The position numbers and the translations under genes were made by a program. A stretch of 63,662 nucleotides of DNA, counting the filler, from Reclinomonas americana ATCC 50394 (taxonomy: Eukaryota): the NCBI GenBank assembly GCA_048213135.1. It is 10 parts of 5 records of this genome, joined end to end, with 100 filler letters (N's around TTAATTAATTAA, not from the genome) between each part and the next. Parts side by side here need not be neighbours in the genome. Positions count along the whole stretch, not along the records: positions 1 to 14,288 come from PS015426.1; positions 14,389 to 23,719 come from PS015427.1; positions 23,820 to 32,980 come from PS015427.1; positions 33,081 to 45,891 come from PS015427.1; positions 45,992 to 47,472 come from PS015428.1; positions 47,573 to 51,283 come from PS015428.1; positions 51,384 to 52,984 come from PS015429.1; positions 53,085 to 54,673 come from PS015429.1; 2 more parts are not named here. One strand, written 5' to 3'. The notes under the pieces are model-generated. The model had not been told where the DNA came from. It did no database searches and saw only the letters and a program-made list of their open reading frames with translations. Below, one piece after another: positions 1 to 63,662 of the stretch (within the stretch, counting starts at the first letter, position 1; the number at the start of each line of letters is the position of its first letter).

Positions 1-317
1 GAGGAGGAGGAGGAGGAAGAGATGAAGGAAGAAGGGAGACGATGAGAACAAGGAGAGGATAAGGAGAAAAGGATAAGGAGAATACAAGGAGGAGGAAGAA
101 GAGAACGACGACGACGAAAAAGAGGTGAGAGTGCAAGCGGAAGGAGGAAGCAGGGGACGATGAGAAGGAAGGAAGACGAGAACTGCGAAGAGGAGGAGGA
201 GAACACAAGGAGAAGGAGGAAGATGTGAGATGAGAAACAGGAGCCCGAGGGAGGATGCAATGCAATCAACAAGTGAGTGAGAGACAGCGTTCCTCTCATC
301 GTCTCTCACTCACTCAC

Positions 318-558
318 CTGGTCTGAGCAGCACCTGTGAGCCGCGACGAACCTTGATGGCATGCACCACCGCCTGTCGAGATTCTGCGTCAATGCACTTG
401 CTTTTCTCTCACTTTTACACGCACTCTCGTGCCACACACACACACACCATCATCACAGTGATTCCGAGTTGCGCACACACGCAGGCGGTGACTAGCTTGC
501 CAAAGGTCGTGTACTTGGCCGATCCATACTGTGAGTGGAAGAGTGAGTGAGTGGAAGA

Positions 559-609
<51 letters not shown>

Positions 610-641
610 GACACNNNNNNNNNNNNNNNNNNNNCTTGCAT
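318..641 (-). CDS. 5' exons of an unknown protein continuing off the left edge
   Basis: ATG CAA at 641, then GT-AG-bounded exons at ~450-528 and ~318-383 join in frame: MQ-YGSAKYTTFGKLVTACVCATRNHCDD-ESRQAVVHAIKVRRGSQVLLRP. No family recognised. Confidence 0.4.
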
Positions 642-841
642 GATGATTGGTTGGGAAGCAAAAGCGAACGCGGACACAGCCTCCTTTTTGGCCCGTCTTT
701 CACTGCTGTTTTGGTGCTCATAAACCAACAGCCTGTGGGTGCCGCTCCACGAGAGTCATCTCTGCGCATGGACCTTGCTCTTTTTCCGGTCCTCGCGCGC
801 TGCCCTCTGTTTTTGTGGAGCTCGCTTTGCTTCTTCCGCGC

Positions 842-3800
842 TCACAGTACGTCCGACAATGGTGACGAATTGCCAGTGGATCGGGGCATCGATGTGGGTC
901 CCTGCAGTTGCCGCAGAGTGTCCACGACTTGTTCCATGCTGTGCACAAAGCGCGAGTGAGTTTGGCATACCGGCAAATGGCAAATGGTGACGTCCACACA
1001 CCTCGGTCGCGTGGCCGGATCCAGTTGCAGGCACTGGTTTGTCAACGCAATCCACTCTTGCGGCAACGTGCTGCCGTCCTCGTCCACCGCAACATCGGCG
1101 TCACTCAGTTCCAGAGAGAGGCGACCGGTGGCGAGACCGTGCAGGACGGCCATGGGAGCCAGGCCGTTGAATGGTCGCTTGCGGGTCGCCAGTTCCCACA
1201 TAATGACGCCGAAGCTCCACACGTCGGCTGTGATGACAGGAGGAGAATGAGGACGACGAGAAGGCAGTGGGTGGGCAGAAGATGGCGAAGGCGGTGCACG
1301 TGTGAAGGAGTGAAGCCCACGATGCAGAATGGTCACATCACATTTTGTTCCCACAAGCCGAGGTGGAGCGATCGAGGAGCAGGTCTCGCAAACCCACACA
1401 AGAGAGAAAGGCGTGCCGTTGGAGCAACAAATATATGGTAAGCGAGAAGAGGAACATGAAGACGACATGAGTGAACAATGAAGAAGACGTGGTGGCGGAA
1501 CTCAGACGAAGGAAGAACACGTGAAGGAGTGAAGCCCACAACACACGACGCTCACGTCACATTTTGCAGGTGATTTGGATGTGAGCGCAGCATCACAACC
1601 TACGTGAAAGAAAGGTGCATCGTTGGAGCTACGATAAGACAAAGCGAAGAAGAGGAGCATGAAGACGACATGAGTGAACAAATGAAACAGAAGAGGAGGC
1701 GAAACTCAGGTAAAGACGCGAATAGAGGACGAGTGTCCCTGTGTTCACGTTGCACTCGCGCACATTTTGCAGGTGCGAGCGCAGCATCACAACCTACGTG
1801 AAAGAAGGGCGCATCGTTGGAGCTACGATAAGACAAAGCGAGAAGAGGAACATGTAAACGACATGAGTGAATAATGAAACAGAAGTGGAGGCGAAACTCA
1901 GGTAAAGGAGGCGAATAACGAATGTCGCGCCCTGTTCGCACTGCTCCTCCATATGTTGCAAAAGGATAGCATGTGAGCAGCATCGAAACACACGTCAAAG
2001 AAGGGTGCATCGTTGGGAACAGGCATTGCGAGTGCACTGAGAGAGAATTCCACCCCTCTTTCCCCATCAAACTCTTTCCCCACCCCTCTTCTCCCCACAC
2101 ACGCACCTTGCGTCGAGTACCGCGCTCCCTGCGCCAGCTCTGGCGACATGTACTGCGGCGTGCCGACACGCGTCATTGTCGCCGTGGACTCCTGCAGACG
2201 TGCGAGTCCGTAGTCGCCGACTTTTGGAGTCCACGAGTGAGTCAGGAAGACGTTGTCGCTCTTGACGTCGCGGTGCACTCTGCAGCAAGAGAATCAGGAT
2301 GTCTCTCCGGTTACCTCGTCACTCTGGTATTCTGATTGTGCATCTCGATCTCCCTCGCCCCTCACCCTCTCTCTCTCTCTCTCTCTCTCTGTCTTCTCAT
2401 TCAACGCAACAATGGCGGCTGCAATGTGTGCAGGTAGTGCAGGCCACGCGCCACGCCCAGTGCAATCGACACGGCCATTGTCGGCGTGATGGGATCTTGT
2501 CGAAACCGCACTGGATCCAGGCAGTCAGCAAGACTGCCGCGTTCGGCGAACTCGGTAATAAGAGCATTCTGCAACCGCGTCAAAGTCATTCAGAAACAGA
2601 GAAAGGACAGCGGCGAGATATATTCACACGCACATCCGACTCGGTGATCATGACACCGAGGCACGAGAGGAGGTTGGGGTGGCGCAGCGAGGCCATGACA
2701 CGCACTTCGCCAGCGAATTGCTGCATCAAGTCTGCCATGTATTCGTCCTTCGCCTCCGAGTGACCCAGTTGCCTGCAGTGCGAAAGACAAGAAAGTTACT
2801 CTATCCCGTTCCCATTCCACTCTCTTCTTTGGCGCTGTCTTCTCTCTCCCTGGGCCTCTTGTTTCCTTCTTCTCTTCATCTCTCGGACCCTCATATCTCT
2901 CTCTCTCACTCACTCTCTCCCTCTCTCTTTCTTTCTCTCTCTCTCTCACACACACACACGCACAAACTCACTCTCTTCTCACTATCACTGACTTTTCGAT
3001 CTCTTTCTCTCATAGCTTGTCTTCTTCCTTCTCATTCTTCCTTACTCTGCACCCGCACGCACCATGGAACCCGAAAGCACTTGACAGCCACACGCACACC
3101 GTGCCACGTGCCCAAGTACACGTCACCGAATGCGCCCGCACCGACACGTCGCCCGACGACAATGTCTTGCGGCTGGATGATTTGTACGCGCACGTCGTTG
3201 GGCCCGTAGCGCATGTCGAGTTGCTTGTCGGGTTGGGTAATGTACTGTACGTGCGTGGCAGAGAGGTGAGAATCGCAGGCGCGAGAGACTCGTGGATAGA
3301 AAAGTCGACGCACTCGCAAAAGTCGAGCGACGGCCGCCGATTCAGCCATCTCCATGCTGCTGTTGATGCGAATGCGCGGACTGCCCGGTGGTGTGAGCAG
3401 CGGCGATCCCTCAGACAGATAGGCTGATGCAGGATACTGGCGACTTTCTTCGATGAGGAAGAGCACCACGGTGAAGAAGCTGCAGAGGGGGACACGTAAT
3501 CAGCGACGAGTGTGCTCGGCAGAGAGACGAGACACGCACCCTAGTGTCACTGTCACGTCGTCGAGCTGCCGCGGAGAGGTGGTGATTGAGGGTAAGTGAT
3601 TGAGGGTATACAAGGCGAAGAAAAGGCACGAGCAAGTCACCAGTGTCAGGCAGTTGAGCGTGTTGTCGCCAGTGGGTGCCAGCAGCCGCGGGTTGGGATC
3701 GGGAGTCTGCAGCGGTTGGTGAGGTTAGCAGCAAGAAAGGAGCGAAACGCCTTCTTACCACTACGCACCGCATGAGCCAAAGGGACGCAGAGTGCGGCGG

Positions 3801-6760
3801 TAAACGCCAAGATGAGCAGGCAGTACGCGGTGCACATGAGCTCCCACAGGCCAGCGCGCGCGGACAGGGAATTGAGGAGTGCAACAAGTGCCAGTGCGGC
3901 GAGGAAGGAGGAGAGGGCGGCGAAGGCGTAGTGCGAGGCCGGGCGGTGGAGGAGGCTCTGTGGAATAGGGATAGTAGGGGAAGGGGTGGTGGGGGAAGGG
4001 GTGGAGGGGGAAGGGATGGAAAGGGGAAGGGATGATGTGGGAGTTGGCGATGAGAGACGAAGTGAAGGCGGAAGGGATGAGGAGGATGAGGAGGGAAGAG
4101 ATGCAGAGGGGGGAATGAAGAAGGAGGGAACGATGGGGGAAGGGATGATGAGAGATGAGATCATGAGGGTAGAATGGGGAGAAACCGGATGAAGAAGAAG
4201 GAATGGTAGAGAACGGATGATAAGGGAAGGGATTATGTGGGTAGTGGAAAACAGAGATGAAGTGAAGACAGAAGAAATGATCAGTAAAGGGATGAGGAGT
4301 GACTGGATGATGAGAGAAGTAATGCTGCGAGAACGGACGACGGGGAATGGACGATGAAGGAAAGGATGAGGAAGGAAGGGAAGATAAGCAAAGAGTTAAT
4401 GAGGAAAGGAATGATGAGGAAAGGGATGCTCAGAGGGAAACGAAGAAACAAAGGAAGGGCAAAAAGAGAGCAGAAGGGAGTGAAGGGAGATGCTGTGGGA
4501 ACTATCGTGAGGGAAGAGATGGTGAGAAAGGGAAGATATCGTAAGGAAACGGTTGAAGAAGAAGGAATGGTAGAGAGCAGAGAGGAGCAGGGAAGGGATG
4601 AAGAGATATAAGGTTCGCCAAGGAAGGGAAAAAAGAGAGGGAAGTGAGGGAGAAAGTTCAAAGAGTTTAGGCGCGACTCATGAAGGCGAGCAACGCAGAG
4701 CATGTGCATGAGAACGAATGATTCGAAGTCAAATTGGGAAGATTGACGAGCGACATTGCAGGAGTGTGTGAGTCAATCCCGCACTTACCGCCGCCAACAC
4801 GGCCCACAAGCCCATGATCGCACCGACAGCAATGTTGATGACCCACGGCCTCAGAACCCTGTCGAGGCGCGACGGCTTGTGCCAACGTGCGCAGAGGGCG
4901 CGGCAGAAGCCAATCTTGCGTGGTGGCGGTGGTCGAGTTCGTGACAGCGTCGCGGTCACCGCGTAGGCGATCATAAAATACTGCATGCAGCGTGTGTGAG
5001 AGCGACGAACAGCAAGCGGGAATGAAAGAATGAGGAGACCTGAGAAAAGAAGGAAAACTGCGAGTACTGTGTGAGACCGTCGACGTGGAACCACCTGCCA
5101 TGAGCAGAGAAGGTGAGGTTTGATGACAAGACAAGGGGAGGGGAAAAGGGAGAGTTTTTCACACCTGCCAATGAGCATCATCAGCCAGAGCATCTGTGTG
5201 AGAGAGGATTTGAGAGGCTGTATGCATTGTGTGTGAGAGAGAGAGGTGTCAAGAGAGAGCACCGTTGACACCGCCAGGAACGCGGCATGCTCTGCACGTG
5301 GAGGAATGAGGACAAGTGAGGGAGGGTGCGAGTGAGCGTTGCTCACCAGTGCGAATGGCCAGGCGCCCCGATGGTGCTCGTTTCCACGTCAGGTAGCCCT
5401 GTCGGACAAGGTCGGTGGGGAAGGGAGAGGGAGAAGAGATGGAGGGAAGCGGGGAAGGGAATGGGAGAGGGAGAGCACGGAGGCTACCCACTACATCTCA
5501 CTCTCTTCTTTCTTGAGAGAGAGGCGGACAACTGTGAGAACGGGAAATGTTCTCATCTGTTGGAAATGCGCTGTCTTCTCACGTTCGTGTTGCTGTCTCC
5601 GCGAGCTGTACTCTGCGTGCCACTGAACACATTTGTAGGAAGGGGGACCACAGCGAGAGAGTGAACTCTTACTGTGCGGTCTTGAGACGAGAAGACAGAA
5701 GGAAATAAGGAGAAAGTAGAAGAGAGAGAGGGAGAGAGAGAGAGAGGAAAAAGATAAACCATCTCGCGCTGACCTGTGCCTCAAACTCTGCACAGTACGG
5801 CGCTTGACTCAGCACGAGGGAAAGCTCTTCACGTTACTGCCTGCGATACGGCGTTCTCCTTCGATGACCGCTGTGCACACTTGCACTCCTGCCCTCCTGT
5901 CTCCTGCAGCTTGACAACTCTTTGCCTCCAGCAGCGCTGCTGCGAGGACAAGTTCGCACTTCTTGTCCGACTTTTTGCACATCAATCTGCATGCATGATT
6001 TGCACTGATTCTCTCTCTCTCGCTCTCTCTCTCTCTTCGCACACACGGACAACATGATTAACACAATCAGGTACGCTGCCTCAAGCATGCAGAATCTGTC
6101 TCCATGCATAATCCCTCTCGCTCTCACTCTGACTCTCACTTCCACATATTCTCTCGCTCTCTCTCTTTCTCTCTCTCTNNNNNNNNNNNNNNNNNNNNNN
6201 NNNNNNNNNNNNNNNNNNNNNNNNNNNNNNNNNNNNNNNNNNNNNNNNNNNNNNNNNNNNNNNNNNNNNNNNNNNNNNNNNNNNNNNNNNNNNNNNNNNN
6301 NNNNNNNNNNNNNNNNNNNNNNNNNNNNNNNNNNNNNNNNNNNNNNNNNNNNNNNNNNNNNNNNNNNNNNNNNNNNNNNNNNNNNNNNNNNNNNNNNNNN
6401 NNNNNNNNNNNNNNNNNNNNNNNNNNNNNNNNNNNNNNNNNNNNNNNNGCGAACACCCAAACGCACATACCACATCTTGTTCTCACTGCTTTCACCCATT
6501 TCCCTCTTCCTCTCCTTCCCCTCCTTTCCTCCCCTTCTCTCTCCCTCTCACTCTCTCACTCACCAACACCGCACACACTAAAGTCTGCGTGAGAATCGTG
6601 CACGCAGAGATGATGCCGAACCACGTGAAGCCACCGACCTGCAAAGAGATGAGCACACACACAGAGAGAGAGAGAGAGAGAACATGCAGAGACAAAACTC
6701 CTTCATAGTAGATGTCGTAGCACCAGGTGCTTGACATGCGACTCAGTCTGCTTCGTGTCT
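842..6760 (-). CDS. Seven-transmembrane protein fused to a C-terminal TKL-group protein kinase (multi-exon)
   Basis: Spliced kinase motifs: [77 protein letters not shown] at 842-844. Upstream exons join in frame into seven hydrophobic segments (first exon 6564-6638). The kinase call is firm; the TM splicing is inferred. Confidence 0.8.
1240..2040. repeat. Degenerate tandem repeat (~190 bp unit) inside a kinase intron
   Basis: Recurrent GCATCGTTGGAGCTACGATAAGACAAAGCGA, GAAGACGACATGAGTGAA, CACATTTTGCAGGTG and GCAGCATCACAACCTACGTGAAAGAA. Confidence 0.8.
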
Positions 6761-9330
6761 GTGTCGGTCGGAAAAATAGCGCGGGACATGACAACTCGCC
6801 GTGCACAACAGCACCTTTGTCGCTCTCTTATGGAAGCGAGCGCGCTCACTGTTGCGTACACACAAGCAGTGCAGCGCTGATTCTAAGTGGTCAGCTGCAC
6901 ATTGTCCTCTCTCATGATCTCGACGTCGCGGTACGTGCTTTCTCTGTACATGTACAACAGGCATTGCGATTCATTCATTGATTTTTCGTATTCATACAGT
7001 ACCGAGTGCGGCAGCAATAATTGATTCTGCACCGCAACCGCAGCGCTGCGTATCGCGCGCCACGTTGATTTTCACCACTTCGAGCTCGAAAACTCTTGAT
7101 ACTTGTTCCAGTCGGCGCTTGGCGGCGGTGCTGCTGCAGGTGGCGGAGGCGGTGGTGGTGGAGGCGGTGGTGGAGGTGGTGCTGCTGAAGCATAATTGAC
7201 GGGCGCACCAGGACCGCCGGCAGCCATGAAGCCGGGGACAGCCGGCATCAGTGTGGCGATGATGAGGAAGGCGCCAATGGTGGGATCCTCGGGGCACGCG
7301 ATGCGAGTGCCGACGCTAGACAACTGCACAAACTCGGATGGCGGCATCGATGGCACCGGCAGGTGGGCTTCTCCTGACGCGTACGGGGAGCGAGCGCGCC
7401 ACGGCTCGGAGGCTGTATTCAGGGGAAGGGATGAGAAAAGATTCACAGCGAGGGAGAGAGAGAAACATGAACAGGGAAAAGAAGGGAGGCAGTCCTGGTT
7501 CACATGTGCAAGATATCCATGGGAGCATGAGGAAGATAGGGTGCAAGAGGAAACGGGACAGTAGGAGAGGATTTGGAAGGTGTGACGCGTAGATCTAGAG
7601 GACTGTACACGTGAAGCGCAAAGGTGTGAGTCAGTGGACGTGCAGACTCTCCAGAAGCGGGCATTAACAGAAGGGAGGAGAAAAGATCTTGAGTTGTCTC
7701 TGGTGTGTGATTTCGCAACTCAGAGCACACTTGACCGATCCCCCTCGGAACAGCATGTCGAGGGTGACGGCAACAGTGGACCAGCAGGGCACAAAACTCT
7801 CAAGCGCATACACGCTGCGTATGGAATGCAAGAGTGAGGGAGAGACAGGAGAGCGCAGTCGTATAAAGAGAAACGACGAAACTTGTGGAGATCCTCCAGC
7901 TTTTGTCCGTGGGCAGCCACCATGGTCTTCACCGCGTGCGACGCGTAGAGGACTGTGCACATGACGCAAAGGCGCGAGTCAGTGATATGCAATCTCTCAA
8001 TTGATTGGCAAGCGGCTGGCCAACGGAAGGGAGGAGAAAGTGAACAAGCTGAGTCGCAGTGTTCGAAGCAGCGTGTCACAGCAAGTCACTCCCGGCGAAG
8101 CGGAGGACGACGAGTTCAGAGGAAAACAGAAGGGGAAAGAAGAGATTAACTCCTAATTGGCATGCAGTGGGTGATCTCGCGCTCTCACTGCGCTTGGAAT
8201 ACCAAGAGTTTCGAATTCGAATGAGATGCTCGACAGCGACAGCTCGTGATGTGCGCTGTTCGACTTGCATGCACGCATCTCTGACCCCCAACCCCAAAAG
8301 AATCTGTGCTGTGTGCAGTGACTGGTGACAAGCTTGTACATGCTGCAAAAGAAGAAAAGAGGTGCCGAAAGGCTACTCAAATTTGCGAACGTGTCAGAGA
8401 TGACAACTTGTGACACGCTCTCTCAATACTCAAGTAATCTCCCTCTCTCTCCCAGACTCTCTCTCCTCCCTCCTTATATTGTGAATGCAACATCGCTATC
8501 GTTCGGTCACTGCACCCACTGCGCAGCGTTGCGCTGTGTCGACACACAAGTCACTCTGGACAAGCTGGTGAGCTCTCCCACTGCGCAATGTGTGGCGCAT
8601 ACAGCGCATAGAACCCTAGTATGGGGAGGAGGGAGGAGGAGGAGGAGGAGGAGGAGGAAGAGGAGAAGGTGCTGCAGGAGACCCCCAAGATCTCATCTTG
8701 ACTGGTGTCGCATCTCTCTCGTCTAACAAGGATTCATGGTCAAAGTGCTCCTCGCCTGTCACCCACGCACTCTAGCACTCTCCCCACATTCGTGCAGCTC
8801 GTGATGGCCGTGCAGAAAAGAGTGAGAGAACAAAGAGAAACGGACGGGAGGGAGAGGCCGCTGTAGGGAGAGTGAGAGAGAGAGAACGAGGGCAACAGGC
8901 ATGCAGACTCAGAGCCAGAGACAGAGAGAGAGAGAGAGAGAGTCTCGTTCCTCCCTCCCTCCCACCACCACTGCACCACTCACCTTTGCAGTCGGTGTCG
9001 ACCAGCAACACGATACCGGGAAACGTGGCGTAATTGGCCTCCAACATGGTAATCAGCGCCGGCACAAACATGCGGCTGCTACGAAGCCGGCGCGGAGACA
9101 TGACAAGTAGTGAGTCCACCGTGAACGGCACTCCCGACAACGACGACGCCGACGACGACGACACAATATGCGTGTTCGGTGTGCACGATCCGAACATGCC
9201 CGGAACAAACGATTGCTGCGGCACTGGCGGCGGTGGAGGGGGCGGTGGAGTCGGTGGTGGTGCAACGACCGTTGGAATGATCGAGAACAATGGTGGTGCA
9301 CAGCTCTCCCCAGCAAAGGTTGCCTGCAGG
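6761..9330 (-). CDS. Probable further upstream exons (putative ectodomain of the 7TM kinase, or a separate gene)
   Basis: GC-rich blocks bounded by plausible splice sites, e.g. VLYASHAVKTMVAAHGQKLEDLH, VYALESFVPCWSTVAVTLDMLFRGGSVKCAL, FVPALITMLEANYATFPGIVLLVDTDCK, with Cys and Pro/Thr-rich linkers. I could not build one continuous frame. Confidence 0.35.
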
Positions 9331-9621
9331 AGATAACAAGTCAGTTGCAAACTCCGCGGACGAAAAAATCCCATGAGCCAATAAAAAAACGTTCGCGAAT
9401 GTGCAGTGCCCTGACGACAACACTCCTTCTGCACACGTACAAAAAGACATTGCTCTGTTTTCACGGTGTGTGTTCGCCTCACTCGTTCTTCATCTTCCCG
9501 CGCGGCTTCACGCGCGCACAGGCACGCGCTCGACGCTGCGCAAGCATTGTGATTGTAATATTCCCCTCCCATTCGTATTGACTGGACACACCACTCTGTC
9601 TTCGCAGTATCGGTTGTCTTT

Positions 9622-10514
9622 CTACTTTGTGCAGCTCTCTATATATTTCCCACTGATGCTGTCTGCACCATACTCTGCGCTGTCCTCTCTCCCTCTCACA
9701 CCCACGATTGCAAGCGAACATACCGGTTGGCGGCGACAATGTCGTTTTCTATGCGGGGGGCCGGCGTCCTCCTCGTGCACCTCTTCCTGCTTGCCATGTT
9801 GGTCGTCGTCGTCGCCACCACCATCGCCAATGGTGAGTCGAGTGCGCTTCAACAGTGCGCGTCTGTCCTCGCTCGCCACCTGCGCATGCATGCGCAATGG
9901 CAGCAGTGGAGGAGTGGTACCGGTGACATCGGCGAGGCGACTCGGCGGCTCAGCACCATGTGCGCGAATCCACCGACGCTCCTTGGCGCGACGGTTTTGG
10001 AACCAGATCGCCACCACCTTACTGTGGAGAGAGAGAGAGGGAAAGTGAGTGTCGATACGGAAAGATTCAACCTCTCGCACAGAGGAGTGCGCTACGGAGT
10101 GACGTGATCAAGACGCAACGAGGTGAGGTTGAGGTCGGCGGCTATGCGCGCCTTCTCTAGTGACGACGGGTACCGAGTGTGCGTGAAAAGGCACTCCAGT
10201 GCTTGCCTCTGTTTTGGTTTGTTTTTGCAGTGTGAGGGATACTTTTTTGGGAGGAAATCATCATGTCAATACGCGCGCACACACACACCTCTTGCTTGGT
10301 GAGTCGGCGTGAGGTCCACTCCTGCAGCAGCACGCGCATTCAGAGAACGTGTGTGGCACAGGGAGAGAGAGAGAGGAGATACCTGGACAAGCTTGTCGTC
10401 GTTGCCGTTCTCCTTCTCCCTCTGCTCCTCCTCGAGCTCCTCCTCCTCCTCCTCGGCCTCACAGTCATGGTACTCGCGCATGAGAGTGGGCGCATACGTC
10501 ATCGGGGCGTTCAT
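9622..10514 (-). CDS. Homeodomain transcription factor (non-TALE, Q50)
   Basis: Four exons splice to an acidic N-terminus plus EWTSRRLTKQE-RQALECLFTHTRYPSSLEEARIAADLNLTS-KVVAIWFQNRRAKERR, with the helix-3 WFQNRR signature. The 3' end is uncertain. Confidence 0.85.
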
Positions 10515-12001
10515 CTCGCTGCAGCAGCACCTTGCCTCCTCTCTCTCACAAAGAAGAAAAAAGAACACGATGCGCACCGTCGACGGAAATGGCAACATGT
10601 GATTTTGTTTTTTTGCCACATGTCGCCCACCGACGCCACCGGCAAACGCCGGCTGGCTGCGATTCGCGAGATGAACACCTTGTGCTTGTAATGCATGCCA
10701 AGACAGAGGCTGTGTGTGTGTGCGATTTTCTCACGAATATGCACTGCGGCATTTTTATTCATCAAACCAAACAGTGGCATTTCGGAGTGAGCGGCCGCAT
10801 AACGTAACGCCGGCGGGGGGGGGTTCCGGAGGCACAGACCGTTGTTCTCCGTCAATACACGATTGGCTGTTTTCTGTGGGGCGCGTGACCATGCATGACA
10901 TTCAGAGGCGCAGCGTGCGGATATCGATGCAATCTTGTTTTCGGTCACAAGGGAGTGTACACTTTAGTGCTCGCTGCGCTGCGCCTGCTCGACGCACGAA
11001 CAGGGAGCGAGCGCTGCGGAACGGGTTGTGCACACTTTGTGGTGTGGGTGGGTCTTCACGGCCAGATGATGCTGTGAAGTTCTGCGTGCATACGTCAATG
11101 TGTTGTGTGGCGCCAACAGCGATACCTGTAAGTTTCACTGCTCGCTGCGCAGCGATACCGCAACGCTGAGGTGGCCGCCTGTGGCGCTTGGTGATGTAAC
11201 CGCCGCTGTGGAAGCGGAGACTACCACGCCAACCCCGCCTTTGCCGGTTCGAGGAGGGTTTGGCGACCACAGCCGGACTGAATTTTATTCAATCAAAAAA
11301 TCGGCGAAACGTTCCGGTCGCCGATATAAATCACGATCGATTGGGCATGATGTGTCGCTGCCCTCGACCTCGACGTGGCCGCTTGGTGCCTCGCAGTCCT
11401 GCGGTTGGCCACATCATGCCACAGATGGCGACCATTGACAATAATAACGAACGATAAAGTGCATTTGTGCGCGCGTGGGGGACGACGACGAATATCATTT
11501 CGATATCTCAAATTTACTGGGTCAGCGTCGAACACGCAGAGCAGCGCAACGCATCACGCCGCCGGTATCCGTGGCAAAAAAGGCTAAGCTTGTCAATCAA
11601 TCTGAGCACAATGCTGCGCAAGGTAAAACGTTGGCGCAGCCTCGCCTTGATCGCGCAACGGTCATGTCGCGACGGAAATGATGGTCATGGCGCAGTGTGG
11701 CCAAGGCAATCAAGGGTCGACCACACGCCAAAGGCCGCCGAACGAGCGCCACGCACTGCGGCCGCTCCGGATCCGCCCGAGCTCTCGACAGCCAATATAT
11801 GATACGCCCGCCAGCGCTGCGACTGATTCACGCTGCTATGCGGTCTCTGCCTGTCGTGTACATGCCCACCGATAGGGCAGTGTGGAGGAGTGGCGAGCGC
11901 AGAGGTGGTGTTCGTCGGAAATGATGGGGCAAATATATCTTGCGCGCCGGTATCGAATCAGTGACGTCGACACGACTGAGTTGTCTCGGGTGTCGAGAGG
12001 A

Positions 12002-12035
<34 letters not shown>

Positions 12036-12239
12036 GAGGAGGAGAGAGGAGAGAGAGGAGGAGAAGAACAACGACGGACGGCGAGAGAGTACGTAGTAGT
12101 AGTACTACGTAGTAGGAAGGAAGGAAGGAAGCGTCGTACGAAGGAACGTCGTCGGTTTCGTTTGTTGGNNNNNNNNNNNNNNNNNNNNGAGAGAGAGGGA
12201 GAGGGAGAGAGGAAGGAGAGAAGGAGGAGGAGGAAACAA

Positions 12240-13190
12240 ACACAGGGCTCGAGAGATCGATGATCATGAGAGAGAAGAGCTCGAGAAGACTGGCTTGTTT
12301 GTGGCAGAGTTGGCCTCGAGTTGTTTGTTCATTCACTCGGCCATCATGTCCACCACACCACCACAAGCGAGGGGAGGAGAGAAATGAGGAGGAAGACCTG
12401 TTTTCGACACTCAGTACAACTTGGATCGAAGAGAGAAAGAAAGAGAAAGACTGAGTTGTTTGCTCAATGACTCCATCACCAGATGCACCACCACCAACAG
12501 CAGTAGAGAGAGGAGAGAGAGAGAGAGGAGGAGGAGGAAGACCTGTGTTCGACACTCAGGACAACTTGGATCGAGGAGAGAAGACTGAGGTTCTTGAAGA
12601 CAAGAGTCAGCCTCGAGTTGTTTCTTGCTAATTCGACCACCAGATCCACCACCGCCATCACCACAGGCGAGGAGAGGAGGGAGAGAGGAAGGAGGAAAGA
12701 ATCGCAGGACAACTTGGATCGCTCATGAGTGCATTGTACAGAGAGAAGACTGAAGATTACGAGTCTGCCTCGAGTTGTTTGCTCACACCATATCCACCAC
12801 CACTGCCACAAACGAGGAGAGGGAGAGGAGAAGTTCGAACGACCTGTTTTCGTCGCGGAGGACATCTTTTATCGATTTGACGACGTCGAGAGAAGCCTGA
12901 GTTTCTTGGATCCAGAGACGGCTTCGATGATTTGCTCACTGACTGGATCACCAGATGCACCACCACCACCATCACCACCACCACACCGAGGAGAGGAGAG
13001 ATGCAGGAGGAAAAATCGATATCGCAGGACAACTTGGATCACAGAGAGAGAGAGAGAGAGGAGGGAGAGACTGAGTTGCTTGCTCTCTGACTCGATCATC
13101 ATATCCACATCCGCCACCACCAACAGCAACAGAGAGAGGAAGTCGCATCGACCGGTTTTTGACTCTCAGGACAACTTGGATCACTCACTC
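12240..13190. repeat. Degenerate intergenic tandem array
   Basis: Repeated CAGGACAACTTGGATC, CCTCGAGTTGTTT and CCAGATGCACCACCACC motifs separated by GA-rich tracts. Confidence 0.75.
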
Positions 13191-13243
13191 AGACAGAGAG
13201 AGAGAGAGAGAGAACGAGAGAGAGAGTTAGAGAGAGAGAGAGA

Positions 13244-14240
13244 ATGAGTTCTGCAGCAGGCTCTTCTGCGGCCTCCGACACTGTGGCCACTCCACTCGTG
13301 TTCACCGCTGACGAGTGGCCGTTCACGCGAGAGGAGGTGCTTGCACTCTCGGAAGGTGAGGAGAGGGAGAGAAGGAGGGAGGGAGAGGAAGGAAGGGAGG
13401 GAGGGAGAGAGGAGAGGGAGAGAGGGAGAGGGAGAGATAGAGAGAGGCAGGGAGACAAGAGAGAGAGAGATGCATGCATGGAGCAGAGGGGGCTAAGAAC
13501 AGCTCTCAGACAGCTTCCCTTCTCTCTCACACGCACAGACGCATCGTGCACACTGAGAATGTGCATGTGTGTGTGAGAGAGAGAGGAACGTGCACATGCA
13601 CACACAGAGAAAGAAAAGAAGCGAGCAACGCTTCACACTCTGCATTTTATTCTCTCTCTCTCTGAGACACACGTTCACACACACACACACATACACACAC
13701 ACACACACACACGGAGAGCAGACGAGAGAGAGAGAAAGGACAACCAAACACACAATCACATGCATGCATGCAGACATACATGCGCACTCCACTCTGCCAC
13801 TCGTTGCACACCCTCGCTCTCACCATGCACTCACCCCTCCTTCTTTCTCCTCTTCCTCTTCTCTCTCCCCTCCCAGCACTCCCACTGGCCAACATCCGCA
13901 GTCTATTCTCGGCCTCTCCGGTGCAATTGCAAGTGGACTGGGTGCGCGACATGATGCAGGCGCGACAGGTGCGACTGGCGGTGCATGCGGAGGCGTGTGC
14001 GAGGGTGCGCGATTCGTATGTGCCGTTGTATCCGGAGATTAAGGAGTTCTCCATGGTTTGTTGGAATTGGGGGAAGGGAGAAGGGAGAAGAGGCAGAAGG
14101 GAGAAGGGAGGGAAGAGAGAGATGCAAGGTACAGCTTGTCGTGGTGCTGCTGAGGATCAGGCTGCGGCGAATAGGTGCGCGTGAATGCAGAAGCTTGTCG
14201 ATACTCCAGTGATTTTACGCTATGCTGCTGATCATCAATG

Positions 14241-14288
<48 letters not shown>

Positions 14289-17022
14289 NNNNNNNNNNNN
14301 NNNNNNNNNNNNNNNNNNNNNNNNNNNNNNNNTTAATTAATTAANNNNNNNNNNNNNNNNNNNNNNNNNNNNNNNNNNNNNNNNNNNNAGAGAGAGAGAG
14401 AGAGGCGAGGTACAGCTTGTCGTGCTGCTGCTGAGGGTCAGGCTGCGGCGAATAGGTGCGCGTGAATGCAGAAGCTTCGATACAACTATCTGTGCGATTT
14501 TACGCATATCCTGCTGGTCATCAATAGAGAGAGAGGGAGGGAGAGAGAGAGAAGCGAGGCTTGTGTGTGCTGTTGCGTTTGATCAGGCTCCGATGGTGCT
14601 CAAGAGAAAGGGTGTGCATGAATGCAGAGGCTGTTGTTTTGATTGTCATACTGTGCTATTTTCTCGAGTACGACAGAGTGGTGCATGTGAGAAGCGCGTT
14701 GTTTTTCGCAAGTTGATGGAGAGAGAGGGAGGAGGAGAGAAAGACGCAAGATTGAGTGTGGTGCAGCTTGCCGTGTTGCTGTTGAGGGTCAGGCAGCGGC
14801 GAAGGGTGCATGAATGCAGACGCTTCGATACAACTATCTGTGCGATTTACGCATATCCTGCTGGTCATCAATAGAGAGAGAGAGAGAGAGAGAGGAGGAG
14901 AGAGAGTAGTGACGTAGGTNNNNNNNNNNNNNNNNNNNNNNNNNNNNNNNNNNNNNNNNNNNNNNNNNNNNNNNNNNNNNNNNNNNNNNNNNNNNNNNNN
15001 NNNNNNNNNNNNNNNNNNNNNNNNNNNNNNNNNNNNNNNNNNNNNNNNNNNNNNNNNNNNNNNNNNNNNNNNNNNNNNNNNNNNNNNNNNNNNNNNNNNN
15101 NNNNNNNNNNNNNNNNNNNNNNNNNNNNNNNNNNNNNNNNNNNNNNNNNNNNNNNNNNNNNNNNNNNNNAGAGAGAGAGAGAGAGAGAGAGAGGGGAGAG
15201 AGAGATGCAAGGTGTAGCTTGTTGTGCTGCTGCTGAGGATCAGGCTGCGGCGAATAGGTGCGCGTGAATGCAGAAGCTTGTCGATATCTTGCTGTATTTC
15301 AGCCGGGTTTCGTGTAGTTGTCATAATACTTATTGTTGAGGAGAGAGCTCATCAATTCTTTTCTCCTTGTCTCAGGACTTCCTCCACCCCCGCATGCGCG
15401 ACTTTATCGCCGGCAAGATCACGCTCGACGAACTGTCCAGCGACACGGGTATTCCGCGCATCCGCTGCATGCCAGTGTTCACCGAGGAGTTTGAAGAGTT
15501 GCGCTCACCATTCCCGTGCTGCTGCTCCTGTCAGATCCTCACTCACCCTGCTCACTGCACAGGAAGCTGTTGGTGGAGGTGGAGCGATTCGAGCAGCAGG
15601 TCGACGAGAGGTGTCGGCCGAATTCCATGAACAATGTTGCGTGACTGCGAGGCAAGCGAGCAGATTCAGGCAGAGTGAGCGCGCAACCGCTTACCCTTTG
15701 TTGACATGCAGGAGGGCACCGTCATGTCAGAGCTCGGCATGACCGCATTCTTCGACGCATTTGTGGAGCACTGTGCGCGTCCCATCGGCGCTCTCTTGTA
15801 CGCGGATCGCGGAGGCGCCACTCTCAACACCCAGCATTCGTTCACGGTGAAATGTTGCGTCGCCGAGTTCTCTCAGCGACGGTTCTCTCTTGCTCCTGCA
15901 CGCTCTCTCTCTCTCTCTCTCTCTGTCTGCCTGTCTGTCTCGTGTCTCTGTTTCTCTCTCTGTCTATCTCTCTCCTCCTTCTCTGTTTCTTCTCTTCTCA
16001 CTCTCTCTTGCATGTACATACACGTGCAATATCTGTCGCTCGATCCCTGTCTGCGTGCTACTCTTCCTTTCTCGCGTGCGCTATCTTTTTTTTCTTTCTT
16101 TCTTTCTCGTGGCCTTCCTGTGTCTCTCCTTCCCTCTCTCTTCCTTTTCTCACTGTCTCTCTGCACGCATGCGCGTGGAGTATCTCTCGCTGGATCCCGA
16201 TTTGCGTGCAACTCTTCCTGTCTCGCGTGTACAGTGTCTTTCTCTCTTGTCTCTCTATCTTTCTCTTTCTCATTACTCAGTCTCTAGCACTCTGTCTCTC
16301 TCAGTCTCTCTTGCTCTCTTTCTCTCTGCGTCTCTCTATCTCACACCCACAAATACAGTTCTCCCACTGCCTGCGTGCCGTCTTCCTTTCTTCCCCCTCT
16401 CCCTCCCCCCTCTCCCCCTCTCCCTCACTCTCCCTCACTCTCCCTCACTCTCTCACCCTCTCCCTTTTTCTCACTCACCTCTCAACCTCACTTTCCCTGT
16501 TTTCCGCAGACCGCCCGCAAGGCGACGTCGACCTCGACTTCCACACCGACGACAGCGAGGTCACCTTCAACGTGTGCCTGTCGCACGAATTCACCGGTGG
16601 CAATCTGTACTTTCGTGGCATTCGTGACGACCCGGCGGAGACCGGCGAGGAGTACGCCGAGTGGGCGCACCAGCCGGGAGTGGGCATTGTTGCGTTCCGA
16701 GAGCTACCGGCGTGTCGGTGTCCTCCGCTTTTTGCTTAACCCCCCGCAGGTGCACCTGGGAGCGCACAGACACGGCGCGCTGCCGATTCGCAGCGGCACG
16801 CGTGTGAATCTAATCGTGTGGTGCCGCTCGCAAGACCACCGCGTGCACGCGCTGCTGGACGTGTGGAACCAGCAGGCAGAGGTGCGCGCCGCCGGCACGT
16901 TCCCGTCGCCCGATGAGGACTCGCCCGGGGTGTGTCCGCATTGCGCCCGCCAGCATCCACCAGGCGATCACGATCGTGCCGCCGATGAGGACGGTGGTGG
17001 TGGACCGTATCCGCATGATTAA
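13244..17022 (+). CDS. 2-oxoglutarate/Fe(II)-dependent dioxygenase, OGFOD2/ICU11-like
   Basis: Seven exons join in frame: RPNSMNN, HSFTVKY, DLDFHTDDSEVTFNVCL (HxD), FTGGNLYF, HLGAHRHGA (distal His), GTRVNLIVW (Arg); TAA at 17020-17022. Confidence 0.88.
14120..15290. repeat. Intronic repeat units separated by (GA)n
   Basis: GTGCTGCTGCTGAGGRTCAGGCTGCGGCGAATAGGTGCGCGTGAATGCAGAAGCTT at ~14140, ~14420 and ~15225, with diverged copies at ~14580 and ~14775. Confidence 0.8.
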
Positions 17023-17050
17023 ACAACGATTGGCCATAGATCATCTCTCT

Positions 17051-20000
17051 TTACTCTCCATCTCTGCTGCTGCGCCCCACCAGCGGCGACACCACCACTC
17101 GATCGGCTCCGCGGCCGACCACGCGAGTGGCGGGCGAGAGGCGGAACGGAATGCAGTTGGAGAAGTAGGGAAAGTCGAAGGAGGTGCGCTGGCCGGCGGA
17201 GACGTTGGGGACCGGCATGAGTCTGCGGGAGGGGGGGGGGGGGGGGGGAGGGAGAGGAGGAGGGGAGGGGAAGAGGGGAAGGGGATTGAGTACAAAGGAG
17301 AGCGAGGAAATGTAGTGAACAGAGAGCAGAAGGAGAGATAGACGAAGTGAAGGGGAGTTTCGCAAGAGTTTTGCAAGCTATGGAGGATCGCATTTAGTCT
17401 CTGCACCCACACGAGGGGGAAGGGTGGATACGGGGGAAGCGGAAGGGAGTGAAAAGAAAGGAGAAAGGGATACAGGGTGAGGGAAAGGGGATTGTGTACA
17501 AGGGAGAGATAGAGATAGAGAGAGAATAACGAAGAGCGAGGAAAGGGAGGGAACAGAGAGCAGAAGGAAAGTACGGACGAAGTGAAAGGGGATTCGCAAA
17601 GAATGGAGGATCGCTTTTAGTCTCTGCCCCGACAAGAGAGGGAGCTGCAAAGGCAGCATCCACAGCACTAATGAATCGTTGCAAGTGTCTACAGAGGCGA
17701 GAGAGAGAAGGAACTTCAAAGTCAGTGATGAGAGCATTGATGATTTTTTGCACGCCTGTGTGGGAAAGAGAGAGAGAGAGACAAATGAAGAGCAAGGAAA
17801 GAGTGAACACAGAGCACAAGAGAAGTAAGAAAGTGCAAGAGAGTGCACGACAAGTGAGAGTGAGTTGATCAATACAACAGAAGAGAGAAGAAGAAAGCGG
17901 GAAAGACGGGAAGAGCGAGAAAGGTAGAGGGGGAGGAGACATGCGAACGAGAAAATTAGCACTGTGATGATCGGGATAGATGCGAGTTGGCGATGAGAAA
18001 GTGATGGGCACAAGAGAAAGAGATTATCGGATTGTTTTCTCTTGTTAGAGAGAGAAGAGAGAAGGATAATGAATCGTGAGCCAATACGACTGAAGAAGAA
18101 CGACTGAGCAAGGAGCACGTAGAAGAGAGACGGAAGGGCGGAATGCGGGACGTAGTGAGAAATAATTGCACTGTACTGAGAAGGACAAGTGGGCGAGGCA
18201 AGAAAGAGAGCAAGGATGATTACACCTTCGAAAGCCTCTTATCAGGTGTGAGACATGCAAGAGAGCAGCGCAGGGCAGTTTCGCAAGCCCTGGAGGATTG
18301 GGTTTTGTCTCTGTACCCACATGAGGGGGAAGGGTGTATACGGGGGAAGCGGAAGGGAGTGAAAAGAAAGGAGAAAGGGGTACAGGGCGAGGAGAGGGGG
18401 TGGAGGAGGGAAAAGGGAATGAGTACAAGGGAGAGAGAAAATAACGAAGAGCTAGGGGAGAGAGTGAACGAAGTGAACGGCGAGTTTCGCAAGGTATGGA
18501 GGATTGGTTTCGAGGGAGCTGCAAAGGCAGCATCAACAGCATTGATAATTTGTTGCAAGTGTCTACAGAGGCGAGAAAAGAGAAAGAGGGAACTGCAAGG
18601 GCAGTATCAACAGCATTGATGAATCGATGCAAATCTCTGCAGAAGAGAGAAACCGCGCTTCTGCCGACCTATGGTTGCCCTTTCCCTCTCCATACCTGGC
18701 CGTCAACTGCTTGTTCAAGCGCAGCGACAGCGCCGCCACATCGTGCATCACCCCCGCAATCGCCTCCGCCGTCGAGTCCCACAAAATCGGCACAGTGTCC
18801 AGCCTGCACCAACATGAGAACGACGTAATCCCTGCTGTGTGCACCTGAGCCACACTCACCCGGTTGCGCACACTGCGCTGAACGACAGCAGCTCGGCCAC
18901 CGTGTACCGCGACTCATCAGCACGCTGGCACAAAATGTTATCCTCCAGCACCGGCAGCATGACGCCGTTGAAGCCCGTGTGCAGGAAGTTCGCTCTACAC
19001 ACGGTTCACGATGACATATCCGTCACGATCATGCTACAACCACGCTCACACTACTCACCGCTCCAACACCGACGTGAGCAGGGCCACTGCCGAGAGCGTG
19101 CCTGGGTCGCCAAAATGCTCCACTCCCATGCACTCAATGCCGCCACCGATCGAGTCCCTTTGTTGCGGGAAGGGTGCAAATGAAAAGTCGAAGCCCTGCA
19201 TTCACGAGAAATTGAGATGACTCCTGTATACAACAGGCATAAGGGTGCTCACCTTGAATGTCAGGCCAAACTCCCTGGCGATTTCGTCGACTGCCGGCTG
19301 TAGCACGGTCGCGTGCTGCTCGATGAGTGCCTGCAGCTTGGCGGCGCCGTCGTCCAGCGATGCAGCGTCGGTGAAGGCCTCGGAGACTGTGGTAGGTAAA
19401 GGTGAGCACGTGGGGGAAAAAGGAAGGGAGGTAACGAGAGGCGCACCGAGGTTGGCGCATTGCAGCGCAATGGCAAAGCAGTCGCCGTCGCTGTTGTTGC
19501 CCGAGTGGAACGAGCCGGGGAAGAAGGGGTTCTGCGGAGGGAGATAAGGAGAAGGGAGAAGAAGGGAAAGGGGAAGGGAGAAGGGGACAGGGGAAGGCAG
19601 GGGATAGGAGTGAGGGGAGAAAAGAAAGGAATGAGGTGGAAACAGGGAGAGGAGGAAGGGGACGGGGGAAACGAGGGAGGAGCTTCAAGAGGAGTACACA
19701 TGAACAGGGTAACAACAGAATGGATGGGCAGAGGAGAATGGGCGAGAGGATGAATGAGAAGAAAAGAAGAAAGAGCGACTGATTTGAGGAGAATGGGCGA
19801 CAGGCTGGACATGAAAACAGAAGAAGAGAAGGATAGGAGAGAGTTCGGAGGAGAATAAGAGGGCGACGAAGTGACCGAGGCAGGGGGATAGTGAGATGTG
19901 CCAGCAAGGCGAGAACGAAACAAGGGTCACACAAGAGATGTGCAATTGATTAAACAGTACACATGAGCACAGGGACTGACTAGGCACTGAAAGTAAGAAA

Positions 20001-20878
20001 GAACTGGACAGTCACTCAAAAAATAAATGAAAAAGAGAGAAGAAAAGGAAAGGGGAAAACGAATGCGTTAAATATGTCCCAATAGCGCTCAAAAGCTTGA
20101 GAAATGCGAGCGTGGGAAAAATTGCAAGTGTCACTCAGAAGTAAACAGACAAAGAGTGTATCTGAAGACAACAAATGCCTTGAGTCTGTCCTCTAACAGC
20201 GTGGAAACACGCTGGCCAACACTCTGACACCTCGAGAAAGGTGAAAGAAAGAGAGAAACGTCAAGAAAATGCGCAAACTTTCTCTTTGTCACGCACGCAG
20301 CAGATTCTCAGCATCACGCAACAAAGGGCCGCACTTGCGCCAGTGCCGAGAAACGCAAGTTGCCAAAACCGCCCGAGGCGTGCTCCGAGTCCAGTTCGGC
20401 GATGCGACGCACCGCAGCTGCGGCTTGTTGCACGCAGTCACCGTGAACTCTGTGGAATTCGATTCAGGCATCGACACAGACGGAGCGACACAAGGGTAGT
20501 GCGCGAAACTTGTCATCGGCGGTGAGTTGCGCACACACAAAGCATGACGAGGTCTGCACAAAGGAAGCCTTCGTGAGTGACGGGAACGAGGAGGAAGAGA
20601 GCTGGAACGGCGGACCTCTCGAATAATGTCGCTGACAAACTCGTACGAGCGCGGACAGTGAGACAGCGCGGCGCCCAAGCCGATGCATTGGAAGCCGATG
20701 GCTGCGGATAAAAAGGGAATGAGAAATAAGGAAAGAGGGAGTAGAAGCGGCGACACGCACCTTTGAAGCGCGCCTCCACGTCCGTCACCAGCGCCAGCAC
20801 GCGCTTGCGGGCGTCGTCCAACTCGCCCGACTCGGTGTCCACCAGGAGTGGAAAGTGTGATGTGGAGAAGCGCACGGT
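17051..20878 (-). CDS. DUF711 (UPF0210) family protein; first exon not located
   Basis: Spliced motifs: NLRFSALAQVRPF-NPFFPGSFH, FAIALQCANL, GFDFSFAPFP, FGDPGTLSAVALLT, GFNGVMLPVLED, FSAVCAT-GLDTVPI, DVAALSLRLNKQLTAR-LMPVP..FDFPYFSN; TAA at 17051. Confidence 0.85.
17340..18660. repeat. Composite repeat filling the last DUF711 intron
   Basis: Two copies of GAGGGGGAAGGGTG..TACGGGGGAAGCGGAAGGGAGTGAAAAGAAAGGAGAAAGGG (~17410, ~18320) and several GCAGCATC..CAGCA.TRATGAATCG.TGCAAGTGTCTACAGAGGCGAGA units. Confidence 0.75.
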
Positions 20879-21707
20879 CTGTGGGGGAAAGGGAAGGGAA
20901 ACGGGGGAGGAAAAGGGGGAGGGAGAGGAGAAGGGGAAGGATGAAGGGAGAGAGGGGGAAGGAAGCAAAGTCAATGCTCAGCTCTCTCAGAGCAGCGAGT
21001 GAGAAGCCAGGTGTCTCCTTTAGGGCAAGAGAGTGAGAGCATGAGTTGAGAGATGTGGAGTCTCAATAGCAAGAAAGAGTGAGAGGCAAAGCATGTCTCT
21101 CACTCAGATCTATCAAAACACAAGGCTGCAGAGCGAGTGAGGAACAAGGTGCGAGAGCGCTGGTGTGTCTTCAAGGAAAGGGAGTGAGAGAATGAGGTGG
21201 AGAGACAGGGAGAGAGAGCATGCGGGTGTCTCAACAGCAAGGAAGTGTGGGAGAGCATCGGAGTGAGAGATAGATCATGTCTCTCGTTCAGATCTCNNNN
21301 NNNNNNNNNNNNNNNNNNNNNNNNNNNNNNNNNNNNNNNNNNNNNNNNNNNNNNNNNNNNNNNNNNNNNNNNNNNNNNNNNNNNNNNNNNNNNNNNNNNN
21401 NNNNNNNNNNNNNNNNNNNNNNNNNNNNNNNNNNNNNNNNNNNNNNNNNNNNNNNNNNNNNNNNNNNNNNNNNNNNNNNNNNNNNNNNNNNNNNNNNNNN
21501 NNNNNNNNNNNNNNNNNNNNNNNNNNNNNNNNNNNNNNNNNNNNNNNNNNNNNNNNNNNNNNNNNNNNNNNNNNNNNNNNNNNNNNNNNNNNNNNNNNNN
21601 NNNNNNNNNNNNNNNNNNNNNNNNNNNNNNNNNNNNNNNNNNNNNNNNNNNNNNNNNNNNNNNNNNNNNNNNNNNNNNNNNNNNNNNNNNNNNNNNNNNN
21701 NNNNNNN

Positions 21708-21752
<45 letters not shown>

Positions 21753-22087
21753 ACGAGAGGAGGGATGTGTGTGGTGTGTTTTGGTGTCTGACGAGAAGGC
21801 TGTCAGGGAGGTGTGTGGCTTGTTTCGCCACGAATGCGTGGTTTGTTTTCGACTGTGTCTCTCTCGTGCTCGCCTCCCTGTTGTCTTGGCAAGGGTCACT
21901 GTATGTCTCTCTCCTTGATCTTCTCCTTCCCGCAGCTTGTCTTGCAATCTGTTTCTCTTCTCTCCTCTCTCATCCGCTTGTATCGCAGTCTGTCTCAAGT
22001 CGCGGCTGATGGCGATCCGCTGCTCTCTCTTTTCTCCTCTCCTCCGTCGCATCCGCTTGTATTGCAATCTTTCTCAAGTCACGGCAG

Positions 22088-24624
22088 ATGGCATGCTCTC
22101 CTCTTATTGTTCTTGCTTTCGCTTATCTGGTTCTCTTCCCTCTTTATTTTCTCTTTTCCTACTTCCCCGACCCCTTCTCCGCCCTCTCCTTCCCTTTATC
22201 TCCTTCGCTTCCATCCCATTGACTCCCTTCCCCCCTCACCCTCCCACCCTCCTCCTCACCCTCCCCCGCCCCGCAGGTCACCGCTCAAGACCAATTCGTG
22301 ATCACCGACGAGGCCAAGACGCTGCTGCACTCGTTGCGCGATGAGCGCCTCGCTGTCATTTGTGTCGCCGGTCTGGCGCGCACGGGCAAGAGTTTCCTGC
22401 TGAATCAGCTGCTGTGCCGGTGCGTGAGCCGTTTGTTGAAGGCGTACTGTCTGGTCTCCTCACTCCGCCCCGCCGCAGTCAACGTGGTTTCGAGGTCGGC
22501 AACACGGTCATTGCGTGCACCAAGGGCCTGTGGGTGTGGAATGAGCCAGTGCGATACACGGTGAGTTTGGCATGGGGGAAAGGGTGGGAGAGAGGGAGAG
22601 AGGAGAGGATGGGAGAGAAGAGGAGAGGGAGAGAGAGATACCGCGTGTGAGTGAGAGCGAGCGTGTATGTATGTGAAGATATGTGTGTGAGTGCGAGTAT
22701 ACGTGGATGGGCGTGAAAATGACGTGTTTGAGTGGATCGGTGTATGCATGTGTGCGTGAGAGAGATGGAGGAAGCGATGTTTCTTGCGAGTTCATATGTG
22801 TGTATGAAAATGGCTCAAGTGAGTGTATCGGTTTCTGTGTGTGTGAGAGAGATACTGCGTGTGAGTGAGTGCGAGAGTGGATCGGTGTATGCAGTGTGTG
22901 TGTGATAAATATCTTGAGTGGTTCGATGTGTGCGTGAGAGAGAGAGAGAGAGAGAAAGAGAGGCAGCGATGTTGCTTGCGAGAGCATGTATGTGAAAAAT
23001 GGCATGAGTAAGTGGATTGCTGTGAGCTTGTGTGTGAGAGAGAGAGAGATACTGCGTGTGAGTGAGTGCGAGAGTGTATACGTGTGTGCGCGTGATAAAT
23101 ATCTTGAATGAGTGGATCGGTGTGTGCGTGAGAGAGAGAGAGGGAGCGATGTTTCTTGCGTGTATGTGTGAAAAAATGGCTTGAGTGAGTGTATCGGTAT
23201 GTGCTTGTGTGCGTGTGAGTGAGTGCGAGAATGTATACGTGTGTGCCCGTGACAATAACTCGATTGATGTGGATCGGTGTGTACGTGAGAGAGAGAGAGA
23301 GAGGGAGCGATGTTTCTTGCGTGCATTTGTGTGAAATAATGACTTGAAGTGAGTTAATCAGTGTGTGCGTGTGTATGTGTGTGTGTGAGAGAGAGAGGGA
23401 GGGAGCGATGTTATTTTCGAGAGCATGTATGTTTGAAAAATGACTTGAGTGAGTGTATCGGTGAGAATGTGCGCGTGTGTATGGGAGAGTGCGAATGAAT
23501 GCAAGAGTTCGCGGGGGGGGTGGGTGTGGCGTGTTGTGAATGTGTGTAACAACAAACATTCGCTTCGAGAGTGTGTGCTTTAGATGACGAGAGTGGGCGT
23601 GTACGTGCCCTTATTCTTTCCTTTCCATTCCCTTCCCCCTTTTTGCGCAGACCGACACTGGCGAGAAATTCAGCGTACTTGTGATGGACACGGAAGGCCT
23701 GGGTTCGATCGAGGCCGGCNNNNNNNNNNNNNNNNNNNNNNNNNNNNNNNNNNNNNNNNNNNNTTAATTAATTAANNNNNNNNNNNNNNNNNNNNNNNNN
23801 NNNNNNNNNNNNNNNNNNNTTGCACACGTAGCGGTCAAGGGTTAAGGGTGGAGAGACAGCAATGGCTCTCTCGTCATTTCTCGCAGCACTCCTGTCATTC
23901 ACCCAAACGCACCTTTTCACCTTTCTTTGCCAAACCTCCCTTTGCCTCTCGTTACCTCTCTTCTCATCGTTCTCCCCTTTCGCAGAATGGCCTGGCCCTC
24001 CGCCCGGAGCGCACCTCCATGGACCGCGAGCGCAACGAGATTCGCCGCTCGATTACGACCCTGTTCCCACGCCGCAACTGCTTCTGCATGGTGCTGCCGA
24101 CGGCCGATGAGCGGACGCTGAACAATTTGTCGGCGGCCAAGGAGCGCGACTTGCGCCCCGAGTTCTTGCAGTCGGTGTGTCACAGTATCATGTCCCTGTC
24201 AAGCACCTTTCTTTTCGGTTCCTCACTCTCCTCCTTCACCCCAACAGATGAACGACCTCAAGAAGCTCGTGTGGCGCATCACTCGCCCGATGCGACAGCG
24301 CTCGCGCGACGTGACCGGTGAGACGTACCTGCGTCTGGCACAGTGCTTTGTCGAGGCGGTCAACAGTGGTGGTTTGCCGAGCATTCGACCGAGCTGGAAT
24401 GCCATTGTGTTGGTATGCTGGCGCGCGACAATTTGGCGACGAGTCGGTGTGACTCATGCCTCTTGCGTAGGTTCACAACAACGAAAAGTGCGAGGCCGTG
24501 ATTCAGGAGTATCGGCGACGGATTCAGGCGCTCTACGACCCGGATGCGTCGCTGGAGAGCTTCTCGGCCGCGTGTGAAGTGTGAGTTCGCGGTGGCAGAA
24601 GGCGGATAGTGATTGGGGAAGACT

Positions 24625-24685
<61 letters not shown>

Positions 24686-25481
24686 AGAGAGAGAGAGAGA
24701 GGNNNNNNNNNNNNNNNNNNNNNNNNNNNNNNNNNNNNNNNNNNNNNNNNNNNNNNNNNNNNNNNNNNNNNNNNNNNNNNNNNNNNNNNNNNNNNNNNNN
24801 NNNNNNNNNNNNNNNNNNNNNNNNNNNNNNNNNNNNNNNNNNNNNNNNNNNNNNNNNNNNNNNNNNNNNNNNNNNNNNNNNNNNNNNNNNNNNNNNNNNN
24901 NNNNNNNNNNNNNNNNNNNNNNNNNNNNNNNNNNNNNNNNNNNNNNNNNNNNNNNNNNNNNNNNNNNNNNNNNNNNNNNNNNNNNNNNNNNNNNNNNNNN
25001 NNNNNNNNNNNNNNNNNNNNNNNNNNNNNNNNNNNNNNNNNNNNNNNNNNNNNNNNNNNNNNNNNNNNNNNNNNNNNNNNNNNNNNNNNNNNNNNNNNNN
25101 NNNNNNNNNNNNNNNNNNNNNNNNNNNNNNNNNNNNNNNNNNNNNNNNNNNNNNNNNNNNNNNNNNNNNNNNNNNNNNNNNNNNNNNNNNNNNNNNNNNN
25201 NNNNNNNNNNNNNNNNNNNNNNNNNNNNNNNNNNNNNNNNNNNNNNNNNNNNNNNNNNNNNNNNNNNNNNNNNNNNNNNNNNNNNNNNNNNNNNNNNNNN
25301 NNNNNNNNNNNNNNNNNNNNNNNNNNNNNNNNNNNNNNNNNNNNNNNNNNNNNNNNNNNNNNNNNNNNNNNNNNNNNNNNNNNNNNNNNNNNNNNNNNNN
25401 NNNNNNNNNNNNNNNNNNNNNNNNNNNNNNNNNNNNNNNNNNNNNNNNNNNNNNNNNNNNNNNNNNNNNNNNNNNNNNNNN

Positions 25482-25525
<44 letters not shown>

Positions 25526-28500
25526 AAGAGAGAGAGAGACTGAGAGGACTTGGAGACTTAGAGGTTGAGAGAGACTGAAAGAGACTGAAGGAGATTGAGA
25601 GAGCGTGGCAGAAGGAAGATTTGTTCCGTACAAGGAGAGTTCCCTGGTCACAGGGATAAGGGTCAAGCGGCAGGACAAGGGTCAGGGGTCAAGGGTTATG
25701 GGTCAGAGAACCGACAGAGATCAAAGGAGGGGTGGATGTGTGTGTTCTTTGCCGTCGACTCCACCTTCGACAAACTGGTTTTACTATTTTCGTTTGCTCT
25801 CCACTCTTCCCCCCGTATCGCGTTCTGTTGTCTTTCTGTTTCTCTTCTGCACCTCTGTGCTGTGCTCAGTTTCTCGTCTTCACCATAGACTCCTCTTGTC
25901 GACAAGCTGGTTTAACTATTTCGTTTGCTCTCCACTCTTCCCCCATCTTCTTTTCGTGATCTCCTGTATCTCTACTGTGCTCTTTACCATAGACTCCTCA
26001 TTTCGACAAACTGGTTTAACAATTTCGTTTGCTCTCCACTCTTCCCCCCGTTTCGCGTTCTGTTTTGCATGTGTTTCTCTCCATTATCTCCTGCAACTCT
26101 GCTGTGCTCAATTTCTCATCTCTCGTCTCCGACGTGATCCTTGTTGAGGTCCAACGCGCTTTTATTACGCTCGTCGTCTCAGAATCGAGGTTCCTTTCTC
26201 AGCCTCATCTCTCAACTCGTTTTGCAGGCTGCGTGTCGAGGCCCTCGGCGTGTTCCATCAACGAGCCCTCAGCGACGACATTCAGCAGTACTTAGAGCGT
26301 CTCACAGTTGCGGCAACGAGTTTTGTCTATTGTGACGATGCTGATGGCTAATGCTCTTTTGCAGAACGAGTTGAACATTACTCGCGACTCGCTGGCGCGT
26401 CAGTTGGAGCTGGAGATCTCGGAGCGATTCATGCGGCATGCGGATGATCTGGTGTCGGATATTGAGCGGGAGAAGTGCGAGTCGTTTGGTGATTTGGTGC
26501 GGGCCGTGAATGTCAGGATGGAAGGTATGTGATGGGAAGGGTGGAAGGGGGAAGGGTGGAAGAGGGGGAAGGGGGAAGGGATAGAGGCGGGAGGGGAAGG
26601 GAGAGAGGGGCGAAGTGAGAGATGGAGCAGTAGATTGTAGATGTTTGCGTGGGTGAAGTAAGGAGAGGAGGGAGAAGGGTGGAAAGGAGAGAGAGAGATT
26701 GGGGAATGAACAAGGGTGTGTGTGGAGATGGACAAGCGAGATGAGAAGCAGAATATATGAAAGGTCGCAGGGGTGAAGAAAGGAGAAGTGGAAGGGGAGG
26801 TTAGTCAGGAAAAGGGAGATGGGACAGAGACGGAACGGTGGGGTGAGAGGGGAGGCAGATGACGAGGAGAAGGAGGGCGAGGCAGCGAGAATGCTATATT
26901 GGAGAAGGCTCAAAGGGATGGGAGATGATGAGGGGCACGGTGAGAGGAACAGTCGAGGGTCTTGTAAATTGTGAAGATAGGCCAGTTGTCAGTCACTTCT
27001 CGTTCTTGTTGGATTCTGTTTGCGGTTGTCGTTCTTCGCCACAATTCCTGTTTATTTCACCCAGTGCTTGTGATTTCCGACGTTGCCTCATTGCCCGTTT
27101 CCTTTCCCCCTTCCCTCCTAGAATTCTACAACCAACACGGCGAGCAACGTGCCTTCCAGCTGCGAAGCGCTCACATCTTCTCGCGCGTGCTGCGTGTGAT
27201 GCTGAGTGGAGCTGAGCGTCTGGAGGATGCGCGAACGCGAGCGGAGCAGGTGTGGCACCTGCTGTAGCTCTATGTTGTGTGTGCTCTTCTTTTGTATTGA
27301 TGATTGGGCAGGCCATGGAGCGCGAGCTGTCGGATGCGCAGTTGACTGTTGAAGATATGCAGCGTCGACTGGAGGTGTCGCAGGTAGGGGAGGGGGCGGA
27401 AGGGGAGGGGGCGGAAGGGGAGGGGGCGGAAGGGGAGGGGGCGGAAGGGGAAGGGGAAGGGGCAGAAGGGGAAGGGTGAGAGGGAGGCAAGGGGAGAGAG
27501 TAAGAGAACGAGATTGAGAGAAGAAATGTTCCTGTCATTCGGAGTGGTCGACGACAGTGCGGTCGACTGTACTGAGTCAATAGGCTGCTGAAGATAGGAA
27601 GTGGGGGATTGAGGCAAAGAGAGCTTGTTTCTTTCGAGCGGACGATCGAGAGATGAGATTTCGCACGTACCAAGTGTAGAGAGAGTTGTACCTGTGAGAT
27701 ATTGATAGATCGATTCCGCAAGCACGCACTCGCTTACACACACCAACGAGAAGAAGAGTGTATGTGTGAGAGAGAGAAAGAGAGAAAGTGGCAGATGTGC
27801 ATTGACAAGGTCAGGCAGGGAAAGAGAAAGCGATATATATTAACAGGCTTGACACGTGCCGGCGCCCGCGCATACTGACGAGCAGACAGAGAGAGATAGC
27901 GGAACTGAATGAGTGACAGAATTTCCACACTCAGACACACGGGAAGAGGTCAAGGAGAGATAGAGAGAAGTAGAGAAAGTTGCAGATGTGCATCGACAAG
28001 TTCTGGATGGAAAAGAAAAGCGAGAAATATTACAAGGCTTGACACTTGCCGGCACCCGCGCACTGACGAGCAGACAGAAAGAGAGTTAGCAGAACTGAAT
28101 GAGTAACAGTATTTCCACTCGGACACACGGGGAGAGGTCAAGGAGATAGAGTGTGTGTGTGTGAGAGAGAGAGAGAGAAATGTAAGGGAGAGCACGCCGC
28201 ACTTGACACGCACAGGCACCCACGCACACAAAAGAGAGGTGAAAAAGAGATTGAGGAAGAGAGAGTGCATCAGTGTCCGCGATTGAGAGACTGAGCAATT
28301 GCGTGACAGCATTTCCACGCACTCGTACAGGGTCATTTGTTTAGAGACGATGCTGTCAAACACCATGAGCTTGGAGCCCCTTGTGATTCTCACTCGCCCT
28401 CCTCCCTCCACAGCAAGAAATCGAGGCACTGCGTCAGGAGGCGCAGGACTTTGCCGACACGGAGGGCAGCATGCAGCGGGAGTTGCAGCGATTGCGCTCA

Positions 28501-31339
28501 CAGGCGTCGGTTTGTTTGCGCGTCCTTCTTGGTAATTGCAGCTCCTCCCACTCATCTTTTTGCTCCACAGGCTGGAGACAGTGAATTGGGTGTCCTGCAA
28601 GCCGACTATCATCGCCTGGAGCAGCAGTACCAGGAGCTGGAGGTTTGCTGCTCTGTGTTGAGATAGGTGTTGCGAGTCGTGGCTCATGTTCGTGACATTT
28701 GCAGCGTGCCTCGCGTGCGCAAGTCGACCAGAGCCGGACCAGCGAGTCGCGATACGAGGATCGCTTGCATCGTGTGCAACGTGACGCGTCGGAGAAGGTG
28801 ATTTGTATGCAACCAAGGTTAATCCCTCACAGCTCCTGATCTCCGCCTCGCTGGTACAGATCGACCAGTTGACGCAGCAGATTGCCATGTACGAGGAGGA
28901 GATTGCGGTCGGTCGCGCGCACAGGCGTTGATGTTCCGCTGTATGAATTTCACTCATTCTTTGGTGATAGGGTCTTCGCAACTCGTGCGCAGAGCTGGAG
29001 TCGCAGCTGTTGGAGCAGGGTGGTCGCGGGTCGGCTGCTGCTGGTAGCGGTGGAGATGCGGACTATTGGCGCGAGAGGTACGAGCGGTTGTTGGAGGATT
29101 ACAACATTCTGGCGGATGAGAGTACGGTGAGTGTGGGGAGTGGGAGAGGATGTTGGGAGGAGCGAGGGAGGGAGGGCGGAGGGAGAGAGGGGGAGGAAGG
29201 GTGCAATGGGAGGGTGACTGATGTGGGAGACGTGTGTGTGTGTGTGCAGGCTGCGGATCAGGTGGTGGCGCAGGTGGCGTTGGAGGTGAGATGGGGGAAG
29301 AGAGGGGGAAAAGAGGGGAAGGGAGGAGCGAGGAGAGAGAGAAGAGGGGAGGAGTGCCGAATGAAGAGCGATGATGATGAAGAGGAAAAGATAAGAGAGA
29401 CATGGTGAAAGGCAGGGGAGAAGAGAGGAAGGAGTGAAGAAACTGACAAGAGAGACGAATCGCGAAGGATGAGACATGGGAGGGAGGGGAAGGGTGAATG
29501 TGTATTTGTGTTAAGAGAGGCGAAGATGAGAGAGGAGAGGGGGAAAGAGCTGCAAAATATGTGCGAATGGGTGAGGATAGGAGAGAGGAATGAATGAGCG
29601 GGTGACAAGGGAGAGGAGTGTTGGAGGATGAGACATGGAAGGGAGGGGAAGGGTGAATGTGTATTTGTGTTAAGAGAGACGAAGATGAGAGAGGAGAGGG
29701 GGAAGGAGCTGCGAAATCTGTGCAAATGGGTGAGGATAGGAGAGAGGAAGGAGTGAGCGGGTGACAAGGGAGAGGAGTGTTGGAGGATGAGACATGGAAG
29801 GGAGGGGAAGGGTGAATGTGTATGTGTGTGAAGAGAGACGAAGATGAGAGAGGAGAGGGGGAAGGAGCTGCGAAATCTGTGCAAATGGGTGAGGATAGGA
29901 GAGAGGAAGGAGTGAGCGGGTGATAAGGGAGAGGAGTGTGAAAAGGGAGAATGAGAGACATGTTGAGAGGAAGGAAACTTGATCCGTCCCAAAACCATCA
30001 GCTTGTGCTCCCAATCTCATCTCTCGTATTATCCTTGCGCAGCGCCGACAAGAGGACAGCGAAGTTGCGCATGATTCCCTCTTTGTAACCCTTCTCGTCC
30101 TCCTTTCTCACTCTCCTCTCCCACCGCAGATGCAGGAGGTCGACGACTCGACGCCGCGCAAGAGCGCCGCTGCCGCACGTGGCACGCCGTCGAGCTCACG
30201 CCGGCGTGGGCGGCAGAGCGAGGTCGACATGGACGGCATCAATCAGTTCATTGCGTCGACTGTGAAGGTGCGGCTCCACGTGCGACTGTTCTTCTGCAGT
30301 TGTCTGTCGCACTGAGCGTGTGTATTGTGAGCAGAAGGAGAAGGGCACGCCGAAGCGTGCTCCCGAGGACGAGGGAGCTGGTCAGCCAGCTTCGAAGCGT
30401 CGTGTGGTGCGTGGCAGTTGCACTCGCGGTTCTCTGTTGCAGTGACTCACTCGCCGATTCGCAGTCGATTGGTGAACCGTTGAAGGATTCGGGTAGCTTG
30501 TCGGTGCCGTTCCTGAAGAACTTCCTGTCGGAGAACTTCCCCACCGAGTATGCCAGTGCGGGGTGAGTGTCGTTTGTGTGCGCGAGGGTGAGCAGGATTC
30601 TGAAGAAAATGTGCGTGCAGTGGCAGCAAGATGACCAAGCCCAAGTTGGTGGAGTTGTACGATCGGTTGAATGGTGGTGGTGGTGACGATGAGGATGGTG
30701 GGGAGGATGACGAGGTGATGGAGCGGGCGCCGGTGAGTGGGGGGGAGAAGGGCAAAGGGGGTAGACGGGGAAAGGAGGGAAGGGGTTGAAGGAGAAGGGA
30801 GAAGGGGGGAGGGGTAAAGGAGAAGGGAGAGAATGTGAGTAGTGGAGGTCGCGTACTGTTAGTTGATTTGTGCGACAGGGAAAACATGATATTGTATGGT
30901 TTGAGTGCAGCACACAGGCGGCGAGAGGATGGGGAGGATGTGAGCACGTACAGTAGTGCGCTGTGATATTAGTGAGATTGATCTTGCTGCATTTCCTAAC
31001 TTATTGTGATATGCTGCAGGTCTCGCAGCGCAGCGCCTCATCCTCGGCCGCCGCCCCGTCCGGGAGCGGTCTGCCTGACCCCGAGTCGCTGACGGCACCG
31101 TTCATGAAGAACCACTTGTCGGAGCAGTTGCGTGTGCAATCATCTTGGTTGTGCCTGATCTGGTGGGAGCTCATTGGGTGCTTTGCATCACAGCTTCCCG
31201 GTCGAGTTCGAGAAGGCCAACGGCCGTGCCATGAAGAAGCAGGCATTGGTCACCCTGGTGAGCAGCTGTGTGTTTGCATGTATGTTTTGTCGGTCGCTGA
31301 CTGGATGTGCCGTTGCAGTGGAAGCGACTGTACAAGTGA
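22088..31339 (+). CDS. Guanylate-binding protein (GBP/atlastin-family GTPase) with long coiled coil and two C-terminal HeH/LEM-like repeats
   Basis: G1 GLARTGKSFLLN, GFEVGNTVIACTKGLWVW, G3 MDTEGLG, RNEIRRSITTLFPRRNCF, LRPEF, FVEAVNSGGLP; heptad-rich exons at 26230-30060; TGA at 31337-31339. Exons are lost in the gap at 23720-23819 and the start codon is tentative. Confidence 0.9.
22640..23480. repeat. Intronic tandem repeat (~190-200 bp unit) in GBP
   Basis: Recurrent GTGGATCGGTGT, AGCGATGTTTCTTGCG, GAGTGAGTGTATCGGT and GATACTGCGTGTGAGTGAGTGCGAGA. Confidence 0.8.
25765..26125. repeat. Intronic tandem repeat (~120 bp unit, 3 copies)
   Basis: CGACAARCTGGTTT..CGTTTGCTCTCCACTCTTCCCCC occurs three times. 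Confidence 0.8.
29465..29940. repeat. Near-identical intronic tandem repeat (~160 bp unit, 3 copies)
   Basis: GGATGAGACATGGRAGGGAGGGGAAGGGTGAATGTGTAT...AATGGGTGAGGATAGGAGAGAGGAA at ~29467, ~29626 and ~29785. Confidence 0.9.
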
Positions 31340-31404
31340 GAGGCGCAGTAGCACAGATAGGTGATGAGAGACGTGGAGGCTGAGTCACGAATGAAAGAGG
31401 GCAT

Positions 31405-32345
31405 CGACCACAGCAACCACCACAAACAAGCAACAGCTGTCTCGGGTGACCAAGTTCAACCGTATCCAAAACATCAACACAGACACCAATCTTGAGGCAG
31501 CAGCGAGCTCCGAACAAGTCGAGAACTGCGATCTTCACCGCATAAGCGTGGTTGACCAGTGGATTTGACGCACTTGCGTAGACNNNNNNNNNNNNNNNNN
31601 NNNNNNNNNNNNNNNNNNNNNNNNNNNNNNNNNNNNNNNNNNNNNNNNNNNNNNNNNNNNNNNNNNNNNNNNNNNNNNNNNNNNNNNNNNNNNNNNNNNN
31701 NNNNNNNNNNNNNNNNNNNNNNNNNNNNNNNNNNNNNNNNNNNNNNNNNNNNNNNNNNNNNNNNNNNNNNNNNNNNNNNNNNNNNNNNNNNNNNNNNNNN
31801 NNNNNNNNNNNNNNNNNNNNNNNNNNNNNNNNNNNNNNNNNNNNNNNNNNNNNNNNNNNNNNNNNNNNNNNNNNNNNNNNNNNNNNNNNNNNNNNNNNNN
31901 NNNNNNNNNNNNNNNNNNNNNNNNNNNNNNNNNNNNNNNNNNNNNNNNNNNNNNNNNNNNNNNNNNNNNNNNNNNNNNNNNNNNNNNNNNNNNNNNNNNN
32001 NNNNNNNNNNNNNNNNNNNNNNNNNNNNNNNNNNNNNNNNNNNNNNNNNNNNNNNNNNNNNNNNNNNNNNNNNNNNNNNNNNNNNNNNNNNNNNNNNNNN
32101 NNNNNNNNNNNNNNNNNNNNNNNNNNNNNNNNNNNNNNNNNNNNNNNNNNNNNNNNNNNNNNNNNNNNNNNNNNNNNNNNNNNNNNNNNNNNNNNNNNNN
32201 NNNNNNNNNNNNNNNNNNGACAAATACATTAGGAAACTTTGAATCGCTTCCCTCGATGAATACTGGTATTTGTTGCAATGCTGCTGTTCCGGATCCGGAT
32301 GTGGTTGGACTCGGTCATCAAGGCAGCTGCTGTCGTTTGTTTGTT
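31405..32345. repeat. Copy of a dispersed element also present at ~59940-60675; inverted arms flank a gap
   Basis: 31405-31583 aligns by eye with 59941-60150 (shared TGACCAAGT, CATCAACACAGACAC.AATCT, AACTGC.ATC.TCACCGCATAA, TTGACGCAC.TGC.TAGAC). 32298-32340 is a reverse-complement copy of part of it. Confidence 0.7.
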
Positions 32346-32516
32346 TGTTGGTAAAGGAATTGCTGATGTCTCTTGGTCATCTCAACGGCTGCTGCTTGCT
32401 TGCTTGCCGTGGCTTGCCTCCCGTTCTCGATATCGATGATGAATTGTTGGACTTCCGATCGACGGTTTTGGTTTCCATCACTTAACTATCACAAACACTT
32501 TCTTCCACCCACGCAC

Positions 32517-33163
32517 ATGCGCGCCTTCGCCGCCCTCCTCTTGCTCCTCAGCATTGTCGCTGCCGCTCATGCCGCCGACACCATGACGCTCGTCAAGCTC
32601 ACACAGGCTGCACAGGTGCGATGAGGCAAAGACGAAGAGAGAGAAAGAGAGTGAAAGGAGGTGAAAGGAGGTGAAGAGAGGAAGGAAGAGCAGAGGAGAG
32701 AGGGAGAGAGTGCGCGTGTTTGTGATGCAAGTGAGCTGTCTGAAATGCGGAGATTCGAGAGTGCGTGTGTGTGTCTCGTTTCTCTCAAGTGTTCTCGCGC
32801 TCTCTCGTCTTTTCATGCCTGTGCGTGTTTGTGTTTGCTGGGTGTGTACGCAGCTTTTGTGCGTGTTTGTGTGCGAGAATGCGTGTGCATTTCAATTTTT
32901 CCGCATGCGGTTTGCATTCCCCCCACTCTCTCACCCTCGCTCTCAGTCTCTCAGTCTCGCGCCTCTCTCTCTCTCTCTCTNNNNNNNNNNNNNNNNNNNN
33001 NNNNNNNNNNNNNNNNNNNNNNNNTTAATTAATTAANNNNNNNNNNNNNNNNNNNNNNNNNNNNNNNNNNNNNNNNNNNNTCTCTCTCTCTCTCTCTCTC
33101 TACTCTCTCTCTCGTCGTCTCGTCTCTCGTCGTCGTCTCTCTCTTCTCTCTCTCTCTCTCTCG

Positions 33164-33221
<58 letters not shown>

Positions 33222-36200
33222 GTCTCTCAGTCTCGCGCCTCTCTCTCTCTCTCTCTCTCACTCTCTCTCTCGTGCGCTCTTGTCGCTCTCATTCACCCCC
33301 TTCCGCCTCATCAGTGTCGTCTCACGCTCATTTTCTCTCCCGTTTGCTCTTTCGCTCTCTCAGTGTCTCTCCGCATGCACCCTCTCTCTCTCGTTCACTC
33401 CCACGCTGTCGTCTCACACGCTCGCTTGCTCGCCCTTGTGCTCTTTCGCTCTCTCAGTCTCTCCCCCCTCTCTCTCCCCTCTCTCTCTGTCGCCTCCTCA
33501 CATCCTCACACGCACTCTCTCTTTTTCCACTTCCCCCGTCCTCTCCTCCCCTCTTTCTCACACTCCCTCTTCCCATCTTCCCATCTCCTTTCTCTCACTC
33601 CCTCTCTCTCTTCTCCTCCTCTCTCTTCCCATCTTCCTCTGTCTCCCCTCCCCCTCTCTCTTCCCTTTCCCTCTCCCTCACCCACTTCCTTCCCATGAAT
33701 GCAGTCGCGTGGAGCCGTGTGCCTGGACGGATCGCCGGGAGGGTAAGTCATGCCAACTCCCGCCTTGACGCAGTCTCGCCATGACGAGTCTGCTCTTCGC
33801 AGATACTACTTCCGCCAGGGTGCCTCCGACAAGTTTGTTATCAACTTCCAAGGTGCGTGACTGAAAGCGCGAGGGTGTTATTTTCTTCTCGCTCCCATCT
33901 CTCTCCACTCGCAGGCGGCGGCTGGTGCTACAACGAGCGCGAGTGCCTCGATCGCTCCAAGACCAACCTCGGTTCCACCAACAATCTGTTGCGTCCGCGT
34001 CTCTACCTCGCTCGCTTTGCGCACCGCGCCTCTCATTCCCTCGTTCGCAGGCCCGCCACCATCGGTGCCCCGTCGGCGGCGTGCTCGAGCGAGTTGCGTT
34101 GCACCAACTGCCGGTCTCGATGATGCAGTGACTGACTGGCAGTGTCATGCAGCACGAATGTCAATCCCGATTTCCATGATTTCACGGTGCGCACTGCTCC
34201 CTGTCTCTGATTGTTTTCTGCTTGGGCGTATCACCGCCGTCTTGCTTGCTCTGTTTTGAGCTTTCTCTATCTCCTCTCGACTGCTTTTGCTTGTTTTTAC
34301 CTGAGATGCTCTCTCTCTCTCACACTCTCTCTCACTCTCTCTCTTTTCTCTCTCTCTCTCTCACACGTACATACACCCACACACACAGACGCATCTTCCA
34401 TTTGTGTCTTTTGTGTCTATATAGCTCCTTCTATCCCCTCCCTTTCCCTTTTTCTCGCCATCTATCTCGTATCTCTCTCGCTCTCCATCTCTTCTCCTAA
34501 TCTCCCTCTTTCTCTTTGCGTGTCGCTCTCTCTCTCTTCTTGTTCTCAGTCACCTTGTGTCTTCTTTCTCTCTGTCATTCTATCCCTCTTTCTCTCCCAT
34601 ACTCTTGCACATCCCGCATCTCTTCCTTGTCCGTCTCACCCGTTCTCCTTTCTCTTGTGTCTCTTTCAGTCTTCTTCTCCCTCATTTATCTTCTCTTCCC
34701 CGTCCCCTTTCCCTCCCTCCCTCTCTCCCCCTCACTCTCCCTTCCTCCTCCATTCCTCTTCGCAGATGGTGTTCGTGCCCTACTGCGACGGCGCCAGCTA
34801 CTCGGGCGACAACGCTTCCCCGTCCAACGTCGGCGGTACCAACATTTACTTCCGCGGCGGCCGCATTCTCACCGGTGCGCAGCTACACACTTTCTCTGTC
34901 GCTCTCCTTCACGCACTGCTGACTTGCTGCCACAGCCATTCTCGACGACCTGGTGTCGAAGCACGGATTCAGCGGCGCTCGCCAGGTGCTGGTCACTGGC
35001 GGCAGCGGTGAGTGGGAAGCGCTGGCGTGAGATGATCACGGTGTTGACGAATGCTTGTGTGGCGGTGGTTACAGCTGGCGGTTTGGCGGCGTACCTGCAC
35101 GTGGATTACATTGCCTCGCGCGCCTCGGCGTCGGCCGTGGTCAAGAGTGCGCCGGATGGGTGAGTGGGAGAAAGGGGAGGGTAGAGAGCATGCACAAGAG
35201 AGAGAGAGAGAGTGCGAGGAAGGGAAGTAAGAACGCGGTCGGCGTGTGTGACGAGAAGGAGAGTGAGAAGGGGAGGGGTATAGAAAGAGAAGATCGGCCC
35301 TTGTCTTTGAGTCCTCGCTCCTTTCGGCGCTCACTTGGTGCGTGCATTGTTACATCTGAGCTGGAAAAAATGGAGAGAGGAAAGAGCAATGCGTGACCCC
35401 GAACAGGTCTGTCTTCTTTCAGCGCTCTCTTGTTGGTGCATTTTTTCGCCTGCGTCGGGAAGAGATTGAGATTGAGAATGAGAAGGACAAACCCTTTCCT
35501 TCGAGTTATCGCCTCTTTCAGACTTAATTGTTGACTGCGTGTTGCACTTGGATGGGGAAAGAAAATAGCATGGCCTTTGCAGCTTTTGTAAGTGGACGAG
35601 AGATGAAAAAAAGAGAAGAACAACCGTCGCCTTTCTCTCGCTCTCACCTGTTGACTGCATTCTTGCACCTGGATGGGAAAGAGACGGAGAAAGGGAAGTG
35701 CGATGCCAGACCCCGAATATGTCTGTCTTCTTTCAGCGCTCTCTTGTTTCGCCTGCGTCGGGAAGAGATTGAGAATGAGAAGAACAAACCCTTTCCTTCG
35801 GGTTATCGCCTCTTTCAACGGTCACTTGTTCACTGCGTTTTGCACCTGGATGGGAAAGAGAATAGCAATGCATGGTCTTTTGCAGCTCTTGTGAGTGGAC
35901 GAGAGATGGAAAAAAGAGAAGAACAACCGTCTCTCTTTTCTCTCGCGCTCACCTGTTGACTGCATTCTTGCACCTGGGTGGGAAAGAGATTGGGAATGTG
36001 AATAGCAATGCACAGCCTTTGCAGCTCTTGTGAGTGGGGAAGAGATAGAGAGAGAAGAACAACCGTCGCCTTTCTCTCGCGCTCACTTGTTTTACTGCGT
36101 TTTGCACCTGTATGGGAAAGAGAATAACAATGCATGGTCTTTGCAGATTTTGTGAGTGGGGAAGAGATGGAAAAAGAGAAGAGCAACCGCTGCTCTCGCG

Positions 36201-37939
36201 CTCACCTTTTGACTGCATTCTTGCACCTGGGTGGGAAAGAGATTGGGAATGAGAATAGCAATGCATGGTCTTTGCAGCTTTTGTGAGTGGGGAAGAGACG
36301 GAAAAAGAGAAGAACAACCGTTGCTCTTAATCTCTTCTCTCTTAATCGCCTGTTGACTATGTTCTTTCTTTTGGTTTCCTCCCTTCCATGATATTATTGC
36401 CGCGTTTCTCACCGGTTGTTTTCCTGTGTCTCTCGCAGTGGCTTCTTCCAGTACATGCGTGCGTTGGTCTCCCTCGTTTGATGATTACCTTGCTGCCTCG
36501 CGCTCATCATTCATTGACAGCCAACGTGCTCAACCAGCCGGTGTACATGAGCGAGATGAACTACGTTTTCAAGGTAACAATTTGGTGTATGTCACTGAGT
36601 CTCGCGCTCTGTCTCATTCTACTCCTGTTGCAGATGCAAAACGTCACGTCGCACCTGGTCGACAACTGCGTCAAGAGGTGAGTGTCGCTGGCCGTTGTGT
36701 CCCTCGCTGTTTTCCTCAATGCTTCTTCATCGTAGCACCCCGGCCGGCGAAGCGTGGCAGTGCTTCTGGGCTGAGTTCTCTCTTCCGCTCACCAAGGTGT
36801 GTGCGTCGTTGTGTCGAGTGACTTGATGCAGTTTGTTTACTCGCTTTTGTTCAGTCACCGGTCTTTGTGATCAACTCGCTGTACGACGCGTGGCAGGTGG
36901 GTGGTTGGTGGGCACAAGGGCAGAGGGAGAGGGGCGGAAGGCGAAGGGACAAGGAGAAGGGATGGGAGGAGATGCGATGGGAGGAGAAGGGATGGGAGGA
37001 GGTGGGATAGGAGGAAGAGGAATGCGAGCAGACGGGAGGAGAAGAGATGAGAGGAGAAGGGGTGGGAGTAGGGATGGGAGGAGAAGGGAGGGGAGCAGAT
37101 GGGGTGGGAGGAGAAGGGATGGGAGGAGAAGGGCTGGGAGGAGAAGGGATGGGAGGAGAAGGGATGGGAGGAGAAGGGATGGGAGGAGAAGGGATGGGAG
37201 GAGAAGGGATGGGAGGAGAAGGGAGGGGAGGAGAAGGGATGGGAGGAGAAGGGATGGCAGGAGACGGGATGGAAAGAGAATGGCGAAGTGACTTGAGGAG
37301 AGGGCCGAAGGATGAGAGTAAAAAGGAGAAGGATGGGATGGGAGGAGAAAAGAGCAGGACATCTGGAACCATGTTTATGGAGCATTTCGTGGAGGCTCTT
37401 TTCTCTCGCTTACTTCGTCTCTCCTTGCCCTTGTCCTCTCCCTTCATCTCCTTGCCCTTTTCTTCCCATCCTCTTCGCCCGTGGTCCTTGTTGGGATAAT
37501 AACCCTCATTTCGTTTCCCTCGCTCCCCCTCTTCAGATGGGCAACATCTTCATGACCCAGGCGCCCGCGTGGAAGGAGTGCGCCGGCAAGCTGGACAGCT
37601 GCACCAGCTCGGAGATCTCGGTCACCAACAGCATTTTCCAAAAGTTTCGTCTCCACCCTCTCCCTCATTCGCCTCCCCTTACCCACTATCCACCGCAGGC
37701 GCATGCTCGACCGCGTGCTCACTCAGCTGCAGCCCAAGGACGGCGCCTTTTTGTTCAGCTGCTGGAGCCACTGCCAGAGCTACGGTCCGGGCGGTTTCGA
37801 CGGCATCAAGATCAACGGCGTGTCGGTGGCCAAGGCCCTCGGCGACTGGTACTACGGCCGCGCCTCGCACAACGTGTACGTCGACTGCACTTTGAACCAG
37901 TCGTCGCCGCACGAGTGCAACAGCTCGTGCTCGGCTTGA
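32517..37939 (+). CDS. Secreted pectin acetylesterase / Notum-family esterase
   Basis: Signal peptide MRAFAALLLLLSIVAAAHA; spliced motifs GAVCLDGSPGGYY, FQGGGWC, NPDF, VFVPYCDGASYSGD, YFRGGRI, nucleophile GGSAGG, DGGFF, NSLYDAWQ, SCWSHCQ; TGA at 37937-37939. Confidence 0.93.
35400..36360. repeat. Intronic tandem array in the esterase gene
   Basis: Many copies of GACTGCRTTCTTGCACCTGGRTGGGAAAGAGA, AATAGCAATGCATGGTCTTTGCAG and AAAAGAGAAGAACAACCG. Confidence 0.85.
37070..37265. repeat. 15-bp minisatellite (GGGATGGGAGGAGAA)n, intronic
   Basis: Directly visible tandem units. Confidence 0.9.
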
Positions 37940-38132
37940 TGAGGAAGAAGGGAGAGGTGCACTCTCCCGCATTTATCACTCTTTCTTTCGTTGTGCTGCG
38001 TGCACGATGCGTGTTGGTGTTACTCTGTCTCGCAAGTGACAACTTCAGTCAATCTCTTCTAGATTCGCTGCGTGATGTTCCTTGTGCGGCCTCTTCCATC
38101 GATCACGACGAGTGAAAATTGATTCCTTGCGT

Positions 38133-40092
38133 TTATGAGGGTGCGTGTGGTGTGTCGCGTTCAATGTACTCGCGAATGCGAGCGGTGGTTTCGTGGAGGC
38201 CGGGGACGGCGGGGGAGGCGAGGTGGATGGAGTGGAGGGGGAACCAGCGGGCGTCCTGAGGAGAGGGGAAGGGTGGGAAGGGGATAAAGAGGAAAAGGGG
38301 GGTAAAGGAGAAGGGGATAAAGGAGAAGGGGATAAAGGAGAAGGGGATAAAAGGAGAAGGGGGGAAAGAAGAAAAGTGACTGCAAAGGATGTGAAGAGGG
38401 ATAAGTTGTGAACAAGAAAGAGAAGAAAGTTGGGCGAGCGGCTGCAAAGGATGTGCAGAGGGATAAGTTGTGAAGACGAAAGAGAAGAAACCAAAGTGAG
38501 AGAAAAGGAGCAGGGACAAAGCGAGGAAGGGAAGAGTGACTGGAAGGATGAGCATAGGGAAAAGCAATGACGAAGAAAGACAAGGAAAAGGAACAGAACA
38601 AGGCGAGGAAGGGAAGAGTGACTGGAATGTATGTACAGAGGAAAAGAAAGGAAGAAAGAGAAGAGAGTAAAGTGAGAGAGCAAGTCGAGGAAGGGGTGGC
38701 TGGAAGGATGTGAAGAGGATAAGCAATGAGAAGAATGCAAAGTGAGAGGAGAAGAACAGGGACAAGGCGAGGAAGGGAATTACTGGAAAGGATGTTAAGA
38801 GGAAAGTAATGATGAAGAAGAAGAATAAAGCAAAGTGATAGAAAAGGAACAGGGAAGGCGAGGAAGGGAAGGGTGAGCAGAGGGAAACGTAATGACGAAG
38901 AAAGAGAAGGAACAGGGACAGAAAGTTGGGCGAGGAAGGGAATAGTGGCTGGAAAGAATGTGCGGAGATACGAGAAGTCAAGCATGTGGGCAATGGGTGA
39001 AGAAATGACCAGAGAGAACACCAGGGGAGAGCGAGAGACAAGAGCCTCCAACGTTTGCTGCTTGTAACTGCTTCACCGCTCCCTCTTTTCTTTTCCTATC
39101 ACCCTTTCCCTCTTTGCCAAACTCAACTGCCGCATCGGAGGCCGCCTTCACCTCCGCAGCGCCCTCTGGGAACCACGCAATCGAGTGCATCAACACGTAG
39201 TGGTACGCCGGTAATCGGATGGGCTCGCTCAGGTGTACTGGCTGGCTAATGGAAGTGGGCGGCACTTGCACTCCGGTCTCCTCGTGCAGCTCGCGGGCGG
39301 TGGCCACGGCAATGGTCTCGCCGAATTCGACGGAGCCGCCGGGGAGCGCCCAGTGGTTGGTGTAGGGGTCCTTGCCGCTGAGGTTGTGAAGGAGAAGGGA
39401 TGGGAAGGAGGACAGAGGAGAAGGGAGGAGTGGGGATGAGAGAAGAGGAGAGGAGAGGAGAGGAGAGGAGAGGAGAGGAGAGGAGAGGAGAGGAGAGGAG
39501 AGGAGAGGAGAGGAGAGGAGAGGAGAGGAGAGGAGAGGAGAGGAGAGGAGAGGAGAGGAGAGGAGAGGAGAGGAGAGGAGAGGAGAGGAGAGGAGNNNNN
39601 NNNNNNNNNNNNNNNNNNNNNNNNNNNNNNNNNNNNNNNNNNNNNNNNNNNNNNNNNNNNNNNNNNNNNNNNNNNNNNNNNNNNNNNNNNNNNNNNNNNN
39701 NNNNNNNNNNNNNNNNNNNNNNNNNNNNNNNNNNNNNNNNNNNNNNNNNNNNNNNNNNNNNNNNNNNNNNNNNNNNNNNNNNNNNNNNNNNNNNNNNNNN
39801 NNNNNNNNNNNNNNNNNNNNNNNNNNNNNNNNNNNNNNNNNNNNNNNNNNNNNNNNNNNNNNNNNNNNNNNNNNNNNNNNNNNNNNNNNNNNNNNNNNNN
39901 NNNNNNNNNNNNNNNNNNNNNNNNNNNNNNNNNNNNNNNNNNNNNNNNNNNNNNNNNNNNNNNNNNNNNNNNNNNNNNNNNNNNNNNNNNNNNNNNNNNN
40001 NNNNNNNNNNNNNNNNNNNNNNNNNNNNNNNNNNNNNNNNNNNNNNNNNNNNNNNNNNNNNNNNNNNNNNNNNNNNNNNNNNNNNNNNNNNN

Positions 40093-40183
<91 letters not shown>

Positions 40184-40537
40184 AAGGGAAGAGAAGAGAA
40201 GGGAAGAGAAGCGAGGAGAGAAGAGAGCAAGGGCGAAGAAAGGATGGATCGCGACGCGACCAGGATGCAGATGAATGACGTTGATTCACGCAGATCCAAC
40301 GACCAGAGTCGATGCCCAGAGGCACAGATGGACGCACCGTCGCACCAGCAACACCTCCACGCTGACGAGAGACGAGGAAATGAGTGCATGCAACGATTGA
40401 GAGACAACTCGTTGCATGGCGGACCTCTTGGTGAGCTCGTTCACTCGCAGGCAGCCGCATGTGACGCCCAACACGGGCAGGCGACCCGGTGAGGTCGACG
40501 AGAGGTGACGGCGAGCGAGGTGCGCGATCACCAGCAT
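38133..40537 (-). CDS. NUDIX hydrolase (ADP-ribose pyrophosphatase-like), possibly mitochondrial
   Basis: Four exons give [41 protein letters not shown] (Nudix box), HYVL and ASDAADARWF; TAA at 38133. The N-terminus MLVIAHLARRHLSSTSPGR resembles a presequence. Confidence 0.9.
39444..39595. repeat. (GGAGA)n pentanucleotide microsatellite running into a gap
   Basis: Direct inspection. Confidence 0.95.
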
Positions 40538-40691
40538 GTTTAGTTGATTGTTGAAGGGATTTTAAGTGGGACAGCTCTCATCGAAGGCGATCGGGGACTT
40601 GTTGCAGTGTGCCGAAGGGTTCGCGCACTGCCAGTGCCTCGTGCATCAGGCACGTAATCGACTTTATCTGTGTACGCGAGGCTGACAGCGA

Positions 40692-42835
40692 TCATTGGTT
40701 GATGTTGAAGTCATGCGTCTCGATCTGTTCTGCGCAGTCTTTTGTGTGCTCCGATTGACAGGCGACCGCGACACGGATGACGCGAGGAGGTGAGGTGAGT
40801 GGCTGCAGAAAGCCAAGGGAGGCGCGTCTGGCACTGCTGAACGTATGTCTCACCAAGCACAGCAACAAGCTGAATGCACAGCAACAAGAGAAACACATGT
40901 TCTTCTCCATCCTTCTCCTCTCCACAAACAAACTCTTGCCTGCAATGATCACACGAGCTCTTCTCTCTGTCTCTCTCCCCCTCTCTCAACACACACCATT
41001 CATCCTTCTTCTCTTCCTTCCTCTCATCTCCCACACGACAACACAAAAAATCACATTGGCTGTCGATGTTGTTATTACGCTGCTCTTTTTTTTTCCTTCT
41101 CATCAGTCACTCTCTCAATGGCCTCCCTACGTGTGTCAGCGTCCTCACACTAGAACGGGCACGGGCCACCGCAGCGGTCGTCGGCGATGTTGACCGTCGT
41201 CGACACAGCGCGCACCTTTATTTACCAGAGAGAGCGAGCACATGAGCAGAGAGCGCATCACACACACACACGCACAGAGGCACGCAACAGTCACTGGCAC
41301 GGGGTCGGTCACCTGTGTCCACAACACACAAAAAAGATGGCGCCATTTCCGTGAGTGTGAGACATGTTTTCCGCCCCACCCCTGTTCTCCACGCACGCAA
41401 CTGTGACCACGGCGTCGGTGGGGGCGGTGGGAATCGTTTGCGGCTGCTCCATGGGTGATTGACGCAAAAAAAATGAGTGTGTGCGTGTGAAAATTGGTGT
41501 TCAAATGTGGAAGATGATAATGGTGATTTATTGTTTGTGGCCACACACTCTCTCACTGAGTGGAGTTGAGGGCGGGGGTGCTGTAGGGGGGCACAGTGGG
41601 GGCTCAGAAGGGAGCGCCGCCCTGCACGTCGCACATCTGCCACACAAAAAGATAAATGTGAGCCGACTCTCTCTCTCTCTTCATGCGCAACAAACAAACA
41701 CACCAATGACACGTCGTGCACTCACTCCTCCACTGCGAGAACATGCGTGCGTGTGCGTGGCGAGAGGAGAGGCTGTCATGAAACGCGGAAGAAAACAACA
41801 AGAGTGCTTGTCCACTTTTGCAAGTGAAGAAACAGGCATGCTCACACGCAAGCAGAGGAGCGCCCCACTGCTGTGCAAGGAGTGCGTGCGTGCGTGCGTG
41901 CGTGACAGGGGGAGTGAAAGGGGGAAAAGACACGAGGAACACGCATTTCAAGACCTTGTGCTTTCGCTGCTTCTCTTCGCTCTCCTCCTCCGTTGGTGTG
42001 CGCACGAGCGTGTGTGAGGGGAGGAGGAGTGGGGGAGGAGGAGAGAGGGAGGGCGAAAGAGAGGAAGAGAAGAGAGAGGGAGGGGGGAAGAGAGGAAGAG
42101 AGGAAGTGTGAAGTGCAAAGTATTGAGTGTGCGCACACTCTCTTCCTCTCTCTCTTCCTCCATCTCACACACAGAGAGGCATGGGACCAGTACGCATACG
42201 AGCACGCGCACGGAAGAATGCAGGAGGACTGCAGAGAGAGAGAGAGAGCTGAGAAACAGTCGTGCCCGTGTACTCTCTTCCTCCCTCTGTCTTCCTCCCC
42301 GCCTCTCCCGCACACTCTCACTTTCACACATGCATAAGCAGCATGTGCGCACACGCGCGTGAGGACGCAGGAGTAGACGCAGAGAGAGGTTTGCGTTCGC
42401 ATTCTCGCGTGCATGAGTGCATTCTGTTGCCTCTCTCTCTCCTTCTCCCTCCCTCGCTCGCACACACACATACACACATACACACACACAGCCGCAACCA
42501 CAGCCACAGACGTAGACACAGAGACACTCTCTAACTTGTTGACGCAAATGAACCGTGTGTCCCTCCCCTGCTTCTCTCTCTCCTCTCCTTCTCCCTCTCT
42601 GCCCTTCTCACACGCAACTCGGCTGCCGTGGTGCGCAGAGGCATCGTCCGCAGACGGGGTCGAGGGGGCGTGCGACTGGGGCGCGGCGCAGTCCGTGGGG
42701 ATCTGGCAGAAATACTGAGGGGAGAGGGTGAGGTGAGGAGGTGAGGAGGTGAGGAGGTGTGGAGGGGAGGAGGAGGAGGAGGAAGGCGAGAAGAGATGAA
42801 CGCACGTCAATGCTCACAACGACGGTGTTGTCCAT
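40692..42835 (-). CDS. Possible small multi-exon Pro-rich hypothetical gene
   Basis: GC-rich islands at ~42620-42715, ~41560-41620, ~41400-41455, ~41150-41200 and ~40700-40850 with donor-like ends (GTTGCG at ~42618 and ~41401). No confident continuous frame. Confidence 0.25.
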
Positions 42836-42909
42836 GGCGTTCTGATGATTGTGAGAAAATGTGTGGAGGACCGATGTGTCCCGGACACTGCACACAACAC
42901 ACACACGCA

Positions 42910-43165
42910 TCGATCAAAGGGAAGGTGGAGAGAGACACTGATCAAGAGTCGAGGGTCAAGGGTTCAGGGTGGAGGAGAGGCACTGATCGTGCACGCACAC
43001 ATCGATCAAGGGTCGAGGGGTGGAGAGATACACTGATCACATGCACACCGATCAAGGGGTTAGGGTGGAGAGACACTGATTGCACACGCACACCGATCAC
43101 GGGTTGAGGGTGGAGAGAGACACTAGTACTGATCACCCACACACACACCAATCAAGGGTTGAGTG
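42910..43165. repeat. ~47-bp minisatellite with a telomere-like GGGTTAGGG core
   Basis: About six units of GATCAAGGGTT(A/GA/CA)GGGTGGAGAGACACTGAT followed by a CA-rich linker. Confidence 0.8.
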
Positions 43166-43622
43166 TGTATAGGGAAAAGTGGAGTGCTGCTAGAAGTTGA
43201 TGCGCCTCGAGAGACAGCCTTGCTTCATTCTTCGNNNNNNNNNNNNNNNNNNNNNNNNNNNNNNNNNNNNNNNNNNNNNNNNNNNNNNNNNNNNNNNNNN
43301 NNNNNNNNNNNNNNNNNNNNNNNNNNNNNNNNNNNNNNNNNNNNNNNNNNNNNNNNNNNNNNNNNNNNNNNNNNNNNNNNNNNNNNNNNNNNNNNNNNNN
43401 NNNNNNNNNNNNNNNNNNNNNNNNNNNNNNNNNNNNNNNNNNNNNNNNNNNNNNNNNNNNNNNNNNNNNNNNNNNNNNNNNNNNNNNNNNGCCAAATCTC
43501 GGGCTCTCTGATTCTTTTTCTCCCCCCTCTCTGTCTCCGCTCTCGCTTTCTGCGCCCATCAATGTTGTTGACCATCTCTTCGCCTTTTTCTCTCCCTCGC
43601 TCACTCTCTCTTTGCCGCACAG

Positions 43623-45850
43623 TGTCGCCCTCCACACTGACTCTGCCGGCTGGCCTGTCTGTGGCCACGTCGCAGAGTGTGGATCTGACGTTTAGCCCGG
43701 CGGCCACCACTGCTGGTGTGCTTAACGTGTACAACACTCCCACCTGCTCCGGCCTCGCCCCCACGACGTTGGTGTACACGGCTGCCAATGCTGCGGTCAT
43801 CAACGTCCAGTTTGTGACCACGCTGGAGACTGGTAGCACCACGCGCTATCTGTGCTTTGACGAGGATGGTGCCGGCCCGCTGGCTTACCAGAACGTGGCC
43901 ACGATTTACATTTGTTGCGTGATGCTTATTTATCTGGCATGTTCATCAACAAGAGACCGTGTCCACTCATCACCACGGCGCGTTCACACAGACACCAAGT
44001 CCGACTTGAGCACCTCCGTGCTGGCACTTGGTCTCTCCGCCTTCCCCGTGACTGTCGGCGGTCAGAACTTTGGCTTGCCCTCGACAGCTAGTTTCTTCTT
44101 GTCGGTGGCGAGCACGTGCGCGGCGCCCCTGGCCAACTCGGCCGTCTCTTTCGTAGGAGTCAGCTTCACGACCATTCGCCTCGCCATCTCCACCGCATCC
44201 ACCTTTGGTCTCGCCTCCACTCAGGCCGCCGCCGATGGCACGGGTGCTTGCACGCTCGCCGCTGCCGGTCCTGCGTACCTCTGCGGAACGTTGCGTCCTC
44301 TTTGTCACCGCTGCCCTCGGCACTTGCATTATCACTGAGTTGGTGGTGTGCAGCNNNNNNNNNNNNNNNNNNNNNNNNNNNNNNNNNNNNNNNNNNNNNN
44401 NNNNNNNNNNNNNNNNNNNNNNNNNNNNNNNNNNNNNNNNNNNNNNNNNNNNNNNNNNNNNNNNNNNNNNNNNNNNNNNNNNNNNNNNNNNNNNNNNNNN
44501 NNNNNNNNNNNNNNNNNNNNNNNNNNNNNNNNNNNNNNNNNNNNNNNNNNNNNNNNNNNNNNNNNNNNNNNNNNNNNNNNNNNNNNNNNNNNNNNNNNNN
44601 NNNNNNNNNNNNNNNNNNNNNNNNNNNNNNNNNNNNNNNNNNNNNNNNNNNNNNNNNNNNNNNNNNNNNNNNNNNNNNNNNNNNNNNNNNNNNNNNNNNN
44701 NNNNNNNNNNNNNNNNNNNNNNNNNNNNNNNNNNNNNNNNNNNNNNNNNNNNNNNNNNNNNNNNNNNNNNNCAATCACCTACGCGCAGCCGTTCAGCAAG
44801 GTGCCACGGTTCCTGTTCGGTTTCGCAACGTACACGGGTGCCTCGCTCAATGGCGCTGTTGCCGTCGACACCAACTTTGCGTGCACGGTGTTGAGCAACT
44901 TGACGTCGTCCACCGGCAATACCATCAGCTGCAGCTCGGCTGGTGCTGCGACGAGCAGCACCGTGATTCGTTGCGTCTTTGTGCAGGCAGAAGGGGGGGT
45001 TGCAATACTGCCTTTGACTCTTGCATCACAAAACTCCCTCTGTCTCTCTTTCTTTCTGTCTCTCTGTCTCTCTCTGTCTCTCAATCTCTCTGTCTCTCTC
45101 AGTCTCTTTCTGTCTCTCTCAGTCTCTCAATCTCTTTTGCACTCCTCCTCTCTCTTTCTCTCTCTCTCTCTCTCCCTCAGCATGACTGAATCTCTCTCTT
45201 TTTTATGACGCAGAGTCGCTCTCTTTCGCTTGGTTCTTCAACATGTGCTCCTTGCTCTCCTTTTGCCCTGACTTTCTGAATATTACAACTGGACTCGGCT
45301 CTTCCTCTGTAATGCAGAGTCGCTCTCTTTTGCTTGATTTTTTCAACATCTATTTGCCCCAAAACTCTGAATACTGCAGTTGGACTATGTTACCTCATCT
45401 ACGGCGATGTGCAGAGTCCTTCATCACCTGCTCTGTCACTGTTATTCAAGCGTGCTTAGTTGACACTGAGAATGTTGTCATTTCTCTCGTTCACACGCAG
45501 TTTGAAAAAACCCTTTCTTCTCGGTACTTCTTCATTACCGACGACTGACAACCCACCCTCCTGCCATTTCCAACTTCTAATGTGATAGTTGTCGGGAGAA
45601 GAACGATTAGGAACCAACTCATCTCAATTTTGTCGTCTCCTATCGTTCAACTTTTGAATACTTGTCCCCCACTTTGCCAATCTTATCTACACACACTCCT
45701 CTTCCTATAACTCAGCCATTTACCAAACCTCGCTGTGCAGAGTACCTGGCATTCGCACAGGCAAGCAGCATGGTCAGCGCCAATGGCCTGGTGAGCCGCT
45801 CCAACAGCAGCGCCTGGAACTCGACGTCCACCAGCAAGAACAGCACTCTG
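43623..45850 (+). CDS. Internal exons of a Ser/Thr/Ala-rich, beta-strand-like secreted or surface protein
   Basis: Coding-like exons at 43623-43913, 43992-44289, 44772-44969 and 45741-45850 that join in frame where testable. Repeated module ending YLC; ITYAQPFSKVP resembles the H-type-lectin-like IxFxxPFxxxP motif. Both ends lie in gaps. Confidence 0.65.
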
Positions 45851-46072
45851 GTTGCGTGCCACCTGCAATGCATTTTCTGGCAGTGCGTAGGNNNNNNNNN
45901 NNNNNNNNNNNNNNNNNNNNNNNNNNNNNNNNNNNTTAATTAATTAANNNNNNNNNNNNNNNNNNNNNNNNNNNNNNNNNNNNNNNNNNNNCTGTGCGTG
46001 AGAGAGAGAGAGAGAAAAGGTGAGCACCACCTGTTGTCGACAGCAGAGGAGAGACATGTGCGCTGGAACTGA

Positions 46073-49000
46073 CCTCCTGGCGACCCTGATAACCGGGGTT
46101 CATGGTGATAAAGTAGCCAGTCTCCGGACGCAGGCGAATCACCTGACCGTCGGTGAACTGGAACTCCTTCAGGCGGTTGCGAATGGCGAGCAGAATGCAC
46201 TGAATCTGCTGCGCCACCACAGACAGCACGTCGAGGTCGATACGGTTGAACTCATCGAAATCGCCCCACGCGCCCGACTGTGCGCAGCCCTTGAAGATCT
46301 TGCCCATCGAGTTGTGGTCCATCTGATCGGAGCAGTTGAACACGACGACGTACTTGCCACAAGCACGGCCGAGATCCTTGACGGTCTCGGTCTTGCCCGT
46401 ACCGGCAGGACCGGCGGGCGCGCCGCCGAGGTACATGCCCAACGCTTGTGACAGCGTAATGTAGCAGCTAAGTGGGAGGGAAAGGCAATTTGTCAGGAGA
46501 ATAGGACGAAAGAAAAATGTCACCTAAAAAAACACTCTCACCGATCCGTCAGGGGCGTGACGACCAGGCGCTCCTTGGCACCGAGGTACTCGTACGAGTA
46601 GGGGAACTCCACATCAGTGACGCACACCAAGCACTCGTCGAGGTCCGGCTGCCAGTAGAAGCGCAGCTGCTTCTGCCAATCGAAGCACTCGGGGCCGACA
46701 TCGGCCTTCTTGCCGGCTTCGCGCATTTCACGCATCTTCTGCTTGGCAAGCTCGTCGAACACGTCACGCTGATGCATCTGGATGGTGATGTTGGTCTCCA
46801 CCGTCAGACGAGTGAGCTTGTCCAGAGTCGGGTCTTGCGTCAGCATGGTGAGATCGACCAGCAGCTGGTTGATGCGCTTGTTGGCGTCGGGCAAGGCGCG
46901 CTTGTCACCAGCGCGAGCCTTGCTCAGCGACTCCTCAGCCTCCACCGTCCAGCGGAACTGCAGACCGAGCAGCGAGATTTGCGCGGGGAAGCGCGTGACA
47001 AACTCGCCGACCTTGAAGTCGGGGTCGCATGCCTCCACCGAGCACTTGCGGATAATGTCCTTGATCGTGTTCTTCATGCCGTCCTCCATCACATTCAGCC
47101 AGTCCTCCACGTGGCCAGTGGCCACCACCGGCGCGGTCATTTGCACAATCTCACCCTCCTGTGAGATCATTTGCACAATCTCGTTCTTGGCAGCCTTGTC
47201 GAACACGACACTGGGGCGAAGCAAATGTGAGGAATGGCAGTGGCAGGGGGAGTGAGAAAAATAAAAGAGAGAACGTACCGGCCAATCGAGTCGAACACGG
47301 ACGACAAGTGCGGCTGGATGGCGTGCGGGTCGGACGACTGACTCAGAATCTCGAGCAGCACCGGATCCGACACAAAGTAGAAGCGCGGGAAGCGGTTACG
47401 CTTCTGCTCCAGGTAGTCACTGAGCGAGCGCTGGCACGACTCCAACTGCTCACGCAGGTAGTCGAGCGAGCTNNNNNNNNNNNNNNNNNNNNNNNNNNNN
47501 NNNNNNNNNNNNNNNNTTAATTAATTAANNNNNNNNNNNNNNNNNNNNNNNNNNNNNNNNNNNNNNNNNNNNCTCTCGCCTCTCCCATCACCAGTGGTCG
47601 ACACTCTGCACGACATTCGCGCTCGCGAGGCGACGATCGACATTGAGTTCGCGCCGGTGCACGAGACGTACCGCCTGCTGCGCAGCTACGATGTCAACAT
47701 CAACAAGCAGGAGGGCTACGCGGTCATGGAGCTGGAGGTTGGCTGGAACAAGATGTGCAAGAAGGCGTCGGAGAAGGAGGACCAGCTCAAGCTGCTGCAG
47801 CCGGGCTATAAGACGCGTCTTATCAAGGACGTGCGCGACTTTGAGGTCGAGGTCAAGGCCTTCCGTAACGACTTTGTCGAAAACGGCCCGATTGTGCCTG
47901 GTCTGGACCCGGAGGAGGCCATGGAGCGCCTCAAGCGCTTCCAGCGCTCCTTTGAGGACAAGCACCTCAAGTACAAGACCTACATGGGTGGCGAGGAGCT
48001 GTTTGGCCTCAAGGTCCACACGTACGAGGAGATGGAATCGACGGCACGCGAGCTGAAGCTGCTCGACAATCTCTACTCGCTCTACCTGCAGGTGCGTGCA
48101 CGGGTGTGAGAGGGGAAAATTTTTCTTGNNNNNNNNNNNNNNNNNNNNNNNNNNNNNNNNNNNNNNNNNNNNNNNNNNNNNNNNNNNNNNNNNNNNNNNN
48201 NNNNNNNNNNNNNNNNNNNNNNNNNNNNNNNNNNNNNNNNNNNNNNNNNNNNNNNNNNNNNNNNNNNNNNNNNNNNNNNNNNNNNNNNNNNNNNNNNNNN
48301 NNNNNNNNNNNNNNNNNNNNNNNNNNNNNNNNNNNNNNNNNNNNNNNNNNNNNNNNNNNNNNNNNNNNNNNNNNNNNNNNNNNNNNNNNNNNNNNNNNNN
48401 NNNNNNNNNNNNNNNNNNNNNNNNNNNNNNNNNNNNNNNNNNNNNNNNNNNNNNNNNNNNNNNNNNNNNNNNNNNNNNNNNNNNNNNNNNNNNNNNNNNN
48501 NNNNNNNNNNNNNNNNNNNNNNNNNNNNNNNNNNNNNNNNNNNNNNNNNNNNNNNNNNNNNNNNNNNNNNNNNNNNNNNNNNNNNNNNNNNNNNNNNNNN
48601 NNNNNNNNNNNNNNNNNNNTGACAGTGAGTGAGAGCAGGCGGGGCGGAGAACTACAGGCGATGCTGCTGCAACATGGAACGCACCAAACTTGAGGTCCTC
48701 CAGCTCGTGAATCTCGCGATTGAGCTTCTTGTTGGTGTCGGAAATGTAGCTGGTGAAGCCGTCCAGCTTCTCCTTGGCCTGCGCGTGCAGATTCTGCGCA
48801 TACTGCAGCTTCCACATCGACGCCTCCTGCTTGAGATGCTCGCAGAGGCGTGCAGTCGACAGCTGGATGCAGCCAATGATGCGGGTGACCGGGATCTGGC
48901 CAATCTCCGAGTGCTCAATGAGGTTGTACTTCTTGAGCTCGATCTCAAAGTCCTCCAGCGTCGGGCTGGTGGTCATGAACTCCTTGTACTTCTTGACCTT

Positions 49001-52000
49001 GTCCTCGCGCCACAGGTAGTCGTAGCGGCGGAATGTGTCCAGGTACTCCATCACCTGGCGACGCAGGCCGTGGACGCCGCCCGTCAGCGTCAGCACCGTC
49101 TTGGCGATCTGCCGGCTGCGAGCAATCTGCACAAAGTACGAGTTCTGCGGGGACGGGAGGGAGAGAGGCAGAGAGAGAAGAGTGAGCACAAAGAGACAGA
49201 GCGAGCAAGGCGTTAATCACTGACTGACCTGTGGCGTGCGATCAGCGGCACCCCACACAAAGACGTTCTTGCTAATGTCGAACACGACATTGGCCACCGT
49301 GTTGACGGCCTCCTGAATCTCGTCGAGCGACGGGTTCATCACGTAGTTCGGCTTCAAGAACTCCACGTCGACCTCAAACAGCGGCGAGTCGACGCGCAGG
49401 TTGCCGTCGGCGTCGTGCGAGCCAATGCGCGACTTGAGTTGGTGCAGCGACTGGGTGGTGGCCGCCAGAATCGAGCGGAACATCATCTGGCCGTAGTGCG
49501 ACAACACCAGCTTGACGTCCTTTTGCGACACGGTGCGCTCCGGATCGTCGAACGGGAAGTGTGTCGCCAGGTCGATAATGTCCTCCACGGCTCGTTGCAC
49601 CTCAATGTTCTTTTGTGACAAGAACTGTAGTGGAACTCATGTCAGCCGCTGTGGTTGGATAGAAAGCGATGACATACCCGTCGTCTCCCACTCACCTCTG
49701 TCTGCGCAGCGGCGTGACGCTGCTGCATGCTGATGAACTGGTCAATGGTGAACGACTCGCCCTTGGGAATGTCGACCAGGGTGACGTTGCTGATGACGGC
49801 CAGGTTCGAGTCGATGCGGTTCTGGATCACATCGTTGACCTTGATGACCAGCTCCTCCAGCTTCGCCACGCCAGCGTGGATCTTCAGCAGGTAGCCGTCA
49901 ATGTTCATCGAGTTCCATGTAAGCAGCACCATGCCGGGCAGGATCTTGCGGTCCAAATCCTCAATGTGCGGCTCCAACAGTGGGCGCACCACCGTGTTGA
50001 TGCGGCTCGTGACGCGCTCGTACTCCTTGATGGCGTACGTCAGTTGGTTCTTGTAGCGCTGCGCATTGGAAACAGTGATAAGTGGGAGGGCGGAGGTGGG
50101 GAGAGGCGAGGAGAGGACAAAGGAGGACGTAACCTTGAACTTCTCCTCCTGCAGCAGCACCATCTTGGCGCTGTCGGGCACCTCGATGCCGAGGCGCAGC
50201 AGCCACTTGGTCTCGCGAATCAGCTCCAGAATGGCATTGTCAAAGTTGACGTGCAGGCGGCCGGTCTCGGCATTGCGCACAATCAGCGTCGCCTGCAGGC
50301 CCGACTTGGACGTCTCAATGTGACGCACCCAGGCCGTGTGCCAGATGGTCTCGAACTCGATCAGCGCACGCGCCACGCGGTTGTACGTCTTGATGATCTT
50401 GCTCGAGTCCTTGGCGTTCATGATCTTGTCGTTGTCCTGGAACTTGAGCATGGGCTCTTCGATGCGGCGGTACAACTGACGCGACCAGATAATGTTGCCG
50501 GCCACTGGCGGCGCATTGCGGATGAGTGGTGGGTTGTGCTTGTGGCGCTCGTACGCCTTTTGCACTTGCTCCAGATCCTGGCCGTACTGGTGGAAAATCA
50601 GCATGTACTTGTTGTCGAGGCCCGCCTGTCATCACGCATGGGGTTTAGTGTCACGCGACATCACAACCATGGTGACTTGTGTGTGCGCCGCACCTTCAGA
50701 TTCTCGCGTTGCAGAATCGACTGGAACTTGCGCAGCAGGATCAGCGAGTCCTCCGTGCTGCGAATGTTCTCAAAGCTCGAGTTGATAAACACCTGCAAAC
50801 GGTGTGAGATCACTGCAACGTCGGTCCTCCCCTCCTTCCCTCCCTCTCTCCGTCTCACCTGCAGCGAGTTCTCAAACATCTCAATCTGCTTCTGGAACTC
50901 GGCATAGTCCTTCTCAAAGTACGCATTGTCCTCCACCAAATTGTAGCGCTTGTTGCGCATCTTTTCGACCTCGTCGAGGAAGGTCTTGGTGAGACTCTCC
51001 ATGCCATCAATCTTGTGCTGCACACACGCGGGGGAGCACAACAGCCACGGTAAGCAACATAGTGGAACAAAGAGTGGCAAACGCGCACACAAACCTCAAT
51101 CAGAGTCATGAACTGCTTGACAGTGCGGAACATGTCCATCAGTTTGCGGAGACGCACGCAGAACCGATCAAACTTCTCAAAGATGGGCACGCGCTCCAGC
51201 TCAAATGAGCGTCCGCGCGGCTGTGTCATGAGCTTCTCCTGCAGTCACGAAGAGCGAGTGAGCGCGCGCGCGGAGATGTCGGCNNNNNNNNNNNNNNNNN
51301 NNNNNNNNNNNNNNNNNNNNNNNNNNNTTAATTAATTAANNNNNNNNNNNNNNNNNNNNNNNNNNNNNNNNNNNNNNNNNNNNCTTGCCGCTCACACGCT
51401 GTTTTCTTCGCACAGGATTGTGGATCAGAAGAACTTGCCGGGCTCGAAAATCATGCTGGGTGTGTTGCAATACGCACGAGCCAACTCACCCGTCATGCGC
51501 CGATGGAAGGGCTTTGATGGCGACATTACCGACGCCCTCAACGAAGCCAAGGACAATGTCCGCTTCCTCACCCAACTCGACAAGTTCTTGGAGCCGCTGT
51601 ACAAGGGTAGCCCGCGATCAATTATCGACGCCCTGCCAGCGCTGATGAACAATCTGTACATTATGCAAAGTGTGGCGCGCTACTACAACACCAAGGGTAC
51701 GGAAGAAGGAGAGAACGTTCCCCCCACTGATGTGTATGATGAACTCACACTCGCCGGTGGCGATTTGGTGCGCAGACAAGATGACGACTCTGTTCCGCAA
51801 GATCACCAACCAGCTGGTGGCGAACTGCAAGCAGAGCATCGAGGCTGGCGGTCGAAATCTGTGGGAGCACAATCTCGACGAGCTGCTCGACACACTGGAC
51901 TGGTGCTGCCGCCTCAACATTGCCTACCTCGAGCAGTTTGAGAGCTTGAGAGTTGAGTATTCACTCTCCTCTGCTGCTGCTNNNNNNNNNNNNNNNNNNN

Positions 52001-52845
52001 NNNNNNNNNNNNNNNNNNNNNNNNNNNNNNNNNNNNNNNNNNNNNNNNNNNNNNNNNNNNNNNNNNNNNNNNNNNTCGAACCAAGTGGGGGCAACACGCC
52101 GGCATTGTCAAAACGCAACGTGTTGAACTTGCCGGTGCGCTCCTTCCAGTACTCCAGCTCGGTGTGCGGGCCAGCCTCTGGAGCCTCCTTGCGCGCGTCA
52201 GCGTCGGTCAACAGCTTCTCCACCGTTGAAATCCAATCCTCCAACACGTCTACGCACAAAGAGAAAGAGAGTGAGAGACAGGGAGAGGGAGGGAGAAGCA
52301 AGTGCGATTATCGCAACTCTCAAAGTGCGCCACGGCCGACTCGTTTTGTGCCAGCTGAATGTACCCAGATGGAGTATTGTCAGCGTCGGCAATCACCGAG
52401 TCCTCGGGTTGGCGCAGTTCCACGCCATCGCCCACCACCGACACCACCTCGCCGAGTTGCTTGGTGAACTTGTGCACCGAGGTGAGGTACTCCTGCACAC
52501 ACACACACAGAAACGATGATGATGATGAATGAGCATATTGCCGAGTCCAGGTGGCCAGCTCGGACCAAGAGAGAACAAACCTCGGTTTCTGGCTGCGGGT
52601 TCTTGCCCCAGTCCTCCTTTTGCCGCAACGCCGGCAGATAAACGTGCTCCAGCAACAAGCCGAGAGTGGGAATCACCTTGCGATCCGTCTCACCCACCAG
52701 CAAATCCTGAATCATGTCGTGCTCGCGCAAACCCACTGGCTTGCTCTCCTTGGCGCGCACGAAAAACACCCACTTGGTCGCCGAACCTCCGCCAACCCCA
52801 GCCGCAGGGTTGTCCAATGAGGCGACTTGTACGTGTCGACCATCT
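46073..52845 (-). CDS. Axonemal outer-arm dynein heavy chain, gamma type (DNAH5/DNAH8/ODA2-like); tail to AAA1, partial
   Basis: [80 protein letters not shown]-loop [30 protein letters not shown]. Two exon blocks (47590-48091, 51416-51951) lie on the + strand. Confidence 0.93.
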
Positions 52846-53119
52846 GAGCGTACGCAGCACGTCAATTACGGGATGGTCAAGATGTCGACAATCGCAGAAT
52901 GAAGGAGATGGTTAGAGGAGAAGAAGAGAGGGAGAGAAGAAGAGAGGAGAAGAGAGGAGAAGAGAAGAAGAGAAGGGCTATAAANNNNNNNNNNNNNNNN
53001 NNNNNNNNNNNNNNNNNNNNNNNNNNNNTTAATTAATTAANNNNNNNNNNNNNNNNNNNNNNNNNNNNNNNNNNNNNNNNNNNNGAGCTGACGAGATTCT
53101 TTCACTCTCTTACACGCAG

Positions 53120-53277
53120 GTCTGCAGCTGGTCTCCCGCGCAGGTACCTTTGTGCTTGGCGTCCTCATTGCAAGACTCTCGTCACCCGAGGCCTTTGGAG
53201 TTGCATACTCGCTGTGTGTGCGCGCATGTGTGTGCATGTGTGTGACTGAATGTGTGTTTTTGACAAAGAGAGATAGA

Positions 53278-53308
<31 letters not shown>

Positions 53309-54673
53309 TCTGTGTGTGCGCGTGTGTGTGTGCACTCGCAGAGAATACTCACTTCTTCTTCTTCTTCTTCTTCTCCATCGTCTTGTTGTTGTACAGGTGG
53401 CATACATTGAGTTCCACGTGTTGAATGCGACGGTGTTGTTTTTGGCGCGCGAAGGCCTCCGACGCGCCTCCACACGCAATGCTCTGGGCACACAGCGCAG
53501 TGGCGGCGACATTCACGATCCAGCCGCAGTGGCGATTCTGCAGCGCAACGCGCAGCTGTCGTTTGTGTCGATTGCGTTGGCGGCGGCTGTGTCGAGTGTG
53601 GTCGCGGTGGTGTGGGTGCACTCGTGGCCGCACCGCGTGGTGCTGTTCGCCTCGTGCGTGGAGATGTGTGGCGAGCCGGCGTATGTGTGTGCGCAGAACA
53701 TGCTGTGGTTCCGACCGCGAGTGCGCGCCGAGGGCTGGTCCTTGTCGGCGCGCGCACTTGTCAACTTGTCGCTGCTGGCCGCGCAGGTGTTTGACGATCA
53801 GCGCATGGCGTTTGCTGTCGGCTTCCTCGTGCATGCGCTGGTGTCGGTCACGGTGTTGACGTGGTATGCGGTGGTGGAGTCGAGAGCGGTCGGGTTGCCG
53901 GTGCAGCACTGGTTGCGACCGCGTCTGCGAGTGCGAGGGCCCGAGTCGAGCGGCAGCGGCGACACTATTGGTCGCTTGTGGGTGGTGTTGACTGCGCAGT
54001 CGTTTGTCAAGCATTTGCTCACGGAGGGCGAGAAGATGGTGCTGATGGTGATGGTGAGTGTTGACAGTGACGAGAGGTTGGCGGCGGCACAGGGCGCGTA
54101 CGCGCTCGTGAGCAACCTGGGCTCGCAGGTGGCGCGTGTGCTCTTTGCTCCCATCGAGGAGCAGTGTCACACGGTGTTCTCGAAGCAGTTGGCGGAGCAG
54201 GCGGTGCGGACGGTGCAACTGGCCACTCGCGCCATGTCGCTGGTGGGCCTGCTCTTTGCCACCTTTGGTCCCCCCTACAGTCTGCTGCTGCTGCGCATTC
54301 TGTACGGGGCCAAGTGGAGTGACGGAACGGAGGCCCCGAAGGCACTCGCTGTCTACAGCGTCTACGTGCTGTTCATGGCCGTCAATGGCGTCACCGAAGC
54401 CTACGTTCATGCTCGAGCGTCGGCGACGTACTTGGTGCGCCTCAACTGGCTACTCGTGACACTGTCGGTCGTTCACGTGGCCAGCTCCATGTGGCTTCTT
54501 GCCGCCTACAGCACTGTCGGGCTGATTGTCGCCAACATGTTGAATGCCGGACTGCGCATCACTCACAGCTTGTACTTCGTGGGCTGGTCGCATGTGCGCG
54601 TGCTCTTTCCGCGCAGTGTTACACTCGGTGCGTTCACCGTGGCATCGGCGTTCACAAACCTGGCGTCTTCGTT
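53120..54673 (+). CDS. RFT1: RFT1 (Man5GlcNAc2-PP-dolichol translocation protein), partial
   Basis: LQLVSR, LFLAREGLRRA, QSFVKHLLTEGEK, QGAYALVSNLGSQVARVLFAPIEE, MAVNGVTEAY, GLIVANMLN..LRI; many TM segments. Ends lie in gaps. Confidence 0.92.
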
Positions 54674-54773
54674 NNNNNNNNNNNNNNNNNNNNNNNNNNN
54701 NNNNNNNNNNNNNNNNNTTAATTAATTAANNNNNNNNNNNNNNNNNNNNNNNNNNNNNNNNNNNNNNNNNNNN

Positions 54774-57707
54774 GTGTTCTCGCTGTATCTCCAGCGCCGA
54801 TGCCCACCATTCGGCCTCCTCCTCACCGACTGCAGCGTCGGGGGCGTGATCCACCAAATCGTGTGCTTCGTCTGCGTCCTCCGCATCAGCTGTGGCAGGT
54901 ACCGCTACACTGGCGGCGTCCATGTTGCCACGACGAATCTCACGCTCCCGCATCACATCCGCCACAGCCAGCAGCTCAGTGTCGTACAACCTGTTGGCGC
55001 GCTTCGCCGCAGACATATTGCGCAGCTTGTCGATGAATTTCTTTCGGCGTTGACGCTTCTGCCGCCGCAATGCTCGCCGTTGCGCAAACTCGTCGGGACT
55101 GGGAGATCCCGCAGCACCCTCTGCGCCGCCGCCGCCGCCGCCGCCACCACCACCCTCGCCGTCATCGCCCATGTCGGCATCACCGTCACCAGGCATGTTG
55201 TCTGTGCGCCGCGCTCTCGACACCGCACTTGCACCACCGCGGCCAGCGACCACGGGGGGCGACACAGGCGAAGCGGCCGAGTACGCTGATGGTGTTCCAA
55301 GCGCGCCCGGGGGGACACCGGGAGTGGTGTTGCCGAGAAGCGATCCGTGAACCGATGCGTCGCTGAGGTACGAGGACATTGGACTCGGCCACGGCATCGA
55401 GGCCAACGATCCCATTTGCGCGCCACCAAAGACCGGCGACTGTTGCTGCTGCTGCTGCAAACGCAACAACTGCTGCTGCTGTTGTTGTTGTTGTTGGGAG
55501 AGAGCGGCGGCGAGCGGCGACTGGAACGCCGGCGATGTAACCGACGGCAACGGTAGGCCCCCTCCCACCGGCGACATGAGTCGTGTCTGTGTGGGGGACA
55601 AGAGACTGGCAGTGGGCATCGTCATGGCGACGCCAGCAGCAGCGGAGGCGTAGGCGGCAGCGGCAGTGGATTCTGCTTGTTGTCGCGCCAACTTGCGCTC
55701 GCGACGACGACGCTGCTTCGCCTGCTTTTCCGTCAAGTCGGGAACCGACGACCGTCGTTCGCTGGAAAGCGGCGGCATGGCCACCATCGCACCGTCAAAA
55801 TGCTGCAGTTGCGAGTGCGGCGATCCGAGCACGCCACGTGACATTGTCGACAGAGGTGGGGACTGCTGAAACTGTTGAAACTGGCGCAGGTGTTCAGCGG
55901 CGTTCTGGTGCTGCAGCAGCTGCACCTCGTGCGGCGACATCATGCTCGCCTGCGACAGGTTCATCATCAGCTGTTGCCGTTGTTGCTCCTGCTGATCCAG
56001 TAGTCGTTTCTGCTGTCGTCGCTGCCGCTTGCGGAGGCGTGCAGCCTCTGCCCGCGCGTCAATTTCCAACATTCTAGCGTTGTCTGTCGACGGCAGCGAC
56101 GTGGACATGGTCATGGCCAGCGGCGGTCGGACCGCGCCGGCCGTCGCCGCCGCAGGTCTCTTGGCAAGAGGTTCGCTGAGAGCCGCTGAGGAACCATTCG
56201 ACATGCGCGGCATGGCTGCTGATGCACCCATGGCACCAAACATGTCAGAGACGCGCGATGCCAGAAGGTGGGGACTTTCGGAGGTTCCCATTTCGCTGTT
56301 GCGTTCGAGAAGTGACATGTCGGACTGACGAGACCCGGTAAATGCTGCCGGTCGTTCAGCAAGTGCTTGCGTGACCTGGTGGACCAACGCATCGTTGCCA
56401 GCACGACCGCCGGCGAGGCCCGGCGGAAACGGCAAGTACTTGGCCAGTGAATGACTGGCAGCGCTGGCCACCTCCGGTGTCTGCCACAGCGCACAAAACA
56501 GTGAATACACACACTGCACCGGGTGCGAACATGACTACGTGAGGAATTGTGCGCCTCACCCACGGCTGCAATGCAGCGGCGGCTGCAGAAGACAGTTGTA
56601 GTTCCAACTCTTGTTGACGCTGCTGCCGCTCCAGCTCTTGCTGTTGATGTTGCTGCTCAAGTAGCTGGCGTTGCAATTGCTCACGCTGCAGCTGTTGCTC
56701 AAGCAACTGCTGTTGACGCTGTTGCTCGAGCTGTTGTTGGCGTTGCTGGTCGGGGTGGTGTAGCCGTTGTTGCTCTTGCTGCTGTATGCGCTGTTGCACG
56801 AGTAGTTGGTGGCGTGTCTGCTCAAATTGCAACTGCTGTTCGAGCAATTGCTGGTGTCCCTGTTGCTCCAGCAAGAGCTGCTGCGCCTGCTGTCGCTGCT
56901 GTTCGGCCAACATGAGTTGTAATTGGTGTTGTTGCTGTTGTTGCTGCTGCTGCTGATGTTGTTGCTGCTGATGTAATTGCTGCTGCTGTTGCGACGGCGA
57001 TGCAGCCGCTGCCGGTGGTGGCGGCCGCGGCGGTGAAGGAGGAGACGGAGGAGAAGCGGGGGGCGGGGGAGGAGAAGATGCTGACGGCAGTGGCGGCGGT
57101 GGTGGTAGTGGTGCGAGTGCTTGTGGCTTCGGTTTCTTTTGTCGCAAGGCGGTCGGCATAATGTGTGTCGATCGAGCGACGAACTCATGACCAGGGGGCA
57201 CGGCGACGCAGTACGGCGCCAGCATCAGCATTTCGTTGTCGGTGACTGGGAGACCGAGAGCGGTAAGCAACTGCGTTCCCGGCCCGAAATGTTGTTCCAG
57301 CTGCACGCAGGACGAGCGATTGGTGGACATTGCAAAAAAAAGAAAACGAGCACTCACTCACTCTCACCCTTGTGATGAAGCTGGAGAGTTGTTGTCGCAC
57401 GGTTATGACTTTGAATTCATCCGAGTTGGTGAGGTAGACCGTCTTGAGTAGCTTCTGCTTGTCCTTCTTGCGCCGCACTACACCGTCGCTCCCTGTGCGT
57501 GCGTGCGTGACCGTGTGTGAGTGCACAGGGGCCGGACTCCGGTGTGATGCGTGTTCGAAAATCGCAGCATACCCACAACCGGCGCTCTTGCCCTCGCCCG
57601 TGGTGGCGGTGCCGACGCCACGGGCATTTCATCGGCTAGTGCTGGCACCGGTGGTGAACCTGCAGGTGCGGGGGCCACAGCCTCCACGCCACTAGCTTGT
57701 TCGAAAA
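54774..57707 (-). CDS. Large Gln/Pro/Ala-rich, probably disordered nuclear protein, partial
   Basis: Long open exons at ~54774-56480 and ~56550-57300 with polyQ tracts and several basic clusters (RKRQRRQQKR, KQRRRRERK, RRQKRQRRKK). Small exons continue upstream, possibly to ~58780. No domain recognised. Confidence 0.7.
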
Positions 57708-59749
57708 CTGCAAACGCGTGGGAGAGCACATGAGTCAGTACAATTGGTGTCTTGTGTGCGCGGACACCCGCTGACATACAGGTGGTCCAAAACCCACAAG
57801 TGTGCGCACTCCCACACCACTCTCTGCTCCCCCTCGCACCAGTGCACCCACTCCCTCTGCCAATGCACCCACAGAGATGCATGCAAAAGAGAGACCACGG
57901 AGGAGAGAGGGCCACAAAATACCACCGAACAATGGTGGGCGAGTGGAGTGAGACATGGCAAATGTCGCCAGCGCCGGCACACACTCTCTCATCCACACGC
58001 CCGTGCGCGAGTGTGCACACACTCTCTCTTGATCACACATACAAACATACTGTCGAGTGTGCAACACACAAGCGAGAGCAACCAAAAGCGTCAATCAGAT
58101 TGGACAGGCGAATTACGACAGACGGAGTACACAGAGAGACAGCGCCATCGCTCTACCCCCGAGTAGCAGCAGTGTACGTGTGCGTGTGTGCAGGACTATC
58201 TGCGCAGGTTGATTCTTGGGAGTGGGGGCCCATGTGCGCAAATGGCGCGCGCCATGTTCGCACACCGCATTTTCCAACTCACTGTCTCATGCACCCACAC
58301 GCACTACGTCGCACAACACTCGTGGTCACTGCGCTGGCTCCCGAATGCACGTAGAGAGAAAGCAAGACGCGACGCAGAGATAAAACGTATGTGCACCCAC
58401 TCACACAAACACACACACATAAAAAGACAATAACGTTGTGAGTGTGTGCGTGCGCCCCCTTCTCACAAAGTACAGTGCAGCCATCGAGCACTCACGAGAA
58501 CGAGACACGCACAGCAACAAGAGTACGGCAGCGTATCTAGGAGTGACAGCGAAAACAGCAGCGGCGCCAACCGAACATGGAGCACAATCAACGACGACGA
58601 CAACAACAGCAGTTCGCCATTGGACACCGGCGCGTGGAATGATGCGATTGGTACGACCCGCCCCTCCCACGACGATGCACAACACGAACAAGACACGCAC
58701 GCAACTAGATTCATCACCGCCTGCAGGTACGTCGTCGGCCGCGGACATAAGGTGGAAGGTGGCGAAACACGCGGATCGCAACTGTGAGTGCGAGAAGAGT
58801 GAGTTTCACACACGCGCGCGTGTGCGTGTGTGCACACACTCACAGCGCGAGCACACGCACACGACAGATAACGGAAAAAGACTGACTTTGTAGAAATCCT
58901 CCCCCCAGAAGAGAGAGAGTGTGTGTGCGGCGTGCGTCTCTGAAGAGTGTGTGTGCGTGATACACACGGGGGGAAACAGAACTCCCGCGCGCGCAATGCA
59001 AATGGTCACGCACTGACATATGCCACGGCGACCGGTCCTGTCGCAAATATGCACACCGACGAAACACACTCTCACGGACCACGATGCACACTCTCACACA
59101 CAACAGCGAATACTGGAGATGCGAAGAGATTGGGTGTCCATCACACGGTGGAACTGATGCACACACTCAGAAATACAAACGCGCCCAGCGTACTTGGTGC
59201 ACAACACACTCCCTCTCGCATAGCACACACACACACGGTGTAGCAGTGGAACACGAGTGAGCAGGAGCCAGAGAGGACCCATATATCGGTCGCAAAGCGG
59301 GAGCCGCACAGCGAGCACAGTGGAAAGTAAAAAGAATGTAGGTTCGGCCCGATAGCACGAGGAGGGAACGACATGGGGTGGATGAAAAAGTGATCACAAA
59401 AACGCGCGCGCATTCACACACCTGCGGTATCACGGCGTGCACGTGTCCCTGCTCAACTGCGGCACGTCGGTGTGGCGGGGAGCTAGATACCTATGCAGGC
59501 GTGGTGTGTGTCAGGATAAAAATGACACGGACCCAGCAATTGATACCGCACGCACAAGAAAGATTTGTGAGTGAACCGGTGACGTCATGCATTACGTACA
59601 TGCAGGACCGTTTTGTGCGACGTTGATGTCTGAAAAGCTTGAAGCGGTGCGTGCTGCTGCCTAACACACAGGGTAGAAAAAGACGCTGATCACACTCACG
59701 AATCGGTTCAAGGGTAAAGGGTTGAGGAAGACACTGATTTCACATGATT

Positions 59750-61450
59750 TCAAGGAAAATGGACAAATTTAGGCAAGGCGCTGATCAGCTTTATCCAATG
59801 ACCCTTGTGTTCGATGGCATTGGTGACCGTGACGGTGGCCGAGGACTTGAGAGTGTCGGACAGTGAAGGGAATGAGAAAGAATGTTGGGGAACAAAACCG
59901 GACGTCGCCAATGTGTTGAAAGTTCGTACGACGCGATCGCGACAACAGCAACAATACACATCACAGCATTGTCTTGATGACCAAGTCCCACCACATACAA
60001 AGCATCAACACAGACACGAATCTCGACAGAGGCGGCAGGTTTGTTTGCGATTGCTCCTGCGAACGCAGCTTCGAAAAAGTGGGGGGAACTGCAATCGTCA
60101 CCGCATAACAGCGTGGCTGAACAGTGAGTTGACGCACATGCATAGACGCAAAGCGTTTTCTGTGGTCGTACACGTCGCACATCCGGTCTGCGCATGCGCG
60201 GAAAAGGCTAAAGCGAAACGCCAGAAACAACAAAACACTTCATTCACCACATTCCAATAATGCGACAAATGTCCACAAATCCCTTGCCGACGATGACCAT
60301 TGGCACACCAACAATATAAGAAACACATAGATAAATCATCTCCAACAGTCATCTTCCCTTTCAGGAGACAAAGCCAATCATTAGCCATCTCGACTTTCTC
60401 TCAGTGTTCACGTGATGTCTGAGTTTCTGGTGCTCACTCAAGATGGTGATCATCATGCAGCTGCTGCTGTTTGGATTAGTAAAGTAGTTGTTGTTGTTGT
60501 GTTGTTGTTGTTGTTGCAAGCGTTACACTGCAAAGCCGGTCCGGATCGTCGAGAATAATGCAAAGCAGTGGAGGCGTCCTTTGCGGAGAGCATGTCGTGC
60601 TGTTGATGAAGTTGGTGAATCCACTGGTCAACCTCGCTTTACGCGGTGAAGATCGCGACTTGCTCAAAGCTCCGACAGCGAACACCTGCAAAGAAAAAAA
60701 GAAGGCCACTTCAGCTGGTGCCTGTCCAGGCAAGTGCAGCAAATGAGCAGGACCAGTGCCGCGAGTCAACTCGAAAATCCTGATCGAAGGTACATTCTTC
60801 CGGGAGGCTGTTGGTTTCGCTGTTGCCTTTGTCGTCGTCGGACAAATTCTTTCACATATGCATCACCGCCCGCAATGTCAGCTTCCTGCTTGTTTTTCGC
60901 TTGGTGTGGCGGATGCTCGGTACGCCTGCCCGGAGTACCCTGTACCACGCACTCCAAGAGCCGATCACCTTTAGCGTCTGATGATGCGACAGCAGATTGC
61001 TCAATTCAGAACGCTCCGTGGTCCGATATTTCCCCAAATGCACATTTCCCTGCAGTCTCTCCCGATCGCGAGGGCATTAGTGCATGTGTGGACAAGCAGT
61101 ACGTCAACCAAGTAGGACTGGTGGACAGTGCTCGTGCACTCTCGACACACGATGTACTCGTTGAACCGGTGCGATATTGCCTGTTCGTCATCAGCGCAAT
61201 CTCCGCAGCGAGAATTCACGCTTCGGCGGCCACGTACGCGCGGACCATCACCACACACGCACACAAGTAAGACCGGCAGCACATGACCTCCCCCACGTGC
61301 CGTAACGGCTTTCTTGTGCACCGTTGCGAGGCAACGTTCGAATTTGGCCGATATCTCAAGCACCGTTGATGTTGCTGATCGTGAAGCTGGTGACCGCCAG
61401 TATTTCTCCAACAGGCATCACTGTGTGCACTGTCGCTTGGTACTGTGCAC
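59750..61450. mobile_element. Possible decayed transposon relic with inverted repeats and zinc-finger-like fragments
   Basis: Few microsatellites; homology to 31405-31583; inverted copy at ~60607-60672; minus-strand fragments CWCANGHRRQGICGH (SWIM-like) and CGDC..IVCRECTSTVHQS (PHD-like) in broken frames. Confidence 0.35.
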
Positions 61451-62085
61451 ACACACACACACACCGCACTCCAACACGCACGCAGCCACCACCACATGCA
61501 TAGGCGGCGTAACGTTCCGAGCGGATTCGGACACCGGCCGATCGCCTCCTACTTTGGCTTTCTGCAGTTCTCGTGCGCGAGACAACTCGCGAATCCCACC
61601 TGTGTGTGTGCATGTCGTCCTCGGCTGTGCTCTCTCGCATCATGCGCCGAGTGTCTGCCTCTCGTGCCACTATCGTTATGCCAGTGCTTCTCCTGCTGCT
61701 GACAGTCGGTGAGTGTGGCTGGGGTGAGACATTTCCGCTTCCTCCCACTCGCACACAACACTCTCGCTGGCTTCTCTCTCTCATACCTCCGCCATTCCTC
61801 TCCTTGGCTCCTTCTGTCGTGCATTGTGTCGCGCACGTGCACGCTGCGACGACCATGAGTGAGTGTGCAACTTTTCCCTTTTTCGCGTCATTGCGTCAGT
61901 CGCGCCCTTTGCGCATTGCGAACAAGGTTGCACATACCAGGAGAGGGGCAGTGGTGGAGCTATGCATGCACCTCCCCCGTATTGCNNNNNNNNNNNNNNN
62001 NNNNNNNNNNNNNNNNNNNNNNNNNNNNNTTAATTAATTAANNNNNNNNNNNNNNNNNNNNNNNNNNNNNNNNNNNNNNNNNNNN

Positions 62086-63662
62086 CGGGGAGGGAGAATA
62101 CGAAGATTTGGAGGAAGATGAGGAGTACGAGGAGGGAGTGGATGATGACGAGGACAATGAGGAGTACTACGATGGTGAAAACGCGGACGACGAAGAGGGC
62201 GAGTACGGTGGTGAGGAGGGCGAGGAGTTGGATGCAGGCGACGACGAGGGAGCAGTGAGTGGCGCTGGTGCAGTGGGCACGACGGCTGCGGCGCCCGCTC
62301 GGCGACCTCCATCAGTGCGGGTCGCGGGCAAAACTGCCGGCGGTGGCCTTGCGATTCCACCACCGGTGGTGCTGCCGTCGGCCGCGACCAGGGCATCCCG
62401 CGCTGCACGTCGAGGGGCGAGATACAACGGCAGACTGCCAGTGTTTCCACCGAACTTCAATGCGGAGAGCATCGTAGACAACGCCATTGGTCCTGCCTCG
62501 AACAGCGTGGACGCGAGGTCTCGAAGCCAGCCTGCAGGTTCGCGAGTGACAATCAAGACCAGCACCACCGGCGTTGGTGGCCTTCGCGTGCTGTCCACCG
62601 ATGTGATTGTCGGTGATATTCAAGTTACGTGTCCGCACACGCATCGCCGCCAACGCCTCTTGCAGTGATCTTACTTGCTCATCCTTGCACAGCCTGTCGC
62701 CCCGTCTGCAGTACCGCCACCTCCACTTGCACCTCCAGCAGCGGCTGCGCGTTCTGCGTCTGTGCCGAGGAAGAAGCGCAAGAAGACCGCCAAGTCTGTC
62801 AAGTTAGCCGCGGAGCCAGAGGTTGGTGATGTGAATGCGAAAACCTCCCTTCAGCCCCCAACTCACTATTGTGTGTGTGCTGGCAGGTGCCACCAGAGGC
62901 TGCACTGCGGCAGCGTCGACGCAGCTCCGGAACTCTGGCGGCGTCGTCTTTCCCGACATCCAGCTTCGCTGCTGCTGCGTCCGCACCGGTCTCGTCGTCC
63001 AACGCTGCTGGCACGACTGCTTCCAGCGGCGAGACGAAACCGGCTGCTCGCAAGAAGGCCACCAAGAGCGACAAGGAAGGCAGCGGCGGCGGCGGCGGCA
63101 AGAGTTGCGTCTGATTTGCGACTGAATGCATGTGAGGTGGTGTGCACTCACACTCACCGTGACAGAGAGAGGTGGTCGTCCGGTGTATTCGGCCGTGTTT
63201 CCAGAGAACGAGCGCGGGCAGAAGGAGGCCTTCTTTGCGGATGCTACGCGCACCAGCAACCCGCACTTTGTGTACGCCAATCTAAAGAAGGCGCAGTCGT
63301 TGCTGGCGACCTTTGCCGTGGTCTCCAACAAGTACGTCAAGCAGGCCGAGTACATTCTCAATCGCGTGATCGAAGAGTACGGCTCGGAGAGCGCGTATCT
63401 GGAGCAGAGGTGTGAAGTTCGCATGGGAGGCTGGGAGCGAGAGTGTCGACTCACACAACTGTTTGTTTGTTTGTGTGTGCGCAGTCAAGGGGAGATATTG
63501 ACGACCAACGAGAGTGTCCGCGTATTCCAGTACTACCTCCAGCTGCACAGAATACGCTGCGAGATTCGACTGGTGACCGACAGTGCGTCGCCCACCAGTT
63601 TCAAGAACGGCTGCCTCTACGTGCGGTGAGCTGGCGTAGCAGGAGGGTTTTCTGTGCGCCAA
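62086..63662 (+). CDS. MATCAP/KIAA0895 (DUF1704)-family tubulin tyrosine carboxypeptidase-like protein, partial
   Basis: Acidic and low-complexity N-terminus, then PENERGQKEAFF..SNPHFVY..SNKYVKQAEYILNRVIEEYGSESAYLEQSQGEILT, matching my recollection of the MATCAP pre-catalytic region. The HExxxH motif would lie beyond the window. Confidence 0.72.

Follow-up and report, generated by a model that had tools for sequence, protein, structure and literature searches.

Introduction

In accounts of donor recognition, the G at position +5 and the register in which U1 pairs with the donor rank as almost universal, and most of the departures on record are rare human sites that were studied singly. Human 5' splice sites of the shifted-register (+1) kind were reportedly described by Roca and Krainer in 2009, and the register called 'bulge +3 (or +2)' is said to be that of Roca and colleagues, from 2012.

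Tan et al. 2016 (PMC4856993) give all validated noncanonical registers of human genes together as 1.5% of 201,541 sites. In the shifted-register sites described there, the would-be last G of the exon is intron position +1 and the consensus G/U lies one base further in. The example printed, ACA/GUCAAGUAUA, has a non-G at -1, and the U1 pairing of the human example is long (measured -6.5 kcal/mol). The shifted-register oligonucleotide is printed there as ACAGUCAAGUAUA, not as the GUUAAGU given in a preliminary description of the present DNA. In the bulge registers covered by the same text, one extra nucleotide lies between the GU and the downstream G/U.

Here we describe donors beginning GTT (the GTT class) in a window of Reclinomonas americana ATCC 50394, that is, in the whole analysed stretch of 63,662 nucleotides, filler included. 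This stretch is intron-rich, and its genes include one for an axonemal dynein. Like the human shifted-register sites, the GTT class has a G/U displaced by one base, like the printed human example it mostly has a non-G at -1, and like the bulge registers it has one extra nucleotide after the GU; however, the lost G at -1 mismatches the unchanged register that a bulge implies. The class also differs from the human shifted-register sites, as presented in PMC4856993, in making up about 13-29% of the predicted donors in the window, in having almost no predicted pairing with standard U1, and in possessing a strict heptamer of its own. GC-AG and U12-type introns are likewise minority classes that have their own donor consensus alongside the main class. 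Unlike GC-AG introns, the GTT-class donors begin with GT, and their 3' ends are of the main-class type. The U12-type donor motif is /RTATCCTT, which GTT-class donors do not resemble.

Results

All junctions were placed from reading frames, homology, profiles and a gene finder. The preliminary description had listed 19 introns beginning GTTGCG, and this hexamer was confirmed on the strand given for each of the 19 coordinates (Table 1). GTTGCG occurs 57 times in the window compared to 36.9 +/- 6.3 times in 100 dinucleotide shuffles, none of which reached 57; taken alone it is unremarkable in a Markov-2 k-mer ranking (628 of 4096). In a donor-blind gene-finder run, in which GT was the sole donor knowledge and 5 of 14 homology-supported introns were missed or misplaced, 7 of 89 GT donors were GTTGCG (0.73 expected, p = 9e-6) and 12 of 89 had the form GTT-N-[not G]-G (3.3 expected, p = 1.2e-4). 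A class-aware run assigned 22 of 100 donors to the GTT class. GTTGCG was far more frequent than independent position frequencies predict, with 21 seen per 100 donors against about 1.2 expected (0.36 x 0.34 x 0.26 x 0.39, from the position table of the 100-donor set).

Homology or profiles back 11 of the 19 listed sites (four OGFOD2-like, two dynein, two pectinacetylesterase-like, and one each in a homeobox, a DUF711 and a kinase gene). The basis is an in-frame gene-finder model for six others (30064, 31127, 43914, 44290, 44970 and 63104) and the local reading frame for 26307 and 45851. After intron removal, the frame was open and collinear with homologues at the 11 backed sites and at three sister sites.

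Table 1. Donors and introns of the window. Exon bases are in lower case and the slash marks the cut.
Feature	Position	Strand	Donor	Basis
Protein kinase intron, 131 nt	2280..2410	-	att/GTTGCGTT	Pkinase profile 81-116 upstream, 119-177 downstream
GTTTCG donors outside the preliminary list	7882(-), 15307(+)			gene finder only
Homeobox intron, 98 nt	10022..10119	-	ctc/GTTGCGTC	Homeodomain profile 8-40 reaches exon end
OGFOD2-like intron 1 of aligned part, 65 nt	15498..15562	+	aga/GTTGCGCT	best of 32, 260.8 vs 253.2 bits next
OGFOD2-like intron, 76 nt	15636..15711	+	aat/GTTGCGTG	17 alternatives; ungapped against P0131
OGFOD2-like CT-rich intron, 656 nt	15854..16509	+	aat/GTTGCGTC	best of 23 alternatives
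OGFOD2-like intron, 61 nt	16689..16749	+	att/GTTGCGTT	best of 36; donor-blind gene finder agrees
DUF711 intron, 791 nt	19532..20322	-	ttt/GTTGCGTG	DUF711 profile 148-183 + two residues, then 186-211 (NPFFPG...)
Possible intron, 58 nt	26307..26364	+	aca/GTTGCGGC	local in-frame join; absent from both gene-finder runs
Intron, 66 nt	30064..30129	+	gaa/GTTGCGCA	in-frame join; semi-supervised gene-finder run only
Intron, 67 nt	31127..31193	+	gca/GTTGCGTG	in-frame join; both gene-finder runs
Pectinacetylesterase-like intron, 63 nt	33988..34050	+	tct/GTTGCGTC	PAE profile stops at 73-74 at exon end
Pectinacetylesterase-like intron, 60 nt	34093..34152	+	cga/GTTGCGTT	then small exon 34153-34186
Sister forms GTTTCG, GTTACG, GTTGAG	37644, 62624, 39127(-)			gene finder only
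Two predicted GTTGCG introns outside the preliminary list	41401-41313, 41288-41216	-	GTTGCGTG	gene finder only; weak flanking exons
Ser/Thr/Ala-rich gene intron, 78 nt	43914..43991	+	ttt/GTTGCGTG	in-frame join; both gene-finder runs
Donor right before gap	44290..44353	+	aac/GTTGCGTC	semi-supervised gene finder only
Donor	44970..44975	+	ttc/GTTGCGTC	semi-supervised gene finder, acceptor 45740; several acceptors possible
Possible donor entering a spacer	45851..45856	+	ctg/GTTGCGTG	motif alone
Dynein in-frame GTTACG intron, 75 nt, absent from the preliminary list	50059..50133	-	aag/GTTACGTC	homologue scores (see text)
Ordinary-class example, dynein intron	50626..50693	-	aag/GTGCGGCG	top junction with 3 homologues
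Dynein GTTGAG donor, mis-oriented piece	51952..51957	+	aga/GTTGAGTA	acceptor 51239(-)
Dynein donor entering a gap	52114..52119	-	cac/GTTGCGTT	acceptor 51415 on mis-oriented piece
Outer-arm dynein heavy chain intron, 68 nt	52250..52317	-	aga/GTTGCGAT	donor-blind gene finder agrees
Rft1 intron, 197 nt, GTTGCA donor	53200..53396	+	gga/GTTGCATA	A at +6; top junction in 3/3 homologues compared
Intron	63104..63165	+	aga/GTTGCGTC	both gene-finder runs; acceptors differ: 63165 or 63204

An HMM from 110 OGFOD2 homologues was used to score each junction of the OGFOD2-like gene against 17-36 frame-compatible GT/GC-AG alternatives. The junction of the preliminary list scored highest in three of four cases, and in the fourth (15636) a rival with a GC donor 3 nt downstream and an acceptor 3 nt downstream reached 261.4 compared to 260.8 bits. 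At 15854 the split codon T/AC yields a Y that is aligned to the Y of the homologue P0131. In the dynein gene, 52317 was the top junction in both homologues with both flanking HSPs (P0013, 130 vs 119; P0020, 133 vs 125), and 52119 was the top join in three of three homologues, joined across the gap. The join at 51952 ranked first in three of four homologues, with query residues 400 and 401 contiguous; the HSPs of the fourth homologue omit an exon. Removal of the intron at 50133 increased the summed score of four homologues from 3600 to 3740, which was the highest among all in-frame pairs. GC-AG introns with the donor GTT/GC were rejected: such an alternative preserves the frame at all sites and tied at 15636, but it was 6.6-7.6 bits lower at the other three OGFOD2 junctions, 8-11 alignment points lower at 52317 and 11 lower at 52119.

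Profiles place further junctions. In the homeobox gene, splicing at 10119 joins Pfam Homeodomain positions 40, 41 (split codon) and 42 without a gap. At 20322, only the GTTGCG donor brings DUF711 positions 185 and 186 together, and the alternative GTGCGG 12 nt upstream costs four profile positions, although the gene finder favoured 20334 and the flanking exon matches are weak individually (E = 0.11 and 0.13). The unspliced kinase frame meets a TGA 11 nt beyond the donor at 2410, and there is no alternative GT close by. The intron at 33988, whose donor was picked in both gene-finder runs, is itself open and in frame, so the reading frame alone is no proof in this case. The model spliced at 33988 and 34093 reads ...SSDTNVNPDFHDFT/MVFVPYCDG (NVNPDFHDFT-MVFVPYCDG), with 26 residues across the 25 PAE positions 75-99. 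No homologue was found for the gene of the 31127 intron.

Every intron with both ends assigned has a GT 5' end and an AG 3' end, as U2-type GT-AG introns do, and C/T-rich tracts and branch motifs resembling CTCAC, CTGAC, TTAAC and TTGAC precede the AG (by eye and with a simple regular expression). The ordinary introns of the window are short, begin GTGCG, GTGAG or GTACG and have a YTNAY-like branch motif close to the 3' end, and the GTT-class introns are like them in length, base composition and 3' ends. GTT was found in all three codon phases, indicating a signal rather than coding sequence. Transposon-derived introns (introners) were rejected as an explanation, since bodies within the GTT class were not markedly alike: in a sample of 20 GTT-class and 53 ordinary introns of at most 140 nt each, mean local alignment scores were 8.26 within the GTT class (maximum 16), 7.38 within the ordinary class (maximum 20) and 7.77 between classes. 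The class is clustered by gene in a test built on gene-finder calls (statistic 16.58 compared to 12.16 +/- 1.07; 0 of 5000 permutations as high); all five introns of the OGFOD2-like gene belong to it, and several neighbouring genes have none.

The OGFOD2 and dynein junction scoring and the gene-finder counts bear out the claim that GTTGCG(T) donors are genuine and common as a class. The class also resembles the ordinary GTGCG, GTGAG and GTACG donors with one T added and an invariant G at +6, as had been described. On the intron side, G at +4, C at +5 and U at +7 are found in 23, 26 and 25 of 29 GTT-class donors, and the corresponding ordinary positions hold G at +3, C at +4 and U at +6 in 43, 27 and 37 of 71. 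G at +5 is found in none of the 29; G at +6 is found in all 29 by class definition. T at +7 is present in 15 of the 19 listed sites.

The exon side separates the two classes. In donor sets that are mostly our own gene-finder calls, with seven GTT-class donors added by hand and two ordinary calls (15489 and 51936) removed, G at -1 was found in 51 of 71 ordinary but 3 of 29 GTT-class donors (Fisher p = 1.9e-8). In the homology-supported subset it was found in all 10 ordinary donors compared to 1 of 14 of the GTT class (hypergeometric 14/C(24,11) = 5.6e-6), the exception being 50133 (aag/GTTACG). The log2 likelihood of exon bases -2/-1 of the GTT class was -112.9 under the ordinary profile slid by one base and -148.5 in register, so that the slid profile was 35.6 bits above the in-register profile, but only 3 bits above a uniform model. 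A at -1 was found in 14 of 29 GTT-class donors, similar to A at -2 in 29 of 71 ordinary donors. On the exon side, the GTT class stands out chiefly for lacking G at -1 and less for any signal gained.

Additionally, we predicted duplexes with the standard U1 5' 11-mer, which may differ from the U1 of the organism itself. The mean energy was -1.67 kcal/mol for the GTT class compared to -2.48 for 800 random GT sites and -6.24 for ordinary donors. The minimum-energy duplex of the GTT class was in the shifted register in 10 of 29 cases and in the canonical register in 3 of 29, with energies near zero. The C at +5 is not what compensation towards standard U1 would predict, which is an A. On these predictions, recognition of GUUGCGU seems to need more than the standard U1 5' end. 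The preliminary interpretation was therefore sustained in part: the frequent extra-T class stood and the one-base shift was sharpened by the exon side, but routine shifted pairing to ordinary U1 does not follow from sequence alone, the predicted U1 pairing being weaker than at random GT sites.

Discussion

Taken together, genuine GT-AG spliceosomal introns of the window probably use, beside the ordinary donors, a further 5' splice-site class with a narrow consensus, /GUUGCGU, with GUUGAG, GUUACG, GUUUCG and GUUGCA as its putative minor forms. Reading frames and homology place the cut ahead of its GU. No earlier description of such a donor class was found in full-text literature searches, and the contrast in G at -1 between ordinary and GTT-class donors is novel here.

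Judged from their motifs, a single heptamer covers both classes, G-[G/T]-T-R-N-G-T, cut just ahead of the first GT, which favours a register shifted by one base over a bulged T. We infer that the shifted register of the rare human sites operates here by the same logic as a routine class. The machinery that makes the first donor contact may see one motif, G-[G/U]-U-R-N-G-U. With G as the second letter, the GU would begin at that letter and the initial G would remain exonic, giving the ordinary G/GUGCGU. With U as the second letter, the sole GU would begin at the first G, and cleavage would move one base upstream and leave the conserved G and U at +6 and +7. During catalysis, the extra U would need room between the GU and the G/U pairing with U6.

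It is also conceivable, if rather unlikely, that the class is read by an snRNA of its own or by one altered in this lineage, either a U1 paralogue complementary to GUUGCGU or a general U1 adapted to GUGCGU, which would face a single mismatch in the shifted class. The GTT class is far stricter than the ordinary donors at the positions given above, standard U1 is predicted to bind it less well than random GT sites, the ratio of GTTGCG to GTTGAG is 21:2 compared to 20:14 for GTGCGN to GTGAGN (ordinary donors, top 15 hexamers only), and the class is clustered by gene. However, this clustering depends on gene-finder calls, and no U1, U5 or U6 snRNA gene was found when these were sought within the window. 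To our knowledge, few eukaryotic RNA sequences are as conserved as the U1 5' end, which also counts against such a change. The fullest form of the idea, a two-register 5' splice-site code in which gene-clustered introns are read via the strict GUUGCGU by a dedicated snRNA (a U1 paralogue or an altered U1/U6 region), seems more doubtful still; if true, it would add a third mode of donor recognition by the spliceosome to the U1/U2-type and U11/U12-type.

An unchanged register with one bulged U, in which U1 pairs with -1, +1 and +2, skips a bulged U at +3 (or +2) and pairs again from +4, appears improbable. Such a register occurs in human sites according to the Figure 1C legend of PMC4856993, it explains the G at +6 and the U at +7 equally well, and every model requires a bulge of this sort at the catalytic (U6) stage. 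It would, however, retain the pairing of C9 with G at -1, so that this G would be expected, and in the GTT class it is largely lost and the in-register exon profile is the poorer one.

Hardly credible, finally, is that the junctions are misplaced or the T is artefactual (a GC-AG cut three bases in, nearby ordinary GTs, or a TT homopolymer error in an old assembly): the scaffold is poor (30 N runs, plus linker spacers and mis-oriented pieces), and an ordinary-looking GT lies 5-12 nt from 20322 and 41401, but most GC alternatives score lower, the profile at 20322 demands the GTTGCG donor, GTT is kept in every codon phase, the long dynein and Rft1 exons are free of frameshifts, and a sequencing error would neither erase the G at -1 nor be limited to GTGCG-type donors.

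For annotation, a gene finder trained with just one donor matrix will put GTT-class junctions in the wrong place, as the donor-blind runs did here in 5 of 14 homology-supported cases. If about one fifth of introns genome-wide carry a motif displaced by one base, the one-base-shifted class would provide a large natural sample for studying cut-site choice, and in particular how the spliceosome sets the bond to be cut separately from initial recognition and how U6 copes with an extra base.

Gene content of the window

The window consists of eukaryotic nuclear DNA with a G+C content of approximately 55% (without N) and contains 30 N runs; its + strand is purine-rich (G 17848 vs C 14596, A 13761 vs T 12525). 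Genes were placed by scanning 396 stop-to-stop ORFs, each 70 aa or longer, against Pfam. The closest protein similarity was 56% for the dynein (a cluster including a Cymbomonas protein), 36% for Rft1 (Palpitomonas) and 69% for one OGFOD2 exon (Kalanchoe, a land plant), and among metagenome contigs no close relative was found, with best values of 48% and 42%. Nine of the N runs are 100-nt spacers, artificial linkers inserted to join contigs; they carry stops in every one of the six frames and are the reason for the excess of TAATTA (36 copies vs 1.2 expected).

Features of the window
Feature	Position	Strand	Basis or detail
Protein kinase	~845-2550	-	Pfam scan of ORFs
Homeobox gene	~9600-10260	-	Pfam scan of ORFs
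OGFOD2-like dioxygenase	15300-17020	+	Pfam scan of ORFs
DUF711 gene	~18570-20880	-	Pfam scan of ORFs
GBP-like GTPase	22220-24580	+	Pfam scan of ORFs
Pectinacetylesterase-like gene	33780-37940	+	Pfam scan of ORFs
NUDIX gene		-	Pfam scan of ORFs
Outer-arm dynein heavy chain	46070-52790	-	Pfam scan of ORFs
Rft1	53090-54670	+	Pfam scan of ORFs
Dynein exons on the strand opposite to the rest of the gene	51384-51981, 47573-48128	+	Rest of gene on -
Identical 100-nt spacers (n = 9)	14289-14388, 23720-23819, 32981-33080, 45892-45991, 47473-47572, 51284-51383, 52985-53084, 54674-54773, 61986-62085		N44-TTAATTAATTAA-N44

Apart from the two flipped pieces, the dynein exon order is collinear with that of its homologues. 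Both pieces are mis-oriented contigs, and the order and orientation of parts across spacers are therefore unreliable. About 270 dynein residues are absent around the gap at 48129-48619. GC3 is 82% in the dynein (46071-52786) and Rft1, and codon bias differs strongly between genes; coding potential trained on the dynein is weak for the other genes, and the OGFOD2-like exons have a near-zero score with the dynein/Rft1 codon table despite their homology support. Low-complexity (GA)n/(CT)n sequence is very abundant and fills the long introns (e.g. 15900-16500, 2330-2400 and 34260-34760), with counts over both strands of 747 for AGAGAG and 779 for GAGAGA. On both strands, a hairpin of about 100 nt at 42070-42177 resembles numerous unrelated models of miRNA precursors, at 23-33 bits compared to gathering scores of 60-105, and is probably just an inverted repeat.

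Junctions at GTTGCG donors

The preliminary description had listed 19 introns starting with GTTGCG, and the motif was indeed present on the assigned strand at all 19 sites, with T at +7 in 15 of them and G at -1 in one. Together with the sister forms GTTGAG, GTTACG, GTTTCG and GTTGCA, these sites form the GTT class, which (except for GTTGCA, with A at +6) carries its G at +6, not at +5 as in the ordinary donors (GTGCG, GTGAG or GTACG type). The window holds 57 copies of GTTGCG vs 36.9 ± 6.3 in shuffles, an excess of about 20 that approximates the size of the listed set; global k-mer excess was rejected as a diagnostic because (GA)n repeats and codon bias make up most of it.

Junctions were tested assuming no donor signal: between adjacent exons, all frame-compatible GT or GC donors were combined with nearby AG acceptors and the translation of each candidate join was scored against relatives. 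For the OGFOD2-like gene an HMM was built from 110 of 151 relatives (the protein relative P0131 and 150 from a representative search), those of 250-520 aa that matched the window. The five-exon model of the preliminary description scored 260.8 bits; the GTTGCG junction ranked first in three cases, among 32, 23 and 36 alternatives, and the remaining one gave 260.8 vs 261.4 bits with 17 alternatives. In the dynein gene, donor 52317 gave the best junction in both homologues spanning it, donor 52119 was best with all three homologues in a join that crosses the gap into the mis-oriented piece, and the sister site 51952 (GTTGAG) was best with three of four. The dynein also contains an in-frame intron starting with GTTACG at 50133, which is absent from the earlier list, and in Rft1 donor 53200 (GTTGCA) was best with the three homologues processed.

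Profile coordinates were continuous at other sites. The homeodomain profile runs through positions 40, 41 and 42 across donor 10119, and the protein kinase join also agrees with the Pfam coordinates. The DUF711 profile runs from 185 to 186 across 20322, whereas use of a GTGCGG 12 nt upstream would lose four positions; the two matches flanking this donor are individually weak (E = 0.11 and 0.13) and collinear with three stronger exons. The pectinacetylesterase-like gene (PAE) uses both 33988 and 34093, the latter with its acceptor at 34152, after which come a small exon (34153-34186) and an ordinary donor, GTGCGC. The resulting model reads ...NVNPDFHDFT-MVFVPYCDG, placing 26 residues over 25 profile positions, and a four-exon model removed the doubt on the frame of the small exon 34051-34092; a PDB sequence search with a short PAE exon gave chance matches only. 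Altogether, 11 of the 19 listed sites are supported by homology, six by in-frame gene models and two (26307 and 45851) by the motif and the local frame only.

Candidate donors occurring in tandem, a few bases apart, could be alternative 5' splice sites. These are found on the - strand at 20322-20334 (GTGCGG then GTTGCG), 41396-41401 (GTTGC then GTGCGT) and 51088-51094 (GTTTGT then GTGCGC, two codons apart), and the homologue scores for 51094 and 51088 were close (133 vs 130, 166 vs 154 and 138 vs 135).

Frequency of the GTT class

Donor frequencies were determined with a Viterbi gene finder that used codon log-odds, a length prior and an acceptor matrix from 18 homology-supported acceptors. 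Versions with codon bias only and no acceptor model were rejected, as a light intron penalty led to over-prediction (351 introns on both strands) and a heavy one to under-prediction (39 introns). In the blind run, where the donor information was limited to GT, or GC with a penalty, 9 of 14 homology-supported introns were recovered exactly, and the gene finder is therefore noisy, yet it is blind to the donor class. After strand resolution it gave 90 donors, of which 89 were GT. Compared to expectations from the 6,988 GT sites of the window, G at +5 was found in 49 donors vs 27.5, GTT-N-[not G]-G in 12 vs 3.3 (p = 1.2e-4) and GTTGCG in 7 vs 0.73 (p = 9e-6). In a second run, 'G at +5' and 'T at +3 with G at +6' were rewarded equally and the exon side was unconstrained; among its 100 donors, 73 were ordinary, 22 GTT-class and 5 other. 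The preliminary description had named independent position frequencies as one test that could refute it; with 21 GTTGCG seen vs about 1.2 predicted per 100 donors, this test does not refute it.

In the two genes with all junctions open to comparison with relatives, the GTT share was 4/14 (dynein) and 4/4 (OGFOD2-like), values that are biased upward because both genes were on the earlier list. A fair statement is that the GTT class makes up about 13-29% of the donors in this window. Its donors were unevenly spread: 5/5 in the OGFOD2-like gene (15268-17022, +), 4/5 in the gene or genes at 43.6-45.9 kb (43623-45891, +), and 0/5, 0/4 and 0/4 in three other gene regions, e.g. 54774-57231 (-). The clustering statistic was 16.58 vs 12.16 ± 1.07, reached by none of 5000 permutations; as it is based on gene-finder calls and hand-added sites, the clustering is a lead and not a result.

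Register of recognition

The two classes differed on the exon side. G at -1 was found in 51/71 ordinary donors (10/10 of those supported by homology) and in 3/29 GTT-class donors (1/14 of those supported by homology, the exception being 50133). With that G as the starting point, the sequence is G-G-T-G-C-G-T in ordinary sites and G-T-T-G-C-G-T in the GTT class, so that one letter differs, and in both heptamers the cut lies just 5' of the first GT. Similarly, the GTT class has A at -1 in 14/29 donors, which parallels A at -2 in 29/71 ordinary sites. These counts come mostly from gene-finder donors, from which two calls conflicting with homology-supported sites (15489 and 51936) were dropped and to which seven GTT-class donors (15498, 10119, 52119, 51952, 20322, 26307 and 45851) were added by hand from the earlier list or our own checks; 20334 was kept in the ordinary set although the profile evidence favours 20322.

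A bulged-T model, with the register kept and one U looped out, would require the exon bases to fit the ordinary profile in register. The ordinary profile slid by one base fitted the GTT-class exon bases 35.6 bits better than the in-register profile, but its margin over a uniform model was just 3 bits. A one-base-shifted register is thus supported.

GC-AG introns, with GC three bases into the site, were rejected since the score then drops by 6.6-7.6 bits in three of the OGFOD2 junctions, and the alignment falls by 8-11 points at 52317 and by 11 at 52119. A homopolymer error would account for neither the exon-side pattern nor the restriction to GCG-type donors. GTT was found in all three codon phases. 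An exon that keeps the G, with an intron that starts at TT and ends one base beyond AG, was rejected as mechanistically unprecedented, and at 15854 it would replace a Y that is aligned with Y of P0131. GTT-class introns are ordinary introns: their lengths are 55-131 nt (20 short introns) vs 43-117 nt (53 ordinary introns), the base composition is the same, and their 3' ends are as C/T-rich as those of ordinary introns and show branch-like motifs. Similarity among intron bodies of the class did not exceed that between classes, which dismisses mobile-element copies.

What reads the motif

The nearest known things are the shifted and bulged registers of human sites, which are rare. The GTT class follows the logic of the shifted register described for rare human sites; according to PMC4856993, all validated noncanonical registers together comprise 1.5% of 201,541 human sites. 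Pairing with the standard U1 5' 11-mer printed there was computed by ViennaRNA duplexfold, the energies of which ignore pseudouridine and proteins. Ordinary donors had a mean of -6.24 kcal/mol, with 56/71 in the canonical register, compared to -2.48 kcal/mol for 800 random GT sites and -1.67 kcal/mol for the GTT class, with 10/29 in the shifted register. The shifted-register recognition put forward in the preliminary description therefore stands as to the register, with G at -1 lost and the slid profile fitting better, but standard U1 looks insufficient as the reader, its predicted duplex being weaker than at random GT sites.

The sequence of the GTT class also varied much less than that of ordinary donors (G at +4 in 23/29, C at +5 in 26/29 and U at +7 in 25/29), and its frequent C at +5 runs contrary to what a compensation towards standard U1 would select. 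By this calculation, so strict a motif is beyond what standard U1 can account for. Candidate partners for these donors are a U1 5' end specific to the lineage, a paralogue, U6 and proteins. An Rfam scan of the window gave no match at the gathering score and 16 matches at E ≤ 1, with no snRNA among them.

Full-text literature searches turned up no description of a GTTGCG-type donor class; figure logos and supplements, which are not text-searchable, or the genome paper of this organism could hold it. The register behaviour is our main addition to the earlier account. Cleavage displaced from the recognition register is a known principle, seen here as a major class of donors with a strict consensus of its own.

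Follow-up and report, generated by a model that had tools for sequence, protein, structure and literature searches.

GTTGCG donor sites follow exons that do not end in G in a 63-kb window of the Reclinomonas americana genome

The window analyzed here, a stretch of 63,662 nucleotides of Reclinomonas americana DNA in which separate parts of the genome are joined end to end, holds part of an oxygenase gene together with genes for a kinase, a homeobox protein, a DUF711-like protein, a pectinacetylesterase-family protein, a NUDIX protein, Rft1 and a dynein heavy chain. The five oxygenase exons form a single open frame of 789 nt (Table 1), and the spliced product aligned with 12 full-length homologues without a gap at any of the four junctions. 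Every one of the four introns begins with GTTGCG, the first after an exon ending in A and the following three after exons ending in T, which confirms in full the original prediction that four consecutive introns of this gene carry a donor with its core shifted by one base. The fifth exon, used as a homologue query for longer proteins, gave no match; the fourth found matches in the representative library. Among Rft1 homologues the best identity was 36%. The dynein homologues reached at most 56% among the matches listed, apart from one partial match of 61% over 73% of the query, and those with names came from oomycetes, a cryptophyte, ochrophyte algae (brown algae and a pelagophyte among them), dinoflagellates and an apicomplexan. 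For the pectinacetylesterase-family gene, an alternative frame closer to the family motif could not be joined to either neighboring exon by GT–AG introns and was rejected.

Table 1. Exons, introns and donor sites in the window (positions along the whole stretch; the lower-case letter before a slash is the last exon base).
Position	Strand	Feature	Evidence
2405..2410	-	t/GTTGCG donor, kinase gene	Exons on either side correspond to positions 75-116 and 120-176 of the Pkinase profile
2628..2633	-	t/GTGCGT, ordinary donor after a non-G exon end	Gene finder
10114..10119	-	c/GTTGCG donor, homeobox gene	Homeodomain complete, with its helices correctly spaced, when spliced to 10021
15376..15497	+	Oxygenase exon, acceptor before it; earlier exons lost in gap 14920-15169	Open frame; 12 homologues
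15498..15562	+	Oxygenase intron, 65 nt, donor a/GTTGCG, acceptor CACAG	Gap-free against 12 homologues
15563..15635	+	Oxygenase exon, 73 nt	Open frame and homologues; donor missed by gene finder
15636..15711	+	Oxygenase intron, 76 nt, donor t/GTTGCG	Junction gap-free within a conserved homologue block
15712..15853	+	Oxygenase exon	Open frame and homologues
15854..16509	+	Oxygenase intron, 656 nt, rich in CT repeats, donor t/GTTGCG	Gene finder and homologues
16510..16688	+	Oxygenase exon with HxD iron-binding motif	Exon alone has 426 library matches at E <= 1e-3
16689..16749	+	Oxygenase intron, 61 nt, donor t/GTTGCG	Gene finder and homologues
16750..17022	+	Final oxygenase exon, ends at stop codon	Open frame and homologues
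20317..20322	-	t/GTTGCG donor, DUF711-like gene	Gene finder; next exon a weak Pfam match, E = 0.13
26307..26312	+	a/GTTGCG donor	Gene finder only
30064..30069	+	a/GTTGCG donor	Gene finder only
31127..31132	+	a/GTTGCG donor	Gene finder only
33988..33993	+	t/GTTGCG donor, pectinacetylesterase-family gene	Frame reaches conserved motifs only with the 33988 and 34093 donors
34093..34098	+	a/GTTGCG donor, same gene, intron 34093-34152	Hand-fitted, in frame with downstream conserved motifs; missed by gene finder
39122..39127	-	a/GTTGAG donor, NUDIX gene	Gene finder only
41283..41288	-	t/GTTGCG donor, low confidence	Gene finder only; tiny exons, poor acceptor
41396..41401	-	a/GTTGCG donor, low confidence	Gene finder only
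43914..43919	+	t/GTTGCG donor	Gene finder; strong coding score on both sides
44970..44975	+	c/GTTGCG donor	Gene finder
45851..45856	+	g/GTTGCG candidate, the only one preceded by G	Gap 40 nt downstream
51952..51957	+	a/GTTGAG donor, dynein gene, mis-oriented contig	Residues 400 and 401 of the homologue join exactly here
52114..52119	-	c/GTTGCG donor, dynein heavy chain, intron spans assembly gap	Pfam and BLAST matches stop here; next contig begins with an acceptor in the right phase
52312..52317	-	a/GTTGCG donor, dynein heavy chain	Junction gap-free against 2 homologues
63104..63109	+	a/GTTGCG donor	Gene finder; strong coding score on both sides

The hexamer GTTGCG occurs 57 times on the two strands of the window, against an expectation of 36.9 +/- 6.3, a count that none of 100 shuffled sequences reached. 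Nineteen of these sites are supported as intron starts, 10 through alignment with homologues or Pfam coordinates and nine through the gene finder alone, and all figures below refer to this one 63-kb window. For quantitative comparisons we used a catalogue of 79 introns, composed of 76 from a self-trained gene finder less two that were wrong plus five fitted by homology, in which GTTGCG, in place of the usual GTGAG or GTGCG, opens 18 introns (approximately 23%); the dynein donor at 52119 is the nineteenth supported site and lies outside this catalogue. The weakest of the 19 are those at 41288 and 41401. With the donor score made flat, so that the search was blind to the motif, GTTGCG was still the top donor hexamer (12 of 81 introns), and a two-class donor model, trained without supervision on intron bases alone, separated GTG[ACT]GT from GTTGCGT unaided. 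The two-class finder overlooked three GTTGCG donors that adjoin short exons. All 15 junctions checked against homologues, 11 in dynein and four in the oxygenase, were free of gaps.

Apart from the donor, the two kinds of intron resemble each other closely and are found within the same genes. Median lengths are 70.5 nt for GTTGCG and 69.5 nt for ordinary introns, acceptor scores 6.5 and 6.4, pyrimidine contents 0.66 and 0.68, and branch-like motifs are the same. Judged from gene models and alignments, GTTGCGT behaves as a genuine and abundant donor class of the major spliceosome, with introns otherwise like the ordinary ones. Similarity among 16 GTTGCG introns is about that among ordinary ones (means 1.19 and 1.15; 99th percentiles 3.4 and 3.27), with no shared internal sequence of the kind that repeat-derived, introner-type introns would have, and a repeat-derived identity was rejected. 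Pairing of the donor with the acceptor end CGCAG was considered as well; this end is equally common in both kinds (5 of 16 GTTGCG and 12 of 43 ordinary introns). U12-type introns carry an RTATCCTT donor and a TCCTTAAC branch site near the acceptor and lack a pyrimidine tract; their donor is a long, near-invariant motif without preference for an exonic G. The GTTGCG motif is likewise long, near-invariant and without preference for an exonic G, but it is not RTATCCTT, and its introns match the ordinary ones in branch-like motifs, pyrimidine fraction and acceptor score, so that a U12-type identity was rejected. Among the literature matches listed, a part of the whole, none described such a donor class, the full-text matches to GTTGCG or GUUGCG being primers and unrelated sequences.

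The clearest property of the class lies on the exon side of the cut. At the last exon base (-1), the 19 supported GTTGCG donors have A in eight cases, T in eight, C in three and G in none. Within the catalogue, 18 GTTGCG donors (eight A, eight T, two C) stand against GT[AG]NG donors with G in 39 of 44 cases (Fisher P = 1.8e-11), and both halves of the predicted pattern, non-G before GTTGCG and G before many ordinary donors, are borne out. Exon bases at donors were never scored by the gene finder. The split is the same in the homology-checked subset (G in 0 of 10 GTTGCG donors and 12 of 12 others; P = 1.5e-6) and in the motif-blind run (0 of 12, and 30 of 38 GTRNG donors). The last exon base is thus associated with donor class. 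The contrast with the background is weaker than that with ordinary donors: within exons, 28% of GT positions have G before them (binomial P = 0.003 for 0 of 18), and G precedes 6 of the 37 GTTGCG sites without donor support compared with 0 of 19 supported ones (Fisher P = 0.09). The candidate at 45851, which had been set apart as an exception, is indeed the sole candidate preceded by G, but no acceptor is visible for it because an assembly gap begins 40 nt downstream.

The association runs in one direction, as had been proposed: a base other than G precedes 5 of 44 ordinary donors, such as t/GTGCGT at 2633 on the minus strand. At exon ends other than G, GTTGCG nevertheless outnumbers GT[AG]NG by 18 to 5 among the 79 catalogued introns. 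GTTTGT donors, which keep the G at +5 in the normal register, have G at -1 in three of three cases, so T at +3 alone does not accompany a non-G exon end. One T-inserted relative, g/GTTACG at 50133, also has G at -1 and counts against an explanation by shifted register.

The original prediction had gone further and read G/GTGCG and /GTTGCG as one motif, GKTGCG, cut in two registers, an idea that the data support in part. The GCGT(G) core of GTGCGT does sit one base deeper in GTTGCGT, at exon ends other than G, and the T after the core moves with it, being at +7 in 14 of 18 GTTGCG donors and at +6 in 9 of 15 GTGCG donors, often with G next. Agreement is confined to these bases after the core; the base preferences elsewhere do not shift. 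A complete shift predicts that -1 and +5 of GTTGCG donors resemble -2 and +4 of ordinary donors. Instead, -1 differs from the ordinary -2 (permutation P = 0.008), and the variable base of GTTG[N]G is C in 18 donors and A in one, whereas that of ordinary GTG[N]G is C in 15, A in 15, T in five and G in two (P = 1e-4), an excess of C that was unchanged when the gene finder treated that base as a wildcard. The preference for A at -3 likewise stays where it was (10 of 18 GTTGCG and 8 of 15 GTGCG donors). With A or T in 16 of 19 donors and G never, the exon end is not relaxed.

Pairing energies with U1 were computed for the textbook 5' end printed in PMC4856993, which may differ from the organism's own U1. 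For the A-ended site ACA/GUUGCGU the shifted register is best (-3.5 kcal/mol, against +0.9 for the canonical one), whereas for the U-ended AAU/GUUGCGU every register collapses onto the same helix of four base pairs at -1.4 kcal/mol. The energies separate the registers at A-ended sites, the registers tying at U-ended ones, and pairing is very weak. With this U1, moreover, GTTGCG has no advantage in binding over the ordinary form when the exon end is the same (-1.4 vs. -3.0 kcal/mol for U-ended and -3.5 vs. -3.2 kcal/mol for A-ended exons). At G-ended exons the ordinary form gains 3 kcal/mol (AAG/GUGCGU -8.2, AAG/GUUGCGU -5.2), so that such exons should prefer it. Other features run opposite to the prediction from the textbook U1, by which pairing should gain from A at +5 and, in every register, from G at -1: the duplex with GTTGAG would be far more stable than that with GTTGCG, at -7.9 kcal/mol, yet GTTGAG is rare (1 vs. 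18), and the printed 5' end has no G to pair with the conserved C at +5.

Non-canonical registers are well documented elsewhere. In human cells, both shifted and bulged U1 registers have been established experimentally, according to the sections of PMC4856993 on registers. At shifted-register 5' splice sites all U1 pairs move by one position while cleavage stays at GU (Roca and Krainer 2009, as described in the same sections of Tan et al. 2016, PMC4856993), so the +1 G of the intron pairs in place of the exonic -1 G; the model site given there, ACA/GUCAAGUAUA, has A at -1, as do many GTTGCG donors. The validated non-canonical registers together make up approximately 1.5% of human sites in that account, and shifted-register sites are thus a small minority there, whereas GTTGCG opens about 23% of introns here. 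The class differs from the human shifted sites described there in its GCGU core, whose conserved C a standard U1 cannot pair, in having U at -1 in about half of its sites, which a shift does not explain, and in its very weak energies with the textbook U1.

Two further comparisons concern the balance between exon and intron. So-called right-handed and left-handed 5' splice sites are regulated by LUC7 proteins (PMC11842720, in the part describing these classes), and GTTGCGT resembles the right-handed kind in that its conservation lies entirely on the intron side: consensus there exceeds that of the exon, with T at +7 in 14 of 18 donors and no G at -1, positions +1 to +6 being fixed by the definition of the class (GTTGCG 18, GTTGAG 1). 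As described in that part, however, right-handed sites of humans and plants agree more closely with the standard U1 consensus in their intronic half, which GTTGCGT does not. According to the relevant part of PMC8283771, the exon-end G and intron positions +5 to +8 compensate for each other, through base-pair frequencies that change by degrees inside a single consensus. That case is similar in that loss of the -1 G accompanies stronger intron-side signals, but GTTGCG is a second motif, discrete and one base longer.

The reading we favor, though we put it slightly short of an even chance, is that GTTGCGT is GTGCGT with one extra U after the GU, used at exon ends other than G, its GCGU core being read one nucleotide deeper. 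As to mechanism, we give first place to a U1 register that is shifted or bulged. Most likely U1, through its 5' end, and subsequently U6 would read the core in a non-canonical register, and the intron +1 G would pair with the U1 cytosine that ordinarily faces the exonic -1 G. The original prediction of such a substitution by the +1 G agrees with the shifted register being best at A-ended sites, but its corollary, that the exon end is thereby freed, does not hold. G-ended exons would retain the ordinary form because it binds U1 better. Gain or loss of a single T inside the intron would switch a site between the two forms; since the reading frame is untouched, selection could then sort the forms by the last exon base.

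The serious rival to a non-canonical register is a dedicated reader, which we regard as unlikely: GTTGCGT would be a signal of its own, recognized by another trans-acting factor. The simplest such factor would be a variant U1 snRNA with a 5' end complementary to GUUGCGU, a sequence-specific protein being the alternative, and the likeness of GTTGCGT to GTGCGT would be partly coincidental. Several observations are of the kind that this explanation expects. GTTGCG is found 18 times and GTTGAG once, T follows at +7 in 14 of 18 donors, and C at +5 is present in 18 of 19 where ordinary donors have A and C evenly; the textbook U1 has no partner for that C and binds with only -1.4 to -3.5 kcal/mol. 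The exon end has preferences of its own (A or T in 16 of 19, A at -3 in 10 of 18), and at exon ends other than G the GTTGCG form is preferred over an equally stable ordinary form. Against it, the two kinds of intron have acceptors, branch-like motifs, lengths and host genes in common, and to our knowledge eukaryotes hardly differ from one another in the 5' end of U1. No snRNA gene was found in the window, so nothing there shows that such a factor exists: the Rfam search gave no match at the gathering score, and the 16 weak matches at E <= 1 included none to an snRNA and were mostly to microRNA-family models on a low-complexity stretch near 42070-42170. Spelled out as two donor codes within the major spliceosome, with G/GTRNGT read by the usual U1 and W/GTTGCGT by a dedicated reader (for example, a U1 variant matching GUUGCGU) that serves about one-quarter of introns and removes the need for an exon-end G, the proposal becomes a little less probable still.

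A bulge taken by itself, with U1 pairing normally at +1 and +2 and either the U at +3 or the C at +5 bulging out, is improbable in our judgment. Bulges of one base at +2/+3 and at +5 have 68 and 535 predicted human sites, respectively (Table 3 of PMC4856993), a U-pseudouridine contact is described for +3/+4 in the same part of that paper, and U6 would in any case have to make room for the additional base that separates the GU from the GCGU core. The bulge registers described there (Roca et al. 2012, via the same sections of Tan et al. 2016, PMC4856993) likewise place an extra intron base between GU and the paired core. In a bulge, however, -1 faces the same U1 cytosine as in ordinary pairing, so G should stay favored at this position, with a predicted benefit of -5.2 over -1.4 kcal/mol for the textbook U1; it is found in 0 of 19 GTTGCG donors and 39 of 44 ordinary ones. 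G-ended GTTGCG sites would outbind the A- and T-ended sites that are evidently used, and their absence departs from the 28% background of G (P = 0.003).

Very improbable, in our judgment, is that the donor form is a footprint of origin, inherited from insertions that carried a characteristic end sequence and favored sites between A or T and a purine, rather than selected. A or T precedes the intron in 16 of 19 cases, and a purine opens the next exon in 15 of 18 GTTGCG introns compared with 21 of 44 ordinary ones (P = 0.012); yet pairwise similarity among GTTGCG introns is no higher (mean 1.19 vs. 1.15), lengths and acceptors are those of ordinary introns, the cases inspected have no target-site duplication, and the host genes, among them those for the kinase, the homeobox protein and dynein, are old and conserved. 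An artefact of the gene models, or chance, is hardly credible: although 9 of the 19 donors come from a gene finder trained on the same window, the models were built from sequence alone and the scaffold consists of contigs chained by artificial linkers, the donors fixed by homology divide completely by G at -1 (0 of 10 GTTGCG donors, 12 of 12 others), the motif-blind run agrees, and 15 of 15 checked junctions are gap-free.

As for relatives, a dynein exon used as query found none among the metagenome contigs, and an alignment used as query found 80 loci at 48–59% identity. Rough spliced mapping gave 26 possible introns in 20 loci and no GTTGCG start among them, a set in which several introns look like coding insertions and which is too distant and sparse to judge whether relatives share the class.

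Non-canonical U1 registers are a rare exception in humans, whereas here a discrete second motif appears to serve about one-quarter of introns. Gene predictors built on one donor matrix will overlook such introns or put them in the wrong place. If the pattern is genome-wide, R. americana would offer a natural system for how the position of the cut is set once the recognition helix has been displaced, for the handover from U1 to U6 at displaced sites, and for how far coding sequence can escape the requirement for G at the exon end.

Introns that start with GTTGCG form a real class in the window, strongly linked to the last base of the exon before them. They make up 18 of the 79 introns in our catalogue and follow A in 8 cases, T in 8, C in 2 and G in none, whereas G stands at -1 in 39 of the 44 donors of the form GT[A/G]NG, hereafter ordinary donors (Fisher P = 1.8e-11). 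The original prediction that GTTGCG donors follow A, C or T thus holds, as does its one-way character, since five of the 44 ordinary donors also follow a non-G base (e.g., GTGCGT after T at 2633, minus strand), compared with 18 non-G exon ends before GTTGCG. A 19th GTTGCG donor joins across a linker to the next dynein contig: Pfam and BLAST matches stop exactly at this donor, and the contig beyond starts with a good, phase-compatible acceptor. Support for 9 of the 19 comes from the gene finder alone; among homology-fixed junctions only, G occupied -1 in 0 of 10 GTTGCG and 12 of 12 other donors (P = 1.5e-6). Measured against background, the -1 contrast is far weaker than against ordinary donors: in exons, 28% of GT dinucleotides are preceded by G (binomial P = 0.003 for 0 of 18), and it precedes 6 of 37 unsupported GTTGCG sites, some of them in stretches without a reliable gene model, versus 0 of 19 donors (P = 0.09). 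Further GTTGCG sites with A, T or C at -1 are found at 7714-7719 (-), 42613-42618 (-), 6851-6856 (+), 14572-14577 (+), 58700-58705 (-) and 44290-44295 (+), in poorly modelled or gap-adjoining stretches, and some may be additional donors of the class.

The catalogue covers one 63-kb window with sequence-based gene models. Our gene finder, written for the window, combines three-periodic Markov coding scores with explicit GT...AG introns; it was trained first on Pfam-matched stretches and then on the gene models that it had itself predicted, and of the two strands scanned the better one was kept. As a guard against circularity, donor scores drew solely on positions +1 to +9 of the intron and ignored the exon; the donor model was a two-component mixture fitted without labels. 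The mixture split the donors into GTG[A/C/T]GT and GTTGCGT classes (weights 0.66/0.34 in one run and 0.64/0.36 in a later run). With a flat donor score knowing only GT, GTTGCG was still the commonest hexamer, with 12 of 81 introns and no G at -1, and G preceded 30 of 38 GTRNG donors; the class and the association are therefore not produced by motif training. The finder returned 31 gene pieces with 76 introns and missed short exons. The second oxygenase intron was added by hand, as were two homeobox-gene introns, giving a complete homeodomain, and two pectinacetylesterase-family introns, in frame through conserved family motifs; two wrong introns were dropped and replaced by hand-fitted ones. 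All 11 dynein junctions tested against homologues were gap-free, the dynein pieces are colinear on a homologue, and the Pkinase profile aligns, at its positions 75-116 and 120-176, with the two exons that adjoin the kinase donor at 2410.

The window contains 30 N runs, nine of which are an identical 100-base artificial linker, 44 N, the twelve bases TTAATTAATTAA and 44 N, where TTAATTAATTAA gives stop codons in all six frames. As these spacers are artificial contig joiners, the pieces of the scaffold need not stand in their true order or orientation. Dynein lies on the plus strand in two small contigs (47573-48109 and 51384-51981) and on the minus strand in its remaining pieces (46056-47472, 48620-51238 and 52076-52843); since all five are colinear with one homologue, the two small contigs are mis-oriented. 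Pfam was run on 222 stop-to-stop reading frames (150 + 72). The closest library proteins to Rft1 are 33-36% identical, and identity to dynein is at most 56% among the matches listed, so the organism's own proteins are absent from the library. Rfam found no RNA genes in the window; most of the weak, sub-threshold matches, to unrelated microRNA-family models on both strands, came from a low-complexity, hairpin-prone stretch (42043-42299) and were taken as chance.

Genes, donors and spacers in the window
Feature	Position	Strand	Basis or remark
Protein kinase	845-2293	-	Pfam
Homeobox gene	near 10000	-	Pfam
Oxygenase exons	15376-15497, 15563-15635, 15712-15853, 16510-16688, 16750-17022	+	open frame, homologues
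DUF711-like gene	18566-18913	-	Pfam
GBP-type GTPase	22223-24318	+	Pfam
Pectinacetylesterase-family gene	33785-37936	+	Pfam
NUDIX gene	38981-39595	-	Pfam
Axonemal dynein heavy chain, N-terminal third	45993-52843		Pfam
Rft1	53277-54671	+	Pfam
GTTTCG donor after A	37644-37649	+	
GTTGCG candidate after G	45851		only G-preceded one; linker begins 40 nt on
GTTACG donor after G	50128-50133	-	homology-fixed
GTTGAG donor	51952		homology-fixed across linker
19th GTTGCG donor, after C	52119	-	joins next dynein contig across linker
GTTACG donor after A	62624-62629	+	
Linker spacers	14289-14388, 23720-23819, 32981-33080, 45892-45991, 47473-47572, 51284-51383, 52985-53084, 54674-54773, 61986-62085		

The predicted run of four consecutive GTTGCG introns in the oxygenase gene was confirmed. 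Its joined exons form a single open frame of 789 nt, exon 4 by itself matched 426 proteins at E <= 1e-3 in a representative library, and the spliced product aligned with 12 full-length homologues without a gap at any junction, three of the four lying within highly conserved blocks. The donors follow A, T, T and T in order, and each intron ends in a pyrimidine-rich tail and CAG.

Single genes carry both GTTGCG and ordinary donors. Introns of the two kinds match in length (medians 70.5 vs. 69.5 nt), acceptor score (6.5 vs. 6.4) and pyrimidine content before the acceptor (0.66 vs. 0.68); most of both end in CGCAG, TGCAG or CACAG. The mutual likeness of 16 GTTGCG introns was not above that among ordinary introns. 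Given these similarities, we rejected both a repeat family and minor-spliceosome introns: GTTGCG introns are ordinary introns differing in their first seven bases. The base after the intron was a purine in 15 of 18 GTTGCG and 21 of 44 ordinary introns (P = 0.012, one of several features examined), so that both exon flanks of the class look distinctive. Two unrelated GTTGCG junctions, at 20307-20325 (-) and 43911-43926 (+), share 16 identical bases, three of the exon and the first 13 of the intron, with unrelated outer flanks. Three further donors, GTTACG twice and GTTTCG once, carry an additional T with CG at +5/+6 and look like T-inserted GTACG and GTTCG.

The proposal that GTGCG after G and GTTGCG are one motif cut in two registers survived in part. 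In its favor, T follows GCG in 14 of 18 GTTGCG and 9 of 15 GTGCG donors, with G often next. All three GTTTGT donors follow G, with G at +5 in its normal place, so that T at +3 is not what accompanies a non-G exon end. U1 pairing at a G-ended exon also favors the ordinary form by 3 kcal/mol (AAG/GUGCGU -8.2, AAG/GUUGCGU -5.2); energies used the U1 5' end as printed in Tan et al. 2016 (PMC4856993), leaving out pseudouridines and proteins. The base preferences, on the other hand, do not shift along. A simple one-place shift predicts that -1 of the GTTGCG class resembles -2 of ordinary donors (A 19, C 13, G 7, T 5), and the difference between them counts against it (permutation P = 0.008). GTTG is followed by C in 18 cases and by A in 1, compared with C 15, A 15, T 5 and G 2 after GTG in ordinary donors (P = 1e-4), and the bias persisted when this position was a wildcard in the finder (15 GTTGCG, 1 GTTGAG). 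A at -3 occupies the same unshifted position in 10 of 18 GTTGCG and 8 of 15 GTGCG donors and in only 4 of 15 GTGAG donors, and may be an exon-side signal common to GCG-type donors. Contrary to the original suggestion, the exon end is not freed from constraint either: 16 of 19 GTTGCG donors follow A or T, and none follows G.

The simplest mechanism, to which we give slightly less than an even chance, is that the U1 (and U6) register is displaced over the GCGU core, the intron +1 G standing in for the exonic -1 G. At an A-ended exon the shifted register was the best for GTTGCG (-3.5 vs. +0.9), but textbook U1 pairing is very weak overall, at -3.5 kcal/mol for A-ended and -1.4 for U-ended exons, where the ordinary form does no worse (-3.2 and -3.0, respectively); GTTGAG would pair far better (-7.9), and a G at -1 would help. 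Even so, at non-G exon ends GTTGCG is commoner than ordinary donors in the catalogue (18 vs. 5). A standard U1 leaves three features unexplained: the C fixed at +5, the demand for A or T at -1, and the choice of this form where an ordinary one would be as stable. They leave room for a dedicated reader, for instance a variant U1, which we consider a rather unlikely but serious alternative. A bulge with -1 read normally fares worse than the shift, since -1 would face the U1 cytosine just as in ordinary donors and G would be expected there; it appears improbable. We give little credence to a footprint of intron origin and next to none to an artefact, and leave the remainder unassigned. Gain or loss of one intronic T would interconvert the two donor forms with the frame untouched, and this could offer selection a simple way to sort them.

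Shifted U1 registers are in themselves a known concept. Displaced registers like that proposed here are established for a small minority of human sites, all validated noncanonical registers making up ~1.5% of sites (PMC4856993). Also established is the general notion that donors lacking the exon-end G depend more on the intron side, as supported by the "right-handed" sites (PMC11842720) and by compensation between -1G and +5 to +8 (PMC8283771). None of the top matches of full-text literature searches describes donors of the GTTGCG class, and a discrete, abundant class of this form would, if true genome-wide, be new.
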